Shown one piece after another: positions 1 to 64,000 of a stretch of 64,000 nt of DNA. Source of the DNA: a virus; IMG/VR virus record IMGVR_UViG_3300045412_000261, positions 1-64,000 of that record; one strand, given 5' to 3'. The number at the start of each line of letters is the position of its first letter. Within the stretch, counting starts at the first letter, position 1. A program made the position numbers and the translations under genes. The notes below the pieces were generated by a model. The model did not search any database. It was not told where the DNA came from and saw nothing but the letters and a program-made list of their open reading frames with translations.

Positions 1-98
1 AGGATCTTACTACATGAATGGACGTAACTATTTATCCCATAATTTTGTACGAGGAAAAATAGCCAAAAAAATAAATAAGTGGATTAATGTAAAAAAAC

Positions 99-129
99 TT
101 GCACATTAAACTTTTTGTATTTACTTTTG
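99..129 (+). promoter_or_regulatory. Bacteroidota-type sigma-A promoter (-33 TTG, -7 TAnnTTTG) upstream of the tRNA
   Basis: TTG at 99-101, 20-nt spacer, TACTTTTG at 122-129; matches the Bacteroides/Flavobacterium housekeeping consensus. Confidence 0.55.
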
Positions 130-244
130 TTAAAAAATAGTGAATATGGAAAAAAAAGAAGATCCTGCTGAAAAAAAGAGTAAAAAAATAAAAATGATAC
201 TACGGGAGTGTAAAATCTATACTACCGTAGTAAAGGGTAAATAT

Positions 245-316
245 AGCGAGATAGTGTAATGGTTAACACATAGGACTCATGATCCTATACTACTAGTTCG
301 ACTCTAGTTCTCGCTA
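245..316 (+). tRNA. tRNA with CAT anticodon (elongator Met or Ile2); CCA not encoded
   Basis: Full cloverleaf: acceptor AGCGAGA/TCTCGCT, D stem GTGT/ACAC, anticodon stem TAGGA/TCCTA with loop CTCATGA, T stem ACTAG/CTAGT with loop TTCGACT. Confidence 0.93.
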
Positions 317-447
317 CTATCCTTTTCTCTCTCAAAAAATTCCAATAAATGTTAATTTTCATGCTGCCTATAAATGTATGCATGTTTAAATGATGTTTTA
401 TGTGTATTCCAAAATTTTATTATCGTAACAATCATAAATGTTTAAAA

Positions 448-975
448 ATGAAGAAAGATGTATTAGAAGATGTTGTCAAATTCCAAAAGATGTTAGGACG
501 GCATAAAGAAAAAAAAGTAGAGAATTTTAAAAATGCGTTAGCCATGATGCTAGATGAAAGTACTGAATTTATAGATGAATTCATACATCTAGATGATTTA
601 AACATGGATGATGACATTAATTTTGAAACCATTAACAGACAGAACATTGCAAAAGAGGCAGCTGATGTTATTTATACATTGATTGCCATTTTAGTACAAT
701 TAGATATTCCTATCATTGAAGCTGTTGAAAAAGTGAACGAAAGTAACTTTAGTAAATTTCTACCGTCTAAAACACTTGCGGAATCACAATTACTCGGGGT
801 TAGAAGGAAGTACGAAATGACTACGGATGATATTATCGAAATTAAGTCCTGTACGGTAGAAGGTCAAGATTTCTATTATTTCTGTAGACTTTCTGATGGT
901 AAGATGTTGAAGCCTTTATCTTATGTAGAAGCTGATATGTCATTCATCCATAGTAATAAACCAGAAAAAGTATAA
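448..975 (+). CDS. MazG-like / all-alpha NTP pyrophosphohydrolase
   Basis: MLDESTEF...AKEAADVIY...VNESNFSK...DGKMLKP motifs of the phage MazG/PRA-PH-like family; likely start MKKD at 448 (ORF is open from 400). Confidence 0.75.
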   Translation: MKKDVLEDVVKFQKMLGRHKEKKVENFKNALAMMLDESTEFIDEFIHLDDLNMDDDINFETINRQNIAKEAADVIYTLIAILVQLDIPIIEAVEKVNESNFSKFLPSKTLAESQLLGVRRKYEMTTDDIIEIKSCTVEGQDFYYFCRLSDGKMLKPLSYVEADMSFIHSNKPEKV

Positions 976-1004
976 ATTGCCAAAACTATAAAAAAAAACG
1001 ACTT

Positions 1005-1292
1005 TTGGCAAAATATAAAACAAAAAAAATGAAAGAGACAGAACTAGAATTATTAGGTTTTGAGAAGGAATATACCGATGATAAAAGTGTTTATTATTAT
1101 GTGTATGACTTTGATAAAAATAACAAACATAGAACGTACCTAAGTATGATTACGAACGAATGTAGCGATGAATTAGAAAAAACAAATGGTGAATGGTCAG
1201 TATCAATTTTTGACTCCTCTTCGCTAATTTATAAAACATATCGTCAAGTTAAAGCAATTATAGACGCTATAGAAGACATAAGCGAAGACTAA
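1005..1292 (+). CDS. hypothetical protein
   Basis: 95-aa ORF tightly packed in the + strand operon. Confidence 0.6.
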   Translation: MAKYKTKKMKETELELLGFEKEYTDDKSVYYYVYDFDKNNKHRTYLSMITNECSDELEKTNGEWSVSIFDSSSLIYKTYRQVKAIIDAIEDISED

Positions 1293-1293
1293 A

Positions 1294-2214
1294 ATGGGAG
1301 AAAAAATAGAAACTTATGTAAGGGAGAATAGAAGATTGCCGATATATATAGCTCTTGCTATCTGCGTTTCTTTTTTTCTAGGCGCAATTGCTAGTAGAAA
1401 CGATATATCAAACTATGATAAGCAGGAAATATTTTCCGGGGGTTCTATTGAATATGTTGTGAAATATGTTTATGATACAGTCTATATAGAAAAATCTAAC
1501 TATACAATTATAAAAGATACGGTATATATAGAAAATAAGGTAAATATAGTAAAGGACGGAGTTTTAGCGAAACCTAACAAATCCGTTCCTTTCGCTATAC
1601 CTTTCACGGCGTTCACATCTAGGTCTTATGGTCACGAATTTGAGAAATATAGCCACAAAGAAGCTATTGACTACTTGAAGAGTAAAGGTTTTAGAAATTT
1701 AGAAGGATTAAACGTAGTTACATTAAGGAGAATAAACTTATTGTATAATTACGATTCCTTACTTTATGCGGTTCATCATATGACTGATTTTCCTGTATCT
1801 TTTATATATGCTTACTTTATATTAGAGGCTACTTCTGTTGGCGTAGAAACCGATTTATGGAGATTATACGGAAACCCCGGAGGTATAAAAAAAATAGGAG
1901 ATTATGATTATGTAAATCTTAAAACTATAGAATATATAAAAGGCAAAAGGAAAAAAATAAGACAGAAGTTTTTTTCTGCGAAAAATACAGAAGAAGGTAT
2001 AAAAGTATGGGCAGATGTTTTCAATTCTCCTAGATATAACAAATGTAGAAAGGCAGATTACAGTCTCCCGTCAAACCAAATTTACCGGAATATGTGTAAG
2101 TGTATGATGAAAGCAGGATATCATACAAGTCCAGATTATAATATGAGAGCTGATTATATGAAAGAGTATTGGGAATTTAAAAAATTACATTTCCCAAGAA
2201 GACTAATTAATTAA
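1294..2214 (+). CDS. GH73 (FlgJ/glucosaminidase-like) peptidoglycan hydrolase with N-terminal TM anchor; candidate endolysin
   Basis: TM segment IYIALAICVSFFLGAIA; GH73 motifs ILEA (catalytic E), NPGGIK, TIEY, PRY and AGYHTSPDY. Confidence 0.75.
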   Translation: MGEKIETYVRENRRLPIYIALAICVSFFLGAIASRNDISNYDKQEIFSGGSIEYVVKYVYDTVYIEKSNYTIIKDTVYIENKVNIVKDGVLAKPNKSVPFAIPFTAFTSRSYGHEFEKYSHKEAIDYLKSKGFRNLEGLNVVTLRRINLLYNYDSLLYAVHHMTDFPVSFIYAYFILEATSVGVETDLWRLYGNPGGIKKIGDYDYVNLKTIEYIKGKRKKIRQKFFSAKNTEEGIKVWADVFNSPRYNKCRKADYSLPSNQIYRNMCKCMMKAGYHTSPDYNMRADYMKEYWEFKKLHFPRRLIN

Positions 2215-2246
2215 TATTGATACTATTTATTTTAAAAAGTACGGAT

Positions 2247-2546
2247 ATGAACAAAAAAGTAATAGAACAAATGGAGGAATCCTACCAGGAGTATGAATCT
2301 TTAGAATTTAATGCTCAAGGTTTATCTGATAAAGACATGTTTAGGGAAATACTTAAGATATTTTTCCGAAACATGGATAAAACTATCTTTAAAACTGACA
2401 AAGATGGTAATGTAATGTATAATAATCAAGGAGAAGAAATAATAAATTGGTTTGAGTTGGTTAAACTAATATTGTTTAGCTTAACAAAGCTGATTGGAAA
2501 TTATATGGCTCTCAAAAAAATTGCACAAGTAAAAAAATTATTATGA
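2247..2546 (+). CDS. hypothetical protein
   Basis: ORF open from 2217; likely ATG at 2247; overlaps the next start; hydrophobic C-terminal stretch. Confidence 0.55.
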   Translation: MNKKVIEQMEESYQEYESLEFNAQGLSDKDMFREILKIFFRNMDKTIFKTDKDGNVMYNNQGEEIINWFELVKLILFSLTKLIGNYMALKKIAQVKKLL

Positions 2547-4078
2547 AATTTTCCGCATCCGATATACAATTTGCGCAAAAAATAAATTTTGAACTAGTAG
2601 CTAAATATTTTAATGCGCTAGGAGAAAATCACGAGATTATTCTTCCCCCACCTCCTACCCCTATTTCTGCTACATTACAAGCTAAAATACTTAGCAATGG
2701 TAATTGGGGGTATGGTTTTTTAAAAACAGATTTTATTGCCGAAAAATTAAAAAGAGGTGAGAAACCGGCTCGTAAAATATTATATTGTGTTGTTGATACT
2801 ATGGCATATCCGAATCACGATGCTTTATTGTCAAATAACCAATTTGTGCCAAAAAAATTCTGCTTGGACCATACAACGGATAAAACTGGAATCGATGGTC
2901 ACGGACATGGCCACCACGTTGCAGGTACTATTATGGGGAAGCACCCTAATGGATTCCCGCTTGGTTTGGCTTATGTTAACAATGCCCCTACGGAAGATCT
3001 CATCATGGCTCAAAAAGGATTAAATTCTAACGGCTCTGGAGCTTCCGATTGGTTAGTTAATGCTATATTACATGCAGCAAATGTATGGGAAACAGAGTAC
3101 AAGAAACTAGGATACTTATTGGTATACAACTTTTCTTGGGGCGGAGGTTCTGAAACTCCTGCAATATCAAGAGCTATAGAACAAGTTATTTCAAGGGGTG
3201 CTTTTGTAAATGCTGCTGCCGGAAATGATGGTAGTGGCGTAGTAGGATGGCCCGCTGCACACAAAGAAGTTATTTCCTGGGCAGCTTGTGATAATACTGG
3301 GAGACGTGCTAACTTTTCTCAATACGGTACTGAATTAGAAGCAATCGCTCCGGGTGTTTCAATATGGTCTACATTTAAAGACAATGGAAGTTATGTATCT
3401 TGGGATGGTACAAGTATGGCTACTCCTCACGGTACAGCTGCTATGGGCCATGTATTGAAGTGGTATCCTGAAATAAAGAATCAAGCTGATCTTTTAGCAT
3501 TCCTTTCTACAAATGCCGTGGATGGAGGACCAGAAGGTAAAGATATTGAATATGGGTACGGATTTCCTATGTTAGATAAGTTACTTTCTAAAACAGCTCC
3601 TGAACCACAACCAGTAACCCCACCTAAAGATATTGAAGAACCTGCAATCCCCCTTCCAGGTAAAAGATCTACATTTAGAAATTTAACATTAGAAATAGAT
3701 GCTACACATTCTTTTTTATGGAAAGTGCAGCATCCATGGAATGATAAAAAGTCAAATTCAAACATATTTAATATTAACAAATTGCCTATTTCTGAAAAGG
3801 ATAAGTTAACAAATTCTAAGATATACAAAAAAATATACATCAAAAAAATATCTTTACAAACAAAAACTTTATTAAATTATAATGAAGTGTTATTTTTCTA
3901 TAGTCAGTATTTTGATAAATTCTTCAACGAGAGTGGAGTTTTCGTAAAAAATGGTTCTGATGCTCATGATATTTGCAGTTATATAGCTAATCATTTGCAA
4001 AGTACTTTAAAAATTACTATAAACACAATACAAGCTGTAGATGAAATAGGCAATAAAATAATTTATACCATCAAATAA
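2543..4078 (+). CDS. S8 subtilisin-family serine peptidase with C-terminal extension
   Basis: Catalytic motifs VVDT, HGHHVAG, AAAGN and GTSMATPH; Pro-rich linkers. Confidence 0.92.
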   Translation: MKFSASDIQFAQKINFELVAKYFNALGENHEIILPPPPTPISATLQAKILSNGNWGYGFLKTDFIAEKLKRGEKPARKILYCVVDTMAYPNHDALLSNNQFVPKKFCLDHTTDKTGIDGHGHGHHVAGTIMGKHPNGFPLGLAYVNNAPTEDLIMAQKGLNSNGSGASDWLVNAILHAANVWETEYKKLGYLLVYNFSWGGGSETPAISRAIEQVISRGAFVNAAAGNDGSGVVGWPAAHKEVISWAACDNTGRRANFSQYGTELEAIAPGVSIWSTFKDNGSYVSWDGTSMATPHGTAAMGHVLKWYPEIKNQADLLAFLSTNAVDGGPEGKDIEYGYGFPMLDKLLSKTAPEPQPVTPPKDIEEPAIPLPGKRSTFRNLTLEIDATHSFLWKVQHPWNDKKSNSNIFNINKLPISEKDKLTNSKIYKKIYIKKISLQTKTLLNYNEVLFFYSQYFDKFFNESGVFVKNGSDAHDICSYIANHLQSTLKITINTIQAVDEIGNKIIYTIK

Positions 4079-4666
4079 TTACCTGTAAGGTAGTCCTCCT
4101 AACCAAAGAACAAGGGATTTCCTAATTCCAAAATCAACCGGAGTGACTCGATGTAGCATAAAGGACGGGAATATAACGACTCGTCCTTTATTTTTTGGTA
4201 TAACAGTGTCGTGTTTTCCATACTTTAAAATCAAATCTCCTCCGGAGTATTCATCTGGTCCGGTAAGTTGAACAACAATTGATATCTTTCTAAAACAAAC
4301 AGGAGGAGTTCCGCCACAATCAATATGCCAGTCATACATTCCCGCATCTTCGCTATTATATATCGTATATTGAATATTCTCTACGTTATCTCCAATATTG
4401 AATTGCCACATTGTATTATTAGCCTCATCCGCGTATCTAAATAGCTTTTCATATATCCAAGCATATTCATCATTGTTTGGCATCCACTTGATTGTACTTC
4501 TTCGATATTCGCTGATATCTTCAGGAGATCCTAATACAGATGCATTTTGAGAAGGTATCTTGTCGGCTAATTTTTCGACTGCTTCTAATTCTAAATCAGA
4601 AAAACCTGTCGGGAAAGTATAGTAATTTGTTAAGTTTGGAACAAATTGTTTGAAACCTATTGCCAT
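4079..4666 (-). CDS. 2OG-Fe(II) oxygenase (PKHD/prolyl-hydroxylase-like)
   Basis: YDWHID (HxD), RKISIVVQL, YSGGDL, FPSFMLHRVTPV and RKSLVLW. Confidence 0.9.
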   Translation of the reverse strand: MAIGFKQFVPNLTNYYTFPTGFSDLELEAVEKLADKIPSQNASVLGSPEDISEYRRSTIKWMPNNDEYAWIYEKLFRYADEANNTMWQFNIGDNVENIQYTIYNSEDAGMYDWHIDCGGTPPVCFRKISIVVQLTGPDEYSGGDLILKYGKHDTVIPKNKGRVVIFPSFMLHRVTPVDFGIRKSLVLWLGGLPYR

Positions 4667-4667
4667 A

Positions 4668-4871
4668 TTATCCTAGTATTACTTTTTTATTTTCAGTTAG
4701 TGTGAACATTCCTTTTAGTCTAGTCAGATATTCTTCTGTTACATAGACGGATACCCATTCCATTTCTTCCGTTTCTTGTAGTGTTAATTCTGGTCCTAAT
4801 CTACATTCTGATACGAGAATGTCATTATTTACCTTTTCGACATCTTTTTTCTTAACCCAAATCTGTTTCAT
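4668..4871 (-). CDS. hypothetical protein
   Basis: Short ORF in a chain of overlapping - strand genes. Confidence 0.5.
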   Translation of the reverse strand: MKQIWVKKKDVEKVNNDILVSECRLGPELTLQETEEMEWVSVYVTEEYLTRLKGMFTLTENKKVILG

Positions 4872-5079
4872 TTTTTTCTTTTTTTTGATCTAATGGTAAG
4901 CCAGAATACAGCTTCTCATCTATTGTTTTCATTAATTGATTTTTAGTACGAGTATTAGATTCTACCATCTGTGAATAGTAGACTAGCTCATATTCTATTC
5001 GTCCTAGCTCTTTGAATAATTGTTCTATTTCAGTTTGTTCTTTACTGTTACTTAACATATTTTTCCATATAATTTTCAA
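4852..5079 (-). CDS. hypothetical coiled-coil protein
   Basis: Operon packing; true start may be ATG at 5058. Confidence 0.5.
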   Translation of the reverse strand: MKIIWKNMLSNSKEQTEIEQLFKELGRIEYELVYYSQMVESNTRTKNQLMKTIDEKLYSGLPLDQKKEKNETDLG

Positions 5080-5278
5080 TTCTAGATTGTACTTCAGAAA
5101 AATCAGGATTTATTTTATGTAAAATCAAGAATTTTTCTATTTCTTCTTTTTTACCTAAAAAATCATTTCTGTTAATTAGATAAACATTAAACAAATACTC
5201 ATTATAATAAGTTCTATAATCTTCTGTATTTTCAGCAGAATTGTATAAAATACTTTCGCTCCATTCTAGTGAAATCAT
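5048..5278 (-). CDS. hypothetical protein
   Basis: Operon packing. Confidence 0.5.
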   Translation of the reverse strand: MISLEWSESILYNSAENTEDYRTYYNEYLFNVYLINRNDFLGKKEEIEKFLILHKINPDFSEVQSRIENYMEKYVK

Positions 5279-5280
5279 AA

Positions 5281-5805
5281 TTAAAAATTTTTGGGTCCTA
5301 TGAAATTTCCTACATTTATAAAATAACAGTTATAGCATAAAACTCTAATATTTTCAAGTTTTTGATTATCAGTATCTCCATCTTTAAAATCCAAGATTAG
5401 AGCACTAGCCCCATCCGCAATTCGTTTTTCCTCATGTCCACATAAGCAACACTTCTCAGGCACTATGCCGGACATAAACAATCTCTTTTTGAAATGAGTT
5501 TTATTTTTTGTAGATCTTTTTCCTTCTAGTACTTCTTTTAAATCGGAAAAGAAATCAGATTTTTTAGGAGTTCTAAATATACCTACTCCTGTTTTATTAT
5601 TAGAAGTTTCATACCATGTTTTTCCAGTAGCCGGATTTTTATATAATGATGCATATTTCTTAAACGTAGATACGGAAACTCTTAAAAATCTAGCTGCTTG
5701 TGCAGATGACTTTGTATTTTCTATTGCATATTTTATCTCTGACTCGCTTAAATTTATTTGCGGCCTACCATTAGGATTAAAAGATTTACGTTGAAACAGA
5801 CCCAT
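5281..5805 (-). CDS. HTH plus degenerate HNH/zinc-binding domain protein
   Basis: N-terminal HTH-like SSAQAARFLRVSVSTFKKY; C-terminal CCLCG...LILDFKDGDTDNQKLENIRVLCYNC. Confidence 0.65.
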   Translation of the reverse strand: MGLFQRKSFNPNGRPQINLSESEIKYAIENTKSSAQAARFLRVSVSTFKKYASLYKNPATGKTWYETSNNKTGVGIFRTPKKSDFFSDLKEVLEGKRSTKNKTHFKKRLFMSGIVPEKCCLCGHEEKRIADGASALILDFKDGDTDNQKLENIRVLCYNCYFINVGNFIGPKNF

Positions 5806-6218
5806 TATACATTAGTTACAGTTACTTCAAAATTTATATTATCAGCTATTAAATCTTCACAATATTCTCCCATCATTTCTACATCTTGAATAGTCATAAA
5901 ATTAACTACTTTTTTATTTTTTATAATGATAGCTAATTGTTCTGCTGTATTACTTGTAATTCCTAAAAAATTATAGAATACATTTATATAATCATGTAAA
6001 TTTAATCCATTATCATATATGTAAATCTTATATTCATAATTTTCATTCTTTTTTATCCACCCTTCTGGTAATACAACATTGGATAAATCATTGGATATAT
6101 CATTTACAGCGTCTTCAAAATAATCATAAATTTTTACAGTAAGTGGATATCCTGTATGCGAATCAACCAGATACATGTAAACTTTACTCAAGGATGAAAT
6201 CCATTTCAGTTTATACAT
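5805..6218 (-). CDS. ClpS-like adaptor domain protein
   Basis: C-terminal YKIYIYDNGLN..DYINVF...TSNTAEQLAIIIKNK...CEDLIADNINFEV resembles Bacteroidota ClpS. Confidence 0.5.
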   Translation of the reverse strand: MYKLKWISSLSKVYMYLVDSHTGYPLTVKIYDYFEDAVNDISNDLSNVVLPEGWIKKNENYEYKIYIYDNGLNLHDYINVFYNFLGITSNTAEQLAIIIKNKKVVNFMTIQDVEMMGEYCEDLIADNINFEVTVTNV

Positions 6219-6420
6219 GTTTCATTTTTTTTATAGCGTTTTTAATTATAATACATTTAGCAAAATCATTATTCTTTTCAAAATGTTTTAACATCTTTTC
6301 TGAGATGTCTATTTTTTCATTTTTAGATGCTTTATCTGACCAATTTGTAAAATTATTTTTTGATGTTATATCATATATTAAATCAATAGCTGCATCTTCA
6401 TAATCCCTAATTTTCTCCAT
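6211..6420 (-). CDS. small protein with UVR (UvrB/UvrC)-like helical hairpin
   Basis: MLKHFEKNNDFAKCIIIKNAI pattern. Confidence 0.4.
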   Translation of the reverse strand: MEKIRDYEDAAIDLIYDITSKNNFTNWSDKASKNEKIDISEKMLKHFEKNNDFAKCIIIKNAIKKMKHV

Positions 6421-7141
6421 CTTTATTAGTTTTATCGGGTGAACTTTTAGGTTTTTCTTTCGGTTGTTCTTTTGATTTTGAGCTAGGTGTTATTTCTCTT
6501 GGTTTCTTTTCTCTTGGCTTATTTATAGGCTCCTTAACCGGTTCTACCTCTTCTTCTATATATTCGCTTATATGAATAGTCATCACTTGATTTTTCAATT
6601 CTCTTCCATTTATTTTTAATTTAGCTGGTATCAAATCGGCTGGATTATCTTTAAAATAACCAATAGAAAATTCGTTATCTTTAAGTAATCTAACAATAAC
6701 TCCACTATCTCCTGAATCATTTCTTACAATTTGATAACCATCTTCTCCTAATGTAGTATCTGCACCTTGTGTTCCTAAATCTTTTACTTTTGTCTTATCG
6801 TCATCTTCTTGTTCTATATTCTTTGGTTGTTCCGAGGCTTCTTCACTAAAAGCATCAAAGAATTTTTCCCAAAGTACTTTAGCCTTTTTAATGTTGAATA
6901 TTTTTATATTATCTTTAGTTCTACTTAATGCACTATCTATACGATTTAAAATACCCTGAGCTACTTTAGATTTATATCCTTTAGGTAAGTCCGATCTTTT
7001 TAATGTCAATATAGATTTTGCTGCTCTTTTAGGATTAGCAAACTCAAATTTCATCCCTTGCTTTTGAACTTTTTGATCTAGTTCGGCAGTAGATAATGTT
7101 TTTATTTTTTTGTCTTGCTGTTTTAAATCTATATCAGCCAT
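6407..7141 (-). CDS. hypothetical highly charged protein
   Basis: 244-aa ORF with K/E/P-rich C-terminus. Confidence 0.6.
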   Translation of the reverse strand: MADIDLKQQDKKIKTLSTAELDQKVQKQGMKFEFANPKRAAKSILTLKRSDLPKGYKSKVAQGILNRIDSALSRTKDNIKIFNIKKAKVLWEKFFDAFSEEASEQPKNIEQEDDDKTKVKDLGTQGADTTLGEDGYQIVRNDSGDSGVIVRLLKDNEFSIGYFKDNPADLIPAKLKINGRELKNQVMTIHISEYIEEEVEPVKEPINKPREKKPREITPSSKSKEQPKEKPKSSPDKTNKDGEN

Positions 7142-7142
7142 A

Positions 7143-7757
7143 TTACTTAATTAAAGATTCATTTATTGCAATACCTGTTATACCTAATGTTACTTTGCCT
7201 AATTTTCTAGGAAATAAGATGAATATAAAATCAGTAACAATTCCAGCCAATTTTACAGATTCCTTATATATCAAGACAGAGCCAGTTGATAAAATTTCTT
7301 TTTCTTTTTGGGTTATGGTATCATGAGCTTCTTGTCCTAATATACACTTATCAGTTTGTCCTAAATGATTAGATATAGATTCTGTACAATTTTTTACAAA
7401 CGTATCTACATAAGATGTGTTTGTAGCTAATAATTTTCCGTCTGAACTTTTTAACCACATAGGCAAAGGTAAATCTAATGCAGAACTTTCCAACAAGGAG
7501 ATTCCATTTTTTAAAACAAATATTTCCTGTTTTAGTTTTAAGTTATCCTCGGAAGTTGTGGTAGATTTAGATTCTAACTCGTGTAATTTTTCTTCAAGGT
7601 CTTCTATTATCTTATCTTGTCGCTCTAATAACGTATTATAATCTACAGATTTTTGTTTATTCTTATTTATTGAATAAGAAAAGATATGCCTTATACCTAG
7701 AGCGCTAAGTATTGCGGTTATAGCATAAAACAGATTTGTTAGCTCTGGTAATTTCAT
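7143..7757 (-). CDS. TM + coiled-coil + PAS-like domain protein (holin-like topology)
   Basis: TM LFYAITAILSALGI; heptad region; PAS signature LPLPMWLKSSDGKLLATN..Y...LGQTD...A..ITQKEKEILSTG. Confidence 0.65.
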   Translation of the reverse strand: MKLPELTNLFYAITAILSALGIRHIFSYSINKNKQKSVDYNTLLERQDKIIEDLEEKLHELESKSTTTSEDNLKLKQEIFVLKNGISLLESSALDLPLPMWLKSSDGKLLATNTSYVDTFVKNCTESISNHLGQTDKCILGQEAHDTITQKEKEILSTGSVLIYKESVKLAGIVTDFIFILFPRKLGKVTLGITGIAINESLIK

Positions 7758-8458
7758 TTTTTCTTCTTTTTATCTGCTGCATCCATTTGCCGTACTACTT
7801 TATTTGCCCAAGATCTTCCCGGGTTTCCTCCCCATAATAAACCGGCAATATATCCCCTATCTTGACTAGGCGTTTTTCCTGGGTCTACTTTTAAATTTTT
7901 ATTGTGACGGCTAAAGAAATTTCTCATTCTTTTTACCGTTTCGGGGCTCATTTTACTTCTGTTTTTTAAATTAGATGCTCTCTGAACTCCTGAGCCTACT
8001 CCGGCTTTTTTAGCTTGTTTAGCATTTAGTCCACCTTTACCACCTGATTTTTTTCTCATTTCTAGACCCCTTTCTGCGGCATTTGCTACGCTTTCCGGTG
8101 GTGTGAAATTTATGTGGTCATATTTTCCTTCTAGTAATTTATAAAGTTGTTCTTTTAGATAAATTACAGACTCTTTGTTTACAGTTTCTTCGTCGCCTTC
8201 AACGCTTCCTATATTAGGAATGGCAGCATCTGATTTATTTAACATATCCAAAGTGTAAGTATTAGATCCTATTTTTACTTTTGTTATAGCTTTATAATCA
8301 AAAGGGGCCGACTTTCCAGAAGCTCTGTAGCCAGTCCCCTTTGTTTTACCTAAATCGTCTTTAGATGATATAGATAATACATCTCCATCGGTAAAAACCC
8401 TTAAGGACAATCCTGTGTCCAAATACTGCGATAGATATTCTTTGTCAAAATATAGCAT
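7754..8458 (-). CDS. conserved phage protein (basic C-terminal domain often linked to head proteins)
   Basis: PPESVANAAERGLE...GVQRA...TVKRMRNFFSRH...GYIAGLLWGG..GRSWA motif. Confidence 0.55.
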   Translation of the reverse strand: MLYFDKEYLSQYLDTGLSLRVFTDGDVLSISSKDDLGKTKGTGYRASGKSAPFDYKAITKVKIGSNTYTLDMLNKSDAAIPNIGSVEGDEETVNKESVIYLKEQLYKLLEGKYDHINFTPPESVANAAERGLEMRKKSGGKGGLNAKQAKKAGVGSGVQRASNLKNRSKMSPETVKRMRNFFSRHNKNLKVDPGKTPSQDRGYIAGLLWGGNPGRSWANKVVRQMDAADKKKKK

Positions 8459-8512
8459 ATTCTTTTTTATATAAATAGTTATAAAAGAACTATAAAATAT
8501 AAATATGCCATA

Positions 8513-9022
8513 TTACTTTTTCTTTTTCTTTTTAGCTGCTTGAGCTTGCTTCCATAGCTTATCATCAGCACTTCTTGAACCTCCCACACCAGTGATAAAG
8601 CTATTTACTCTACCCATTGCCCATTGGTCTTGAGATACTCCAGGCCTATGCCCAGAATTCCATGCAGCTTTTCCTTTATTATAAACTTGACGTAATATGC
8701 CTAAAGGAATTTCAGACTTTTCTGCTTTGTTTTTTAGTCCCTTTTCGGAAGAATCTTCATCCAAAGAAATAGCATCCATATATTCTACTACTTTCTGATG
8801 TATAATTTCGCCGAATCTTTTTTTAAATGCTTTCGTAGCTGCTCCTTGTTTTGTTTTTATCCTCTTTCCGTCATCAGTGTAATCAGCGTCCCAATCCTGC
8901 TTGTAGTCGTCTTTGCCTGAAAATCTGTCAATTTCTTTTTTCATAGCTTCTTTTGATCCCTTTTTTCCCTTATCTTTTAGTCCTTTAAGATATTTTTCAG
9001 GTACTTTTCTTTGATCATCCAT
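8513..9022 (-). CDS. conserved viral basic protein (DUF5824-like)
   Basis: LKNKAEKS.IP.GILRQVYNKG.AAW.SGHRPG.SQ.QWAMGRVNSF motif, recalled from large phages and NCLDV. Confidence 0.55.
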   Translation of the reverse strand: MDDQRKVPEKYLKGLKDKGKKGSKEAMKKEIDRFSGKDDYKQDWDADYTDDGKRIKTKQGAATKAFKKRFGEIIHQKVVEYMDAISLDEDSSEKGLKNKAEKSEIPLGILRQVYNKGKAAWNSGHRPGVSQDQWAMGRVNSFITGVGGSRSADDKLWKQAQAAKKKKKK

Positions 9023-9035
9023 AATACAGTTTGTT

Positions 9036-10406
9036 TTATAAGTTATTGTTTTGTTTTTCCAATTCTAAAAAGTCTAAAACAGGTTTATATCTATTAAAAT
9101 ATTTCGGGTATATTTCTTTGTACTCTCTCAATTGATATATATTATTCACCTTTACTAGATCTTTTTCATAAGTTGTTGAAATAGAACTTTCATCTTTAAT
9201 ATGTATTGTCCCAATATCGCTTCCATACAATCCGGGACTATAATTTTCAATAATAAAAGGAAATTTTTGTAGAAACTCAAACACTTCATTCACTTTAATC
9301 TTTTTCCACTCCATGCTAATTACTATCTTTTCATCTAAAACTATCTGATCTACTGGCGTATATTTGTAATTATGTCCAAAAATTCTATCTTCTAAGCAGA
9401 ATAGAGTATTAGGTTGTTCTTTTTTTATATAAAATTTGACTAGTTCTCTGTATTTTTTATCTCCTACAATATGTAAAGAATCGCAAAAAATTTCTAAAAA
9501 TCCAATAAAATCTATAAACTCTTCATCACTTGGTTGATTAATTTCAAAAGATATGTCAACAATGATTCCAATATTGTATTTTTTATTAGGAGATATGGCA
9601 TGATATTCATTTTGAAGTGGCATTCCTCCCCATTTCCTAATAAAATTTCTTGTTGATATGATGTTCTGCTCCTCCCATTCATCTGAATTTTTTCCAACCT
9701 GTGTGATAGTTGGATTAAATCTTGATCCCCTACATGTCATGTGATAAACAAATCCTTCCCATGTCTGTACGAATGTTGCTCCATTTAACATTAATCTATT
9801 CCAAATGTCAGAATCTTCTTTTGATTGAACATAGAATAAAGAATCATGTCCACCAATGCTTAAAAATTCTTCTTTATAGAAAGCCCATGGAGCAAAAACG
9901 CCTCCTGTTGTCTTCTCTTTTTTAGATGATTTTGTTTTCATGTTGTGGATAAGCTCTAAAAACTTATCCTCTATAAATGTTTCTGGCTCCGTTCCTAAAT
10001 CCACGGTTATTTTTTCATGCCCCGCTGGATGTAGTGGGGGCTCTACTCTAGTAAGTGATACGATAGTTTTTTTGTCTACCATGTTTGCTTCAATCGCATC
10101 TAATGCTCCCGGAGCTAAATACATGTCGCAATGCCATATAATGCATATATCATATATAGATCTTCTAATTAAAGCATCATACAATATGGTATGACCTAAT
10201 CTCGTATTCCCTTCATTACGCATAACTTTGAGAATAGGATTAACTAAAGATTCGCTATAAACCCATTCCCAAGTACCGTCAGTAGATGCGTCATCGGCAA
10301 AACAGATTTCAACTTCGTGATTCCCTTTATTTTTCATAATAGAATCATAAGACCATTTGAAATACTTTAAGTTATTTCTTCCTGGGACAATAAAACTAAT
10401 TTTCAT
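9036..10406 (-). CDS. GT2-family glycosyltransferase
   Basis: ISFIVPGRN, DDASTDGT, HCDM, GGHD and EDSD motifs. Confidence 0.88.
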   Translation of the reverse strand: MKISFIVPGRNNLKYFKWSYDSIMKNKGNHEVEICFADDASTDGTWEWVYSESLVNPILKVMRNEGNTRLGHTILYDALIRRSIYDICIIWHCDMYLAPGALDAIEANMVDKKTIVSLTRVEPPLHPAGHEKITVDLGTEPETFIEDKFLELIHNMKTKSSKKEKTTGGVFAPWAFYKEEFLSIGGHDSLFYVQSKEDSDIWNRLMLNGATFVQTWEGFVYHMTCRGSRFNPTITQVGKNSDEWEEQNIISTRNFIRKWGGMPLQNEYHAISPNKKYNIGIIVDISFEINQPSDEEFIDFIGFLEIFCDSLHIVGDKKYRELVKFYIKKEQPNTLFCLEDRIFGHNYKYTPVDQIVLDEKIVISMEWKKIKVNEVFEFLQKFPFIIENYSPGLYGSDIGTIHIKDESSISTTYEKDLVKVNNIYQLREYKEIYPKYFNRYKPVLDFLELEKQNNNL

Positions 10407-11406
10407 TTACTAGATTATTAAGTTTGTTTATAAAACGTTTTTTGAATATATCTTCATGGTAGTTCTCCTTATAGGAAAATAAAGTTTCCTCAGAACATGT
10501 ATTATAAAATGTAGGATTTGATAATTTCTTAATTATCTCCGCAGCTGCTTTTATGTCACCTAAATCCACAGTAGTGTATGGGTGAAGATATTCCTGAGTA
10601 TCCAATCCTCGATACCCAATACAAGGAATGCCTAAATATGCACAATTCAACGCAAATGTACCAGCAGCATGGGTTCTCATCAAGTGAACGCCAATCTTAG
10701 CTTTCACCGACAGTGTTTCTATAAAATGAGTCCAATCCATGTATGGAAAATGATTAATATCCGGGATTAGTTCCTCATCTTCTTTCTTTCTGCCCATTGA
10801 AGGAGCAAATATAGGAATTAGTGATGAAACTTCAGATTCCGATTTTGAGAAATATTTCCTACCGCTTAACGCTGTTAAAAATGAATCCATTCCACCATAC
10901 CAAGAACAGTAATTACCACCAATTACAATACCTTCTGCTTCATATTTTTTAGATACTATATGTTTAACAGTATCTTCAATCATTAGAGAAGGCATAACTA
11001 GACATTCTAGATTAGTAATTCCTTTGTAGTAACGAGAATCTGACGAATTATGACAGAGTAAAAAGTCACAAGTTCTAAGCGCATTGTAGAAATTAACTTG
11101 AGTTTCTACGTCGTAATCTTGCCAGTACCAATTAGGGCCTTCTTGCATCATACAGACTTTTTTAGCAAAATAAGTTTTAACAAACTCAATGTCTAAAAAA
11201 GGATTATTTTTTCCAGGAATAACAATAGCTAAGTCTAATTTTTTAAAAGATGGATTACTTTCTATATACTGTTTTATTAGTTTAGTATTAGAGGGAACAT
11301 TTAATGCATCTAAAGCAATGGACCATGCAACATCTGTTCTTGTGTTGTTAAAATCTCTAGGAAATTTGACAAAATTACCTATTTCGGATATTATAGCTAC
11401 TTTCAT
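10396..11406 (-). CDS. GT-B fold glycosyltransferase
   Basis: MKVAIIS start; C-terminal AAGTFALNCAYLGIPCIG motif. Confidence 0.65.
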   Translation of the reverse strand: MKVAIISEIGNFVKFPRDFNNTRTDVAWSIALDALNVPSNTKLIKQYIESNPSFKKLDLAIVIPGKNNPFLDIEFVKTYFAKKVCMMQEGPNWYWQDYDVETQVNFYNALRTCDFLLCHNSSDSRYYKGITNLECLVMPSLMIEDTVKHIVSKKYEAEGIVIGGNYCSWYGGMDSFLTALSGRKYFSKSESEVSSLIPIFAPSMGRKKEDEELIPDINHFPYMDWTHFIETLSVKAKIGVHLMRTHAAGTFALNCAYLGIPCIGYRGLDTQEYLHPYTTVDLGDIKAAAEIIKKLSNPTFYNTCSEETLFSYKENYHEDIFKKRFINKLNNLVNEN

Positions 11407-11409
11407 ATA

Positions 11410-11997
11410 TTATAGAACTTTACAGATAATTCCTTCGCTATCTACTAAAACAACACTGTTAAAAACATTATATCCAGCATCATGTCCAATATATTTTACA
11501 ACTGACATTCTATTATTATCAATAGTCTCGTCAACCGCTCTTTTTACTCCTTTTGTAGTAGGATGTCCATAATCATCAAAAACTACATATAAATCTTTAT
11601 TATTTTTTTTCATTCTAAGACATCTCTCAATATCTTCTTTTACATTTGGATAATCATGTACGCAGTCAATAAAGCATAAATCTATATCATATAATATAGT
11701 AATATATGTTGAATTAGAATAAGCATTTCCTACTATACATGAAATATTCTTTCTACCTCTATTATTCTCAATTACTTTTTTGATATTATCGTCGGAGTGA
11801 TCTATTGCATAGACTTTTTCGGCTATGTAGGATAATACTCTAGTCGTATATCCCCAGTTAGCTCCTATTTCTAGACATGTTTTTATGGATTTATCAGAAA
11901 AAAAATCTAGTAAATCCTTTTTAAATTTGTGAGATGTAGTGTTTTTATTATCCTTTTTATCTGGTATTCCCTGTAGGATTTCTTCATAATTATACAT
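11410..11997 (-). CDS. class I SAM-dependent methyltransferase (Methyltransf_24-like)
   Basis: CLEIGANWGYTT, YAID, DLCFIDCVHDY and VFDDY. Confidence 0.88.
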   Translation of the reverse strand: MYNYEEILQGIPDKKDNKNTTSHKFKKDLLDFFSDKSIKTCLEIGANWGYTTRVLSYIAEKVYAIDHSDDNIKKVIENNRGRKNISCIVGNAYSNSTYITILYDIDLCFIDCVHDYPNVKEDIERCLRMKKNNKDLYVVFDDYGHPTTKGVKRAVDETIDNNRMSVVKYIGHDAGYNVFNSVVLVDSEGIICKVL

Positions 11998-12919
11998 AAA
12001 ATAATCTTGTTAGTTTTTCGTAAAAAATATTATCTTGATTAACAATGAAATCCCGAAAAAGGTTACATTTATAATGATATTTATCCGGATTTCTATTTAT
12101 ATTAGAGACAACTTTGTGATATTCAGATGGAGATTCGACAAAATTCATATAGGCATCAGCTCCGAAAAAATCAATATCATAAGGATAGGTTACAATAGGA
12201 CATTTAGAAAAAGCTATTTCTGAATATCTATTATTAATCATACCTAATTCTCTTTGTCCTTTACCTATGATTGCAACAGCACTTTTTGCAGATTTATATA
12301 ATGACCCTATATTATTTGGTGGAAGCAATTCAATCCAATTCTTATGATTATTCCAGCCATTTCCATAAATAGAGATTACATCATTATGCTCAGAGAAAAA
12401 TATATTTCTTTCTAAATTATATGAATCATCCGTAAGTCTATTAAATCCCATTCCTAAAAATACACTTCTTTTATCATATTTAGGATTGTATTCTAATTCA
12501 TTATCTTCTATAGCTAAAAAATAATACTGAAAATTTTCTGCACAAACATTAGTATACAAGTCATCGTACATTTTTTTAGAGTTGGTAATTATTTTATCAT
12601 AGCATACTCCCCATCCTTTTACAATGCCTTCATATCCTAAAATGCCATTAGATGTTGCACATAATATTCTATTCCTACATTTTACATTTTTCATTATATT
12701 AAATGTAGCTGCATCTAACATCTCATAATAAATGACATCCGGATCTATTTCATCAATATTATTTTTATATTCTTCCGCATGTGTGTCGTCAATTTCAGAC
12801 ATGTTTAATTGTTGTAATAAAATGACTTCATATCCTTTTTCATGTAATCTCTTTCCCAACATTTCGGATAATTTATAATTACCCATGGGATACGGTTGAT
12901 GTATAATTAAAATTCTCAT
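11990..12919 (-). CDS. GT-B glycosyltransferase (CgeB/Glyco_trans_1_2-like)
   Basis: SVFLG, IYGNGW, LYKSAK and INNRYSEIA...PIVT. Confidence 0.75.
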   Translation of the reverse strand: MRILIIHQPYPMGNYKLSEMLGKRLHEKGYEVILLQQLNMSEIDDTHAEEYKNNIDEIDPDVIYYEMLDAATFNIMKNVKCRNRILCATSNGILGYEGIVKGWGVCYDKIITNSKKMYDDLYTNVCAENFQYYFLAIEDNELEYNPKYDKRSVFLGMGFNRLTDDSYNLERNIFFSEHNDVISIYGNGWNNHKNWIELLPPNNIGSLYKSAKSAVAIIGKGQRELGMINNRYSEIAFSKCPIVTYPYDIDFFGADAYMNFVESPSEYHKVVSNINRNPDKYHYKCNLFRDFIVNQDNIFYEKLTRLFYV

Positions 12920-13569
12920 TCTTGAAAAATTATTAGCATTTCCATATTATAAGGGCTAGTGGCATATACTGAATATCCATAAGAGTTTGCTATATTTTTT
13001 ATTGTCTCTAATGTAACATTTGTATAATCACATTTTCCATCTTGATTAGTTCCAAATAAATGCGCATCGTCAATAGCAATCAAATCATTTTCCTGCGCCG
13101 TTTCAAATATAAGTTCAAGTTCTTTTAGCAGAGGTACGTCCTCTTCTCCTCTAGCATACTTATCCGCTCCTGCATGAGCGTCTAACCAAAAACACATAGG
13201 TTCTTCTCTGTCTTTTAGAAAATCACGAAGAAAAGAAACGCTATCGTTCTTGTGTAACCATAACTTATCTGAAAAATAAGAACAAACGTCATTAAAATCA
13301 GTATCTTCGGTATCATCTGATAAAATAGCATCAAAAAATTCTCCCTTCTTCTCAATTTTCTTGAATCTGTTAGATGCTATCTTAGCGATTGATTCCCCTA
13401 ATTCTACTGTAATCCATTTGTCAAAATCGTCTAAACTTCCGTTGTGTCTAAGTGCTGTAAGCGCTGATCCTCCTTTAAAAGTACCTGTTTCTACAAATAT
13501 TTTAGGGCAAGGTCTTCTTAATTTTTCTTGAGCAATTGCATGGTAAAAGGCTGGTAAAATGTAACCCAT
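12916..13569 (-). CDS. class I SAM-dependent methyltransferase-like protein
   Basis: FVETGTFKGGS, ITVEL, DSV, FWLDAH, PLLKEL and IDD. Confidence 0.75.
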   Translation of the reverse strand: MGYILPAFYHAIAQEKLRRPCPKIFVETGTFKGGSALTALRHNGSLDDFDKWITVELGESIAKIASNRFKKIEKKGEFFDAILSDDTEDTDFNDVCSYFSDKLWLHKNDSVSFLRDFLKDREEPMCFWLDAHAGADKYARGEEDVPLLKELELIFETAQENDLIAIDDAHLFGTNQDGKCDYTNVTLETIKNIANSYGYSVYATSPYNMEMLIIFQE

Positions 13570-13581
13570 ATTATAATGTAT

Positions 13582-13842
13582 TTAAATAATTTCGTTGTCT
13601 GTCGCTTCATCAAAATATAAACCGTATAAATCAAATAAAATATCGGCTATTTCATTATCTATATCATTTATCCATTCAAAATTTCTATGATAATACATTT
13701 TTATAATTTCGTTTATCAATTCATCATCGTTTGAGGCCAATATGAAAGCTATATTTAAAGTTAAGTCTTCATCCTCTGTATTAGTTTTAAACCTCACAAG
13801 ATCCCTTATAGTTCTTTGTACTAATTGTAATTTTTCCTCCAT
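13582..13842 (-). CDS. small acidic hypothetical protein
   Basis: 86-aa D/E-rich ORF directly downstream of the GNAT-like gene. Confidence 0.55.
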   Translation of the reverse strand: MEEKLQLVQRTIRDLVRFKTNTEDEDLTLNIAFILASNDDELINEIIKMYYHRNFEWINDIDNEIADILFDLYGLYFDEATDNEII

Positions 13843-13844
13843 AT

Positions 13845-14753
13845 TTATTTAAATGTTAAATTGAACAGGTCTTTATCAATCTTATTTTTAACATAATCTT
13901 CTAATACTTTCATGCTATATGAGTTATCTGACAAATCAAAATAACCATCCCAATCTCCTCCTCTCTCTTTCCAAAAATTTCTTCCCGTTTCTGTTTTTAA
14001 GAAATCCTCTATTTTAGACACTTTTCCGTTTGGGTATAATTCATTGTACTCATCTATTAAATAAGAATAAGTGCTTTGGGCTGATCTATCCGGGATAAAG
14101 CCATATCTTAGGTAGGCATAATATCCTGTAGAATTGCCTCTTTTTAAGAATTCGCCTTCTATTTTTTTTATTTTACCAAAAGCCTTTAAGTTTGCTATTT
14201 GTCTAGTTAATATATTTAAACCTCCTCCTGAAACATTTTCTCCTTCTTTTTTTATAGTTCCTATAAATTTATTTATGAGTGTTTTAGTATTAAAATCATA
14301 TTCAGTTTCTATGTGATATCTTTTAGATTCAAATAAAAAATAAGTCTCTCCAGTATTTTTCTTTTTTATAACTACTCTCTCAATATCTGATAAATTTGTA
14401 TCCGGTGATATTCCGCTCATATAGGCTAATAGTCTAAATTCTCGCTCTGTTTTTTTAGTCATAAATTTTTCACTGTCTAGCTTTTTTTGTTTTTTCCAAG
14501 AAATTCTTTCGTCATCATCGCTCCCTCCAAAAAACATATTATCACTCCCTTCTTTGACTTCTTTGTAATTTAATACCTCTATTGGATACTTATAAGACTT
14601 TTTATCTACTTCGAAATCACTGACTGAAGAATACTTTTTTTCTGTTTTAGATAGATTTTTAACAATTTTGTTTAGGTTTTTTTCGTGTATCTTTAATTTT
14701 TTAAGACTTTTCTCTAAATCATTTAAAGTTTTTTTTATATCATCGGAAGCCAT
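13845..14753 (-). CDS. hypothetical protein with GNAT-like C-terminal domain
   Basis: SGGGLNILTRQI...GYYAYLRYGF resembles GNAT motifs A and B. Confidence 0.45.
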   Translation of the reverse strand: MASDDIKKTLNDLEKSLKKLKIHEKNLNKIVKNLSKTEKKYSSVSDFEVDKKSYKYPIEVLNYKEVKEGSDNMFFGGSDDDERISWKKQKKLDSEKFMTKKTEREFRLLAYMSGISPDTNLSDIERVVIKKKNTGETYFLFESKRYHIETEYDFNTKTLINKFIGTIKKEGENVSGGGLNILTRQIANLKAFGKIKKIEGEFLKRGNSTGYYAYLRYGFIPDRSAQSTYSYLIDEYNELYPNGKVSKIEDFLKTETGRNFWKERGGDWDGYFDLSDNSYSMKVLEDYVKNKIDKDLFNLTFK

Positions 14754-15783
14754 ATTCTTTCATTTTATTTAAAAAATCTTTATAGGTGTTTAATTTACTT
14801 TGCTTACTACGTCCGTCGTAGAGTTTATTTAGATTATCTCGATTCATATCTCTTACAATATTATACCAGTCTCCTTTTTTTCCTTGGGTGCTCTCTGTCT
14901 TATCAAATGCAGATAATACATATTTCCTTTTTTCCGGATGCTCTCTATTGTGTACTTTAAGTATGTGTTTTACTACATACTGAACAAACATTTTATCCAT
15001 GACCCTCATACATTCGTACATAAAGGCGGTATCTTCGCCACTCAATCCCCAGAATCCTAATGGAATATTTGCTCCAGCTTTTATTAAATCAGAACTTATG
15101 CATAGAAAACTTCCATCAAATTTAGGATGGTATAACAAATCAATTTCTTCATGTGACTCATATTTTTTATTTATTTCATCCATTTCATCTTTAGTCATAA
15201 CATATCTTATAGAATGTTTTTCAGTAAAACATCTAGGGTCAGACTTTTCATAATATGGTAAATCTGTAAATTCAATATGTTCTAAAGGCTTCCATGACTC
15301 ATCCCACATTTTCCTATCAGCAAATGTAGTAATATATCTGTAACAATTATCTAAAGCAGCAGCATCTCTTATTTCATCAAGTATACGAAAAGCGCAATGA
15401 GGTACTAAACAGTCGGTTTCTCCCCAAATAACCCAATCTACTTTATTAGCATATTTATAATTTAAGTCTCTTCGATAATTTACCATAGTATAAGGCTCAT
15501 TACCATATTTTTGAAAATCAGTTTGAATTATATTACAGTTAGTCTTTTCTTTTAGTAAACTGATTATTTTCATAAATTTCCAGACTATTTCAGCTAACCT
15601 ATCTTTACTTTCGCATACTTCAAAAGAATCGCATGTATTTAGTAGTAAATCTATGTAAATGTTTTCTTGATTTTCTATATCCTTTACCGAATCTATTATA
15701 CTTTCAATTAAATAAGGAAGCATGTCTATTTCATAAAACATAACATTTGTCCCTATAACATATTTATATTTTAGCTTAGTCAT
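14740..15783 (-). CDS. GT-A fold glycosyltransferase (GT2-like)
   Basis: DWVIWGETDC (DxD-like), GSFLCISSDL, GEDTAF and HNR. Confidence 0.65.
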   Translation of the reverse strand: MTKLKYKYVIGTNVMFYEIDMLPYLIESIIDSVKDIENQENIYIDLLLNTCDSFEVCESKDRLAEIVWKFMKIISLLKEKTNCNIIQTDFQKYGNEPYTMVNYRRDLNYKYANKVDWVIWGETDCLVPHCAFRILDEIRDAAALDNCYRYITTFADRKMWDESWKPLEHIEFTDLPYYEKSDPRCFTEKHSIRYVMTKDEMDEINKKYESHEEIDLLYHPKFDGSFLCISSDLIKAGANIPLGFWGLSGEDTAFMYECMRVMDKMFVQYVVKHILKVHNREHPEKRKYVLSAFDKTESTQGKKGDWYNIVRDMNRDNLNKLYDGRSKQSKLNTYKDFLNKMKEYGFR

Positions 15784-16516
15784 ATTTATTATTTAAAAAA
15801 TTAAAAGTTTCTTGCATCCAATAGGCAGGCGTTGGTTTAACCCCACCATTAAAATGATAAATCCAGCCAAAATTAGTGTGTAACATCTTCACGGTCAGGA
15901 CTTCAAATCTATTCATATCCTGCATATTATATTCATAAGGTAAATATGCTTTTTCAATATTATAAATTTCAGATAGGTAGTTTAAAATTGGTTGATCTTT
16001 ACCTACTCCATATCCTTGAAAATTCATTAATTTATCTCTATTTTCCGCATAAAAATATCTTACATCTTCAAAGAATTTATTATGAGACTTATTGAATATC
16101 ATAACTCCGGAATTAAAGTATCTAAAAGGACTAATACTTATTGATTTATTAAATAGAACATCGGAGCAATTTTCTATACTTCTACATACCCAATCCATAC
16201 ATCCAAAATTTCTGACTACTCCAAATTTATCTCCTGCTAAATCAAATATATAGGGCATTTTAGGATGTACTATAGTATCCGAATCTACATACAAAACTCG
16301 ATTATAGTCAATATTTTCCGCCCTTAGTATGTTTGGAATGAATATTTTATTCCATTGAAATCCTAAATCAGAAACAACTTCAGATGATATAGAAAATAAT
16401 TCTACATTATTAGCATCACACCATTTCTTCCAGGATTTTGAACTTATTGAATAGCCTTGATTAGCAGATCTCTCTGATTTATTTATTGCTATCTGAACAA
16501 CTATATCTTTACTCAT
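15776..16516 (-). CDS. GT8-like glycosyltransferase
   Basis: VLYVDSD, YFNSGVMIFN, DQPILN, LPYEYN and IYHF. Confidence 0.85.
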   Translation of the reverse strand: MSKDIVVQIAINKSERSANQGYSISSKSWKKWCDANNVELFSISSEVVSDLGFQWNKIFIPNILRAENIDYNRVLYVDSDTIVHPKMPYIFDLAGDKFGVVRNFGCMDWVCRSIENCSDVLFNKSISISPFRYFNSGVMIFNKSHNKFFEDVRYFYAENRDKLMNFQGYGVGKDQPILNYLSEIYNIEKAYLPYEYNMQDMNRFEVLTVKMLHTNFGWIYHFNGGVKPTPAYWMQETFNFLNNKYD

Positions 16517-17315
16517 AATATTTTTTTACTAAATCCCATGTCTTTGACATTAATTCATATCTATCTCCCCTAGTAGGGAATCCGCTGAACATCCAAAACC
16601 ATCCATATTTAATAAAGAAAGGCTCTTTATTTCCTAATTGCCAATTATGACTCATCCAATTAAAACGATATAAATGGGTGAGCATATAGGCGGGATTTAG
16701 AGATTCTAAATCAAATGGAATATTATTATCTTGTATAAAATAGTTAAATACAGGTTGGTCGGTACCTCTCTTTATTTTTTCATTCTCTAAAAACATAATT
16801 TCCTTATTCTTATCCTTAAATAGTTTTTCTAAATTAGAAAGAAATTCGTAATTTTTGGAGTTCAAAATAACATTTCCCGTACATATATATCTTTTTAAAT
16901 CAAAGTTAACAGAAAATAAATCTTTATACCCTTGTATTCCTTCGTTTATCCAATATAGATTTTCTAAAGATCTATGTCCATATACAATTTCAGGATTTAG
17001 GTCATGAAAATCCCATGGAGCAGGAGCATCCCATCGAATTATTGTAGACCCATCTACAGCCCATATCCAATTAGGAGTGATATTTTTATTTGTTATAACT
17101 TTTTTCATGTCAAACCATCTTTGCCAAGTAACTTTTGTTCCTGACTTTTCTGGATTATAATCTGACAATTCATAAGGTACAAAAATTGTATTATTCTTTT
17201 CGCACCACCATTCCCAAGATTTTCTTGATACGTCTAAATAATTAAATCCTCCATGTTTATCATTCATATGTGGGTCTTTATTTTTAACCCCAATCCAATA
17301 AACAACATTTTGCAT
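16509..17315 (-). CDS. GT8/GT34-like glycosyltransferase
   Basis: SWEWWCEKNN, WAVDG, YICTG and TDQPVFNY; paralogue-like to the downstream gene. Confidence 0.7.
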   Translation of the reverse strand: MQNVVYWIGVKNKDPHMNDKHGGFNYLDVSRKSWEWWCEKNNTIFVPYELSDYNPEKSGTKVTWQRWFDMKKVITNKNITPNWIWAVDGSTIIRWDAPAPWDFHDLNPEIVYGHRSLENLYWINEGIQGYKDLFSVNFDLKRYICTGNVILNSKNYEFLSNLEKLFKDKNKEIMFLENEKIKRGTDQPVFNYFIQDNNIPFDLESLNPAYMLTHLYRFNWMSHNWQLGNKEPFFIKYGWFWMFSGFPTRGDRYELMSKTWDLVKKYYE

Positions 17316-17318
17316 AAT

Positions 17319-17816
17319 CTATAATTTATTTTTGTTTCGCATCAAATACCCTAAATATTTACTCTTAGACTTCTTTTCGAGTATATAATTTCTGTGAATT
17401 TGATTTTTTGAATTGTTGCACCATTCTAAATTAGATACAGTATTATTTGTCTTTTTTCCATCTATATGATTTACTTGAGGATGATTTTCTGGATTGGGGA
17501 TAAAAGCCATTGCCACTGCTCTGTGCATAGCCACATTGAACCTAGATACAACGCCGGTATCCTTTGTCGGGTAAGAAAATCGAATCATTAAGTATCCTGA
17601 TGTTGTGAAAGATTGAGCTAAAATTGCTTCTTTTAAAGTGTATGATGAATAATTGTATTCTGAACCATTTTCTCTTCTTCTTTTTTGAACGCATAATCTA
17701 TCCATCCTTTTTACTCGACCTAAATTAGATACTTGATACCAATCCTCATAATTTGGAAAAGGCTTCCAAATCTCTCCAGGTAAAGGTTTCAAATCCATAT
17801 TTTCACGAATTTCCAT
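17319..17816 (-). mobile_element. free-standing NUMOD4-HNH homing endonuclease gene
   Basis: EIWKPFPNYEDWYQVSNLGRVK (NUMOD4); HRAVAMAFIPNPENHPQVNHIDGKKTNNTVSNLEWC (HNH). Confidence 0.9.
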
Positions 17817-17951
17817 AAAGTGAAATTAAAAAAATCGGGATGGATTTTCCATCATCTACGATAACTCGTTATTTTAACTTTTAAACTACCGATTCTAAAT
17901 TATTAACTAATTAATATATAATAGTTATATGACAAAATAAAAACAACATAC

Positions 17952-19208
17952 TTATATTAAACCAGAATTTATACCTGTTTGTTGAATTAACTCCCAATAT
18001 TTTTTACTTGCTGTACCTGATTTGTATACATCTGGTTTATTATAGGGTAATTCATCTATATAGTCGGCTTTGCAGAAAAACTCAGGATTTCCTTTAACTA
18101 CCCCGGCATTATGGAAGATATTGTTTCGGTACCAAGAATTTTCGTCATCTGTTGCCCAGGAAAAAGATAGGTTACCGTGTACAATTGTATTAGCATTCAT
18201 CTTCCATCCATTAAATAATATTGCCCACATGTCCGCACACCAAATTTGAAGTTCTTCATAGTTGGGATTTTCCTGCTTTTTTAAGTTGTTAATTGCTGTG
18301 ATATCTCTAAATAAATTCTCGGAGTCTCTTTCTACGTTATGCCAGAAATGATAGTCGATATTTTTGAGAATGTATTGTGCGCCTATATTATTATGATTGT
18401 TTGCTAATAATGTTTCTTGAGGTATATTAGCTATAAAGCAGACGGAATTAAGTACATCAATTCCTTTACTGTCTATATAATCATGAGAAAGATATGAATT
18501 ACAGTCAGAACCATACCAGTTACTATCCTGCACCATGTTATCACTAATCCACTCGTTTATAGGTCTTGTTAATACTATATCACAATCATGGTAGAATATA
18601 GCATCATTAACTAAATCAGGATTTCTTTCCCAGTGTTGTTTTAAAATATTAGGTCTTATAGAAGAAATATAATTTTTAGACTGTCTTGTATCCGGATAAA
18701 AATAATATCTAACCGAATTATATTTCATAATGAGCTTAAACCAAGGATGAGGAATGGTATTTGTCTCATCTAGTGCGCAAACAATATTAATTGCCGAAGG
18801 TTCTACTCCCATTGATAGGAAGTTTTCAATCATTACTTCTACTTGCCACGCATAATATAACGTAGCAGGTTGTGCGCAAATAAATTTTAAAGTAGATGGT
18901 GGAGCAGCTTGCATGGTAGGTACAGGTGGAGCAACATACTCAGGTATTTGATTCGCTAACTCCTTTATTTCATTCGACATGTTTTTATCTACTTCAGCCC
19001 ATTTACCTTCAGGACATGCGTTTTCTACCGGTGAATATATCTTACTTTTTAATAAACACCCACATACTCCACAATGAATAGTAGGAGATGTTTTCTTGTG
19101 TTCACAGGCATCACATATCGCTATGCGAGCCTCCGCTAATTTACTTTGCTTTTCGTTGGGGTTTAATTGTATTCCCCAGGATCTTAAAATCTCTACAAAT
19201 TTATTCAT
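17952..19208 (-). CDS. Cys-rich N-terminal domain fused to a peptidyl-Ser galactosyltransferase / Hyp-arabinosyltransferase (SERGT1/HPAT)-like GT-A domain
   Basis: CDAC...CGVCGC...CPEGKW; Pro-rich linker; YYAWQ, Y.SSIRP..LKQHW, FYHDCDI and WCADMW. Confidence 0.6.
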   Translation of the reverse strand: MNKFVEILRSWGIQLNPNEKQSKLAEARIAICDACEHKKTSPTIHCGVCGCLLKSKIYSPVENACPEGKWAEVDKNMSNEIKELANQIPEYVAPPVPTMQAAPPSTLKFICAQPATLYYAWQVEVMIENFLSMGVEPSAINIVCALDETNTIPHPWFKLIMKYNSVRYYFYPDTRQSKNYISSIRPNILKQHWERNPDLVNDAIFYHDCDIVLTRPINEWISDNMVQDSNWYGSDCNSYLSHDYIDSKGIDVLNSVCFIANIPQETLLANNHNNIGAQYILKNIDYHFWHNVERDSENLFRDITAINNLKKQENPNYEELQIWCADMWAILFNGWKMNANTIVHGNLSFSWATDDENSWYRNNIFHNAGVVKGNPEFFCKADYIDELPYNKPDVYKSGTASKKYWELIQQTGINSGLI

Positions 19209-20248
19209 GATTCTTTTGTTATTCCGTCTAGGTTTGCTAAAATGTTATAAAAATGTAATACAAAATTCTGCGGGGAATACAAATCAATCAATGTCTCCCT
19301 CACATTATTATTAATATCTTTAACATCATTATTGTTCAATGATAGTAGAACATCAATAAGATCATTTAAATCATCCCAATTATTATTACATGCAAAATAA
19401 GTCTCTCTATCAATGTAAGGATTAGGAGTAGTAATGACATTATCCATGAAAGGCTTAATTAATATACATCCCATATTCCATATCTCAAAATCTCTAAAAC
19501 ATATCTCACCCATGCCAAAAGGAGATACAGCACATTTACTCTTAATCAATCCTAATCTATAATCTTCAGGACTAAGCCTACCGGAAACGACATTATAGGT
19601 ATCGCCCAATCTATCCAACTCCACCAAGCTCCGCTTTCTATGTCTATTATAATATAAATCGTTGCGAATTCCAAAGTCATAATTCTCCTTATGATCCGCT
19701 TGATAAACTGCAAATACATCATATTCTTTTTTTACTTCATGATTCGCAAATTGAACATATTGAGGATGATAGTACCCGAGATTATAACCAGATAAAACAA
19801 TGTCATCATATCTTTTTACATCATAGGATATCTTGTCCTCCGGGCCGGCATACATGTTCCACCATTCTTTACCCAATGGAGATGGAATGCTATATACATC
19901 TTTACTATATTTTTGATTCTTTATTAATCTCTCTGCATTGCTATTCTCAAATACATCATAAGACCCTAAAATAGATGGAGAATCAGAACCATCATATAAC
20001 ATGTATCTCCCATCTATCTCATGTAATCTTCCCAATCCATAATCAATAGACTCCTGTAAAGACTTCGCCCGCCGGTTAATGAAACACTCGTCACCTAAAA
20101 TGCTTATATCCCAACTGTCTATCCTATGATCCCCAGCAATAATAAAATCTATTCCTACATCATTGAACAAATCTTTATACATCAAAAATCCTCTATATGT
20201 AGCTTTATTTCTACCTATATTATCATCAACTAATCTAATACGTAACAT
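19205..20248 (-). CDS. GT-B glycosyltransferase (exostosin/Glyco_trans_1_2-like)
   Basis: Y...L..SKCAVSPFGMGEICFRDFE...GCILIKP. Confidence 0.75.
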   Translation of the reverse strand: MLRIRLVDDNIGRNKATYRGFLMYKDLFNDVGIDFIIAGDHRIDSWDISILGDECFINRRAKSLQESIDYGLGRLHEIDGRYMLYDGSDSPSILGSYDVFENSNAERLIKNQKYSKDVYSIPSPLGKEWWNMYAGPEDKISYDVKRYDDIVLSGYNLGYYHPQYVQFANHEVKKEYDVFAVYQADHKENYDFGIRNDLYYNRHRKRSLVELDRLGDTYNVVSGRLSPEDYRLGLIKSKCAVSPFGMGEICFRDFEIWNMGCILIKPFMDNVITTPNPYIDRETYFACNNNWDDLNDLIDVLLSLNNNDVKDINNNVRETLIDLYSPQNFVLHFYNILANLDGITKES

Positions 20249-20277
20249 AAGTTCAACATTAATAGGAATAATCCTTA

Positions 20278-21048
20278 TTATAATTTAGAATACATTTCAT
20301 TTTGACTAATCTGCTTATCTAAACTCTTAACATGTAATAAAGACCAATTCCACTCATCCGGAATAGCAGAATAGTGTGAATACCCTGTAATTACTTCATG
20401 CACTTTATTCTTAAATCTAATATGGTCTTTATTCCTATATATCCTAGTTTGATAATCCGGAAAATTAATAATAGGATTATGATATACCACCATTCTATTA
20501 GTACCTTTATCATCTATCTTATAATCTTCCTTTATCAAATTATTCATCTCAAGTATCTTATATAAATCACTGTATATACTTATAGGCTCTGGAGTAGATA
20601 CAACAGCTTCTTCATGTTTACTAATTTTCCATCCCCATTGGTTAATCCATTCTTGCGTAATGTTATTTACAATGTTTATTCTTGGAACGGCAATCATTTC
20701 CATGTTTTCATTAATTTCCAACAATTCTTTCACATTATATAACAAATACGGATTCAATAATTCATCCGCATCAATTTGAAAAATCCATTCACCTCTTGCA
20801 TGTTCAAATAAATTGTTCTTAAATGTAGCAAAATCACCGTTCAATGAAAAATTTACATGTTTAATAGAATCCGAAATGTCATGATTTTTTATAACATGCA
20901 GAACATCTTTAGTAACCTTTGAAGAGTCAGTCTGAACTATAATTTCCGTATCTATTCCTAAAACACCTTCTAACTGGGATAGGAGGATAAATAGCTCTTC
21001 GTTTTCATTACAAGCCGTTACACAATAAGACAAAAATATATTATCCAA
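20278..21048 (-). CDS. GT2-family glycosyltransferase
   Basis: SYCVTACNE, FATFKN, EWIFQIDADE, PDYQTRIYRN and KVHE. Confidence 0.88.
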   Translation of the reverse strand: MDNIFLSYCVTACNENEELFILLSQLEGVLGIDTEIIVQTDSSKVTKDVLHVIKNHDISDSIKHVNFSLNGDFATFKNNLFEHARGEWIFQIDADELLNPYLLYNVKELLEINENMEMIAVPRINIVNNITQEWINQWGWKISKHEEAVVSTPEPISIYSDLYKILEMNNLIKEDYKIDDKGTNRMVVYHNPIINFPDYQTRIYRNKDHIRFKNKVHEVITGYSHYSAIPDEWNWSLLHVKSLDKQISQNEMYSKL

Positions 21049-21508
21049 TTTCTCTATATTTTGGAGCGTTTAATTCATATAGTTTCTCAAAAGCAAAGCG
21101 GAATCCATCGGCCTCAAACTCAAAGGCATTATCCACATCTACTTTCCTTTTTATCTTGGCATTAGGGTAGGACTTAATATCATCATCGGTAAAGTCTACA
21201 ATAGCACATACTTTCCATACGAGTTTTCTTTCATTGCTCTCATCTGGAAAAATAACCGCCGTGTCCAAAGAAAATACAAAAGGATACCATACACAATTAT
21301 CAACGTCGATATGCCTCTTGTCAATGCAAATCCGGGGCAGCGTCGACTCATACTGAATCTGATTATCCGATCCTAGAACAAGACTTGAGTCCGTATAGTA
21401 GCCGCTGCCCATACAAAGTTTAGTAAGCAACCCAGAATCAGAAAGTTCTACAATAACTTCGTCTTTACCTGTTATAGGAGACTTTTCTTCTAATGTTTGA
21501 TCAATCAT
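21041..21508 (-). CDS. hypothetical protein
   Basis: 155-aa ORF overlapping both neighbours. Confidence 0.6.
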   Translation of the reverse strand: MIDQTLEEKSPITGKDEVIVELSDSGLLTKLCMGSGYYTDSSLVLGSDNQIQYESTLPRICIDKRHIDVDNCVWYPFVFSLDTAVIFPDESNERKLVWKVCAIVDFTDDDIKSYPNAKIKRKVDVDNAFEFEADGFRFAFEKLYELNAPKYREIG

Positions 21509-22791
21509 TTTACTAATTTTAGTTTTGGTAAATTTAATTTATTTAATTTTGGCTGTTTTGAAACTTCTGTTTCTATAGAGTCTAATAAATGCTCTAATTT
21601 ATCTACCATTTTTTCAAAAGTAAAATGAGCTATGGTGTGTAATCTCTGCTTTTCTGCGTTCTCTTTGTGTTTGTTATAATTAGTAAACACATCTGCAATA
21701 ACCCCAGCAGCATACATATAATCTACAGTAAACCATTTTGATTCCTGTATAAACCAATCATTAAGTACGGACCTATCAATAGGTTCCAATCGGCCTGGAA
21801 GTAAAGAAGTATATTTCGGGTGGAGAAAATCCAAGTGTCCTGACCAATTAGAAGCAATAATAGGTTTTCCAGTAACGGAGAACTCTGCTAAAGGTCTTCC
21901 GTATCCTTCACCTTTAGTAAATGAAATCATTGCTTTAATTTTAGGATTGTTATACAAATTATTCATTTCATCATCTGATAATTCACCATGTACAATGTAT
22001 ATATTTGGACCTGATTCTCCATCAGTTATAGATCTTATTTTAGACTGTATTTCATTTAAATCCCCTATTGAATAATTTCCTCCACTCGTTTTTAATATTA
22101 ATGCAGGTCTATTTTTTTCCGGCATTCTTTTAAATGTATCAAAAAATACCTTTATCATGGCTCCCACATTCTTTCTATCATTTCCAAAAGAACCATTTAA
22201 CCAATGGCCTACAAATAGATAACAGAAATCTTCTTTAATATCATCTAATAAGCTCACATTTGCATCAGGATTAACTTTATTACTATATATGGTAGTATCA
22301 ACTCCCTCAAATAAAATCTCTCGTCTCAGCCCGTCTCTGAGCTTTAAAGTTCCTTCTAATTGATTAGTGTTTTTATTTACTTTATCAAATACAGAATCTT
22401 CTATTACATCAAGAGAATGTTTTGATGTTGCAATGAGCATATCCATGTTATTACATCCTTCAATCCATTTAGGTGCGCACATATCTGTCTCAATTCCTGC
22501 GGTAAAACCTATATTATATTTTCCACACCTAACAAATTCATTAGGTATCGTTAGCTGTATGAAAATATCATCATTAGCATCTGTCTTAGGTACTATTCTT
22601 TTTATAATCTCTAAATCATTAGGATTATTTTTATCCAAAGCATTTGTAGGAGTATTTCCCCAGGCTGTGGATACAATTTTTAAATCGTACTTGTCAGATA
22701 AAGCTATTAAAGCCCATGCAATATCTCTTCCATGTGCTCCATATCCAGAAGATGTATATACAGGTGCGACTAAAGTTACTTTCTTTTTCAT
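21505..22791 (-). CDS. GT4-family glycosyltransferase
   Basis: SGYG, RKN and KGEGYGRPLAEF...KPIIASNWSGHLDF. Confidence 0.9.
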   Translation of the reverse strand: MKKKVTLVAPVYTSSGYGAHGRDIAWALIALSDKYDLKIVSTAWGNTPTNALDKNNPNDLEIIKRIVPKTDANDDIFIQLTIPNEFVRCGKYNIGFTAGIETDMCAPKWIEGCNNMDMLIATSKHSLDVIEDSVFDKVNKNTNQLEGTLKLRDGLRREILFEGVDTTIYSNKVNPDANVSLLDDIKEDFCYLFVGHWLNGSFGNDRKNVGAMIKVFFDTFKRMPEKNRPALILKTSGGNYSIGDLNEIQSKIRSITDGESGPNIYIVHGELSDDEMNNLYNNPKIKAMISFTKGEGYGRPLAEFSVTGKPIIASNWSGHLDFLHPKYTSLLPGRLEPIDRSVLNDWFIQESKWFTVDYMYAAGVIADVFTNYNKHKENAEKQRLHTIAHFTFEKMVDKLEHLLDSIETEVSKQPKLNKLNLPKLKLVK

Positions 22792-24281
22792 AAAATTCCT
22801 ATTGCTTTATTAGTTTTTTCAGGAGTTATTTTGTGAATAGAAAATTTAGATCTAGGTTTCCAATTTTCTAGGGCTATTCCTATATTTTTTATAAATCTAT
22901 TGCTCATTTCTTCGGCGGACATTCCCACTTCTGGATTTAGAGCAAAGGTAATTCCATTCATACCTAATCCCTTTCTTTCCTCTCTTGGTTTTTGATACCA
23001 ATAAAAAAGACCTTCAGCTACATCTTCAAAAGACACTCTATCGTCAAAAATATAAGGAGTTGCCGGTGATCCTTGCAAAGACCTGTTACTAGGAAATATA
23101 GGATATGCCCAATTCCCATGAGTTTTATAAACTCCAGAATGATTAGTGGGGAAATCTTTTGTGAATTTTATATATTTTCCTTTCTTATCAACAAATCCGC
23201 ATTGGTCTTGGAGACCTCCTGTTACATTGTTTATAATTGGGGTGCCCGCCATAAGAGCTTCTGCTCCTGATAATCCAAATCCCTCATTTGATGCTATATT
23301 TACTACCACATCGGCAAAATTATACCAAAAATTTAAAGTTTTAGTATCTATTTTTTTATCAGAAAAAATAACTTTACCAGAAGGATTTATTGCTTTTACA
23401 GTGGCTATTAAATCAGTTCCATTTCCGTCTATTGGATCTGTATGCATTACTAAAACACATCTCTCTGCTTTTTCAGGAGTTAATTTTTCGCAGAATTTAC
23501 TAAATGCTAAAACAACATCTCCTGGTTGTTTTCTTCTAATATTTCTATTATTCCAAAATACTAAATAATCTGTAGGAGTTTCTTTTTTAAACTCAGAAAT
23601 GTACTTTTCATATTCATCAAATACTTGACTTTTTGAAGTAATTTTATAAATATGTTTATTGTTTATACCATGAGGAATGTAGGCTGTATAAGTCGTATTA
23701 TTTGAAAATGATGTCGGTAATCCTAAATCCAAATCATGAAATTTATAATCATTTTCTTCTAAGACTACATTAACTAAATTGTGAGTTTGTTTTGATATGT
23801 TGAAAATAAAATCGCATGATGCATAAAATTCCGCATTCCAATGAGGATATGGTAAATCATCCCATATATTATAATACATCAAAGGAATTGTTGTTCTAAT
23901 TTCTCTTTCCATTGCGTATAACCATTCCCAAAATCTAGGATCTGTAAAATGTAATATTGCATCAGGAGATTCTCTAGATATAATTTCCCTAAGTTTTTGT
24001 GGATCTCCATAGCCATTATTTGGATATATAAGTACGCTAGCATCGTCTATACCCATTTCTTTGTTTACGTCCTCTGAGACATCTATAATTTTTCCAGAAT
24101 CTGGATTTTTTATAGCTGCTCCTAATTGAACCCAATCGAAATACTTTGCTGTACCAACTACAATTTCTCTAGACATTACTCCGATACCTGAGTTTAGCCT
24201 TAAGTCATCGGATAAAAGCAGTATTTTTTTCTTCTTAGGCCTATTGGTAATTTTTCTTAATTTTGGTAATTCAAAATTCAT
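22788..24281 (-). CDS. GT4-family glycosyltransferase
   Basis: IPHGI, NRNIRRK and NEGFGLSGAEALMAGTPII..VTGGL. Confidence 0.9.
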   Translation of the reverse strand: MNFELPKLRKITNRPKKKKILLLSDDLRLNSGIGVMSREIVVGTAKYFDWVQLGAAIKNPDSGKIIDVSEDVNKEMGIDDASVLIYPNNGYGDPQKLREIISRESPDAILHFTDPRFWEWLYAMEREIRTTIPLMYYNIWDDLPYPHWNAEFYASCDFIFNISKQTHNLVNVVLEENDYKFHDLDLGLPTSFSNNTTYTAYIPHGINNKHIYKITSKSQVFDEYEKYISEFKKETPTDYLVFWNNRNIRRKQPGDVVLAFSKFCEKLTPEKAERCVLVMHTDPIDGNGTDLIATVKAINPSGKVIFSDKKIDTKTLNFWYNFADVVVNIASNEGFGLSGAEALMAGTPIINNVTGGLQDQCGFVDKKGKYIKFTKDFPTNHSGVYKTHGNWAYPIFPSNRSLQGSPATPYIFDDRVSFEDVAEGLFYWYQKPREERKGLGMNGITFALNPEVGMSAEEMSNRFIKNIGIALENWKPRSKFSIHKITPEKTNKAIGIL

Positions 24282-24298
24282 AATATATAATTTATAAT

Positions 24299-25252
24299 TT
24301 ACAATCTAGATTCGGGTGAGCAGAGGTCATGTTTTTCATTAAATTCGCAATAAGTACAATTAAAACAATTGTGTCCAGATATTGCGGTATATTCCATATC
24401 TATTTTATAGTTACCTTGTTTATCAAATACTGTCTTTACAAATGTTTTGAAGGTATCTAAGGCTAATGTTGTACTTTTTTTTGATTGAGCTGGTTTGAAA
24501 ATTTGTACTCTTTGCAAAGGAAAATCATAAGCATCCGCTATTCTTCGAACTATAGTAAATCTGCTATCTATATCATCGTATTCTATATCTAAACTCTTAG
24601 ACAAAAAGGCCTTATATAATAAAATCTGAGATGTTTTTATTTTATCTTTTTTTGAATAAGAACTCCACCCCTTTCCTGATGTCTTTATATCATCTATAAT
24701 TAATTTATTGCTTACCTTGTCATAAAATAATAAGTCGATAAATAAAATAAAATAGAGAGGCTCCTCTGAATTTATTATTTTTATCACCAGAGGAACCTCA
24801 ACACCTAATAGTGTCCAATTATGTCTATCGTAATATTGATCGTGATTACTTCTTATATGATTTAAAATATTAACACCTTGCTCCCAAAATTCTGATAATT
24901 CAGAACTTGTTGAAAAATGTTTTCCGTAATTATTATAATCTCTCTTATATATCTCTTTTATTTTATTTTTTAACTCTGTACTAAAATCAATAATATCTTT
25001 ATTTTCATTATTAGGACTATGATAAGAAATTAAGTATTCTTGAAGAACTTCATGAAATGCTGTTCCAAAACTCATGTGAATAGACGGAGGTCTAGTTCCT
25101 AATTTCAAGGCATAACTTAAAAACCATTTTTTAGGACATTGACTATACATATGAAATTGAGAAAAAGAAACGTGTTTGTGAGGTTTTTGTTTTATATCAT
25201 TTGCAAAAACTATAGCCTCATCTAACTTTATTTTTAAATCTTCCAAAACCAT
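24299..25252 (-). CDS. PD-(D/E)XK Cas4/RecB-like exonuclease
   Basis: SFSQ...CP, FGTAFHEVLQ, E, IDL, DDIKT, QILLY and C-terminal CxxCxxC...C Fe-S ligands. Confidence 0.85.
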   Translation of the reverse strand: MVLEDLKIKLDEAIVFANDIKQKPHKHVSFSQFHMYSQCPKKWFLSYALKLGTRPPSIHMSFGTAFHEVLQEYLISYHSPNNENKDIIDFSTELKNKIKEIYKRDYNNYGKHFSTSSELSEFWEQGVNILNHIRSNHDQYYDRHNWTLLGVEVPLVIKIINSEEPLYFILFIDLLFYDKVSNKLIIDDIKTSGKGWSSYSKKDKIKTSQILLYKAFLSKSLDIEYDDIDSRFTIVRRIADAYDFPLQRVQIFKPAQSKKSTTLALDTFKTFVKTVFDKQGNYKIDMEYTAISGHNCFNCTYCEFNEKHDLCSPESRL

Positions 25253-25262
25253 TTATTTTTGA

Positions 25263-25484
25263 TTATGCCAATTTTTCCATGTCTATAGCTTCTCCACAAG
25301 AATCACATATAAAAACAGGAATGGTAACAATCTTATCTTTAGTTGTTCCTGTATATAATTTACTTATTTTTTTAAGCATTATTACTTGCTTGAAGTATTC
25401 TGATTCGCATGAATCGCAGCAAATTCCATCCAATTGATCTGATGTTATTTGCATTTTTGCGGGCTCTATAGGAGGTAAATTCAT
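25263..25484 (-). CDS. small zinc-ribbon protein
   Basis: CDSC...F.CDSCG. Confidence 0.7.
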   Translation of the reverse strand: MNLPPIEPAKMQITSDQLDGICCDSCESEYFKQVIMLKKISKLYTGTTKDKIVTIPVFICDSCGEAIDMEKLA

Positions 25485-25560
25485 TTATTTAGTTTTTAGT
25501 AGAAAACATTAAAATTACTAAAAGGTTTAAAATCTAATATAAATAGTTAATATTTATTAT

Positions 25561-27918
25561 TTAATGTCCTTCTTGCCAATTTTTAGATAATTCTGGAGGG
25601 GCTTTTAAAGCTATACTTAATTTAGTAGAATTTTCCATAATATTTTGAACTATTTCTAAAGCTTCTTCTTTTCTCGGTTCCTCTACTTTAAATATTAATT
25701 GGTCATGAATCTGTGCAACAACGAGTCCTTTTATGCCTCTTTTTATAAATTCTCTATTAACTAATAAGGCGGACTTATTTACTATGTGTGCAGCCATAGA
25801 TTGTATCTGAATATTCTTAGCATTATTTAAACCGTTTTTGTAATCTCTATACATATCTAACACTTCCTTTTCGCCAAAATGTCTTTTCAAACTTTCTCTA
25901 AAATCGTAATCGAGTAATTCATCTTTATATTTAGTATAATATTCTTTTACTTTAGGTAAATGCCTTATCCTACCAGATTGACATTTTATATATCCATTAT
26001 CTTTTACAAAATTTTCGCTCTCTACCATCCATTTTTTAAGTTCTGGGTAGGCATTTAAATATCCGTCTATTAGAGATTGAGCTTCTTTTGTAGAAACATT
26101 TATAGTCTTCGCTAAAGCAAAAGCAGACATACCATAAGGAATGCCTAGAGAATAACTCTTAGCTTTATTTCTTAAAGTTTTATTTGCTTTTTTTAAAAAA
26201 TTACTATCTTCCGGATCCGCTGAATATTGTGATAATTTTTCCGTATCTATAGCAATACGAGAATAAAAATCCCAATTCTTCCTAAATATATCTCTAAGAC
26301 CTTCGTCTCCACTTATATGAGCGAATATGTGAGGTTCTAAACTAACATAATCACAGTCTATAAAGGTAGTCCCATCATCGCAAATGAAAAAGGTTCTAAT
26401 CATATTAGTGTATTTATACACTCTTGGGTCCACGCCTTGATCAGATTCAAATGGTCTAGGTAATTGTTGAGCATCGCTGCTATACCTACCGGAAACAGTT
26501 CCATGTTGTTGATAGTAAAAATAGTATCTGCCGTCTTCACAACTATCTAAGAATCTGTCCATATAAGCTGATTTTAATTTATTCAACTTATTGTAAATAG
26601 TTAGCTTTTTACTCCACTCATATTTATCGCTTATAGATTCTACGAAAGATTCATTAAATTGAGCTGCACCTTTATCTGTATAAGTTATAGGTTTTTCATT
26701 TAAAAAATCAAAGACAAAAGAAGCTAATTGCTGTTTAGAGTTTATATTTATAAGTTCATTATCATTTGCTTTTTTCCAAAGATTGACAGATGAAAAGGCT
26801 AATAATTTTTTAAGATTATCTGAAAGAGTGCATGAGTCAAATGTTTCTCCCAAAAGATATCTTTTTATTTCACCGTCAGGCAATGATATAACTTTATTTT
26901 TTAATATTTTTATTTCATTTTTATCATTTAAAAAATGATTAGATATACCGGCTAGTTTTACAAGTTCTATTAAAATAGCCCCTCTTGCTGGAATCCATGT
27001 ACCATTTTCTTTATTAAATGGTGGATATTTGGTATTAGCTGTGGAATAAACCCAATTTTTAAACTCTATAGATTCTTTTAAAGAAGAGTATACTTCTTCT
27101 TTTAATTTTTTAATATCATCGATAATATCTTTTTGAGCCTGCTTTATTTTTTCAAAATCCATTAAAATTCCTTCTCTTTCCATAGGTACTGTAACTTCTT
27201 TGTATAAAGGCATTACTTCAATATTATAAAAAAAGTCTTTGAGTCCTTCTTTTTCTAAAATTTTAGAGAAGAGTAAATAAATTCTTAATGTTAAGTCTGT
27301 ATCCGCACAAGCATATTTTGATAATATATCTAAATCAGCTTTATATATTTCAAAATTATCTTGAGTTATTAATCCTCCATTGTTTTTTACAGACTCCTTC
27401 ATTAAAATTTGTTCTTCGTTTGCCTCTTTATCTACATCTAAATCTATGTACTTTTGAACAAGTTTTCCAATAGATTTAAGAGCGAAAGGTCTACCATAAC
27501 CGATGGATCCTTCTTCTCTAGTTGTGTGAACTAATAAGATGGTATCTGCATGTAGAGATGGTAATAAGTCAATTCCATAATTACTTAATACAATAGAAGT
27601 ATCATAAGAAGCATTGTGCATTATTAGCTTTTTGCCTATTAATTTATTAATAAGACCTTTAGCTAATTTAACATTACTGTATGAATCTATGGACAAAGAA
27701 AGTAATTCTTGTCTTTCTACCGACCATTCATAGGTAGGTAAATAATAAGATATTCCTGGCTCAAAACCAAAAGATATACCTACGATAAGATCTTTTCTTA
27801 CATTCAGGCCTGTAGATTCTACATCAAAACTTATGATTGTATGAGTATTTATCCTATCGGCTAAATCCTTTACTTCTTCTAAGTTTCTGCATGTAATGTA
27901 TTTTTTTATAATTGCCAT
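25561..27918 (-). CDS. polA: DNA polymerase family A (3'-5' exonuclease + polymerase)
   Basis: Exo motifs FDVES, HNASYD and YACAD; SGRYSS; motif A DYVSLEP; motif B RNKAKSYSLGIPYG; motif C QIHDQ. Confidence 0.95.
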   Translation of the reverse strand: MAIIKKYITCRNLEEVKDLADRINTHTIISFDVESTGLNVRKDLIVGISFGFEPGISYYLPTYEWSVERQELLSLSIDSYSNVKLAKGLINKLIGKKLIMHNASYDTSIVLSNYGIDLLPSLHADTILLVHTTREEGSIGYGRPFALKSIGKLVQKYIDLDVDKEANEEQILMKESVKNNGGLITQDNFEIYKADLDILSKYACADTDLTLRIYLLFSKILEKEGLKDFFYNIEVMPLYKEVTVPMEREGILMDFEKIKQAQKDIIDDIKKLKEEVYSSLKESIEFKNWVYSTANTKYPPFNKENGTWIPARGAILIELVKLAGISNHFLNDKNEIKILKNKVISLPDGEIKRYLLGETFDSCTLSDNLKKLLAFSSVNLWKKANDNELININSKQQLASFVFDFLNEKPITYTDKGAAQFNESFVESISDKYEWSKKLTIYNKLNKLKSAYMDRFLDSCEDGRYYFYYQQHGTVSGRYSSDAQQLPRPFESDQGVDPRVYKYTNMIRTFFICDDGTTFIDCDYVSLEPHIFAHISGDEGLRDIFRKNWDFYSRIAIDTEKLSQYSADPEDSNFLKKANKTLRNKAKSYSLGIPYGMSAFALAKTINVSTKEAQSLIDGYLNAYPELKKWMVESENFVKDNGYIKCQSGRIRHLPKVKEYYTKYKDELLDYDFRESLKRHFGEKEVLDMYRDYKNGLNNAKNIQIQSMAAHIVNKSALLVNREFIKRGIKGLVVAQIHDQLIFKVEEPRKEEALEIVQNIMENSTKLSIALKAPPELSKNWQEGH

Positions 27919-27941
27919 AACCTTTTTATAAAATTAAAATA

Positions 27942-28394
27942 CTATAAATAATTTTCAATAAATTTTAACATTTCCTCTATTGTTGCATCGTTTCTTCCCA
28001 TATTAGCAAAGACAGTAGTTAAAACAACATTATCTACACGATACCCAATACTGTTATCTAGTCTATCTAAACTAGGTTTTCTTAATTTATCTTTCATAGT
28101 AAAATCTATTGGTATATTTAACCAGTAACACATACCATTTTGTTTTTCTTTCAATTTTTCTAAAAAATCTCCGTTTATGTTTTTATCCTTGTAACGCTTT
28201 TCTTTTACATCCTCAGTAGTATTGCTATCTTTACTTTTATGCTCTCTGCTAATTAAAGTAGAAATTATTCTATATTTCCAATTAGTGTTATAGCAATTTT
28301 TACATTCTTTTCTTCTTTTTCCTTTTCCTCGAAGATTAAAATCCGAATCATCTTTTTCGATATTACAACTAGCACATATCTTCATAAAATACAC
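27942..28394 (-). CDS. HNH-like / zinc-finger endonuclease (possible homing endonuclease)
   Basis: CASC...CKNC, KQNGMCY and PSLDRLDNSIGY..DNVVL...N. Confidence 0.7.
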   Translation of the reverse strand: MYFMKICASCNIEKDDSDFNLRGKGKRRKECKNCYNTNWKYRIISTLISREHKSKDSNTTEDVKEKRYKDKNINGDFLEKLKEKQNGMCYWLNIPIDFTMKDKLRKPSLDRLDNSIGYRVDNVVLTTVFANMGRNDATIEEMLKFIENYL

Positions 28395-28667
28395 TTAATC
28401 TTTTAAGTCGTCGAAATCAGTCCATTTTTTATCTCTTAAAATCAATACAGCATAACCTATTAAATCAACTATATCATTTTTTCTTAATTCAGGGGATGTT
28501 TGAATTCTTTTTAATTTATCATCAATCCTATATCCATATCTATGCTTATCTGTAAAAATGTTTAATGGAGAATCTGCTGCTCCATTATATTTAGCATCTT
28601 TGTATAGAACTAAATCTTTTAAATTATCAAAGATATCTCTTAAGTTTTTTTCTTTTGGGTCAATCAT
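28395..28667 (-). CDS. DUF1599-like (nucleotide-modification-associated) protein
   Basis: K...Y....PLNIF...RIDDKLKRI...D.VDLIGYAVL. Confidence 0.65.
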   Translation of the reverse strand: MIDPKEKNLRDIFDNLKDLVLYKDAKYNGAADSPLNIFTDKHRYGYRIDDKLKRIQTSPELRKNDIVDLIGYAVLILRDKKWTDFDDLKD

Positions 28668-28708
28668 ACTTTTTTATATTAATAACCAAATAACAAAATA
28701 ATAGTTTT

Positions 28709-28734
28709 AAAAAGAGAGGCTAAAAAGCCTCTCT
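28709..28734 (-). terminator. intrinsic terminator downstream of nrdA
   Basis: Perfect 8-bp stem AGAGAGGC/GCCTCTCT followed by a T run on the - strand. Confidence 0.75.
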
Positions 28735-28743
28735 AATTTTATA

Positions 28744-30468
28744 CTAACCTTCACAAACAATACATTCCGAATATAAATCTCTTTGTTGTTTACTATCGGC
28801 TCTCAAATTACTTTCAGATCTTAGATAGTACAAAGATTTTATTCCTAATTTCCAGGCTTCTATGTGTACTTGATTTATCCATTTAGCAGGTGCATCGTGA
28901 AAGAAAGCTAGATTTATTGATTGCCCTTGATCTATATATTCCTGTCTTACTGCTGCCTGTCTGACTAATTCTAATTGATTAATCTCCTTAAAAGTTCTGA
29001 ATATCTCCTTTTCCTCTTCTGTTAACTCATCTATATTTTTAACAGATCCTTTATCTTCTGCAATAATATCCCAGATTTGTGGAGTATTTAATCCTTTTTC
29101 GTTTAGTAGATTTTCTAAATCAGGATTTCTTCTCAAGTGAGCTCCTTTTGCATCATCATCCATATAAAGATTAGCAGCAAATGGTTCAATTCCTTGAGAT
29201 ACTCCTCCGGCTAATTTAGATGAACTTCTATTGGGAGCTACTGCAATACATGTTAAATTTCTATATCCGCTACCTTTACACCACTCCGGCTCTCCGAATT
29301 CACTAGCCATCCACATAGAGGCTTTATCAGATTTTTCTTTCATGTGACTAAAGATAACTCTTGTTAATGAAGTTGCTTGTATGCCGACAAAAGGAATCAT
29401 CATTTTTTGTAATAAAGATGCCCATCCTAATGCACCTAATCCTAACGCTCTAGACTTTTCGGCAAATCTTATAGAATCCTCAATGCCTTGAATATGTTTA
29501 GCTTTATCTAAAAATTCAGAAATGACGGCATCTAAAAATATAGTAGCGTAATAAACTGCATCTGTTTTTGACCACTCCTCCCATTTATATAAATTCATAG
29601 AAGAAAGACAGCATACAAAAGTGTGATTTTCATCAGAAGGCAGCATTATTTCAGCACATAATTGACTATGCTTTACTTTTAAATTATAAGTAGAAAATGT
29701 ACTTTTAAGATGCGCATTTGCATTATCTATAAAGAAGGTATAAGGTTCCCCAGTTTTAACCCGGGTCTTTATATGCTCTAACCATAATTCTCTTTTAGAA
29801 CCATTTTTATTGATGACTTCTTCCATAAATTCATTTGTGAACTTAGCACCCATGTGAATATTATGGCATTGCCTATTAATATCTCCTTTAGGTTCTCTAA
29901 TTTTTAGAAAGTCAGCAAATTCAGGATGATTTGCAGATAGATACAAAGCTACTGCACCTCTTCTCATTTTACCTTGCTTTGATGCTATGATAGTAGAATC
30001 AAATGACTTCATGAAAGGTATAATCCCATCAGTAGTACCGTTAGATCCATCTTTTATAGGCGCGCCTTTAGGTCTAATTTCAGAAAAATCATAAGCAGTA
30101 CCGCCTCCATGTTTAGATAATATAGCCATCTCAAGGTTTTTTCTGTATATATCGTACATAGAATCTCCAATATATCCACCAAAACATGATATAGGTAGGC
30201 CTCTATTAGTTCCAAAGTTGCTCATGACCGGAGTAGATGGTATTAACCAACCATTCCAAAGTATTTCAAAAAATTTAGAAAACAATTCAGGCTTATTTAA
30301 ATAATTCGCAGCTGTACTAGCTATTCTAGTATATGCTTCTTTAGGAGTTTCTTTATTTTGTAAATATCCTCCGAGTATTGTTGTCAGGTATAAGCTATTA
30401 TTACCCCACTCCGGTATGTCATCTATAGACCAACCTTGTTTTTTGGCTAAATCGTGTAGTTCGTTCAT
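28744..30468 (-). CDS. nrdA: ribonucleotide reductase class Ia alpha subunit (no ATP cone)
   Basis: STPV.SN, PISCF, GGG, QLCAEI, VCCLSS, APN, DQGQS.N, YY and C-terminal CxxC. Confidence 0.95.
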   Translation of the reverse strand: MNELHDLAKKQGWSIDDIPEWGNNSLYLTTILGGYLQNKETPKEAYTRIASTAANYLNKPELFSKFFEILWNGWLIPSTPVMSNFGTNRGLPISCFGGYIGDSMYDIYRKNLEMAILSKHGGGTAYDFSEIRPKGAPIKDGSNGTTDGIIPFMKSFDSTIIASKQGKMRRGAVALYLSANHPEFADFLKIREPKGDINRQCHNIHMGAKFTNEFMEEVINKNGSKRELWLEHIKTRVKTGEPYTFFIDNANAHLKSTFSTYNLKVKHSQLCAEIMLPSDENHTFVCCLSSMNLYKWEEWSKTDAVYYATIFLDAVISEFLDKAKHIQGIEDSIRFAEKSRALGLGALGWASLLQKMMIPFVGIQATSLTRVIFSHMKEKSDKASMWMASEFGEPEWCKGSGYRNLTCIAVAPNRSSSKLAGGVSQGIEPFAANLYMDDDAKGAHLRRNPDLENLLNEKGLNTPQIWDIIAEDKGSVKNIDELTEEEKEIFRTFKEINQLELVRQAAVRQEYIDQGQSINLAFFHDAPAKWINQVHIEAWKLGIKSLYYLRSESNLRADSKQQRDLYSECIVCEG

Positions 30469-30478
30469 TGTTTATATT

Positions 30479-31444
30479 TTAAAATAAGTCATCACTGTTC
30501 CAATCTTCATTAGGTTTAGCATATCCAGTTTCTCTGTTATCAAAGAAATCTGTTTGTTGCTCACCAGATACCATAAGGTAAAACCAAGACATATCATTAA
30601 TTAATTTTGGATTTACTTTATATACAGGTTCTAATCCTAATTCATTTAGTTTTCTATTAGCTCTATCATACATAAAATTCTTAAGTTCCTCTTTTGATAT
30701 GGTTTCTAAATCTCCCATTTCAAAAATACTCTCTATGTATGTGAATTCATTTACAAGAGCTAATTGGACTCCTTCTATAATGCTTTTTTTGAATTCATTT
30801 GTCCAGATGTCAGGATTTTCTCTAATCAACTCTCTAAACAATTTACATCCCGCTTCGCTATGTAAACTTTCATCTCTTACGGAAAATATCATTTGTTGAC
30901 CAATGCCTTTTAGTCTGTTTGATTTTCTAAAAGAGAGAAGAACTGCAAAAGAACTAAATAATTGAATGCCTTCGGCGCATGCAGAAAATAATGCTAAACT
31001 TCTCGCAATGTTTGATATAGAAGTATCATTTTTATCTACATCAATTAAAACTTGCAATTTATTCATAGTAGCCTCATCTTGCATGAATGCTTGAAAATCA
31101 TCTAAGCCTAGAGAATCATTTAGATATGAGTAGGCTGTTGCATGAATTGTTTCAAATGATCCAAATGTTACTGCCATCATTTTGATTTCAGGAATTGGAA
31201 ACCATGTAGTAACATATTGAGACCAATAATCATTTACATGTGTTTCAGTTTGAGCAAATCCTTTTAAAATGTTACCAATGACATTTTTTTCAGATTTAGT
31301 AAGATTCTCATCCCAATCTTTGATGTCTTTTTGCATATTAATTTCTGTATGCAACCAGTGGGCGTTCTGCTGTTTGAACCAATAATCATAAGCCCATTGA
31401 TACTCAAATGGTTTGAAATGCAATCTTTCTTGTAGTAAAGGCAT
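30479..31444 (-). CDS. nrdB: ribonucleotide reductase class Ia beta subunit
   Basis: W..TEI.M..D, ETIHATAY, EGIQLFSSF, RDESLH and DFF. Confidence 0.95.
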   Translation of the reverse strand: MPLLQERLHFKPFEYQWAYDYWFKQQNAHWLHTEINMQKDIKDWDENLTKSEKNVIGNILKGFAQTETHVNDYWSQYVTTWFPIPEIKMMAVTFGSFETIHATAYSYLNDSLGLDDFQAFMQDEATMNKLQVLIDVDKNDTSISNIARSLALFSACAEGIQLFSSFAVLLSFRKSNRLKGIGQQMIFSVRDESLHSEAGCKLFRELIRENPDIWTNEFKKSIIEGVQLALVNEFTYIESIFEMGDLETISKEELKNFMYDRANRKLNELGLEPVYKVNPKLINDMSWFYLMVSGEQQTDFFDNRETGYAKPNEDWNSDDLF

Positions 31445-31498
31445 AATGTAAAAAATTAAATGTTTATAATTTTGTTTTCGGTAAGAATAAATACCTAA

Positions 31499-32872
31499 TT
31501 AATTTGAAATTTCATTATACTCTTTGAAAAATCTATCCACTTCCGCAGGATCAAATGTACTTGCATTTTTTACCGTAGGGCTTTTAGAATCATCATCATC
31601 TACATCTGCTATTAGATTGTTAATGACATGTTTTCCACATCTTGTATCTAATGTTCCTTCAAATGACAATCCTAAATCTCCTAATCTTGATGCTACAATG
31701 TGATAAATATTTTTTCTTGATAGTGAGAACATGAAATCACATACCATAAGAACATTATAAGATTCTGCAATATGTTCTCCATTTACAACTTTAGCTGATT
31801 CTGATGTTCTATTTGCTTGAGAAGGAACCCATGCTGGAACTCTATATTCATCTGCTATGTTTCTAATGTCTGTAAAGATTTCATCTAATGCGAATCTTTT
31901 TTCTGTCTTAGTTGATTTTAATAATTTTGGATCATCTATAATGATTAATCCCGGCGAAATTCCTTGATGAATACACTGATCTAAATGTCCTCTGATAGTC
32001 ATCGTAGATGCTTTGTAAGCACCGTATTTTTTAATAATTAACTTTCCTGGTATTTCATTCATTTTCTTATTAATCAGATGCATATTATCCTTAGACAAAT
32101 TATCTAATGATATGTCTGTAATGTAGGCATCAATCCTTTTTGATATTTGAGTAGGATATAATTCCATAGTGTAATAAATCACGTTTACTCCTAATTCCAT
32201 AGCGTGAGCAGCTAAAGATATTAACAGCCATGATTTACCTCCTTTCGGAGGACAGAGAACAACTCCGAGTTCGCCAAAAGATAATCCTCCTTTCATATAA
32301 GAATTAATAACAGGCCATGGAGTAGATATTGGATTTCTATCATCTTCCATGTATCTGTTTTCTAATGTCTTTTCATACATATAACCTAAATCTAATTCAG
32401 ATCCGGCATTATGTGCCTTATTAATGACAGAGAAAGCAGCATCAAAATCATTTCTTTTAACTAAATCGACTGCGTTTCTTAAGGCTTTGACATATTCTCT
32501 ATTCCTACAGAATTCGACAATCTTATCTTTAACATGTTGTAAATCTTTAGAATCAGCAAAATCTAAAGAGCTTTTAAGAAACATATAAATACTCTGCGCA
32601 AAAATTTTATTTCTTTCCGCCTGAGAATCACTATCTTCTTTATTAGCTAATTCTTTGATGTTTATCTTTAAAACATCTATTGTAGGTTGAATTTTGTATG
32701 TCTCATAATAGTCATACATTCTCTCTACTACCCAAGACATAGCCTCATTCTCGAAATAATTAGGATCAAGAATGTCAATAATACGAGTGAAGAAATTCTC
32801 GTCATTAAGTAAATTGTACAAAACCTTCTTTTGAAAATCCGTACCAAAAGAATTTAATAAATTGGAAGTCAT
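31499..32872 (-). CDS. DnaB/gp41-like replicative helicase
   Basis: Walker A PPKGGKS, YYTMEL, SQANR and IAES. Confidence 0.88.
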   Translation of the reverse strand: MTSNLLNSFGTDFQKKVLYNLLNDENFFTRIIDILDPNYFENEAMSWVVERMYDYYETYKIQPTIDVLKINIKELANKEDSDSQAERNKIFAQSIYMFLKSSLDFADSKDLQHVKDKIVEFCRNREYVKALRNAVDLVKRNDFDAAFSVINKAHNAGSELDLGYMYEKTLENRYMEDDRNPISTPWPVINSYMKGGLSFGELGVVLCPPKGGKSWLLISLAAHAMELGVNVIYYTMELYPTQISKRIDAYITDISLDNLSKDNMHLINKKMNEIPGKLIIKKYGAYKASTMTIRGHLDQCIHQGISPGLIIIDDPKLLKSTKTEKRFALDEIFTDIRNIADEYRVPAWVPSQANRTSESAKVVNGEHIAESYNVLMVCDFMFSLSRKNIYHIVASRLGDLGLSFEGTLDTRCGKHVINNLIADVDDDDSKSPTVKNASTFDPAEVDRFFKEYNEISN

Positions 32873-32875
32873 TGT

Positions 32876-33898
32876 TTATGATTTTAATCTGTTTACAAAA
32901 TTTCTATGCCATGAATCAAAATCGTTAATTCTAGAGAATAGACCATCAAAAGTGAACATCTGCATGAATTCATAGTCATAACTAACAGGAGCAAATTCTT
33001 GTAATAATCTTCTTATTGCGCTTTTTGTATGATAAGAAACATCGACATTGTGTAATTGAATTAACTTGTAATTTAATTCTAATTTATCAAAGTCAGAAAT
33101 GAGATTATCGAGACCTTTATATTTTTTTCCCTCCGAAATTAAATCTTTGGCTCTATTATAAAAAAAGTCTAAATCATCTATTTTAGTATTTCTTATTTCT
33201 GGAAAAAATTTAATTATGTTTTTTTCTCCAATAGAACCGAAGCTAGGAATATTATCACTCCTGTCTCCTACAAAAGCCTTGTAATATACGAAGTTTTCCG
33301 GGATAATTCCAAATTCTTCGACAACTTTTTTTGGAGAATACATAATTCTTTTTGTTGGATTATAAACTTGAATAGTTTCCGATACTAATTGAAGATAATC
33401 CTTATCAGATGACATTATAAATTTATATTTATAATCTTCTAATTCACTTGAATTTACAAGTATAGAAATAACATCATCTGCTTCAACTCCATCCATAATC
33501 AATTGAACTACTGGCAAATTATTCAAGTACTCAATTAATCTTCTTATTTGCCTTTCGGATTCTTTATCTGTACTTTCAGTGCTATTTTCTGTAAGTCTAT
33601 TTAATTTAAGACCTTTATGCTTTCCAGATTTATATCCTTTATACATTTTTTTCCTTCTTACAGATCCTCCCTGACCATCAAACACGACAATAACTTTATT
33701 TATATTATAGGTTTTTACAAAAGAAAACATAGTTTCTAAGAATCCAAACACTCCTCCTATTGTATTACCGTCTGTATTTAACGTAGGATATGCACAAAAA
33801 CATCTGACAAATAAATTAGTTCCGTCTATTATAAGAGCTGTTTTTTCATTAGACATATACCTATGATTACCTAATAATTTTGATAAGTCAATAGTCAT
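32876..33898 (-). CDS. 5'-3' exonuclease / flap endonuclease (T4 RNase H-like)
   Basis: IIDGTN, VFDG, YK, EADDVI, SSDKD and GDRSDNI. Confidence 0.93.
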   Translation of the reverse strand: MTIDLSKLLGNHRYMSNEKTALIIDGTNLFVRCFCAYPTLNTDGNTIGGVFGFLETMFSFVKTYNINKVIVVFDGQGGSVRRKKMYKGYKSGKHKGLKLNRLTENSTESTDKESERQIRRLIEYLNNLPVVQLIMDGVEADDVISILVNSSELEDYKYKFIMSSDKDYLQLVSETIQVYNPTKRIMYSPKKVVEEFGIIPENFVYYKAFVGDRSDNIPSFGSIGEKNIIKFFPEIRNTKIDDLDFFYNRAKDLISEGKKYKGLDNLISDFDKLELNYKLIQLHNVDVSYHTKSAIRRLLQEFAPVSYDYEFMQMFTFDGLFSRINDFDSWHRNFVNRLKS

Positions 33899-35066
33899 CT
33901 TCTGTATCTTCTATGTGAATGAATGAAGTAGAATTTCCCTCGTCGACATCATCTCTTTTAATATAGGTTGTGATATAGTAATCTGAAATATTAGATAATA
34001 TATCTTTTCGTATTTCCTCTCTAGAGAATAGCTTATCGTAAAAATCTTTTCTTTGAAATCTAATTTCTTCAATTATCTCTCCTGTTTCTCTATTGCAATA
34101 TTTATAAGTGTACCATGCTCCTGAAGAAGTAGCTATCCCTTTGTCCTTTAAAAAATCCATAATAGAACTTACATCATCAATTCCTGAATTGTACATGATG
34201 TTGAATGCAGCTTTTCGGTGTGGGGGGCCTATTCTATTTTTTATTATTTCTGCTTCTGTGGTAATACCTAAAGGAAGATCTTTTTCAGGTCCTTGAATTT
34301 TGCCTTTCTTAACTAGCTTAACTCTTACCGAAGAATGGAAGCCAATCGCCTTTCCACCGGATGTAGTATAAGAATCCCCCATTCCAGGTCGAGCTTGTAA
34401 ATTCTGTCTCAATTGATTAGTAAAAATCAAAAGAATTTTTTCCCTGCCTAATAAGTTTGTCAATTTACGCATAGCCTTAGAAATGATGATTGCTTTCTGA
34501 GTAGCCCATCCATCTTTTTCATAATTGCCTTCTATTTCGTCTTTTGTAGATGCTCCCATTACCGAGTCTACCACAATAGTAACAATGACATCTTTATTAG
34601 ATGCTCTCATTTGTTCTATAATAGTCTCAACTGAATTAAATACATCTTCAATTACTTCATGTTGAACATAAACAAAATTCTTTTTTAAATCAACTCCGAT
34701 TGCATTTAGAAATTCTTTACTAACTGCACTTTCAGTATCTATGATAATGCCGATACCTCCTTTTTTTTGTGTCTCTTTTATAGCATGGGCAGCTAATAAA
34801 GACTTACCAGATTGTTCTAGACCTATTAACTCTACAATTTTACCGACGGGGTATCCTCCATTTTCTCTGTTTGAAATAGCCATATCTAATGTTGTGCATC
34901 CAGTGGATACAAAGTCACTGACATTTGTAGGTGCTAATGTGGAATCTTCTAGCTTATAAGCTACTGTTCCGATATCTTTTTTGTACTTAGCATTTATCGC
35001 ATCTATCAAAGATGATGCAAAAGATGTGTCAGTCCTCTCTTGGGAGGATTCCCTTTTCTTTGCCAT
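33888..35066 (-). CDS. recA: RecA/UvsX recombinase
   Basis: STGC..LD, GLEQSGKS, IDTE, VVDSV, FTNQLR, GGKA and KNR. Confidence 0.95.
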   Translation of the reverse strand: MAKKRESSQERTDTSFASSLIDAINAKYKKDIGTVAYKLEDSTLAPTNVSDFVSTGCTTLDMAISNRENGGYPVGKIVELIGLEQSGKSLLAAHAIKETQKKGGIGIIIDTESAVSKEFLNAIGVDLKKNFVYVQHEVIEDVFNSVETIIEQMRASNKDVIVTIVVDSVMGASTKDEIEGNYEKDGWATQKAIIISKAMRKLTNLLGREKILLIFTNQLRQNLQARPGMGDSYTTSGGKAIGFHSSVRVKLVKKGKIQGPEKDLPLGITTEAEIIKNRIGPPHRKAAFNIMYNSGIDDVSSIMDFLKDKGIATSSGAWYTYKYCNRETGEIIEEIRFQRKDFYDKLFSREEIRKDILSNISDYYITTYIKRDDVDEGNSTSFIHIEDTEDDY

Positions 35067-35079
35067 AATTTAACGTTTT

Positions 35080-35949
35080 TTATATAGAGTCTAAAAATTT
35101 AGAAAAATCATCTTCAAGTGACTTGGTAGCTACAGGTTTTTCAACCGGTCTTGTTCTAACTTCTTCTGTAATGTCTTGGGCTTTTGCTCCGCCTCGTACA
35201 ATTTCATTAGATTCAGGAGCTTTACTTTTTGCGAAGAGAGAACCTGCTAACGAAGTAACCATTTTTTCAATCTCTTCTTTTGTATGAGTGATGTACAAAT
35301 CTTCTATATTTCCTATTTCCTCATACTGTCTCTTAAAATCTTCAATAGCATACCCTTCTTCAGCCCTTTCTATCAAATTAGTCGGGCTTCTCTTGGCTGT
35401 AATTTCAACGCCACCTCCAGAGGCTTTTGTGAGAACTAAATCAGTACCTCTTTTTAAATCAAAGATTTTTGATGACTCTTCACCTTCTTCCTCAAAAATA
35501 GTGTTCATAATATTAAATATTTTCTCATAGGTTTTAGTGTTAACCGGCCAAACCTTAATACCAGAAGATTCCTTGCCTCTGATTAGAATAGGAATGTAAT
35601 AGTATTTTTGAGGAGTAAAATACTTAATAAATTGCTTGTTGTTTTCGTAATCCTCTCTGTATAACTTATTTGCAAAAATCTCAGCCGGATCTTCTTGCTG
35701 AAAAGTTTTAGGAGATGCGAATTCGTAATTGGCTAGTCCTATTTTTGTAACAAAGTCTCGACCATGAAGATACGCCACATAAAAAGGCCACTCCGGGTCT
35801 TTTTTATTGGGTACAATCCGAATAGTAGAAGTTCCAGATGTAGGTCTCCAAATGTAATCAAAAATGTTTTTACCTTTCTTCCTGCCGTTTGTACTAGCGG
35901 TAGAAAGTCTGTTCGCTTCTTGTTTGAAACGTTCTGCAAAATTACTCAT
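35080..35949 (-). CDS. single-stranded DNA-binding protein (gp32-like)
   Basis: W.P..G...IRIVP, DP, YIP.L.RG.E..G.K.W, D...GTD and acidic C-terminal tail; adjacent to recA. Confidence 0.75.
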   Translation of the reverse strand: MSNFAERFKQEANRLSTASTNGRKKGKNIFDYIWRPTSGTSTIRIVPNKKDPEWPFYVAYLHGRDFVTKIGLANYEFASPKTFQQEDPAEIFANKLYREDYENNKQFIKYFTPQKYYYIPILIRGKESSGIKVWPVNTKTYEKIFNIMNTIFEEEGEESSKIFDLKRGTDLVLTKASGGGVEITAKRSPTNLIERAEEGYAIEDFKRQYEEIGNIEDLYITHTKEEIEKMVTSLAGSLFAKSKAPESNEIVRGGAKAQDITEEVRTRPVEKPVATKSLEDDFSKFLDSI

Positions 35950-35960
35950 AACTGTATAAA

Positions 35961-36371
35961 TTAGATGTTAGAAATATTCTTTTTGTATAGAAACTTTAAG
36001 TCAATTATTCTTAGACCATCAGATCCAGTAACTATCAAGCAATTTTCATAAGCATACCAATCAATTTTGTAATTAACATCAAGTTTGCCATTATTAGATT
36101 GCTCTATAAGTATGTTAAGACCATTTAGCGTAAACAAGGTACCTGTTTCTTTATTTCTATGTAATATTAAAGTGGAAGGAAGTAAGGTAAAATCTTCCTC
36201 TCTAATAACATTGTAACTTAAAATTAGTTCATCATTATCGGATGCATTTCTAAAAACAAATACACTATCATTTGTTATGTCATAAGTGTTCTTAATCGTC
36301 TTTAATGTACTTTCTATAAAATGGGGATGACAAAAAGTACATAGTAGTTTTGTAGGTTTTCTCTCAATCAT
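35961..36371 (-). CDS. conserved phage hypothetical protein
   Basis: LLCTF...HRNKETGTLFTLNGLN...IDW..Y.N. Confidence 0.65.
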   Translation of the reverse strand: MIERKPTKLLCTFCHPHFIESTLKTIKNTYDITNDSVFVFRNASDNDELILSYNVIREEDFTLLPSTLILHRNKETGTLFTLNGLNILIEQSNNGKLDVNYKIDWYAYENCLIVTGSDGLRIIDLKFLYKKNISNI

Positions 36372-37702
36372 GCTTTCACGTTTTCCAAATCAAAAGATTT
36401 CATGTTATAATAGTTTTTTCCGATTTTTACAGATGAGCTAAACCCAAAATCGTTAATTATCTTTTGTATTTCTTTCAATGTTTCCAATCCATCTTCTCTG
36501 TCGAAATCCAATAAGAAAGAATCATAAACATACAATACGATTTGTGTTTTTTTCGACTGCAAATATACAATAATCTTTTTAATAATCTCAAAAAAATGTT
36601 CAACTTCCATCAATTGTATAACATAAGAAAATAATTTTCCTTTGGTATAAGAATAATCGTCCTTTAGATTTGATAATTTTAAAGTTCTAACGCAATAAGG
36701 TACTGTAATCTCATTATCTTGAACCATTTGATTATATATCAAATCTCTATATTTATACAATGCATCAAAGAACGGAATTTTTTTAGCTTCCCCTCTCTCA
36801 GAATAAATATTAGTGAAAGTTATTTTTTTAGCTTCATCATATTCTTGCGGGGATATATTATTCTTTTTATAATAAATCTTTGCTAGATATACATGAACAT
36901 CTTCTTCTTCTAATTTATACCCAATAGCTTTAGCAATTAAATATAAATGAAATGACTTAATATCAAATTCAACTAACATGCCTCTATCATGCCTAGAAAC
37001 GAATCCTAAGCGATGTTTTTCATCTTTTGGTATTGCACTAAGGTTAATCCCATTAGATGTTCCTACAGGCCTTCCTGTGGCATTGTAGAGTGTATATTTA
37101 GGATGTAATAAAGATGTCGTTAATTTTTTATTGTAAACTTCATTTATTTGAGGGATATCAATGCAAATTCCATTATCTCTAATATGATTTAAAGATGATA
37201 GAATAGATGTATATTTTTCAATGACAGATGATTTCTTATCTAATGTTTTTAAAAATGAAAGTTGATTATTAAAACATCTTAAGAACATGTAATATGGAAT
37301 GTAGATGTTATAAGATGTAGATGGATAATAAAATCTCTTGAACTTAGATGTAAATGAATATAAATCTTCTAAGTAATTTGTATCTCCTTTATTTAGCCAA
37401 TATAATAATGGAAATTCTGTTGAAAATTTGCTGGGAAAATAATAATCAAAGATGTATTTAGATGACGCTATTACATAATTAAATGATAATAATGTTTGTA
37501 ATGTTTTTAATGATATGTTTGATTTGAATTCTTCATGTTCTAATGCTATAGAATATGACTCATTTGATTTATAGTCATGTATAAATAATATGGATAGCCC
37601 CTCCGAAAAATTAGACATATCTTTCGGAACAGGAAATACAAAAGAGCCGGAAAAATTAGTTTGGATCTTACTTAGTTGATCCTCGTTCTCAATAACCATC
37701 AT
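36368..37702 (-). CDS. second, divergent family-A DNA polymerase-like protein
   Basis: TGRP, NLSAIPK, R..F; motif A EFDIKSFH; motif B AKKITFTNIY; motif C YVYDSFLLD. Confidence 0.75.
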   Translation of the reverse strand: MMVIENEDQLSKIQTNFSGSFVFPVPKDMSNFSEGLSILFIHDYKSNESYSIALEHEEFKSNISLKTLQTLLSFNYVIASSKYIFDYYFPSKFSTEFPLLYWLNKGDTNYLEDLYSFTSKFKRFYYPSTSYNIYIPYYMFLRCFNNQLSFLKTLDKKSSVIEKYTSILSSLNHIRDNGICIDIPQINEVYNKKLTTSLLHPKYTLYNATGRPVGTSNGINLSAIPKDEKHRLGFVSRHDRGMLVEFDIKSFHLYLIAKAIGYKLEEEDVHVYLAKIYYKKNNISPQEYDEAKKITFTNIYSERGEAKKIPFFDALYKYRDLIYNQMVQDNEITVPYCVRTLKLSNLKDDYSYTKGKLFSYVIQLMEVEHFFEIIKKIIVYLQSKKTQIVLYVYDSFLLDFDREDGLETLKEIQKIINDFGFSSSVKIGKNYYNMKSFDLENVKA

Positions 37703-38207
37703 CTATATAAAACTCATTATAATTTACAATAAACCTCTTAAGTCCTGGAAAAGTTCTATCAGCATTCAAAACTTCATTTCTATTTAGTTGCGCTACTTTA
37801 ACTTTGTCTCCTCTGACTTTCCAATAGATTTCTGCAAATATAAGTCTATTTCTGTTATCCTGCAAGTTTTTAGACGAAAAAAAATCTTCTTTGCTAATTT
37901 CTGTTATGGATGTTACTGGTTTTATTCTTTTTTGGTAGAAATAACGCTTGAAATATAAGCCTTCTTCTTCTATTTGCTCTCTTGTAGGTGTATATGGATT
38001 TATATTTACATACTCCACCATAGGCTCCGAACCAATTGAAGAATAAACTCTTCTTTTAAATTCGTATTCCAAAAATAATCTTTTTCTAGTATCTTTTTCA
38101 TTTATACCGGCGTAGGGTATTCTATTGGTATAGAAATAATATCCTTTGTACGGTTTATTATCTTCATCCCATAAAAAATTACCTTCCGTATAAAAAAAAT
38201 TAGCCAT
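37689..38207 (-). CDS. hypothetical protein (end of tail/baseplate module)
   Basis: 172-aa aromatic-rich ORF. Confidence 0.6.
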   Translation of the reverse strand: MANFFYTEGNFLWDEDNKPYKGYYFYTNRIPYAGINEKDTRKRLFLEYEFKRRVYSSIGSEPMVEYVNINPYTPTREQIEEEGLYFKRYFYQKRIKPVTSITEISKEDFFSSKNLQDNRNRLIFAEIYWKVRGDKVKVAQLNRNEVLNADRTFPGLKRFIVNYNEFYIDDGY

Positions 38208-38219
38208 GATTATTTTATT

Positions 38220-40238
38220 TTACGCTCCTAAAGTAGGCGTTCTCGGAGGTACAACCGTACAAATAGATTCCAATTCAGTTTGCCAATCTTGATTTTCTAC
38301 TACATGATGCACTCTAGTAACTACAAAAGCAATATTTCTCTCTGTGGTAAAACTTTTAGGAACTGTATTACTATTTATATGATGTCCTATTCTCCATCCT
38401 CCTACCCCATCCATTTTGACATTCATTTTCATTAACCACAAATACTGATTATTTTTTCGCAAAGATTCCGTAGTTTGAGCTCGAAGGCATGTTGCTAATA
38501 AATTTCTAGCTGCATCACAAGTTTCTTCACTATATTTTGTTTTAGGCATTAAATCATTATAGTAATTATTTAACAGTTTATTTGCTATATTTTCTAATGC
38601 TTGTTGTCCCGCAGAGAATCCATCATCACAATTACCCTCACTAACTGCGTGCGCTGTCCTAGATGTATTGAATATTGTTTTAACCAAAGATGCATGTAAA
38701 TCAGTAGAGGGCAATTCGGCAGATATTTGTAGTTCTCTAGTTGAACCATCTCCATTCAATGTATTAAATTTCCATATATCAAATTTTTCTTCCACAAAAG
38801 TAGAGGGTACTATTCTTAAAACTCTATGTTCTGTCAAATTATCTGAATCTTGGTCTCCATCATCTTGTACTAAATCTAGCTGAATAAAACCTCCAGTACA
38901 TTGACTAATAACAGTAAATAAGTTTTTTAAAAATCTATCTATTCTTATATAAGCTTCATCTATAAAATGATTATTTATGTTAGTTCCGGGATCTCCTTTT
39001 CTTGTATTATGCATATTTGCTTTAATAGCATCGTAAATAGTATTTCTATGTAAAAGTATTTTTCTGTAATCAATATATGTTCCATAATGAGATTTCACAC
39101 CGTTAAAATATCCTTTAACATCTTCATAATTCTTTCCTTCTGCTCTATTATTTTTATTTGTATAATTCCCCGCTCCGCCTCCTAATATCAATAATTTTTT
39201 AGGGTCACAAGATCTAACTACATTTCCGGCCAAAGTAGAACATCTAGGTTTTATTGGAAATCCCACATATACATCCTTAACTTGTGATTTTTCTACAGTT
39301 TGATTTCTGGAGAATGGATATAAAGCGAATTCATTTACTATACGATCGACGATATATTGTAATGTAAAATACTCATCTGTCTTTGTTTGAGCTGAAGGTA
39401 TATCTTCTGGATCTGGATTTAGAACAGTTCCTTCTATGGGTTGATATACGATTATATCATTTTTTCTAGGATTTATAAAATTTAAAAATGGTATACCAAA
39501 TTGAACTGATTTATCATAGGGATTTTTCTGATCGTATCCAATAATATCTCCATCTGCAATAGTATCCGTTAAAAAAGCACCTGATTTTTGAGCATCGAAA
39601 AGCATTAATTCATAATATCCTGATACATTTCCTTCTTCAACCCCGTTACTAAAAGATTTATTATTTTTGTATTTTAAATCATTTCTTTCCCATAATCCAG
39701 ATAAACCAATGTCTAATGTTGAAAATACTTCTCCAGGGCCTATAGCCTCAAAAGATAATTGATAATAATTTTCATTTGTAGTTTGCCATGTTCCATAAGC
39801 TATGTAGCATCCTGAAACGGTATATGAGGGACAATTATCAAAAGGAGCGGTATATCCTATAGTTATTGTTAATTTATTTTTAGGATCATTTATACAGAAT
39901 ATTTCAGAATATGTTAAAAAATCAGATAAACTATATACTTCTATAGTTCCTCTAATTCTCATTGATAAATTAACAAGAGATGCGTCATTTCCTATTCTTT
40001 CTATTTCCGCTCTTATTAAGTTAGGTTTTGGTTTTAGAGTAGATTTATTATACGTTTGTTCGAAGGTATCTTCTCTTGTTGAAATAGTAATACCTTGTTT
40101 TTTTATTATACAAAATGCTGTATTTCTAGTTTTAGGTTTGTAATAATTTGTTGTATTACCTTCAGAATATAATCCCGCTCTACTGCCGAGGACGTTTTTT
40201 ATAGTTTCTGGTATAGGTCTTCTAAAAGGAGGTGCCAT
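38220..40238 (-). CDS. putative baseplate hub / tail-associated protein
   Basis: Located after the LysM-like gene; C-terminal MDGVGGWRIG...FVVTRVHHVV...WQTELES is typical of hub (gp27/gpD-like) proteins. Confidence 0.55.
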   Translation of the reverse strand: MAPPFRRPIPETIKNVLGSRAGLYSEGNTTNYYKPKTRNTAFCIIKKQGITISTREDTFEQTYNKSTLKPKPNLIRAEIERIGNDASLVNLSMRIRGTIEVYSLSDFLTYSEIFCINDPKNKLTITIGYTAPFDNCPSYTVSGCYIAYGTWQTTNENYYQLSFEAIGPGEVFSTLDIGLSGLWERNDLKYKNNKSFSNGVEEGNVSGYYELMLFDAQKSGAFLTDTIADGDIIGYDQKNPYDKSVQFGIPFLNFINPRKNDIIVYQPIEGTVLNPDPEDIPSAQTKTDEYFTLQYIVDRIVNEFALYPFSRNQTVEKSQVKDVYVGFPIKPRCSTLAGNVVRSCDPKKLLILGGGAGNYTNKNNRAEGKNYEDVKGYFNGVKSHYGTYIDYRKILLHRNTIYDAIKANMHNTRKGDPGTNINNHFIDEAYIRIDRFLKNLFTVISQCTGGFIQLDLVQDDGDQDSDNLTEHRVLRIVPSTFVEEKFDIWKFNTLNGDGSTRELQISAELPSTDLHASLVKTIFNTSRTAHAVSEGNCDDGFSAGQQALENIANKLLNNYYNDLMPKTKYSEETCDAARNLLATCLRAQTTESLRKNNQYLWLMKMNVKMDGVGGWRIGHHINSNTVPKSFTTERNIAFVVTRVHHVVENQDWQTELESICTVVPPRTPTLGA

Positions 40239-40539
40239 TTATCGATTCGTCTTTTAATTGTTCTAATTCTAATGTATCCAACGGATATGGAATTCTTAAT
40301 CTTATTCCTACAGGAGGTACTATAGTTCCCTTACCTATGTCATTTTCGTTCGCTATAATCCACCAATATCTAGGATCTCCATAATAGTCATTAGCTAATA
40401 AATCAAGTCTATCTCCTGCTCTTGCGTATATATAAAAATCACTTGTTTTTGGAGGTATTTTATAGTAATATGTAGTACTGAATCTTCTAGCTCCTGATTC
40501 TTCTTTTATTACAGTAGTAAGCTGTTGATATCTATTCAT
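40222..40539 (-). CDS. LysM/tail-X (gp53-like) baseplate protein
   Basis: GDRLDLLANDYYGDPRYWWIIANEN...G.RLRIP. Confidence 0.85.
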   Translation of the reverse strand: MNRYQQLTTVIKEESGARRFSTTYYYKIPPKTSDFYIYARAGDRLDLLANDYYGDPRYWWIIANENDIGKGTIVPPVGIRLRIPYPLDTLELEQLKDESINGTSF

Positions 40540-41384
40540 TATCCAAAAAAGTTTGATGCTACTTGAGGTTTTCTTTTTCCTATATACCCTATTTCCATTG
40601 AAACATTTGTAATCATTGGAAGTTCTTTTTCTTCATCCCATACTATAGAAGCATTGTCCCATTCAAATGTTAAACCTTTAATATAACCCATTTCATTGGT
40701 ATATAGTTTTCCTATATTAAATCTAACGTAAGATCCTACATAAGGCCCTCTATAAACAGGTAAAGAAAGTTTAGATAATTCATTAAGTTTTACTAATGTA
40801 GTGTCTATACTAATTCCAGAGGTAATTTCAGGATATGTTATATTAGCTTGTCGAGTAGATAAGGAAGATACTTTAGAATAATCCGTTAAATTTGTAGCTA
40901 CGTCTCTTGTAGTATATTCAGTGCCTGAAGATCTTTGAATAGCGCCTCCTATAATTTTATCAGATAATTTGTTTACAGAAGGGTCCGATAGAATCCTAGA
41001 AGACTCAATACCCGGTAATCGTCTATTAGATGAATTAGAAACTAAAGTTGTATCTAGTTGTTCTTCAAATAAATTTCGTCTAGGATTAGTCTCGCTCTCT
41101 ACTGCGACTGCGAAAGATAAAGATATAGTCCTAGTAAAACTCCGATATAATATTTTTGGATCCGCTCTTCCTATATCAAGCCTTTCATCCCATTCAGGAG
41201 ATGATGAATCAGATATATTATTAATATACGCTAATAAATCTATTACAGGCCCTTCCCCTAAATTTCCAGCAGATATTCTTTGGAATGAAAATTTAAAAGG
41301 TTTTTGTCTATCCCTAATACTTAAACTTCCTTGTCCAGCGAGTGTATTAGTAATAGCTTTAAAATCTAAATTATTTGATGGCAT
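40539..41384 (-). CDS. putative baseplate/tube-initiator protein
   Basis: Follows the tape measure gene; AYI..ISD...PEW....GRA.....Y..FTRTISLSF and GYI..L...WD. Confidence 0.55.
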   Translation of the reverse strand: MPSNNLDFKAITNTLAGQGSLSIRDRQKPFKFSFQRISAGNLGEGPVIDLLAYINNISDSSSPEWDERLDIGRADPKILYRSFTRTISLSFAVAVESETNPRRNLFEEQLDTTLVSNSSNRRLPGIESSRILSDPSVNKLSDKIIGGAIQRSSGTEYTTRDVATNLTDYSKVSSLSTRQANITYPEITSGISIDTTLVKLNELSKLSLPVYRGPYVGSYVRFNIGKLYTNEMGYIKGLTFEWDNASIVWDEEKELPMITNVSMEIGYIGKRKPQVASNFFG

Positions 41385-41393
41385 GGTTATTTT

Positions 41394-44300
41394 TTATGGT
41401 GAACTTTCTTTTCTAATATAATTTTTAGTCTGTCTTCTTCCTTCATCAGTAAAGAAAGCAACAGCAGGTTGATTTATTTTTTCTCTAATTGATTCTAATA
41501 TTTTTAATTGTTGTTGCATTAATTCTTTATGAGCTTTTTCCTTTTCTATATTTTTTTCTTTTACTGAATTCATTAATGCTGTAGCTTCTAAACTTTTACT
41601 TACGCTATTAACCATTACTGATTCTCTAGCCATGCTTGTCGTACCATAATTAGGAGTGATTCCGGATAATCTAGTTGACATTGATTTAAAAGTTGTGGGA
41701 GTCATATCAACCATAGAAGTTTCTACAGGAGTTCCCGTAGCTTTAGGTTTATTTAAAGAAGTTGAAATACCCCCGCCACCACTCATTCCATTCATTCCAG
41801 CGTACATAAATGGCTGTGCTGTAAAAGAACTTGATTTATTTTTATCGAAATGAGAATCTATTATTTTAGTTGTAGCAAGATATCCCGCCGTGCCTCCAAT
41901 TAAACCTCCGATAGCAGCTCCTATAGGACCTAGAAAAGCGCCCATAGCGGCTCCACTAACAGCTCCGCCAGCAATGGCTCCTAATGCTCCCCCTACAGAA
42001 GTTGTTGCTGCTTGTTTAGTAGATTGCCCTTCTTTTTTCCTTTGCGCATAATCAAAAACTGCGCTAGCGGCAGCCATAACACCTCCTATTTTAGCAATAG
42101 AACTAGGCTTTATATTCTTTATAAAAGACTTCACTTTAGAAAACCTTGATGAACCCGTTTTACCCGTGACATTAGCTCCACTAGCGTTATCTAGTATAGT
42201 GGATGCTACACTTCCAGTGCCTCCTCCAATAGTTCCTCCTACAATCTTAACATACATGGGATTAGATTTAGAACCAAGAGTACCTGATATTGCGTCCAAA
42301 CCTCCTCTAGCTTTTCCTACTGCTTCTCCAATTTTACCTCCAATTTTACCTCTTATAGTTTTGAGCAGCAATCCTCCCATTACACTACTCATAGCTATTG
42401 CCATACTTGCGTCTAATCCTGGGGTATTAGAAGTTCCATCTTGTTTTTCTTGAGTGCCAGTAAATTTACTATATACTTTTCCGGGAAATCCTGCTACAGC
42501 TTTTATACCTCCAGCAACAATATTGATAGCCCAAGCCATATAATCAATGATAGGAACAATAGCTTCTAATATAGGTAATAAAGATGATTTAAATGCTACG
42601 CTTACTTTTTCTATTGCCGTATTGAATCTTTCGGCAGCCATTACTTTCTTAGTTTCTATCTTATACAATTCTACATCTTTTCCCGCCACTTTATCTAAAT
42701 AATCGCTATTTCTCATTGCAGCGTCTAAAGATTCGGCATCTTTTAATCCAATCTTTTCTCTTAAATACAAACTTTTTTCTAATTCAGATACTTCCATTCC
42801 AACAGCATTTGCCATGAGTTGTCTCTTAGCAAAATCCATGTTTTGAAATTCATCATAACCTCCCATTGTATCCATCATTTGTGTCATAGCTCCGGCAATG
42901 TCATCTTGTAAAAGCAATTCTCTAGCTTTTCCAATATTAACATGTCTTCCTAATGCTACTGATGCTTCAACTTCTGCTACGATGCTTTGCTCAAATGACA
43001 ATAAATGTTGTGTCATTTTAGCCGCTTTTTGAAAATTTAATCCTAATGCTTTTACTTGCAGATTAGTTTCTATTAAATTTCTATGAGCTGATTTAGAATG
43101 TTTATTGATGTTAGAAAAATATTTTGATGCAAATTCAGCATTTTGAGCTATATCATCTACTATTGATTGAGGAGAAAATCCTTTTTTATCTGCGAGCTCT
43201 AGTGCAGCAGCCATAAGATTACTAGCCTCTTTGTCGCTTCCTCCTTTCATTCTTAAATTTTCATAGAATGCACCGGCTGATTCCACAGACAATCCTATGT
43301 TTTTTGCATTATCGGCTACACTAGCTAATGCTTTATCATTTGTTTGTAATAATATGCCTGAATCTCCTAAAATGCCTTTTTGAACATCTCTGACATCTCT
43401 AAGACTGGCGTACATGTTATCATATTGAGTTTGAGCATTCATTGCATTCTTAAACATATCGTAAGATTGCATATTGGATGTTCCTAACTCTGCTGATATT
43501 TCTTTTATTTTACTATTTAACCTATTTGCTGCTCCTAATATTCCTATAAATGCAGTTGTTAATCCTGCCATGATTACAGTAAAAGGAGAGACTTTGAACA
43601 TTGCACTAATTGATGCCATCATCCCTTTGAAAGAACTTCCCGTTTTGGCGTAAACTTCATCAAATTTCTCATATCCCGCTTTCAAGGTATCTAAAGCTGT
43701 TTTTTTAGCTTTTGCTTGAGCGCTGTTAAAGATTGGGAAGAATGAATTCAACTTATCATACAAGAAAGTTACTTCTTGTTTACTATCTTTGTATATCCCC
43801 TGCAACCTTTTCCTAAATGGGTCTGACAGTAGGTCATTGCTTTTTTGTCTTTTTGCATCTTTTTCTTCTTTTCTTTTTCTTTTTTCCTCCTCTTTAGCTG
43901 CTTTTTCTATACTTTCTGGTGAGTTAGGATCTGCTACTCTCTTTTTTTCTTTTTCAGCATCTTTTTTCTTTTTATTCGCTTCTGTCTGTGCTTTTTTTAT
44001 CCTAGCTTCTTGCATTTTAGCTAAATTCTCATTGCTTTCTCTACTTTTTCTTAATTCTTCTGCTAATTTATCCATATCTCCTTTTCCTCCACCTCCGGGA
44101 AGACCCCCTAGTTCATCTTTAAGTAACTTTAAAACTGATGGATCTATTGCAACTAATGTTACATTAAACGAAGGAGAAGCGGAATAATAGTCTAATGCTT
44201 TTTTCATTGCTTCATAAACTGTATTTCCTATCCTATCTATTGTCGAATCACTGAATTCTGATGGTTTACTCATCGGAGAATTAGAAAATTGACTAAAAGC

Positions 44301-45593
44301 TCTAGAGGCTCCCTTGAATACCGCCTCTTCGATTATTTTAAGCATTTCATCTGATACCTCTCCGGGAGAAGCTGTTTTTCCTATATTTATTTCTGGTGCA
44401 GTATTTATCGGTGAGGAGCTGCCTGTACCTCTACCACCGCCTTTACTACCACCACCTGGTGTAATTTCTCTTCTACTTTTTCCACCTCCACCACTTCCGA
44501 CTTTTTCCGAGGATGATGCAACTACGTCGGGAACCGTATTGGGAACAACTTCTGCGGGTGATGATGCAACTACGTCGGGAACCGTATTGGGAACAACTTC
44601 TGCGGGTGATGATGCAACTACGTCGGGAACCGTATTGGGAACAACTTCTGCGGGTGATGATGCAACTACGTCGGGAACCGTATTGGGAACAACTTCTGCT
44701 AGTGATGACAATTTTTTATTTAGATAATAATCTGATAACTTTTGAGCACTCATTTTAGTGATTTGGCTCGTGCTTAAACCTGTAAATTTTTCTATATCTT
44801 TAGATAAAGGAGCTGGATTTCCACCGGCATCTATAGATGTTTGAGAACCGTGAGAATATGTAATCATTTGTCCAGCTACATCTATCGGTAAAGTATCAGG
44901 AATTGGACTTTGATTTATAAAAGTTGATATTAAATTAGCTCTTGCTTCACGCCTTTCCTTATCTATGGCAGTCTTTGATTTATAAGTACCAAGTGCATGA
45001 GATTTTAAAAGACTGCTTAAACTACTTTGAGATTTACTATCTAATTTATTTCTTGCTTCGTTTATAGAACTTACATTTTCTCCTAGTTTTTCAATAATTA
45101 CATTTCTATTATTTTCTAAGTATTTATGATCTTCCTGATTTATTATATTTCCTTGTAAATCTCTTTGTATAAGAGTATATTGCCCTGATCTATATCTAGA
45201 CAATATATATTGACTATTAACAAAAATAATATTTATATTTTCTAAAATCTTGTTTACTCTTTCCTCTACACTAGAAGGATCATTCTCCACTGCTAATGCT
45301 AATGCGTCTAACGAAGATTTAATCTTATTATTGGCAGTACCCAATAATATATCGAGATTATCCTTTGCCTTTTTGTATTTATCTACCTCTTTTTTTCTAG
45401 CATCATATAAAACTTGTAATTTATTTCTTTTTGCTTCAATTCTAGGACCTGTTTTGGCATCTGCTATTAATTTATCTAATTCTGCTAAATCTTCTTTTGT
45501 TATTATAGCTAATTTCTCCTCTGCATTAGTTAAATGAGTTTTTAAACTTTTTAAAGTTTCGTTTAATGCTTTTATAATACTGCTTAAAGTCAT
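41394..45593 (-). CDS. tail tape measure protein
   Basis: 1399 aa, helical and Ala/Gly-rich, hydrophobic and GG-rich C-terminal segments; located after tube and chaperone genes. Confidence 0.8.
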   Translation of the reverse strand: MTLSSIIKALNETLKSLKTHLTNAEEKLAIITKEDLAELDKLIADAKTGPRIEAKRNKLQVLYDARKKEVDKYKKAKDNLDILLGTANNKIKSSLDALALAVENDPSSVEERVNKILENINIIFVNSQYILSRYRSGQYTLIQRDLQGNIINQEDHKYLENNRNVIIEKLGENVSSINEARNKLDSKSQSSLSSLLKSHALGTYKSKTAIDKERREARANLISTFINQSPIPDTLPIDVAGQMITYSHGSQTSIDAGGNPAPLSKDIEKFTGLSTSQITKMSAQKLSDYYLNKKLSSLAEVVPNTVPDVVASSPAEVVPNTVPDVVASSPAEVVPNTVPDVVASSPAEVVPNTVPDVVASSSEKVGSGGGGKSRREITPGGGSKGGGRGTGSSSPINTAPEINIGKTASPGEVSDEMLKIIEEAVFKGASRAFSQFSNSPMSKPSEFSDSTIDRIGNTVYEAMKKALDYYSASPSFNVTLVAIDPSVLKLLKDELGGLPGGGGKGDMDKLAEELRKSRESNENLAKMQEARIKKAQTEANKKKKDAEKEKKRVADPNSPESIEKAAKEEEKRKRKEEKDAKRQKSNDLLSDPFRKRLQGIYKDSKQEVTFLYDKLNSFFPIFNSAQAKAKKTALDTLKAGYEKFDEVYAKTGSSFKGMMASISAMFKVSPFTVIMAGLTTAFIGILGAANRLNSKIKEISAELGTSNMQSYDMFKNAMNAQTQYDNMYASLRDVRDVQKGILGDSGILLQTNDKALASVADNAKNIGLSVESAGAFYENLRMKGGSDKEASNLMAAALELADKKGFSPQSIVDDIAQNAEFASKYFSNINKHSKSAHRNLIETNLQVKALGLNFQKAAKMTQHLLSFEQSIVAEVEASVALGRHVNIGKARELLLQDDIAGAMTQMMDTMGGYDEFQNMDFAKRQLMANAVGMEVSELEKSLYLREKIGLKDAESLDAAMRNSDYLDKVAGKDVELYKIETKKVMAAERFNTAIEKVSVAFKSSLLPILEAIVPIIDYMAWAINIVAGGIKAVAGFPGKVYSKFTGTQEKQDGTSNTPGLDASMAIAMSSVMGGLLLKTIRGKIGGKIGEAVGKARGGLDAISGTLGSKSNPMYVKIVGGTIGGGTGSVASTILDNASGANVTGKTGSSRFSKVKSFIKNIKPSSIAKIGGVMAAASAVFDYAQRKKEGQSTKQAATTSVGGALGAIAGGAVSGAAMGAFLGPIGAAIGGLIGGTAGYLATTKIIDSHFDKNKSSSFTAQPFMYAGMNGMSGGGGISTSLNKPKATGTPVETSMVDMTPTTFKSMSTRLSGITPNYGTTSMARESVMVNSVSKSLEATALMNSVKEKNIEKEKAHKELMQQQLKILESIREKINQPAVAFFTDEGRRQTKNYIRKESSP
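44512..44708. repeat. 48-bp tandem repeat x4 inside the tape measure gene (AEVVPNTVPDVVASSP)
   Basis: Unit GATGATGCAACTACGTCGGGAACCGTATTGGGAACAACTTCTGCGGGT; three perfect copies and a fourth differing at 2 nt. Confidence 0.97.
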
Positions 45594-45619
45594 TATATTT
45601 CAATTATTTATAGTATGAA

Positions 45620-45877
45620 TTATTTATACTTTTTAAAATGTTTATTATTGGAATCAGCATCATGTTTTAATGATTGTAAACGTTGTAATCTTTGAGCTCT
45701 TAATTTTTTTAATTTCTCATCTTCTTTTGCAGCATTATACATTCTACCTACCATCTTTAATTGTGCAGGAATGGCTAATAATGAAAAAAGGGAGGAGAGA
45801 ATCCCCTCCCGAATTTCTTTCATTCTACTATCTTGATTTTTTGGATGCTTTTTTATTGGCTTCATTTCGTTCTTCAT
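45620..45877 (-). CDS. hypothetical protein
   Basis: Basic ORF between chaperone and tape measure genes; start uncertain. Confidence 0.45.
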   Translation of the reverse strand: MKNEMKPIKKHPKNQDSRMKEIREGILSSLFSLLAIPAQLKMVGRMYNAAKEDEKLKKLRAQRLQRLQSLKHDADSNNKHFKKYK

Positions 45878-46034
45878 ACGCTTGTTGTAATCTATTGTAA
45901 AAGAATTTTCTAATAAATATAGGCATGTCCATCAAATCATTGTATGTAAATCCTTTTCCATAATGAATTAATTGAAAAATTTCTTCATATATGTACTGCC
46001 TATCTCTCGAGGTCAGGCCAAAAAAATCTTTCAT
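45828..46034 (-). CDS. tail assembly chaperone C-terminal extension (GT-like) / gp51-like
   Basis: IFQLIHYGKGFTYNDLMDMPIFIRKFF motif; overlaps the upstream gene across a T7 run. Confidence 0.65.
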   Translation of the reverse strand: MKDFFGLTSRDRQYIYEEIFQLIHYGKGFTYNDLMDMPIFIRKFFYNRLQQAYEERNEANKKASKKSR

Positions 46035-46845
46035 CGAAAACCATTGGAGCGCGAAATGGCTCCCCGGTATACCGGTCTATTACTTCTACGTTAAAATCAA
46101 CATCAGGTTGAATTTTACTAATAAATGATCTAATGGCTCTGCTGTCTGCTGCTAATAAATCAGTGTCAATATAATGTCTAATTGCTACTAAATCCATATT
46201 TCCATCAAGCGCTACAATCATGTATTTTAATCTTAATGTTAAAAGACCTGGATCCTTTCCTACTTTTTCATAAGATTTAACAATAGCGTCTATTTCTTTA
46301 TCTTCTTTCCCTGTTAACAATTTAACATGTGCTTCTTTTTTTGATTTAGGAAGGATGAGTTTAAATAAATTACTATTCTTTGTAACTAGTACGGACTCGT
46401 CAATCGGCTTGGGTTTTAAGTCGCTCAAGTTAATTGTCGTATCTTGCGTATTACCTGATGGAGTAGTTACTTGGATAACATATTCATCGCCATAAGCTGC
46501 AATTCTAGACGCAATCATAATAGCATTCTTATCTCCAACTAACAAATCATCCCAATCAATCTCTGATACAAGCAAGTTTCTAAACATCCTCTCAATGGCT
46601 GTTCCTTGCATTATATAATTCTGATTGGTTAAAATATCCTCATCTTTGGCAGTCATGTATCTTAATTCTACTTGACCAGATGATAACGGATTATCTTTAG
46701 GATAAAAAAGACCTCTGGATGGTAAATCTACAATTAAGGTAGTTTGATTAGTTCCTTGAGGGACAGTTGGAATAACCGGGGTAGGAATTTCCATGCCGTC
46801 TTCACTAGGACTTTGATTAAATGTAACTTCTCTGTCTGGTTTCAT
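46000..46845 (-). CDS. baseplate hub assembly / tail assembly chaperone (gp26-like)
   Basis: VDLPSRGLFY, LRYMTAKDEDIL, DLLVGDKNAI..ASRI..YG and terminal FFWP. Confidence 0.75.
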   Translation of the reverse strand: MKPDREVTFNQSPSEDGMEIPTPVIPTVPQGTNQTTLIVDLPSRGLFYPKDNPLSSGQVELRYMTAKDEDILTNQNYIMQGTAIERMFRNLLVSEIDWDDLLVGDKNAIMIASRIAAYGDEYVIQVTTPSGNTQDTTINLSDLKPKPIDESVLVTKNSNLFKLILPKSKKEAHVKLLTGKEDKEIDAIVKSYEKVGKDPGLLTLRLKYMIVALDGNMDLVAIRHYIDTDLLAADSRAIRSFISKIQPDVDFNVEVIDRYTGEPFRAPMVFDERFFWPDLER

Positions 46846-46883
46846 AATATTTATGGTTATTTAATTTTATTTTTTAAATGTTT

Positions 46884-47654
46884 TTATCTTGCAAAAACTC
46901 TGATGGATGGAGCTTTTGCAGTAAGAGAATTTACAGAACTAGGTAAAGAATTTCTGTTAATTTCATTAAAAGTTTCTCCATTATTGTACGGAATAATCTT
47001 TTTAGCGTTAGCATCTTTTATTAACGCATAATCATACGTAATTGTTACAGATACTGTAGATAAAGAATCGTCTGACATATCTAATTCTCCCCATTTAACT
47101 GCTGACACATAAGCCCCATGTATTTCCCATCTCTCCGATTGCACATTAGTTCTAGGCATTAATGTTTCTAAAATTAATGTTTTTTTGTAGGTTTCTAAAG
47201 CATATTCTTCACCTTTTACATAATTAGAATGTGTATTCATTATCCATTCATATACTAAAACGGAGGAATCATTCTTTACGTCTTCTGAACTTGACAGAGG
47301 GTCAACCAATGGATTATTTGAAGCTCTAGGAGAAAATCTATGAGCTGCAACAGGATCATATAACACTATTTCTATAGGGTCCCAAGTTATTTTACCTTTA
47401 AAGTTAGTTTTTGTATTTATATATTGTAACTCTATATTTTCATAGTTAAATCCTGGTTTAGTTACGGACTTTACTAGATATGTTGGTATGTATATTCCTT
47501 GAACATCTAAATAAAGTACAAATCTATTTTTTAATTTAGGTTCAAAATAAGCGAAAGGTCTATATTGAGTATATTCGGACGCTCCAGTCATTATCATTTC
47601 GGTATTTGATAAGACTTCTTTTTTATCTCTAAATATGGGCGTAGATTTAGCCAT
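46884..47654 (-). CDS. tail tube protein (gp19-like), paralogue 3
   Basis: FEPKLKNRF, KP, KGK.TW.PI.I.LYDP, W.IHGA and WGELD.S....YDYA. Confidence 0.8.
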   Translation of the reverse strand: MAKSTPIFRDKKEVLSNTEMIMTGASEYTQYRPFAYFEPKLKNRFVLYLDVQGIYIPTYLVKSVTKPGFNYENIELQYINTKTNFKGKITWDPIEIVLYDPVAAHRFSPRASNNPLVDPLSSSEDVKNDSSVLVYEWIMNTHSNYVKGEEYALETYKKTLILETLMPRTNVQSERWEIHGAYVSAVKWGELDMSDDSLSTVSVTITYDYALIKDANAKKIIPYNNGETFNEINRNSLPSSVNSLTAKAPSIRVFAR

Positions 47655-47707
47655 TTTTCTTTATAATAAATATGTCAGAAACGTAAAATTAATACAACAA
47701 TCAAAAA

Positions 47708-48409
47708 CTAGTTTCTCCCTCCGTTGCCTCCGAATAATCCACCTATTGCGCTTATTGCTGCATTGGATGCTGCCTGCGCTGCACCTTTTCCTATATTTAT
47801 GGCCGCGTCTTTTAATTGACTTCCTAAATTCGCCCCTCCTCCATCTAATCCAGGACCCTCCACATCTGGAAGTTTAACTTTACTCCCTCTTACCATAGCG
47901 TAATCGTACACTATTGTTCCCTCCATTAATAATAAATCATCACTAGACATATCAAATTCACCCCATTTAACAGAATCAAAAAATGCTCCCACTAATATGA
48001 AAGAATCCATGACATCTCCATGGGGTGATAAGGATCTTAGGTATAATGTTCTTTTATACTCATGTATAAAGCCATCTTCTCCAGGAGTTAATAAATTAAA
48101 AGATCCTCCTGTTGTGCCTGAATTATGGTGGTAATTGTTAATGTAATCGTGTAACATTTTAGCGCCATTATCTTCTATAGGGTCATAGAAACGTACTGTT
48201 ATAGGTTGCCATCTTGACTTACCCTTTACATGGAATTCAGTGTTAATATAATCTACCGTAACGTGATTATTTTCTAAAGTAGGTCTTTCGGCTGATTTTA
48301 TAGCATAAGTAGGGAAAAAAGGGCCGAAAGGATCCGCTTGCATATATAACTCAAAGCGCATTTGTTGCTTTGGGTTGAAATATTTAAAAGGTTTATGTGT
48401 AAATGCCAT
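47708..48409 (-). CDS. tail tube protein (gp19-like), paralogue 2
   Basis: FNPKQQMRF, KGKSRWQPI...YDPI and WGEFD...YDYA. Confidence 0.82.
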   Translation of the reverse strand: MAFTHKPFKYFNPKQQMRFELYMQADPFGPFFPTYAIKSAERPTLENNHVTVDYINTEFHVKGKSRWQPITVRFYDPIEDNGAKMLHDYINNYHHNSGTTGGSFNLLTPGEDGFIHEYKRTLYLRSLSPHGDVMDSFILVGAFFDSVKWGEFDMSSDDLLLMEGTIVYDYAMVRGSKVKLPDVEGPGLDGGGANLGSQLKDAAINIGKGAAQAASNAAISAIGGLFGGNGGRN

Positions 48410-48423
48410 GTATATTATATAAG

Positions 48424-48451
48424 CACAGGAGGAAATTGATTTCCCCCTGTG
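48424..48451 (-). terminator. stem-loop between tube paralogues 1 and 2 (terminator or processing site)
   Basis: CACAGGGGGAAAT/ATTTCCTCCTGTG inverted repeat on the - strand; weak U tract. Confidence 0.5.
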
Positions 48452-48467
48452 ATTTTATTAATCAGTT

Positions 48468-49040
48468 TTATGCGTCTACTTTACCTGTAACAACTACTTT
48501 ATTTTTAACAGGTTCCATAACTGCGTAATCATAAGTAATCGTTAAATCTAACATATTCAAGTCATCTGAAGACAAATCCATGTTACCCCATTTAGCATCT
48601 GCTACAAAAGAGCCATATAATGTGAATGTGTCTGCTACATCTCCATGAGGAGTAAGAGCTTGAAATGTTAAAGTCCTTTTATACTCGTGAATAAATCCAT
48701 CCTCGCCAGGAGTTAACAAACCAGGCGCTCTTCCAGCAGGAAGTTGGATTAATCCTGAATTGTGATGAAATAAACTTATCCAATCATGTAATAATTTAGC
48801 ACCATTAACTTCAATAGGATCATACAAAGTTACAGAAATATCCTGCCACCTGGATTTACCTTTTACTTTAAACTCTGTATTTACATAATCTACAGTTACA
48901 GGATTTTGATCTATAGAAGGTCTGTCTGCTGTTTTAACCATATAAGTAGGGATAGGTACTCCGACGTTAGTCAGGTAGAGTACATATCTCATCTGCTGTT
49001 TAGGGTTAAAATATTCAAATGGTTTATATTCGAATGCCAT
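48468..49040 (-). CDS. tail tube protein (gp19-like), paralogue 1
   Basis: Directly after the sheath gene; KGKSRWQDISVTLYDPI and WGNMD...YDYA. Confidence 0.85.
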   Translation of the reverse strand: MAFEYKPFEYFNPKQQMRYVLYLTNVGVPIPTYMVKTADRPSIDQNPVTVDYVNTEFKVKGKSRWQDISVTLYDPIEVNGAKLLHDWISLFHHNSGLIQLPAGRAPGLLTPGEDGFIHEYKRTLTFQALTPHGDVADTFTLYGSFVADAKWGNMDLSSDDLNMLDLTITYDYAVMEPVKNKVVVTGKVDA

Positions 49041-49060
49041 TTTATATTATTTTATTTTGT

Positions 49061-50923
49061 TTATTCTGTATCACCAGGGAAAGAAGCTCCCGTAGGTAAT
49101 ACAAAGAAATCTAAGATTATGAATTCCGCAGTTCTAGTCGGTTTTAAATAAATAGCACCTCTTAGCTCATTTCTGTCAAGAACGTCAGGAGTATTATTGG
49201 ATTCATCCATAATTACTCTAAAATCATATAAACCTTGATTCCTTCTAACGCTTTCTAAATAAGGCTCAACAATACTTAAGAATCTAAGTCTTGTCTCTTT
49301 CGTATTTTGTTCAAATACTAAATACCTAGAAGATGATGCAATGAATTTTTTAGAAGCAATTAATAATCTCCTTACGTTAATCCTATCAAGTGCAGATCTT
49401 TTCTTTTGTAAAGTTTTCTGTCCCCATACAACTACTCCTTCTCTTGGATAAGTAGCAATAGGATTAATATTGTATGTGTAAAGTCTATCTCTGTCCGCTA
49501 ATGTTAATTTACGCTCTGCCTGTAAAGCTACATCAATTGCACCTCTATTTAAACCAGCAGGAGCATACCAAGGGAATTGTACATAGTCGTTGAATGCAAT
49601 AACTCCAGATACTACCGTAGAAGGTGGGACCCATACGTTTCTTCCTAAGTCAGCATCAGCTATTTGAACCCATGGATAGTAGTAAGCAGCATAAGAAGTA
49701 TTTCTTGCTAAAGCTGCATTTATAGCTTGTCCAATAGTGTCGCCATATTTAGTAGGATCAATTACCATGAAAATATCTCCTCTATTTTCAACCATGGCAA
49801 TTGCTTTTGTTATAATTTCTCCATGTTGTTCTCCTACGCCATCAATAATTCCGGGCATAAGTAGCATGTTGATATCATATTCATCAGCATTAGCTAGAAT
49901 GTCAATAGCATCTTTATACGCAGTTGAACCAGAAGCTCCTCCCGCTAAATCATCTAAATTGAATCCTTGGCTATTTTGTCCGTTAATTTTATCAAAGAAT
50001 GTTCTAGGATGTTTTACATATCCATCAGAACCCCCAGAAAAAGTACCGGATACAGCAGCAGGTAAACTACTAGAGAAAGCAGGAACTCTGATTTGTCCGT
50101 TTTCATTTAGGTAGTTATAGTTTTCTTTAAATACATCTACTCGGATATATCTTGATCTGTTAGGGAAAGATCCACTTAATTGTAAGAAAGGGATGCCATC
50201 AGAATCATATCTTAGAGTATAAAGTTGGTCCCCGATAACTCTACCAATATAGTTGGTATCGTTAGGGTCCAAAGTTAAATCATTATACTGCTCTACAATT
50301 ACTTTTCTATTGTGTCTATCATCTCCTCTCCTTATGTATAAATCGAAAGTACCTAAATCAGTATTAACATCTCTTACTTCCCATCTCAAATTTTCTCTGT
50401 TACCTATGTTTAGTACACCTCCTGTAGTATCATCCGCAGGACTTCCAATACCGTTATTAGAAGCAATAGAGGTTAAAGAGGAGTTACCAAAATTACCAGG
50501 AGAAACTAAGGTTAATTTAAAAGTTTGTTGGCCAGCTGAAAAGTAAGATCCTGTTAAATTAGACTTTATTCCCGCAGGAGCAGATGCATAAGCTCCTCTA
50601 GTTACTACATTTGAACTAGCATATTCATAATCACCGGCAAGAACTCTTACTACGGTTAAATTTTCTGCATATCTCAAATATTCTTGTGCTACATAGTCCG
50701 TTAAGAACTTGTATTGTCTTTCAGATGTACCAGAACCTGAACTAAAAGGTCCTCCGAAAGCTCTTAAGTATTCCTCATAAGAGGAAATGGTGGTAGGAAC
50801 GAATGCAGGACCTTTTAATGTAGGGCCAACAACCGCTGCTCCAATGGCTTGTATTTCTAAGGGGAGAAAACTCAGGTCTTTTTCTCTAGTAAATACGCCA
50901 GGACTGACTATTCTTTCTGCCAT
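49061..50923 (-). CDS. tail sheath protein (gp18-like)
   Basis: SPGVFTREKD, YYPWV, WVPPS, WYAPAGLNRG, INPI, WGQKTL, RINVRRL, FEQN and P.RTAEFI. Confidence 0.95.
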   Translation of the reverse strand: MAERIVSPGVFTREKDLSFLPLEIQAIGAAVVGPTLKGPAFVPTTISSYEEYLRAFGGPFSSGSGTSERQYKFLTDYVAQEYLRYAENLTVVRVLAGDYEYASSNVVTRGAYASAPAGIKSNLTGSYFSAGQQTFKLTLVSPGNFGNSSLTSIASNNGIGSPADDTTGGVLNIGNRENLRWEVRDVNTDLGTFDLYIRRGDDRHNRKVIVEQYNDLTLDPNDTNYIGRVIGDQLYTLRYDSDGIPFLQLSGSFPNRSRYIRVDVFKENYNYLNENGQIRVPAFSSSLPAAVSGTFSGGSDGYVKHPRTFFDKINGQNSQGFNLDDLAGGASGSTAYKDAIDILANADEYDINMLLMPGIIDGVGEQHGEIITKAIAMVENRGDIFMVIDPTKYGDTIGQAINAALARNTSYAAYYYPWVQIADADLGRNVWVPPSTVVSGVIAFNDYVQFPWYAPAGLNRGAIDVALQAERKLTLADRDRLYTYNINPIATYPREGVVVWGQKTLQKKRSALDRINVRRLLIASKKFIASSSRYLVFEQNTKETRLRFLSIVEPYLESVRRNQGLYDFRVIMDESNNTPDVLDRNELRGAIYLKPTRTAEFIILDFFVLPTGASFPGDTE

Positions 50924-51025
50924 TTTTTTGTTTTTGTCAATTAAATATTATATAAAGAATTATTAATAAATTCTCATTTGTTATAAATATGTTTTAAAAA
51001 TCTCAAACATTAAAAAAACATAAAA

Positions 51026-51802
51026 TTAGAATAATCTTTCTGACATGTTTACTTTTTTTATTGCAAATGATTTTTCAATTGATGTTTTTCTTTCTACAAA
51101 TGCCGGCATAAGAGTAGCTAATACCCTTAATCTTGTAGATGCTTTTACAATTCTCTCTTGCTTTGATATATTAACAGTTGAAAACGAAAAATCTTCTATA
51201 TTGGTGACAAATTGATAATCATTACCCCAAACAAAATTATTGACCGGAATAAACATCTCGACTACTTTATTCAACTGCTCATTAAAATCTGTCCAAATAT
51301 TTAAATCATAATATACATAATAATATTCAGGTATAAGAGATACATATATTTCTTTTTTTGGTGATTCTAAATCACCTCTATTAGCAAAAGCATATCTATC
51401 TGCTGTTTGTGTATATCCCTGCCTATAATAAACTCTGCTAGAAACTCTGTTATTTACATCTAATTTAGCAAAATCCTTATATTCTTCCATTCTTACCCTA
51501 GATAATGTAATAACAGGGCATAGAAGTTTATTTTTTTCATCTCGCATAAAACCATTTGATTGAATTTGAGACCATAATTCTCCGCTTCCATACATCACAG
51601 GAACATCTATCATTCTGTCTCTGTCTTGAACTTCAGGTTTGATAGAATGTCTAATGTAATGAAGTATAGAATAATCTACATCATATATTGTAATTTCAGG
51701 AATTTTAATGTAATCATCATCCTGCCTATTTTGCTCCGCCCTATTTACTTGATTTCTATATAATTGCTTATATACAGTAGGATTTATCGTAGATTTAGCC
51801 AT
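51026..51802 (-). CDS. tail terminator / sheath stabiliser (gp15-like)
   Basis: Position; VPVMYG..E.W, P.ITL.R and P....YYDL.IWT...EQLN. Confidence 0.65.
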   Translation of the reverse strand: MAKSTINPTVYKQLYRNQVNRAEQNRQDDDYIKIPEITIYDVDYSILHYIRHSIKPEVQDRDRMIDVPVMYGSGELWSQIQSNGFMRDEKNKLLCPVITLSRVRMEEYKDFAKLDVNNRVSSRVYYRQGYTQTADRYAFANRGDLESPKKEIYVSLIPEYYYVYYDLNIWTDFNEQLNKVVEMFIPVNNFVWGNDYQFVTNIEDFSFSTVNISKQERIVKASTRLRVLATLMPAFVERKTSIEKSFAIKKVNMSERLF

Positions 51803-51803
51803 T

Positions 51804-52340
51804 TTAATATTTATTTAGTTCATCATACGCATCATTAATTCCAGACCTGTAATCAGTAGTTGTAAGATTTGTTTTCCTACTTAAATGTGCTTGTGCTATA
51901 ACAGATATATTATAACCAAACTCAGATTCTTCTCCTAATACGTGAGGTATATATGTTTCGGGATTTCTACCAAACCAAGCATTATCAGAGAATACATTAT
52001 TCAGTTCATAAAAATCCATATCAAAAAAAACATAATCTCCAGGTTCTATAACTAAATCTCGTTCTAATAAATCATCTCTCAAAAAATAAAATGTAGCGTC
52101 TCTTTCAAAATCTAATCCAAAATCAGTATCTATAGTTTCTTTTGTTCCTCTTTTTACTATGCAATTTAATCTAGTAGCGTTATAGAAAACTTTACTAGGG
52201 GCTTCTCTATATATGTTTTCTCTAGTATCCTCTCTAGATAATTTATAAAGTTCGACCTCTAAGGCCATTACTTTATTTACTCTTTCCCTATTTATACTCC
52301 TAACTAAAGAAGCGTCTCTACCACTACCAAATAGCGCCAT
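51804..52340 (-). CDS. neck / head-closure protein (gp14-like)
   Basis: Position between gp13-like and gp15-like genes; NIY.EA..K.F and EPGD. Confidence 0.65.
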   Translation of the reverse strand: MALFGSGRDASLVRSINRERVNKVMALEVELYKLSREDTRENIYREAPSKVFYNATRLNCIVKRGTKETIDTDFGLDFERDATFYFLRDDLLERDLVIEPGDYVFFDMDFYELNNVFSDNAWFGRNPETYIPHVLGEESEFGYNISVIAQAHLSRKTNLTTTDYRSGINDAYDELNKY

Positions 52341-53500
52341 TATCCTATGTATATTTTAAGTGGAATAACTCCTAAAAATTTCTCATGAGCTTCAGATTCT
52401 GCCATTTTTCTCTCTAATTGCGATTGACGACTAAATTGATCTAGCTCTATTCTAAGTACATCTATTAACTTTTGCTTTTCCTCATTTACCGAATACATTA
52501 AATCTTCGGTATTTAATACAATTTCGTCCTCTAATCCCGGAAGTGTCTTATATTTTCCTCTAACATAAGCTAACATTTCTTTTGATAAAACTAATGTGTA
52601 TTTTCTTATCCATTGTTTACCTATGTCATTTATACTCGAGTAAGGCAAGGTAAAATAAGGTATAGTAGCATGGCTATTTATTTTACCAGTGCCTCCCCTA
52701 TTTGCATTTTTATATTCTGAATCTAAAGTGTACTCAAACCAAATTTTATATTCTTTTGCAGGAGTTGGGAATATTCTAATTCTATTATTTATTATCTCAA
52801 AGCCATACGCTGATTTCCTTATCTGATCATTAAATTCTATGGCCTGCATTCTAAGAATGTCGTGATGTAAAGGCATTAATAAGAAATTCACTCCAGGGCT
52901 ATAATTACCGAATCCAAATTGATCTAGCAAATTTTGAGTACCTAAGCCTGTACCTACGAATGGATCAAAATATTTAACAATAGCAGGTGGAGCATTATGG
53001 AACATTTTTCTTATTACGAACTTGTCTGTAGCGGGATTCCCAGATTCTAATGATACTCTATTTGAATCTAATAAACTATAAACTTGTTTTCCTTCTTTTA
53101 CGAGTATAGAACCAGTATAAAAAGTTGTTTTACCTCCCACTCCGACTTCTGTTCCGTATTCAGAAGCTATTTCTAAAACTCCGGCTATTGAGTTGGTAAC
53201 TAACTCTTTTTCTAATCTAAGAGATCCGGTATTGAATCCCATTAAACCTAATATATTATCTTTTGCAGAATGAGCGTTGACTTGATTACTATATTCGGAA
53301 ATAGCCTCTTCGAAAGCAGTATAAAAATTGATATCTTGTAATTCGACATCAGTAAGCGGGTATCCCAATCTCCTAGCACACCATACAGCAACTTTAGGAG
53401 CATCTTTTTGAAAATTGGTATCTCTGTCAAATATTCCGAAAGGCGTAGATCCAGATACTGCGCTACCACTTCCAGGCCAAATAGGTATATGAACTGTCAT
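52340..53500 (-). CDS. neck protein (gp13-like)
   Basis: RRLGYP..DVEL, WIRKYTL.LSKEML..VRGKY and terminal PL.IYIG. Confidence 0.8.
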   Translation of the reverse strand: MTVHIPIWPGSGSAVSGSTPFGIFDRDTNFQKDAPKVAVWCARRLGYPLTDVELQDINFYTAFEEAISEYSNQVNAHSAKDNILGLMGFNTGSLRLEKELVTNSIAGVLEIASEYGTEVGVGGKTTFYTGSILVKEGKQVYSLLDSNRVSLESGNPATDKFVIRKMFHNAPPAIVKYFDPFVGTGLGTQNLLDQFGFGNYSPGVNFLLMPLHHDILRMQAIEFNDQIRKSAYGFEIINNRIRIFPTPAKEYKIWFEYTLDSEYKNANRGGTGKINSHATIPYFTLPYSSINDIGKQWIRKYTLVLSKEMLAYVRGKYKTLPGLEDEIVLNTEDLMYSVNEEKQKLIDVLRIELDQFSRQSQLERKMAESEAHEKFLGVIPLKIYIG

Positions 53501-53546
53501 CTGCTTTTTACAATAAATAGTATTAAATCAGTCTTTTATTGCAATT

Positions 53547-55829
53547 TTAATACACTTGTCTTATAAAGGATACTAGTACATATCTAACTCCGGATATCAC
53601 AGGTCTAGCTCCATGTCTATGTGTTATTTGTCCAGGATGGATTGTTAATTCACCTATTTCTCCTTTAACTAACTTCTTTTGTTTTGAGAACCAAGTACCT
53701 CCTCCTTCGTATGCATCGTTTAGCGTTAACACAGTAGAAAATGCAGAATCGTCATGGTGTAAAGATAAATGTCCTTGATTTTCCGGTGTGTATTTTATAA
53801 TAAAGTTTTCCGAACTAAATTTTTTCCATTTATCTCCAGTAAGTACAAAATTAGATTTTACGAGGGGATATATGTAAGTATTTAAAAACATGTCATAAGC
53901 ATCATGTAATTGAAATTCATTGATTAACATGTCATGCGTTGGATAATAATAATGTCTATCTTTTGTCCATTTTCCGCACTCTTCTGCTAATCTTATAACT
54001 TCATTGCAAAATTCTTTTTTAAATGCGTGTAAATGTAAGACATCAGGTATAGGTTCGTCTACAATTAAATCATATTCTTTATTCTTTAATGCAGGATTGA
54101 TGTACATTGAAGACCATTTGTCTATGTCTTTTATTAGATAGATATTAGATGCAAATGAATTATTAGATGTTTTACTTGTTTTGGAATTACTTGTTTGACT
54201 TACTATACATTCTTTTAGACTGTATGCATTTATGTCTTTCCATATAAAATTTAAATCATTTCTTTCATTGTTATTTGAATATGTAGATGCTAAGAAATCA
54301 TCTAATGGTAAGATGTATTTTTCAAAGTTCTGTTCTAATATTCTTTCTATACCTAATTTTGATAACATGTAGGCATGAGATAACCATGAGTATCCCGGGG
54401 ATGTGTATATGGAGTTTGGTATGTCTTTGTCCCCGCCTAATTTTTGCCTACCGAGATATAAAAGACCCCAATCATATAAATCAATTTTTTCCGCGGGGAA
54501 CTCTACATCTACTTTAAAATCATCCTCCAAAATTAAAATAGATCCATAATTTTTCTTTTTAGCATCTTTCCATATAGATAAATGAGATAAAGCACATCCA
54601 ATCTCCCCGGGTAGTATATTCCGGTTATAATATGAATTACTGTGATTATTTATTTTCCAATCCTTATATAAAGACCAATCAAAATCTACTTTAGGATTTC
54701 TACCATCTACGGCCTTAAACAAATGAAATTCACCTGGTATAATACCTAACTTATTAAATTCGGAGGTGTATTTACTAATAGCTTCATCAGATACGTCAAA
54801 AGTAATTACATAGACAGCATCTATCTTTAATTTATTTTCCATGACATTATTATTTATAAAATTTTTAGCAATATTTAAAGGATTAAAAGCATCATATACA
54901 TTTAATTTAGATGTATTAGGATTAGTAAGCATTCTAAAATTATCATTCGACAATACACATGACAACCATGAATCAAAATCAATATAATCAAATATAGTCT
55001 CTTTCAATCCCGCTCTTAATCTTGTTATAGGAATCAATCCCAACATCTGCATTTCTACAGCTGACACACAAAATGTTTCATCGTAATTCGAAGGATATAA
55101 CCAATATTTTTTATTACTAGCAAAAGATATCAAATCACTCTTTTTCATGCAACCATAATAATATACATTTTTATACGTTGTAGTAACATGAGAGAAATGA
55201 CTATTATAAAACTCTTCTCCGTATTTAGGTGTAAGGATATACAGACATGATTGAGGTCTGTGATATAAAATCTGCCTCCAATGTGTTAAAATTTCTCTTA
55301 ATCCTCTTTCTGCATGTGATATATAAATGTAAGAATCTTGAATTTTAAATTTATCCGACTTTTCTATATGTTTTACCGCATTATATAAAACAATAGATGG
55401 AATGTTGGGAAAATGATTATCAAATTCTTTTTTATGATAATTAGATACGCAAATAACACTTTTAAACTTAGGATGATTAAATACCCTATCTTGTAATTCT
55501 GGTATATTATTTCCTTTGTAAAAATTATAGAAAAAAGGATCTGTGTTATGTATCCAAAAATAAGACTCATCGTAGCTAGTATCTGATATTAAGTCGATAT
55601 AATGCGTGTAATTTAGAGAAATTAATATGTCTGCTTGTAAATTATAGTCTTTTGTGTAAATAACTCCATTTAAGGCGTTCTCACGAACGATATCCCCTGT
55701 TATGAATACAGTATGCCCTAGGGACGATAAAGCCTCGGAGAAGTAACGTAAAGCCCATTCAGTGCCGGCGAAGTCATCTCCGCTGGCGTTAAAATTTGAG
55801 TAGTATCCAATATAAAACTTAATTGTCAT
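53547..55829 (-). CDS. trifunctional GT4 + GT25 (COLGALT-like) + PLOD-like 2OG-Fe(II) lysyl hydroxylase
   Basis: GT4: AGTE, ERGL, YPSNYDETFCVSAVEMQ. GT25: AVDG, GEIGCALSH..IW, ILEDD, W.LLYLGR, HAYMLS, LPLDDFL. PLOD: P.PDV, FC.E.I, PT.D, F.IKY.P..Q..L..HHD.S, YEGGG, HPGQITH.H, G.RY.LVSF. Confidence 0.85.
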   Translation of the reverse strand: MTIKFYIGYYSNFNASGDDFAGTEWALRYFSEALSSLGHTVFITGDIVRENALNGVIYTKDYNLQADILISLNYTHYIDLISDTSYDESYFWIHNTDPFFYNFYKGNNIPELQDRVFNHPKFKSVICVSNYHKKEFDNHFPNIPSIVLYNAVKHIEKSDKFKIQDSYIYISHAERGLREILTHWRQILYHRPQSCLYILTPKYGEEFYNSHFSHVTTTYKNVYYYGCMKKSDLISFASNKKYWLYPSNYDETFCVSAVEMQMLGLIPITRLRAGLKETIFDYIDFDSWLSCVLSNDNFRMLTNPNTSKLNVYDAFNPLNIAKNFINNNVMENKLKIDAVYVITFDVSDEAISKYTSEFNKLGIIPGEFHLFKAVDGRNPKVDFDWSLYKDWKINNHSNSYYNRNILPGEIGCALSHLSIWKDAKKKNYGSILILEDDFKVDVEFPAEKIDLYDWGLLYLGRQKLGGDKDIPNSIYTSPGYSWLSHAYMLSKLGIERILEQNFEKYILPLDDFLASTYSNNNERNDLNFIWKDINAYSLKECIVSQTSNSKTSKTSNNSFASNIYLIKDIDKWSSMYINPALKNKEYDLIVDEPIPDVLHLHAFKKEFCNEVIRLAEECGKWTKDRHYYYPTHDMLINEFQLHDAYDMFLNTYIYPLVKSNFVLTGDKWKKFSSENFIIKYTPENQGHLSLHHDDSAFSTVLTLNDAYEGGGTWFSKQKKLVKGEIGELTIHPGQITHRHGARPVISGVRYVLVSFIRQVY

Positions 55830-55836
55830 ATATACT

Positions 55837-56502
55837 TCAAAATGAATTAGGGTATAAATACTTGAATATATCGTCTAATGCTTCATGTCTATGGTTTGTA
55901 GAAAGAGTAACACAATTTACATACTTACTTTGATTTATTATAGGCACAAATTTAATTGCTGATTGATCTCTATTCCTTAAATCTATTTGATTCTCATCTC
56001 CTGTAAAAATCATAATTGTATTTTTACCTAGACGGCTTATACACATAGATAATTGTTCTTTGGTTAAATTTTGAAATTCATCTATAATACAAACAGCGTC
56101 ATCAAAAGTTCTACCTCTAAAGTGTGCTAAAGAGACTAATTCTACAGATTTATCAGAGTATAGCCTTTCCACAGCAGATTGTTTTGCATAGGCTTTAGAT
56201 ATATTGTCTTTAATAGGGACTATCCATGGTTCTAACTTCTCTTCAAAAGTTCCTGGTAGAAATCCCATTTCTTCCGTAGCTACCATAGGTCTTGTGATAA
56301 CTATTCTATTTATTTCTTTTCTAAAAAACTTATCTAATGCTATTTGAGTCGCTAACAATGTTTTTCCACTTCCTGGTTTTCCAAAAACAAAATTAACTGG
56401 ATGAGTTAAAATTTTTTCTTTTGCTTCTTTTTGATCGTTAGATAATTGAATGTCAAACTTTACCGGATTTTTAGGTACCCTCTTTTCTGTGTTTTCGGCC
56501 AT
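55837..56502 (-). CDS. phoH: PhoH-family ATPase
   Basis: GKPGSGKT, ITRP, GFLPG, RGRTF, IDEFQN and GD..QIDL. Confidence 0.95.
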   Translation of the reverse strand: MAENTEKRVPKNPVKFDIQLSNDQKEAKEKILTHPVNFVFGKPGSGKTLLATQIALDKFFRKEINRIVITRPMVATEEMGFLPGTFEEKLEPWIVPIKDNISKAYAKQSAVERLYSDKSVELVSLAHFRGRTFDDAVCIIDEFQNLTKEQLSMCISRLGKNTIMIFTGDENQIDLRNRDQSAIKFVPIINQSKYVNCVTLSTNHRHEALDDIFKYLYPNSF

Positions 56503-56530
56503 TTAGTTTATAATAAATACGTTTTATTAA

Positions 56531-56797
56531 TTAGTATTTGCTAATGTATTGACCGTCTTTTTTTACAGCCGGAGATCTTTTTAATTTAATGTAGGGATCA
56601 TCAATTGTTTTGTGAATATAAACATAATTAATATTCGATAAAAATTTTTCAAGTAATGCTTTTTCACTTGATAAAACATTTATTTTTTGATTTATGTAGA
56701 CCTCTTTGTCCGGATTTTCTATTAATGCTTTTTCTAAATCCTTGATTTTTTCATCAATTTTTTTTAAATCTTTAATTTTTCTGTTTACGTTAGTCAT
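56531..56797 (-). CDS. hypothetical protein
   Basis: 88-aa coiled-coil ORF. Confidence 0.5.
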   Translation of the reverse strand: MTNVNRKIKDLKKIDEKIKDLEKALIENPDKEVYINQKINVLSSEKALLEKFLSNINYVYIHKTIDDPYIKLKRSPAVKKDGQYISKY

Positions 56798-56842
56798 ATT
56801 TTTTATTTTTTAAAACATTTTAGATACGTAATAAGTTTAACG

Positions 56843-56876
56843 AAAATAAAAAAGCGGAGCTTTTTTGAAGCCCCGC
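56843..56876 (-). terminator. intrinsic terminator after the major capsid gene
   Basis: - strand GCGGGGCTT-CAAAA-AAGCTCCGC followed by TTTTTTATTTT. Confidence 0.85.
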
Positions 56877-56907
56877 CATATACAAAATAATTATGATAAT
56901 TTATAGA

Positions 56908-58551
56908 TTACAGAGTATCTAATCCATGAACATAAATCTTTCCATAGTATTCAGGACGAACCATTTTCTTAGCATATCTTGTCATGATACCTTTTCTTGG
57001 AGTGAAGTTTTCTGGATCATATACTAGAGGAGTCATAATCAACGGAATGTATGGTGCGTAAACAGCTCCTGTTTCTAAAAATTGAGCGCCTCTATATCCC
57101 ATTAACAACAAGTTCTCTGTCATATATGGATTCTTATATACAGTAAATCTGCTATTTAACAAACCTACTTTTTGAACACCCATTGCAAATTTAGCCTGAT
57201 CACCATTAGTGTCAGCTGCATATCCAGGGATTGATTCTAAAATAGTTGCAATAGTCGGAGAAGTAACAATAAAGTTAGCACCTCCTCTCATGGTCAATCG
57301 GTGAATCTCATTGGATACTTTCTGCATTTTAGTTCCAATTGTTTGGAACCAAGTACCTTGGTTGTAGAATTGACCAGTTGTTGCAGCGTTAGTAAATGAA
57401 GATGAACCAGGATCATAGGCAAATCCAATTCTAGCAGACCACCTTTCTACCGTTTGAGCTTCTGATACTAACATATCTAAAATTTCCAAATCAATTTCCT
57501 GAGAAATATATTCAGAAAGCATAGATGTTAATTCAGCCTCGGCATCAATAGAGTGATATGCATTAAGGTCTTGCGCGAATTCTGGGGTCCATTTAGCTTT
57601 TAGCTTACGTGTTTTAGACGTAATAGCCTCAGAGCGCATTTCCAAATTGATTTCTGGAATTGGTAACTCTTGGTCGGCACCTCCCGCTTGTGTTTTACCT
57701 TCCTCAAAGTCACCTCTCGTAAGGTCAGTAGGTTGTTTGTGGTAATTTACTTTTACGTTAGAGATTGTAGTAGATCCAGAAACAATAAATACAATTCTGC
57801 TATTAGTCAAGTCATAAGACGTAAACTGCTGGAATGTGTCATTGATATTAGTTCCGGTTACAGTAAATGCTCTAACACCTAGTGGATCAAATCCTGAAAG
57901 TGAATCTGTAGAGATGTAAACTTTACGTAACTTCGTATTGCTCTTATAAGAAGCAGAGAAGTTAGTATCGTAATTTATATCAGAAGTCATATTTACAGAG
58001 CCAGTAAAGAATTTAGTGCTATTGATTCTGCTCAAACTTCCTGTAAAAGAAAGAGTAGAACTAGAATAATCATTAATAGAATAGCTAAATCTTCCTGCAC
58101 CATATAAACCTTGAGTACCTGCTGTACCTCCTTTATCAGCATCTGTGATACCAAATACAGAGTCTTTCTGAGAGTTCTTACCTTGATTTGCAAAGAAACC
58201 CGGTTGAGAAGTTCCATATTTAAAATCTAGAAAGAATACAAGTCCAGAAGGTAAATTCATTGGCTGAATACTAACAAAATCTTTAGCTGCAATTGAAGAA
58301 AATATTCTTCGTACTAAAGGTAATGCTACACCTGCCCATTCTTCTGAATTTGATGCAGTACCAGTTCTATTGGCTTCTGTTACGATTTGACGAGCTTGAT
58401 TTTCAAGGAGAACAGCTAAATGTGGCTTTTCTCTTTTTTCATCTAGCCCTTCAAGTAAGCCAGTGGGTTCCCACTTGGCTATGTATTTCATCGCTTCCGC
58501 CTTTTGTGTTCTGTTATAGTCATGAGGAAGCATGTGGTCTAAATTTTCCAT
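56908..58551 (-). CDS. major capsid protein (T4 gp23-like)
   Basis: LLENQ, LPLVRR, QPMNLPSGLVF, TRKLKAKWT.E.AQDL.A.H.IDAEAEL, YAPYIPL and TRY. Confidence 0.97.
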   Translation of the reverse strand: MENLDHMLPHDYNRTQKAEAMKYIAKWEPTGLLEGLDEKREKPHLAVLLENQARQIVTEANRTGTASNSEEWAGVALPLVRRIFSSIAAKDFVSIQPMNLPSGLVFFLDFKYGTSQPGFFANQGKNSQKDSVFGITDADKGGTAGTQGLYGAGRFSYSINDYSSSTLSFTGSLSRINSTKFFTGSVNMTSDINYDTNFSASYKSNTKLRKVYISTDSLSGFDPLGVRAFTVTGTNINDTFQQFTSYDLTNSRIVFIVSGSTTISNVKVNYHKQPTDLTRGDFEEGKTQAGGADQELPIPEINLEMRSEAITSKTRKLKAKWTPEFAQDLNAYHSIDAEAELTSMLSEYISQEIDLEILDMLVSEAQTVERWSARIGFAYDPGSSSFTNAATTGQFYNQGTWFQTIGTKMQKVSNEIHRLTMRGGANFIVTSPTIATILESIPGYAADTNGDQAKFAMGVQKVGLLNSRFTVYKNPYMTENLLLMGYRGAQFLETGAVYAPYIPLIMTPLVYDPENFTPRKGIMTRYAKKMVRPEYYGKIYVHGLDTL

Positions 58552-58555
58552 ATTT

Positions 58556-59479
58556 TTACTTTATTATACCTGCAAGTTCTTGTAATCTTGCACGTAGATT
58601 GTTTGATTCGTTTACAATATTTGATTTAGTAGCAGCAGATGGAGCTGTGCTATTAGTTGGTTTTGAAGCAAAAGATTCAGTGATGTTCTTAGACTTTTTA
58701 CCTTTGTTTGCATCTACACCCTCATGTACCTTAGCATAAGTAGAATACAATAATTTAGCTTCTCTGATTGTGACTACACGCTCAAAGTTTTCTAAAATAT
58801 CTTTCTTCTGATTTTCTGATAAAGCATAGTTGCGGAAAAGTTTAGAAGTATAAAGTAGTTTAGAATTTAACAAGTTAACTTCTTGAAGCATTCCTTTGAG
58901 TTGATTGACAACTTCATAAGCCTCTTCTAGTTCTTTTTTTAATTCTGATACTTTTTCTTTATCATCATCATCTTCTTTTTCATCTTCTTCTTTATCCCCG
59001 ATAGCTTCAGAGAACATAGATTCCAAAGCTGTTAAAACTTCATTACGACTAAAATACTTAGGTCCTTGAGGATCTTCGGTATCGCTGTCATACTTGTCCA
59101 TTTTGTTGTCTCCAGATCCAATGTTAGAAGATTTTAACTCCTCCTCTAGTTCAGCTAGGATTTCTTCTAAACTAGCAGATTCATTTTTTTCATCTTCATC
59201 ATCATTTTCGTAAGCCTCATTTTTTTCTTCGTCATCATCATCATTTTCTTCAGCTTCCATATATGGCTTTTTGTTTTTGTCATCCATCTTTTTAGGAAAT
59301 GCCTCTTTCATTTCTTTTTTCCCTCTTTCTACTTCTTCTTCGTCGTCTTCATGCTTATTTTCAAGAAGCGGAGAAACTTTTGATAAAATTGACTCTTCAA
59401 GAGTTGCTTTTGCGTTTTGCATTGCTGTTTCTTTTATAGCTTTTGCATCGGCAATTGCAGATTTTAATAAATCGTTCAT
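58556..59479 (-). CDS. prohead scaffolding protein (gp22-like)
   Basis: Acidic coiled coil directly upstream of the capsid gene; AIADAK and terminal RLQELAGI. Confidence 0.8.
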   Translation of the reverse strand: MNDLLKSAIADAKAIKETAMQNAKATLEESILSKVSPLLENKHEDDEEEVERGKKEMKEAFPKKMDDKNKKPYMEAEENDDDDEEKNEAYENDDEDEKNESASLEEILAELEEELKSSNIGSGDNKMDKYDSDTEDPQGPKYFSRNEVLTALESMFSEAIGDKEEDEKEDDDDKEKVSELKKELEEAYEVVNQLKGMLQEVNLLNSKLLYTSKLFRNYALSENQKKDILENFERVVTIREAKLLYSTYAKVHEGVDANKGKKSKNITESFASKPTNSTAPSAATKSNIVNESNNLRARLQELAGIIK

Positions 59480-59617
59480 GTTACTATTTTGATTGTAAGA
59501 TTATTGTTAATCTTAAATACATTTTTAATTATTTAATCTTATATTAAACAAGATATTATTATCAATAAATATTATACATTTTTCTTAAAATGCTATTTTT
59601 TAATAAATTTCTTACTT

Positions 59618-60931
59618 TTATCCGAAATATGAGTATAATAATTCCCTATCGGCGTAACCTAATACTTGTTTACCGCTTTCGTGATTCTTCTTTATTTCTA
59701 ACAATTTACTTACATAAGTTCTAGCTTGTTTTGATGGAGCTCTAGATATAAGTAAGGTTAATCTTTGTACCGTTGATGTATATATTTCAGCTTTTCTACC
59801 TTTACCATAAATTCTTTTTGTATCAAAGGAAGCAATAGCTACAATAGATGCCATCCACTTATCTCCTGTACTGTTATAGGAAGGTCTCTTATAGTTAAAA
59901 ACATCACCAGTAAATTCTATACTTTTTATATTTGCTACATATAAGAATCTCCATCCTGGTCTATCTTGGGGATTGTTTGTATCTCCTTTTTTCAACCAAG
60001 CTCTTAATGCTAATCCTTTAGTAGCAGTTCTTTTGGATTGCCCTAGCGCTACGGGCTCTATCAATCGAATCCCTGTAGCTAATTCTTCTGTATTTTTATC
60101 GCTAACATATTTTACTTTCAGCAATAAATTGTTTACTATTGCTATTTTTAAATCTTTTACTGTGTTTCCTGTTGGCTTAAATAATATTTTTGTATTTTCC
60201 TTAGCTTGTTTTTGTAATTTTATAATATCATTTATAACAGCTTCTTCACTTGCTTCTTCTTCTTTTTTTAGAACATCTGCTACTCCTTTATATTCTTCTA
60301 CGCCAACAGGAGCGCTACTTAAAGCTTCTCCTATATTATATTCTATAAATCTACTTTTATCTCCTTTATCTACTTGAGTCATATACCCAGCTCCGGATTC
60401 AGAACTCTTTACATATTGTTCTCTTGTACTTGAAACTAATTTAGTAAACTCGTCTTCTTTATATACTTTATCTATATCATAAGAGTATAAAAGTAAGTAT
60501 TTTTTTGCTACTAAACCGTTTTTTTCTGCTACTTTGTCTATTCTAGCTAAAAAAGTATCTCTATTTACACCTGCGGGGGTTATCTTTTTTCTAAATAATT
60601 TTCTAGTATCTACGTCAGATATTATTATAATTTTACTGCTTTTTATAATAGATTCTGCATTTTTATAAAAATTTTCTAAATTATTTACTACTTTTACACT
60701 TTTTTTTGAATCTATTTTTCTATTATTTTTTAGAGCGGTTCTAAATTCTTGGGTTATTATATTGGTTTCTTTTTCTAATAGTTTGCTTAATCTATCTTTC
60801 ATTTGCGTTTCTACAAATTTAGGATTCCTTTGCCTGATTATTTCGCCCTTTTCATTTTTTACTTCTTTAAAACTCTGGCTTAATTTTTTGTTAAATTCAA
60901 AATCGGAAGACAAAAATATTACGGATGGCAT
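59618..60931 (-). CDS. protein with C-terminal WYL-like domain
   Basis: AI.N.LLLKVKY....G.RLIEPVALG....LRAW....GWRFLYVANI..IE.TG..F. Confidence 0.6.
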   Translation of the reverse strand: MPSVIFLSSDFEFNKKLSQSFKEVKNEKGEIIRQRNPKFVETQMKDRLSKLLEKETNIITQEFRTALKNNRKIDSKKSVKVVNNLENFYKNAESIIKSSKIIIISDVDTRKLFRKKITPAGVNRDTFLARIDKVAEKNGLVAKKYLLLYSYDIDKVYKEDEFTKLVSSTREQYVKSSESGAGYMTQVDKGDKSRFIEYNIGEALSSAPVGVEEYKGVADVLKKEEEASEEAVINDIIKLQKQAKENTKILFKPTGNTVKDLKIAIVNNLLLKVKYVSDKNTEELATGIRLIEPVALGQSKRTATKGLALRAWLKKGDTNNPQDRPGWRFLYVANIKSIEFTGDVFNYKRPSYNSTGDKWMASIVAIASFDTKRIYGKGRKAEIYTSTVQRLTLLISRAPSKQARTYVSKLLEIKKNHESGKQVLGYADRELLYSYFG

Positions 60932-61545
60932 TATAATATTTTTGACATGTTTAAAATTTCATCAGCCAATATGTCAACATTTACAAAATAACTTTTAGAT
61001 TCTTTCATTACTACGGGTGACATAAAGGCTCCTTGAGTAGATGGATTAGATACAAAATCAAAAGCTACCATTTCGTAATCTTCTCCAACTTCATAGTAAG
61101 GAGATCCGTTTCTAAGCCCCGCCTCTCTTAAAGATCCAACTCCCCTAGAACTTATGCCTACGGTGTGTCCTTTATCAAAGTATTGTTTTAATAAGTTACC
61201 TTTAGGAGTCCAGTCCATAATTTCAGCAATACCGTATATGTCATCTTTATCCCACCAAATTTCTTTAATTACATGTGACGCTTCGGATAACCAGGTATCA
61301 GCTCTTTCCGGGTGGTCTAATTCTCCATAAGCTATTCCATCTTTTATTTTATCATTGTACTTACTAACTTGTTCATCCATCAATTTTTTAGGATACATTC
61401 GCTTATTGTGATTCACGGAGTTAGCTCGTTGTAATATTCCTTTAACTAGTAAACCTCCATTATTTCCTTTAGATTCTTTTATTACGCAACTAACAGGATT
61501 AAATATAGATACGGAGTCTATTAAGAGTACTCTATTTTGTGCCAT
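60931..61545 (-). CDS. prohead protease (T4 gp21-like)
   Basis: GILQRA..N.N.R.YP, GELDHP, SH, TP.G, GISSRGVGS and DFVSNPST. Confidence 0.95.
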   Translation of the reverse strand: MAQNRVLLIDSVSIFNPVSCVIKESKGNNGGLLVKGILQRANSVNHNKRMYPKKLMDEQVSKYNDKIKDGIAYGELDHPERADTWLSEASHVIKEIWWDKDDIYGIAEIMDWTPKGNLLKQYFDKGHTVGISSRGVGSLREAGLRNGSPYYEVGEDYEMVAFDFVSNPSTQGAFMSPVVMKESKSYFVNVDILADEILNMSKIL

Positions 61546-61906
61546 TATTTAGATTTTTTAAGAATTCGTCTATAAAATTAATTACGGATTCTTGTTTTAA
61601 GAATGGAGTGGTTTTCTGTTTTTCTTTGTCCCGCTCTATTTTATTAAAAGTTGTTTTCTTTATAAATTTGTATGGTTTTTCTTTTGTTTCCGGCTTTCTT
61701 CTTTTGAATACTAATGGAGTTCTAGGAGGACCCTCACCACCATCTAAATTACTTGTTACATTCATTTCATTTTTAACATCATCTTCATCATCTATAGGTA
61801 AGTATTTTGAAGAAGATTCGGCGGTGCCACCCACTTTAAAATTTTTGTCCAAAGACTCAAATAGGTATTTCATGAATGCTTCTTTATTATTTTTTATATT
61901 TTTCAT
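61532..61906 (-). CDS. hypothetical head-module protein
   Basis: Between portal and protease genes; overlaps both neighbours. Confidence 0.55.
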   Translation of the reverse strand: MKNIKNNKEAFMKYLFESLDKNFKVGGTAESSSKYLPIDDEDDVKNEMNVTSNLDGGEGPPRTPLVFKRRKPETKEKPYKFIKKTTFNKIERDKEKQKTTPFLKQESVINFIDEFLKNLNNGTK

Positions 61907-62736
61907 TTACTTATAACATTTACAAAATCATAATATTTCATAATAACATGTATATGGTCTTCTGTAATAAATTTAACATTATTTATTTGATTTAACACAT
62001 CTACCATTTCATTTAGTTTATTTGCAGATGTCTGATTCTCTATATTAGGAATAATGTTATTAATAGATTCTTTTAATTTATTTATCTCAGATGTTATAAA
62101 TGATTTAAATTCATCTGATGATGTTTCCATGTTTATATAATTTCCTAACAATGTTTTCTGTTCATTTAACAATCCATTGTATTTGTCATTATATTTTTCA
62201 ACCATTATTTCAAATGCAGATAATCTAATGTCTTCTGATTCTGTTAGGTATTCAGATGATATGTTATTAGATGATTCTACATTGCATATACATTCTATTA
62301 GATTTTGTTTATTTGAAACCATTACTGGAGGATTGTCAGATTGGTTGTATTCAAATAATGTATAGATGCTAGCGTAATTCTGATAATTTTCTACTTTTAT
62401 GTTGAAGAAAGTATCCCCGCCGAAATATGATGTGATATCTTTATATAATTTGTATTTCTCTTTATTTAATTTTTCTAAGTCTAAAGAGTTTCTAGCTTCT
62501 TTTATAGATTCAATAAATTCATTTGCCAAGATTGGGCTTTTTACTTTATCTTTTGTCAACATCTGATATAAAGATAATTCCTTCCTGATTTCTGAATTGT
62601 TCGAAAAATGTTTTTTTATAATTGAGGATATTTCATTTATACCTTCTCCCTGTAATACATTGCTAGTCATTTTTTTCACTAGCATTTCAAAAATCAATCC
62701 CGTGTTCCGGTGTTTTTTGTGCTTTATTTTTTTCAT
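61903..62736 (-). CDS. conserved head-module hypothetical protein
   Basis: KHKKHRNTGLIFEMLV...EKYKL...F...V.NY..YASIY.LFE. Confidence 0.65.
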   Translation of the reverse strand: MKKIKHKKHRNTGLIFEMLVKKMTSNVLQGEGINEISSIIKKHFSNNSEIRKELSLYQMLTKDKVKSPILANEFIESIKEARNSLDLEKLNKEKYKLYKDITSYFGGDTFFNIKVENYQNYASIYTLFEYNQSDNPPVMVSNKQNLIECICNVESSNNISSEYLTESEDIRLSAFEIMVEKYNDKYNGLLNEQKTLLGNYINMETSSDEFKSFITSEINKLKESINNIIPNIENQTSANKLNEMVDVLNQINNVKFITEDHIHVIMKYYDFVNVISK

Positions 62737-62803
62737 TTTTTATAGTTATGAATTTCTTATTGAAAGAAATTATTTTAAATAAATATTATAATGTTTACCT
62801 AAA

Positions 62804-64000
62804 TCACTCTAAATCTAATAAGTTATTTTCATTTAACAAATCTGAATCTATTACTTTTTCCTTTTCTTTAAATGATTTTTCTATAATCAGATTTTTATTT
62901 CCTATTTTACTATCAAATTGTCTTTTCAATGAATTGACTAATTTTGATTCTAAATTGACTGGATTTTCTCTTTTTCTAGCTATTAAAGGATTTTTTTCAC
63001 CTTCTAAATTAGATTTCATGTCCCTATCTCCCATAACGTCTCTACCATTAATCTTATCATCTTTTGTACCAAATGTACCTATTCTTTTAGGTCTTCCTCT
63101 ATTATCCTCTTTATCTACAAATTCTAATTCATCTCCATCATCAAATGTCATAGGGTTTATTTCATTTCCCTTAGATGCTAACTTTAACGTCATCATATCG
63201 TGAGGAGTGCCAAAACTTTGTCCAGATAGTTTAGGATCATTACCCTCTGTTTCTATTTGAGCATGTCTAAAGGATGTCATTAAATCTTCTATAATTAAAT
63301 CTTCCTCCGTCTGTCTTTCTGATTCCGATAATTTAAATAAATTCTCATGAATATATTTTCTAGAGAATAATTTAGAATCCTGCATAGTTAAGGCTAGATT
63401 CATTTTCTCTGTTAATATTTCTATTTTCTGTCTTTCATAAACTAAAGAAGGATTATTTAAAGATAATGAAAAATCTATCAATTCTTCATTTTTATATCCC
63501 TGAGTATATAAATGAATGATTGCAATTTTATTTAATTCTGATACAATTATTTTTTGAATTCTTTCTATAGTTCTAGCGAATCGAACATCTTCCGCTGCAA
63601 TCATAGATTTTCCTTCGGTATCTTTATCGTATCCTAAGAATGGTTTTGGTATTTTTAGGGCAGCCATCATTCTATTCCTAACATACTCAATATCATCCAT
63701 AAATCCTTGATTCCCTAATCCGGGTAAAGTGGATATTTCACTACTCGCATCTTTTCCTCTAACTGGTAAATAATAATCCTCCAACATGTTTTGAAGATTA
63801 AATTTTAAATTATAATCTCCTGTTCTCTCATCAACGTAAGGTGTTTTCTTCATTGATGATATAATAGTTGCCATGTAATTATCTACGTCAGTAGGAGGAA
63901 TACTACCAACATTAATTTTAAATACTCTTCTTTCCGGGGCTCTCATTATCCTATGGATTAACATAGCATCCTCCATTAAAGTAAGCATTTTAAAAATCTT
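62804..64000 (-). CDS. portal protein (T4 gp20-like), 5' end beyond the window
   Basis: LMEDAMLIHRIMRAPERRVF, MLEDYYLP.R, EI.TLPG, ALKIP and RFARTIERIQ; frame is open to the window edge. Confidence 0.95.
   Translation of the reverse strand, partial: KIFKMLTLMEDAMLIHRIMRAPERRVFKINVGSIPPTDVDNYMATIISSMKKTPYVDERTGDYNLKFNLQNMLEDYYLPVRGKDASSEISTLPGLGNQGFMDDIEYVRNRMMAALKIPKPFLGYDKDTEGKSMIAAEDVRFARTIERIQKIIVSELNKIAIIHLYTQGYKNEELIDFSLSLNNPSLVYERQKIEILTEKMNLALTMQDSKLFSRKYIHENLFKLSESERQTEEDLIIEDLMTSFRHAQIETEGNDPKLSGQSFGTPHDMMTLKLASKGNEINPMTFDDGDELEFVDKEDNRGRPKRIGTFGTKDDKINGRDVMGDRDMKSNLEGEKNPLIARKRENPVNLESKLVNSLKRQFDSKIGNKNLIIEKSFKEKEKVIDSDLLNENNLLDLE

Follow-up and report, generated by a model that had tools for sequence, protein, structure and literature searches.

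A conserved glycan island of large aquatic phages with a candidate role in virion-protein glycosylation

A block of 17 genes in a large uncultured aquatic phage, a relative of which is a Flavobacterium phage, appears to be one version of a 'glycan island' conserved among large aquatic myophages. The block occupies positions 9036-24281 of the window, the 64,000-nucleotide stretch analysed here (positions 1 to 64,000 of IMG/VR record IMGVR_UViG_3300045412_000261), and its order is conserved far beyond chance. Where does its product go? Our leading reading, to which we give about an even chance, is that the enzymes assemble glycans in the cytoplasm, on virion proteins of the phage itself. It builds on enzyme folds and families, predicted solubility, conserved gene order, the pairing of one transferase family (that of GT418) with poly-Thr virion proteins and the lack of a known DNA or lipid-carrier route. 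From these we infer which acceptor and sugars are used, in what order the steps run and what the biological role is.

Gene content and layout

The preliminary description spoke of a co-oriented, mostly overlapping 15-kb cluster, and the ORF listing agrees: all 17 ORFs are packed on the minus strand, overlaps of 4-14 nt occur at 10 of the 16 junctions and no gap exceeds 135 nt. The genes, with the conserved upstream neighbour, are as follows.

24299..25252, minus: PD-(D/E)XK nuclease, conserved upstream neighbour (Pfam PDDEXK_1, 64.1 bits)
22788..24281, minus: GT4a, GT-B glycosyltransferase, first gene of the island (Pfam Glycos_transf_1, 28.2 bits; GT4-conflict, 26.2 bits)
21505..22791, minus: GT4b, GT-B glycosyltransferase (Pfam Glycos_transf_1, 24.1 bits, E 2.9e-5, slightly below the cut-off)
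21041..21508, minus: s155, 155-aa protein, function unassigned (no Pfam or PHROG match)
20278..21048, minus: GT2a, GT-A glycosyltransferase, TTG start (Pfam Glycos_transf_2, 36.1 bits)
19205..20248, minus: GT90-like GT-B glycosyltransferase (PF05686 (Glyco_transf_90), PF13524 and PF24785 in its homologs)
17952..19208, minus: GT418, predicted GT8/GT24-like retaining-type GT-A, 418 aa (AF2, Foldseek, VIA, phrog_4417)
17319..17816, minus: HNH/NUMOD4 homing-type endonuclease, adjoining GT418 (Pfam NUMOD4, 54.1 bits; HNH_3, 28.4 bits)
16509..17315, minus: GT8b, GT8-like GT-A, paralog of GT8a (phmmer 1e-10 to 4e-12; hhalign 96.6% to GT8a)
15776..16516, minus: GT8a, GT8 glycosyltransferase (Pfam Glyco_transf_8, 32.9 bits)
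14740..15783, minus: island GT-A glycosyltransferase, marker gene (AF2 mean pLDDT 95.1, pTM 0.93)
13845..14753, minus: 302-aa orphan protein (no family match)
13582..13842, minus: 86-aa protein, function unassigned (no family match; 50-80% identity to relatives)
12916..13569, minus: MT2, class I SAM-dependent O-methyltransferase-like (profile of 23 homologs)
11990..12919, minus: GTBx, probable GT-B, the weakest assignment (Pfam Glyco_trans_1_2, 23.3 bits against a cut-off of 25, E 6.6e-5)
11410..11997, minus: MT1, SAM-dependent methyltransferase (Pfam Methyltransf_24, 39.8 bits; Fibrillarin, 32.5 bits)
10396..11406, minus: GTBy, GT4-like GT-B glycosyltransferase (ESM Atlas, tblastn, profile search)
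9036..10406, minus: GT2z, GT2 glycosyltransferase, last gene of the island (Pfam Glycos_transf_2, 36.7 bits; Glyco_transf_7C, 20.7 bits)

The block thus holds 10 well-supported glycosyltransferases (two GT2, two GT4, a GT8 pair, two other GT-A, a GT90-like GT-B and a GT4-like GT-B), one probable GT-B, two SAM O-methyltransferase-like proteins, one HNH protein and three unknowns. The earlier tally of about 11 glycosyltransferases and two methyltransferases stands as a count, with GTBx entering it only as a probable member. Pfam found the two GT2, the two GT4, one GT8, Methyltransf_24, HNH and the sub-threshold Glyco_trans_1_2; the rest needed other methods. The nuclease is not part of the glycan pathway; it keeps its position in Flavobacterium phage immuto and in 14 other island loci. 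The island sits in the replication region, adjoining this nuclease and PolA, away from the structural genes.

Among the GT-B genes, GT4a has as its top solved-structure sequence match chlorovirus NY-2A B736L (3OY2; E 4.3e-9 over ~125 residues), and GT4b matches the glycosyltransferase family phrog_2170 at 4.2e-11. The GT90-like protein itself has no Pfam match; its family was read from 218 homologs of ~40% identity that bear PF05686, PF13524 and PF24785. For GTBy, ESM Atlas places the closest clusters under 'glycosyl transferase family 1' (score 0.99), and GT4 structures, BshA among them, came up in a profile search at 0.007-0.017. GTBx is probably a GT-B judging from its sequence: PF13524 matches in its homologs are weak or faint, and neither a PDB profile search nor hhalign against the other GT-B genes of the cluster lent support. 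The GT-A marker at 14740-15783, whose family has no Pfam model, gave 224 Foldseek matches at E<=0.001, all of them GT-A (for instance COLGALT1, LARGE1, TarS/TarP and Mnn9); none of its 555 homologs has a Pfam match, and no homologs occur in cultured phages. GT2z bears a C-terminal extension of ~250 aa. The MT2 profile reaches YrrM (5ZW3) at 7.9e-8 and, at ~2e-5, catechol O-methyltransferases; E27-T-G-T30 is invariant, and 1803 homologs were found. The 302-aa orphan has just 9 close homologs among 5.8 billion proteins and is the most variable gene of the block (67-86% identity among close relatives versus ~88% for its neighbours).

How would such enzymes work together? No cluster protein has a transmembrane segment (no hydrophobic 19-mer in any), so all are predicted to be soluble, in keeping with the cytoplasmic multi-enzyme assembly proposed earlier; the two methyltransferases likewise accord with the suggested O-methylation. 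Nucleotide-sugar, flippase and polymerase genes had been described as absent, which is true of the window. The 142.6-kb contig has no polytopic membrane protein, and neither an initiating enzyme for a lipid carrier nor a flippase or polymerase turned up. A single SDR NDP-sugar epimerase/dehydratase lies outside the window at 136798-137811; the phage would rely mainly on host NDP-sugars, as had been claimed.

Conservation of the island

The island recurs in at least 170 viral contigs and, in part, in immuto, with the order PD-(D/E)XK, GT4, GT4, GT2, variable slot, GT8, GT8, GT-A, GT-B, GT2. The proposed synteny check bore this out: seven close relatives keep the block gene for gene at 70-90% identity, comparable to PolA, and all 72 of the more distant loci, sampled from the 170 contigs, retain the backbone. 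Counted gene by gene in those 72 other loci, GT8a and GTBy are each found in 60, GT8b in 59, GT2z in 58, GT2a in 38, GT4b in 33, GT4a in 28, MT1 in 26, the GT90-like gene in 19 and MT2 in 12, while s155 is detectable in 7. The variable slots of other islands carry sugar-supply genes (NeuB, a CMP-transferase, aminotransferases, dehydratases), a pattern to be expected of a glycan-building locus.

In immuto the cluster also follows a PD-(D/E)XK gene and runs GT4, GT4, small ORF, GT2 ... GT-B, GT2. Five island genes are common to both phages, and cluster proteins share 24-48% identity (PolA, 46%): GT4a with gp181 and GT4b with the RfaG-like gp180 48% each, GT2z with gp169 36% and GT2a with gp178 31%. 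GTBy matches gp173, an annotated mannosyltransferase (tblastn 5.6e-13), and gp179 (152 aa) occupies the s155 slot. The middle of the immuto cluster differs, consisting of WecE-type aminotransferases, an acetyltransferase and an epimerase, without the GT8 pair, the island GT-A, the GT90-like gene or GT418.

An inserted glycosyltransferase and candidate acceptors

GT418 is an insertion specific to the present clade, placed in the variable slot of the island. All 7 close relatives keep the adjoining HNH/NUMOD4 gene, which none of the 72 other islands has. GT418 gives no match to a sequence model, PF01501 included, even at E<=10; its AF2 model has a Cys-rich module (residues 1-106) followed by a GT8/GT24-like GT-A domain (residues 107-418, pLDDT >90). 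Foldseek matches UGGT, LgtC and glycogenin, and retaining GT-A enzymes of the GT8 clan (LgtC, glycogenin, the UGGT catalytic domain, Skp1 AgtA and pneumococcal GlyE) superpose on the model with Z 13-14.7 over 210-245 residues, LgtC giving a VIA Z of 14.7 and an rmsd of 3.4 over 232 residues. Their DxD motif is kept as D208-x-D210, invariant across 49 sequences, and several of them work on proteins or protein-bound glycans. GT418 departs from them in its added N-terminal module and in belonging to a separate phage family, phrog_4417 (3.8e-60), present in 308 viral contigs.

What does this family act on? Of 59 environmental loci, 42 have a gene for a poly-Ser/Thr-tract protein ending ~50 nt upstream of the GT418-family gene, and in the cultured Firmicutes phages phiFL1A, 1706, SA2 and Iacchus this gene comes directly after that of a 'major tail protein' with a C-terminal poly-Thr tail. 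The present genome encodes a 714-aa tail-fibre-like protein (contig 87234-89378) with (TTS)n repeats and Thr/Ser tracts of 11 and 25 residues. The earlier idea of a virion-protein target gains indirect support from these data for GT418 but not for the conserved island: GT418 is found in 0 of 72 other islands, and poly-Ser/Thr runs of at least 10 codons occur in just one of the 17 island-bearing contigs and in neither of the two complete genomes, so the poly-Thr argument covers GT418 and not the backbone. In immuto, the 17.9-137 kb searched held no collagen-like or poly-Ser/Thr proteins.

A second candidate acceptor comes with an enzyme in the head-neck block:

53547..55829, minus: GT-B/GT25/2OG-oxygenase fusion, PLOD-like (Pfam Glyco_transf_25, 60.1 bits)

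Its OGFOD2-like and Glycos_transf_1 matches are weak, and its PHROG is a glucosyltransferase; the genome also encodes a P4H-type oxygenase, while immuto lacks the fusion. The collagen-like fibres at contig 66926-71536 and 100846-104409 are rich in Gly-X-Lys: Lys fills position Y of Gly-X-Y 59 and 22 times, position X never. The fusion likely modifies these fibres.

Proposed pathway and known parallels

Under the virion-protein reading, soluble Leloir-type glycosyltransferases would add host nucleotide-sugar units stepwise in the cytoplasm, giving a complex, probably branched oligosaccharide, some hydroxyls of which would be capped by the two SAM-dependent O-methyltransferase-like enzymes. The acceptors would be virion proteins, glycosylated before or during assembly. 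GT418 would most likely initiate O-glycosylation on the (Thr-Thr-Ser)n stalk of the fibre-like protein at contig 87234-89378, and the separate lysyl-hydroxylase/GT25 fusion would act on the Gly-X-Lys collagen-like fibres.

Two known systems offer parallels. In mycobacteriophages Che8, Corndog and Myrna, Freeman et al. (2023, Cell Host Microbe) reportedly showed by MS that capsid and tail-tube proteins carry glycans at their C-termini. As far as that account goes, the shared features are phage-encoded soluble glycosyltransferases acting in the host cytoplasm, an O-methyltransferase in some phages and Ser/Thr-rich acceptor stretches on virion proteins. Those phages, as described there, infect Actinobacteria and use one to a handful of glycosyltransferases, whereas the present island is of a Bacteroidota-type myophage with 10-11 and is accompanied by a sole poly-Thr/Ser tract, inside a fibre protein. 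Giant viruses offer the second: chloroviruses glycosylate their capsids (e.g. B736L, 3OY2) and Mimivirus its fibrils, with the lysyl hydroxylase/glucosyltransferase L230. Here too many soluble virus-encoded glycosyltransferases and methyltransferase activity operate in the cytoplasm, and a PLOD-like hydroxylase/glycosyltransferase fusion co-occurs with collagen-like proteins. The differences are a tailed virus with a bacterial host, enzyme similarity at family level only and a gene order that is not shared.

Alternative targets

Could the glycan instead belong to the host? The glycosyltransferases might act at the inner membrane face on undecaprenyl-linked O-antigen, capsule or glycoprotein-glycan intermediates, and host flippases or ABC transporters would export the altered glycan, blocking superinfection or keeping progeny off debris. 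A host-surface role was earlier proposed for the 'LPS genes' of cyanomyophages. Here we consider it a real, though less likely, alternative. Most of the Pfam and PHROG relatives come from LPS, O-antigen or teichoic-acid synthesis (GtrB-like, RfaG-like, WcaA-like, GT25 'LPS biosynthesis'), but no phage initiating phosphoglycosyltransferase accompanies them (Bac_transf in 0 of 10 and WecA/MraY in 0 of 10 island-bearing genomes). Solubility fits this target as well, because cytoplasmic O-antigen and capsule glycosyltransferases are soluble too; still, the missing membrane anchors and polytopic membrane proteins speak against it. Conserved ends with variable sugar-supply slots recall O-antigen and capsule loci, and the island is grouped with early/replication genes and has no tie to poly-Thr acceptors, whereas the inserted GT418 belongs to a family associated with virion poly-Thr tags. 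Known phage seroconversion modules have one to three genes, mostly for membrane proteins of temperate phages, which also counts against a host-surface role.

Another cytoplasmic acceptor, serving takeover or signalling, seems improbable; candidates would be non-structural proteins of host or phage, small molecules and oligosaccharides, free or lipid-linked. Such an acceptor would suit a backbone for which no acceptor emerged from the 17 contigs searched for poly-Ser/Thr runs or from the immuto interval, and a block with three genes of no recognisable function. No direct pointer leads to it, however; a run of at least eight conserved transferases, its order fixed in 170 contigs, suggests that selection acts on a defined polymeric product, and variable decoration slots are a usual feature of glycans exposed at surfaces.

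DNA is an unlikely target, and we give an oligosaccharide that blocks restriction from a phage base a very low probability. Phages are known to attach glycans to DNA bases: mono- to tri-saccharides on 5hmC (bioRxiv 10.1101/2023.12.21.572611), poly-arabinose on 5-hydroxycytosine (PMC13326640) and a ~1 kDa modification on thymidine (PMC9023294). The clusters concerned (T4 alpha/beta-GT, the 5hmC-glycan BGCs of Pyle et al., RB69/DLP3 arabinosyl-5hoC, YerA41) also use phage Leloir glycosyltransferases related to LPS and teichoic-acid enzymes, sometimes several in series, and the present island adjoins the PD-(D/E)XK nuclease, PolA and RNR. However, known DNA glycans have 1-3 sugars, plus one uncharacterised ~1 kDa case, and their pathways require for the base hydroxyl a ThyA homolog, or a C5-methyltransferase with a TET-like dioxygenase. 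ThyA-family, TGT/DpdA, Tet_JBP and C5-methyltransferase genes were not found on the contig, whose sole DNA-modifying gene seen is a Dam-like N6-adenine methyltransferase. Completeness of the contig is put at only 82%, but ThyA and Tet_JBP were also not found in three relatives extending ~30 kb past its start, ThyA is missing in 9 of 10 island-bearing genomes (both complete ones included) and C5-methyltransferase in 10 of 10; the Tet_JBP result is weak on its own because that search had no positive control. For immuto, with its five common island genes, published analysis showed no glycosylated nucleoside: HPLC-UV-MS of its DNA gave only dA, dC, dT and fdPreQ1 (bioRxiv 10.1101/2023.04.13.536721).

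Biological implications

If the virion-protein reading holds, the glycan may shield or stabilise the fibres and capsid of these phages, or alter adsorption.

The phage and its glycosyltransferase block

The 142.6-kb IMG/VR viral contig whose first 64 kb make up the window has about 30% G+C, a CheckV completeness estimate of 82% and a T4-like myophage gene set (sheath, UvsX-like recombinase, DnaB-like helicase, RNR and family-A polymerase). Its closest cultured relative is Flavobacterium phage vB_FspM_immuto (hereafter immuto; PolA identity 46%), and a Bacteroidota host is therefore likely. The block at 9036-24281 holds 17 minus-strand ORFs, which overlap by 4-14 nt at 10 of their 16 junctions and leave a single sizeable gap, of 135 nt, before an HNH gene. 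This gap (17816-17952) separates the HNH gene from that of GT418, a 418-residue GT-A enzyme, and contains a terminator-like hairpin with a T-run (17853-17839, minus strand) which may be the boundary of an inserted GT418/HNH segment; a scan for sigma-70 promoters and terminators found as many of them as expected from shuffled sequence. A Megablast search of 50,697 phage records with the block returned no match. Immediately past the block lies a DUF5824 protein (8513-9022) whose C-terminal part matches the end of phrog_3041, annotated as a cytidyltransferase (1.4e-13); the protein may be linked to sugar activation. On the other side, PolA and a PD-(D/E)XK nuclease are separated by a short, zinc-ribbon-like ORF that carries two CxxC pairs (25252-25561); the gene calls of a relative (L100) include a 73-aa gene in the matching position.

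What do the block genes encode? The assignments and their grounds are listed here in the order of transcription.

Genes of the block with an assignment
22788-24281, minus strand: GT4 (GT4a), direct Pfam match
21505-22791, minus strand: GT4 (GT4b), direct Pfam match
20278-21048, minus strand: GT2 (GT2a), direct Pfam match
19205-20248, minus strand: GT90-like; homologs of ~40% identity carry PF05686 (GT90) and PF13524
17952-19208, minus strand: GT418, GT8-like in predicted fold
17319-17816, minus strand: HNH/NUMOD4, direct Pfam match
16509-17315, minus strand: GT8 paralog of 15776-16516 (GT8b), phmmer 1e-10, hhalign 96.6%
15776-16516, minus strand: GT8 (GT8a), direct Pfam match
14740-15783, minus strand: GT-A domain (island GT-A), predicted fold, mean pLDDT 95
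12916-13569, minus strand: O-methyltransferase-like (MT2), profile matches to YrrM (7.9e-8) and COMT (~2e-5)
11990-12919, minus strand: probable GT-B (GTBx), Pfam Glyco_trans_1_2 below threshold at 23.3 bits (cut-off 25)
11410-11997, minus strand: methyltransferase (MT1), Pfam Methyltransf_24
10396-11406, minus strand: GT4-like (GTBy), three weak but concordant lines
9036-10406, minus strand: GT2 (GT2z), direct Pfam match

Even with the Pfam cut-off relaxed to E<=10, eight ORFs of the block match no glycosyltransferase or methyltransferase family, and in an all-against-all hhalign comparison of shallow, 8-sequence alignments of the block proteins the GT8 pair was the sole link. The tally of 11 glycosyltransferases and two methyltransferases in the preliminary description stands after a gene-by-gene check, with the qualification that GTBx stays probable because neither a PDB profile search nor hhalign supported the GT-B call. 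The block thus encodes 10-11 glycosyltransferases and two methyltransferase-like proteins, none with a transmembrane segment. Pfam on its homologs and the PDB profile both indicate a class I O-methyltransferase for MT2; the same evidence ruled out a hexapeptide-repeat acetyltransferase, a candidate raised by the pattern of partial hits. No family match was found for the 86-aa, 155-aa and 302-aa ORFs. No other large gene of the block changes as fast as that of the 302-aa orphan (13845-14753), which has two versions among relatives that are otherwise nearly identical, at ~68% identity in three of them (L001, L003, L005) and ~86% in two others (L002, L004).

PDB profile searches with the GT418 and island GT-A families yielded nothing useful, and structure prediction was therefore needed. 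The predicted structure of the island GT-A matches COLGALT1, LARGE1, TarS/TarP and Mnn9; of the 555 proteins in its family, not one has a Pfam hit or comes from a cultured phage.

A conserved island with variable slots

Synteny holds across related phages: seven close relatives hold all block genes in order at 70-90% identity, which resembles that of PolA. A scan with the island GT-A family matched 170 viral contigs, and the island order recurs in all 72 loci retrieved from outside the phage's own clade. This order runs from PD-(D/E)XK through GT4a, GT4b, (the 155-aa ORF) and GT2a to a variable slot, often with the GT90-like gene, and continues with GT8b, GT8a, the island GT-A, a further variable slot (MT2, GTBx), GTBy and GT2z. 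The identities of the enzymes, their solubility, their synteny and the gene associations described below are established in this analysis. In immuto, which has five island genes in common with this phage, both ends of the island are kept, and aminotransferases, an acetyltransferase and an epimerase occupy its middle. On a 151.7-kb contig (L090) the variable slots carry NeuB, a CMP-sugar transferase, two DegT aminotransferases, three dehydratase/epimerases and a UDP-glucose dehydrogenase. The stretch L090:1852-9978, with NeuB, the CMP-transferase and both aminotransferases, is a likely nonulosonic-acid pathway, which suggests that some versions of the phage glycan include sialic-acid-like sugars. 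GT418 and the HNH gene are a clade-specific insertion into the variable slot, as both are missing from all 72 other loci. The literature searched contains no account of the island or of the pairing of a glycosyltransferase with poly-Thr proteins.

GT418 and poly-Ser/Thr proteins

Residues 107-418 of GT418 are predicted, with pLDDT > 90, to form a GT8/GT24-like GT-A domain (Z 14.7 against LgtC and ~14 against glycogenin and the UGGT catalytic domain), preceded by a poorly modelled Cys-rich module (residues 1-106); D208-x-D210 is invariant across 49 sequences. No Pfam glycosyltransferase family, PF01501 included, matches GT418 at E<=10, and a 49-sequence profile found nothing in the PDB, which is why we describe it as GT8-like in its predicted fold and do not file it as a GT8 member. 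As for the plant and algal peptidyl-Ser/Hyp glycosyltransferases SERGT1 (GT96) and HPAT (GT95), no such Pfam model matched and no such protein is among its PDB matches. The catalytic domain corresponds to phrog_4417. It is present in 308 viral contigs, and of the 77 cultured phages that carry it almost all infect Firmicutes.

What stands next to these genes elsewhere? Among the 59 environmental loci with enough upstream sequence, 42 have a protein with a poly-Ser/Thr tract (at least 16 Ser/Thr in 20 residues) ending ~50 nt upstream of the GT418 homolog, and none has one downstream. In some of these neighbours a tail-tube domain comes first and mucin-like poly-Thr linkers after it; the largest group, which matches an unannotated PHROG, has no annotation for its N-terminus. 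Calling all of them major tail proteins had to be withdrawn, a recognisable N-terminal tail-tube domain being present in nine loci only. In the phages phiFL1A, 1706, SA2 and Iacchus the GT418 homolog follows an annotated 'major tail protein' gene with a terminal poly-Thr tail, and the phiFL1A capsid protein likewise has a poly-Thr end. In ~40 loci on uncultured siphophage-like contigs (L079:254-2122 and similar genes), one to four tandem genes encode proteins in which a Cys-containing module is repeated, with long pure Thr/Ser linkers between the copies; some of the proteins have an initial tail-tube domain. There the tandem genes are followed by a GT418-family gene with a small variable cassette (methyltransferase-like, GT2, a 290-aa unknown) and then by the tape-measure gene.

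A role of the entire island in extending glycans on poly-Thr tags is not supported. A run of 10 Ser/Thr codons occurs in one of 17 island-bearing contigs and in neither of the two complete genomes, and immuto has neither poly-Ser/Thr-tract nor collagen-like proteins in the 17.9-137 kb examined. Given this rarity, the poly-Thr evidence speaks for GT418 and not for the conserved backbone.

Candidate targets of the pathway

Three proteins encoded on the contig stand out as possible acceptors.

Candidate acceptor proteins
87234-89378 of the contig (L094:5234-7378), minus strand: tail-fibre-like protein, 714 aa
66926-71536 of the contig (L093:2926-7536), minus strand: collagen-like fibre, 1536 aa, 158 Gly-X-Y triplets
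100846-104409 of the contig (L095:846-4409), plus strand: collagen-like fibre, 1187 aa, 51 Gly-X-Y triplets

The 714-aa protein is the one strong poly-Thr/Ser protein of the contig. Its Thr/Ser-only tracts, of 11 and 25 residues, follow 27 collagen triplets and precede a globular domain and a Gly-rich tail; they are thus internal and not a C-terminal tail on a capsid or tail-tube protein. GT418 probably starts glycans on the (TTS)n stalk of the fibre in this clade. The two longer fibres carry Lys at Y in 59 (1536 aa) and 22 (1187 aa) triplets and never at X. Gly-X-Lys, with Lys at Y, is the collagen lysyl-hydroxylase sequon, and the contig encodes both a PLOD-like GT-B/GT25/2OG-oxygenase fusion (53547-55829) and a P4H-type oxygenase (4079-4666). 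The pattern fits lysyl hydroxylation and glycosylation by the fusion, and the P4H-type enzyme could hydroxylate proline in the collagen-like fibres. The gene of this 2OG-Fe(II) oxygenase (minus strand) directly follows that of a subtilase (2543-4078, plus strand).

Could the island enzymes instead build a glycan on the host surface? This alternative is weakened, yet it stands, because the host's own initiating enzyme, flippase, polymerase or exporter could serve for everything that is missing. Against it, no cluster protein contains a hydrophobic 19-mer, and the 142.6-kb contig encodes no polytopic membrane protein of the WecA/MraY kind (at most four hydrophobic segments per ORF, with every ORF that has any lying outside the cluster) and no flippase, polymerase or ABC exporter that we could find. 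Initiating phosphoglycosyltransferases were likewise absent from ten other island-bearing genomes (PF02397, Bac_transf, 0/10; PF00953, WecA/MraY, 0/10).

DNA is an unlikely target: all known DNA glycosylation routes need a hydroxylated base, which comes either from the action of a ThyA homolog or from that of a C5-methyltransferase with a TET-like dioxygenase (bioRxiv 10.1101/2023.12.21.572611; PMC13326640). The contig has no ThyA-family (PF00303), TGT/DpdA, Tet_JBP (PF12851) or C5-methyltransferase (PF00145) gene, and three relatives reaching ~30 kb past the contig start, into the missing end, likewise lack PF00303 and PF12851 (the PF12851 search had no positive control). Among ten island-bearing genomes, PF00303 is absent from nine and PF00145 from all ten, the two complete ones included in each case. 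The sole DNA-modification gene seen on the contig is a Dam-like N6-adenine methyltransferase. In immuto, HPLC-UV-MS of the DNA found dA, dC, dT and fdPreQ1 only (bioRxiv 10.1101/2023.04.13.536721).

Proposed pathway and relation to known systems

Returning to protein glycosylation, we put a virion protein first among the acceptors, at roughly even chances. We infer acceptor, sugars and step order as follows: soluble Leloir transferases would act one after another in the cytoplasm with host NDP-sugars as donors, and the two O-methyltransferase-like enzymes would cap some of the glycan hydroxyls. The single nucleotide-sugar enzyme found on the contig is an SDR-family NDP-sugar epimerase/dehydratase (Epimerase 177 bits, GDP_Man_Dehyd 154 bits); its gene overlaps that of the Dam-like methyltransferase, the pair lying at contig 136798-138508 (L096:16798-18508, minus strand). 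A broader reading is tentative and, in our judgement, rather doubtful: the island, the poly-Thr-directed GT-A, the PLOD-like fusion and the P4H-type oxygenase might together form a self-contained phage system that modifies extracellular-matrix-like proteins. It would place complex methylated O-glycans on the (TTS)n stalk, itself mucin-like, and decorate the collagen-like tail fibres with hydroxylysine-linked sugars, as a bacterial-virus counterpart of Mimivirus fibril glycosylation; the ~8-GT backbone would be a virion-glycan pathway that is widespread among aquatic phages and so far undescribed.

To our knowledge, experimental proof of phage-particle glycosylation exists for mycobacteriophages only, with few transferases. 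Their virion O-glycosylation is the closest proven system and involves far fewer enzymes, of other families. Shared with it are soluble phage glycosyltransferases, with or without an O-methyltransferase, and a Ser/Thr-rich candidate acceptor stretch on a virion protein, here the tail-fibre-like one. In scale the closest analogy is the machinery of chloroviruses and Mimivirus: many soluble glycosyltransferases with methyltransferase, and a lysyl-hydroxylase/glycosyltransferase with collagen-like candidate substrates, are giant-virus traits seen again here, and chlorovirus B736L is the best solved sequence relative of GT4a. This likeness is one of function, with homology at the family level only.

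A much larger glycan assembly line thus exists in phages, with 8-11 enzymes in a fixed order, conserved in at least 170 uncultured aquatic phage contigs and partly in a cultured Flavobacterium phage, which makes it directly testable at the bench. A glycan placed on the host surface would make it the first large pathway by which a lytic phage rebuilds a host glycan. If the glycan is instead on virions, it would offer a new view of the chemistry of phage surfaces, as it bears on adsorption, stability, grazing, recognition by lectins or the immune system and aquatic sinking, and would supply glyco-engineering with soluble glycosyltransferases and sugar O-methyltransferases.

Follow-up and report, generated by a model that had tools for sequence, protein, structure and literature searches.

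Introduction

Hydroxylysine-linked glycosylation of collagen has, to our knowledge, been known so far only from animals and one giant virus. In humans, two complexed proteins, LH3/PLOD3 and COLGALT1 (the KOGG complex), share the work in the ER, converting Lys to Hyl, Hyl to Hyl-O-hexose, and adding a second hexose. LH3 carries its transferase part, with a GT-A GlcT domain, N-terminal to a C-terminal lysyl hydroxylase (LH) domain, while COLGALT1 contains GalT-N and GalT-C domains in tandem. In mimivirus L230, as in LH2/LH3, a tail-to-tail LH dimer is needed for activity. L230 (GT25-like + LH) hydroxylates and glucosylates lysines of the viral collagens, in which the Y position of the G-X-Y triplet is often Lys, and X-Lys-Gly is the collagen sequence that both PLOD and L230 modify (PMC9614988). 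Collagen prolyl 4-hydroxylases (P4H; PBCV-1 vCPH, 5C5T, and the phage 'P4HA' auxiliary genes) are also viral 2OG/Fe(II) dioxygenases found alongside collagen-like proteins. Our literature search found no paper describing a collagen lysine hydroxylation/glycosylation enzyme in phages.

Here we analyze a 760-aa protein encoded in a 64,000-nucleotide stretch of DNA (the window) from a marine T4-like phage. The protein is probably a single-chain enzyme with three activities, which would mature the phage's own collagen-like fibres. The closest precedent is L230. Both are single viral chains in which a GLT25D1-like (GT25) transferase stands N-terminal to a PLOD-type LH domain, and both viruses encode collagen-like proteins of their own in which Y is frequently Lys; in this comparison the LH domain was judged by structure (6AX6) and the transferase part by description (PMC9614988). 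L230 is however 895 aa long with a long middle region, whereas the GT25+LH unit of the phage protein is compact (about 425 aa) and is preceded by a third domain of the GT-B/GT4 type, which points to a second sugar. Unlike mimivirus, the phage infects a bacterium, and its tail or virion fibres are the likely substrates; unlike L230, the phage gene is widespread, with 429 confirmed IMG/VR stretches.

Compared with the human complex, the same three steps are predicted, and the order of transferase and LH domain is that of LH3. The phage would nevertheless carry them out on one chain and in the bacterial cytoplasm, with a single GT25 domain in place of the COLGALT1 tandem and with a GT-B (GT4-like) domain in place of the GT-A GlcT domain of LH3.

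Results

Domain organization of the 760-aa protein

The open reading frame, its domains and the residues discussed below are as follows.

53547..55829, minus strand: whole three-domain ORF of 760 aa (P0001), stop codon included
54825..55829, minus strand: GT-B, retaining GT4-like glycosyltransferase domain, aa 1-335 (AF2, Foldseek and EX7E)
55053-55079, minus strand: EX7E motif (E251...E259, ETFCVSAVE) in the C-terminal lobe of the GT-B domain
54186..54824, minus strand: GT25 (COLGALT-type GT-A) domain, aa 336-548 (Pfam PF01755, E 3.6e-16)
54582-54587, minus strand: S415-H416 of the GT25 domain
54519-54527, minus strand: Mn-binding E435-D436-D437 of the GT25 domain
54120..54185, minus strand: low-complexity, Ser/Thr/Asn-rich linker, aa 549-570 (pLDDT drop and sequence)
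53550..54119, minus strand: PLOD/LH-type 2OG-Fe(II) lysyl hydroxylase domain, aa 571-760 (phmmer, Foldseek)
53790-53792, minus strand: Y680 of the LH domain
53751-53759, minus strand: H691-H692-D693 of the LH domain
53613-53615, minus strand: H739 of the LH domain
53583-53585, minus strand: R749 of the LH domain

The original prediction of three domains on one 760-aa ORF was confirmed by Pfam, phmmer against the PDB, AF2 models and Foldseek, and its domain borders differ from those found here by at most about 35 nt. The motifs that it had named were all found, i.e. GEIGCALSH..IW (aa 408-420), LEDD (aa 434-437), WGLLYLGRQK, YSWLSHAYMLS, LPLDDFL and HHD...H...R. The matches of the three domains are far beyond chance, and homologues of full length (745-850 aa) can be aligned with the protein from end to end. 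In the AF2 model of GT25+LH (pLDDT 90.8), the linker between the two domains falls to a pLDDT of 66-72 (blocks 22-23).

The C-terminal domain belongs with PLOD and L230

It had been claimed that the C-terminal domain is a PLOD-type dioxygenase with an intact HxD...H...R set. When the protein was compared with the PDB by phmmer, the only dioxygenases matched at E<=1 were LH3/PLOD3 (2e-22) and mimivirus L230 (9e-19); P4H, AlkB and TET proteins gave no match at this threshold, and Pfam matches to TET/JBP or AlkB were likewise absent at E<=1. In Foldseek, the domain matched LH3 at 1e-22 and L230 at 2e-16 (TM 0.89, rmsd 2.1 Å, 28% identity), whereas the best P4H stood at 5e-7, at least nine orders of magnitude worse. 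Therefore, the dioxygenase groups with PLOD/L230 and not with generic P4H/AlkB/TET enzymes. Residues Y680, H691, D693, H739 and R749 align with LH3 Y656, H667, D669, H719 and R729, which bears out the claim of an intact active site, and the Y/HxD/H/R set was invariant in 35/35 homologues.

The GT25 domain is of the COLGALT type

The GT25 domain scored 60.1 bits against Pfam PF01755 (cut-off 24), and the structure to which its GT-A fold comes nearest is GalT-C, the catalytic domain of COLGALT1. By phmmer against the PDB, COLGALT1 was matched at E 1e-13 to 5e-14, in an alignment free of gaps that lays LEDD over FEDD and LSH over LSH. In COLGALT1, the residues corresponding to E435-X-D437 (a non-canonical E-X-D Mn2+ motif) and to the uridine-binding S415 are catalytic, and mutating the corresponding catalytic residues kills the activity of COLGALT1 and LH3 (PMC11897130). 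E435 was invariant in the set of 35 homologues, and D437 and S415 were conserved in at least 94%; S415/E435/D437, like the five LH3 residues above, are thus shared by the phage and human proteins. The tandem GalT-N and GalT-C of animal COLGALT1/2 was not found by Pfam or in the AF2 model, where only a single GT25 domain was seen. In architecture, therefore, the protein does not qualify as a COLGALT orthologue; in its single GT25 domain it resembles L230, which has a single GT25-like domain.

Phage glycosyltransferases, GT25 included, are usually read as remodelling host envelope glycans (the O-chain of LPS/LOS) and so blocking superinfection. Pelagimyophage transferases were interpreted in this way (PMC7029224), homologues of the present protein are labelled by JGI as 'GR25 family glycosyltransferase involved in LPS biosynthesis', and the bacterial members of PF01755, which have the same GT-A fold, are LOS/LPS beta-1,4-galactosyltransferases (8XLZ) with a lipid-linked glycan as acceptor. 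It is nevertheless very unlikely that the transferases described here serve this purpose. COLGALT1 resembles the GT25 domain far more than bacterial GT25 enzymes do (5e-14 versus 0.27 by phmmer, 5e-16 versus 2e-9 by Foldseek); the domain is obligately fused to a PLOD-type protein hydroxylase, which has no role in LPS synthesis and to which the 8XLZ-type enzymes are not fused; and the gene, as described below, shows linkage to collagens.

The N-terminal domain is a GT-B fold with an invariant EX7E motif

The AF2 model of the N-terminal domain (pLDDT 92.8) has the two-Rossmann GT-B fold, as also found by Foldseek, whose top matches were all retaining GT-B enzymes: glycogen synthase (2bis, E 8.5e-12), alpha-1,2-glucosyltransferase tll1591 (7fg9), PimA, TarM, MshA, BshA and WaaG. 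On the 760-aa protein itself, the Pfam scores were below the gathering cut-offs (Glycos_transf_1, 20.1 bits against 26.4; Glyco_transf_4, 14.7 against 28.5), and the domain was assigned from its fold and the invariant EX7E; many homologues have precomputed matches to PF00534, PF13439 or PF13692. E251/E259 were invariant in 29/29 and 80/80 members, and about 18 further residues of the domain were invariant over the 80 members at about 30% identity.

Such conservation argues for catalysis, and the three-domain fusion is maintained across several lineages. Both observations speak against the possibility, which we regard as unlikely, that the hydroxylase acts on fibres but at least one of the transferase domains does otherwise, with GT4 working on fibre Ser/Thr or another glycan, or being a silent accessory. 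This possibility draws on the sub-threshold Pfam scores, on the silent GT-like AC domain known in LH3 (PMC11897130), and on the many phages that carry, and apparently suffice with, a two-domain GT25+LH form without GT4. In addition, a separate cluster of GT2, GT8 and GT1-like genes in the window could share the work.

The enzyme gene is inserted in the capsid-phoH-neck block

The enzyme gene is surrounded by the following features.

56853..56877, minus strand: terminator-like hairpin after the major capsid gene (10-bp stem, 6 GC pairs, T-run)
55837..56502, minus strand: phoH-like gene, directly upstream of the enzyme (PHROG 170, E 3e-59)
52340..53500, minus strand: head-completion/head-tail adaptor-like (neck) gene, directly downstream of the enzyme (PHROG 211, E 1e-10)

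The ORF starts with ATG, 7 nt past the phoH stop codon. Because of this short distance, the two genes are probably co-transcribed, and no terminator-like site was found between them. The hairpin after the major capsid gene (MCP) is the upstream limit of a transcription unit composed of an 88-aa ORF, phoH, the enzyme and the neck gene. The T4-type late promoter TATAAATA had 27 matches against 21.6 expected, none of them upstream of the enzyme gene, and sigma-70-like sites were at chance level.

Mel-JY01 and immuto, both cultured relatives, have the MCP-phoH-neck-sheath block but lack the enzyme, and their adaptor-like gene follows phoH; when the enzyme region was compared with cultured phages by megablast, no match was obtained. 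The position beside phoH is thus a lineage-specific insertion. The location in the capsid/phoH-neck block, which had been taken as informative, is therefore by itself weak evidence for the substrate.

Two fibres of the same genome carry Lys at many Y positions

A scan for Gly-X-Y fibres revealed two collagen-like proteins, exceptionally Lys-rich at Y and both encoded outside the window.

Genome 66926-71536, minus strand: collagen-like fibre protein 1 (Pfam Collagen, PHROG tail-fibre match)
Genome 100846-104409, plus strand: collagen-like fibre protein 2 (Pfam Collagen, PHROG tail-fibre match)

Lys occupies Y in 59/158 and 39/84 triplets of these fibres (37-46%) and X in none, and both contain G-X-K-G, the lysyl-hydroxylase motif; one of the two has an S74 chaperone. 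Both here and in close relatives, at least 11 kb separates the enzyme from the fibres, and in one close-relative contig 15 matches to the G-X-K pattern lie about 11.5 kb from the enzyme, as here. Neither PF13640 (P4H-like) nor, in a search without positive control, DUF6445 was found in the genome. The nearest cultured relatives have neither the enzyme nor Lys-type collagen: the collagen-like repeats of Mel-JY01 are of the GTS/GSS type with no G-X-K pattern, and immuto has no collagen-like repeats.

In other viruses the enzyme is linked to Lys-rich collagens

Clustered at 90% identity, the proteins of the enzyme family fall into at least 260 groups. On other viral contigs, a collagen-like gene was directly upstream on the same strand in 11 of the 13 informative enzyme clusters (dereplicated at 70% identity). 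In three syntenic contexts (podovirus-like, L051/L071-type and myovirus L027/L028), a giant collagen-like ORF on the same strand ends about 0.05-2 kb upstream of the enzyme gene, and in the podovirus-like cassette a PF13640 P4H-like gene also flanks the enzyme. In the cultured cyanophages S-PRM1 and S-8S55, the gene order is tail fibre, two small 2OG oxygenases, GT25+LH fusion, with the fibre on the strand of the fusion; Lys is at Y in 23/59 and 24/55 triplets of their tail fibres, respectively.

When the enzyme-linked collagens were pooled, Y was Lys in 35.6% of triplets (4156/11690) and X in 3/11690, compared with 5.9% (134/2290) and 42/2290 in viral collagens sampled as background. The enrichment at Y is about six-fold, with a Mann-Whitney p of 2e-10 that overstates independence, since the enzyme-linked loci are mutually related. 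The L027/L028 lineage has the enzyme, yet its collagens are only 2-10% Lys at Y. Conversely, an LH domain was found near viral G-X-K collagens (pattern G-X-K x3) at only 1 of about 50 loci (L121), within short loci, so that Lys at Y alone does not predict the enzyme. LH was also absent from 7 background collagen contigs, all of them fragments (6-85% complete), with a query that recovers the enzyme gene in its own genome. A search of bacterial and archaeal genomes from 185,579 species yielded only 9 loci; most of these were the LH-only C-terminal parts of MAG proteins of about 560 aa, and no collagen adjoined them.

These MAG proteins, the podovirus-like cassettes that stand between portal and a capsid-type structural protein, and the place of the present gene in the MCP-phoH-neck block would suit an enzyme that modifies lysines of non-collagen proteins, whether head, neck, other virion or host proteins. 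We hold this to be quite unlikely. The position is an insertion absent from the cultured relatives, PLOD and L230 target X-Lys-Gly in collagen (PMC9614988), and wherever a linkage exists, the specific partner is a collagen, unusually Lys-rich at Y. We also count against it that the window has no run of at least five G-X-Y triplets.

The closest relatives of the GT25+LH part are 431-aa forms (45-49% identity) flanked by recA-like and dnaB genes of a replication module, and no collagen was found within 10 kb of them. Such a location might suggest hypermodification of DNA, in which a base is hydroxylated and then glycosylated, as by JBP/TET plus a glucosyltransferase or in T4 hmC glucosylation, and the LH domain does match PHROG 2297, labelled 'DNA endonuclease'. 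It is, however, extremely unlikely that DNA is the substrate, given the lack of TET/JBP or AlkB matches described above and the LH3/L230 fold of the domain. Moreover, one fragment of this replication-module lineage that carries the two-domain form also carries a GDK/GEK collagen.

Discussion

The original prediction that a pathway of hydroxylation, glycosylation and extension lies on one chain is supported on computational grounds, namely the domains, the Lys-rich fibres, the gene linkage and the enrichment of Lys at Y. It had also named virion proteins as substrates. Judging from the sequences, the substrates are most likely the collagen-like fibres and not capsid or neck proteins.

The reactions would take place in the cytoplasm of the infected bacterial cell, on the phage fibre proteins. 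First, the C-terminal PLOD-type domain, with Fe(II), 2-oxoglutarate and O2, would hydroxylate the Y-position Lys of G-X-K-G; homology, fold and the intact active site identify the domain and suggest the hydroxylase activity. The 59 and 39 Y-position lysines of the two fibres are the candidate sites. Secondly, GT25 (an inverting GT-A enzyme with the E-X-D Mn site of the COLGALT1 catalytic domain) would transfer a beta-linked hexose to the new hydroxyl group, as its family and the precedent of mimivirus L230 suggest. This hexose may be Gal or Glc; L230 uses UDP-Glc despite being GT25-like, so the sugar does not follow from the family. Thirdly, and least certain of the three steps, the N-terminal retaining GT-B/GT4 domain may add a second, alpha-linked sugar, which would parallel the Glc-alpha1,2-Gal step of animal collagen by way of a non-homologous fold. 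We infer both the identities of the sugars and the extension of the first of them by GT4. The product would be glycosylated hydroxylysine along the triple helix of the fibre, which could thereby be stabilised, solubilised or shielded, or have its host binding tuned.

A wider reading, which we regard as doubtful, is that hydroxylysine-linked glycosylation is a widespread trait of marine bacteriophages, with LH + GT25 cassettes, with or without GT4 and often with P4H-like and DUF6445 oxygenases, beside Lys-rich fibres in at least four lineages, and that the PLOD + GT25 pairing arose in the phage/bacterial pool and not in animals. If the function proposed here is true, the origin of the PLOD/COLGALT pairing becomes testable. 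The prediction itself can be tested now, as the cultured S-PRM1 and S-8S55 have the two-domain form beside a Lys-rich fibre. A compact one-chain enzyme suited to the bacterial cytoplasm could also aid the production of hydroxylated, glycosylated recombinant collagen in E. coli. For the family, a function would be given to a large group of proteins that at present carry the labels 'LPS GT25', 'hypothetical' or '2OG-Fe(II) oxygenase', and the glycosyltransferases and 2OG oxygenases of marine phages would have to be re-read as agents of virion fibre maturation rather than of host LPS or as metabolic 'AMGs'. The pathway of collagen lysine hydroxylation and O-glycosylation would then reach the viruses of bacteria.

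Domain composition of the enzyme

The enzyme is encoded by a single unbroken ORF of 760 aa:

53547-55829 of the window, minus strand, three-domain enzyme: GT-B/GT4-like domain (aa 1-335), GT25 domain (aa 336-548) and PLOD-type lysyl hydroxylase (LH) domain (aa 571-760)

The original prediction of one ORF carrying GT4, GT25 and dioxygenase domains was confirmed by the uninterrupted frame and by Pfam, phmmer and AlphaFold2/Foldseek structure matches, and all the motifs it had quoted were found in the translation. Pfam recognized GT25 at 60.1 bits (cut-off 24), with sub-threshold matches to Glycos_transf_1, Glyco_transf_4 and OGFOD2-like. In phmmer searches against PDB sequences, aa 571-756 matched human LH3/PLOD3 (E 2e-22) and mimivirus L230 (E 9e-19), aa 369-547 matched human COLGALT1 (E 1e-13), and no prolyl hydroxylase, AlkB or TET/JBP protein was matched at E<=1. 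Two AlphaFold2 models, built from alignments of 80 and 96 sequences, gave pLDDT values of 92.8 (aa 1-335) and 90.8 (aa 336-759). The N-domain model has a GT-B fold, and its best structural matches, every one a retaining enzyme of GT4/GT5 type, are P. abyssi glycogen synthase (8.5e-12), the alpha-1,2-glucosyltransferase tll1591, PimA, TarM, MshA, BshA and WaaG. The C-terminal model matched LH3 (1e-22), COLGALT1 (5e-16) and the LH domain of L230 (2e-16, TM 0.89, rmsd 2.1 A); matches to a bacterial GT25 (2e-9) and to the best prolyl hydroxylase, PBCV-1 vCPH (5e-7), were far weaker. The dioxygenase thus groups by both methods with LH3 and L230, rather than with the P4H/AlkB/TET enzymes.

Homologue alignments (30-49% identity) show that E251 and E259 of the N-domain EX7E motif, S415, E435 and D437 of the GT25 domain, and Y680, H691, D693, H739 and R749 of the LH domain are invariant or nearly so; the HxD...H...R set noted earlier (H691/D693/H739/R749) is therefore present and conserved. 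In pairwise alignments the GT25 residues fall on S415/E435/D437 of COLGALT1, and the LH residues on Y656/H667/D669/H719/R729 of LH3. In a mutagenesis study of the human LH3-COLGALT1 complex, COLGALT1 E435 and D437 and LH3 Y656, H667, D669 and H719 proved necessary (PMC11897130). Since the catalytic residues are conserved, and those of the GT25 and LH domains match residues of the human proteins, all three domains look, from their sequences, like active enzymes under purifying selection.

Genomic position of the enzyme gene

The ORF starts 7 nt past the stop codon of a phoH-like gene. Next in the 3' direction come a head-completion/adaptor-like gene, a pair of small ORFs and the tail sheath gene. 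Directly 3' of the major capsid gene, ahead of an 88-aa ORF, phoH and the enzyme, lies:

56853-56877 of the window, minus strand, strong terminator-like hairpin (10-bp stem, T-run)

Downstream of this hairpin, phoH, the enzyme and the neck gene probably form a common transcription unit, an arrangement that would be consistent with late expression alongside the structural genes. The position within the head-neck block had been taken as a clue that virion proteins are the substrates. However, the same capsid-phoH-neck-sheath block occurs without the enzyme in Microcystis phage Mel-JY01 and Flavobacterium phage immuto; the site is an insertion, and for this reason says little by itself.

Collagen-like fibres in the same genome

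Runs of at least five G-X-Y triplets are absent from the window. The full contig (142,581 bp, GC 31.5%) encodes three Pfam-Collagen proteins matching PHROG tail-fibre families:

66926-71536 of the genome (2926-7536 of the own-genome piece L081), minus strand, 1536 aa, 158 triplets, 59 with Lys at Y and none with Lys at X
100846-104409 of the genome, plus strand, 1187 aa, 84 triplets, 39 with Lys at Y and none with Lys at X
87234-89237 of the genome, minus strand, 667 aa, GPA/GRD/GQP type without Lys at Y

The search for Gly-X-Y fibres proposed with the original prediction thus yielded three, two of them rich in Lys at Y and devoid of it at X. Collagen lysyl hydroxylases have X-Lys-Gly as their acceptor motif, and L230 acts on mimivirus collagens in which Y is often Lys (PMC9614988). 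The 1536-aa fibre ends in a Peptidase_S74 intramolecular chaperone. It also contains a Hint/intein-like segment (aa 989-1110) between collagen runs, where Intein_splicing and PT-HINT both score under cut-off.

Y-position Lys was compared with a background of 30 viral loci of at least 30 triplets, collected by scanning viral contigs for a generic G-X-Y x8 pattern. Background loci had a median of 3.8% Y-Lys (pooled 5.9%, 134/2290) and 42/2290 X-Lys, against a median of 32.6% (pooled 35.6%, 4156/11690) and 3/11690 in 39 distinct enzyme-linked loci. The difference is about six-fold (Mann-Whitney p 2e-10, a generous value because the enzyme-linked loci belong to related lineages). Base composition was ruled out as its cause, the effect being kept at GC up to 53% and confined to Y. 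No tblastn match to the enzyme was obtained in the cultured relatives whose capsid proteins are most similar, Mel-JY01 (60% identity) and immuto (54%). The first ~1 kb of Mel-JY01 (PP395634.1), a phage without an LH gene, carries long collagen-like GTS/GSS/GTR repeats with no G-X-K pattern and no Lys; collagen was not found in immuto.

Linkage to collagen genes in other phages

The enzyme family is large: protein searches gave at least 260 clusters, and 429 stretches were confirmed in IMG/VR. In distant three-domain members (33-37% identity, GC 38-53%) a same-strand collagen-like ORF of 760-2230 aa and 140-660 triplets lies upstream, ending ~0.05-2 kb before the enzyme gene. This arrangement recurs in three syntenic contexts: a podovirus-like cassette, the type of contigs L051/L071, and the myovirus contigs L027/L028, in which the genes downstream of the enzyme match those downstream in the window. 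The cassette is carried by uncultured contigs of ~55-62 kb, apparently podoviruses:

73-16218 of contig L039, plus strand (likewise in L020, L021, L052, L055, L063, L067 and L075): P22-like portal, phrog_1084, giant Lys-rich collagen, DUF6445 ('minor coat', phrog_1644), three-domain enzyme, PF13640 P4H-like oxygenase

Lying within the head gene block, this cassette has the appearance of a full collagen-maturation module. Among clusters for which 5 kb or more of upstream sequence was available, collagen was found upstream in 11 of 13 when enzymes were clustered at 70% identity and in three of four at 50%, the exception being the lineage of the phage studied here. In a close-relative contig (L006), as in this genome, the collagen lies at a distance, with 15 G-X-K pattern matches ~11.5 kb from the enzyme. 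In two cultured cyanophages, S-PRM1 and S-8S55, the order is tail fibre (Lys at Y in 23/59 and 24/55 triplets, respectively), two small ORFs, GT25+LH fusion. The small ORFs (~185-205 aa; L086:10761-11926 in S-PRM1, L087:10638-11818 in S-8S55) are annotated as 2OG-Fe(II) oxygenases in the S-8S55 record and as hypothetical in S-PRM1, and could perform further hydroxylations on the same fibre.

Other observations cut the other way. The closest relatives of the GT25+LH part are 431-aa two-domain forms (45-49% identity) in a T4-like replication module, flanked by recA-like and dnaB genes (contigs L208:1-21296 and L341:1-21296). Nearby are primase, GDP-mannose-dehydratase/epimerase genes, a stand-alone GT25, an RXYLT1_C-like gene, a methyltransferase and two PF13640 P4H-like oxygenases; there is no collagen within 10 kb of these loci, and one 35-kb fragment of the lineage has a GDK/GEK collagen ~20 kb from the enzyme gene. 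In viral contigs, G-X-K collagens often lack an LH in their vicinity, and the few bacterial LH-only proteins have no collagen neighbour. MAGs of Rhodobacteraceae, Granulosicoccaceae and Chromatiales encode 556-562-aa proteins with a C-terminal LH-type domain (41-48% identity):

~8001-8580 of each of the bacterial loci L212, L215, L217 and L219, LH-type match, one on a 3.5-Mb chromosome; collagen gene not adjacent

Comparison with known systems and proposed pathway

Among known systems, mimivirus L230 comes closest: it likewise joins GT25-like and LH domains on one chain and modifies viral collagen. The phage enzyme differs from it in its compact GT25+LH unit, its added GT-B domain and its bacterial host. 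The human LH3-COLGALT1 complex carries out with two proteins the same three steps predicted here (PMC11897130), but the phage enzyme has an added GT-B domain where LH3 has a GT-A GlcT, a single GT25 domain compared with COLGALT1, and again a bacterial host. In full-text literature searches, no paper turned up that connects an enzyme of PLOD type with the collagen-like fibres of phages. A pelagimyophage study noted collagen repeats in structural proteins and took phage glycosyltransferases as LPS modifiers (PMC7029224), a Baltic virome study called the role of viral P4H 'cryptic', and Iyer et al. 2010 predicted that other families of dioxygenases hydroxylate collagen-like proteins of bacteria.

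Further transferases are encoded in the window within a series of genes that share one orientation; ten genes were scanned there, and several lack a Pfam match:

9036-24281 of the window, minus strand: GT2 (9036-10406), GT1-like (11990-12919 and 21505-22791), GT8 (15776-16516)

These transferases could act on the same virion glycans or on different ones. The genome has a single NAD-dependent epimerase/dehydratase gene, a possible source of UDP-sugar:

137050-137784 of the genome, minus strand, PF01370, E 1e-53

In the proposed pathway, the LH domain would hydroxylate Lys at the Y positions of the fibres, the inverting GT25 domain would place a beta-hexose on Hyl, and the retaining GT4 domain would add a second, alpha-linked sugar. 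The hexose is not fixed by precedent, because the sugar transferred is Glc for L230 and Gal for COLGALT. Domain matches, conserved residues, Lys-rich fibres and gene linkage together lend computational support to the predicted hydroxylation and glycosylation by one chain, with extension by the GT4 domain as the least certain step. Taken together, sequence and structure models suggest that the protein is probably a single-chain lysine hydroxylase-glycosyltransferase that matures the phage's own collagen-like fibres.
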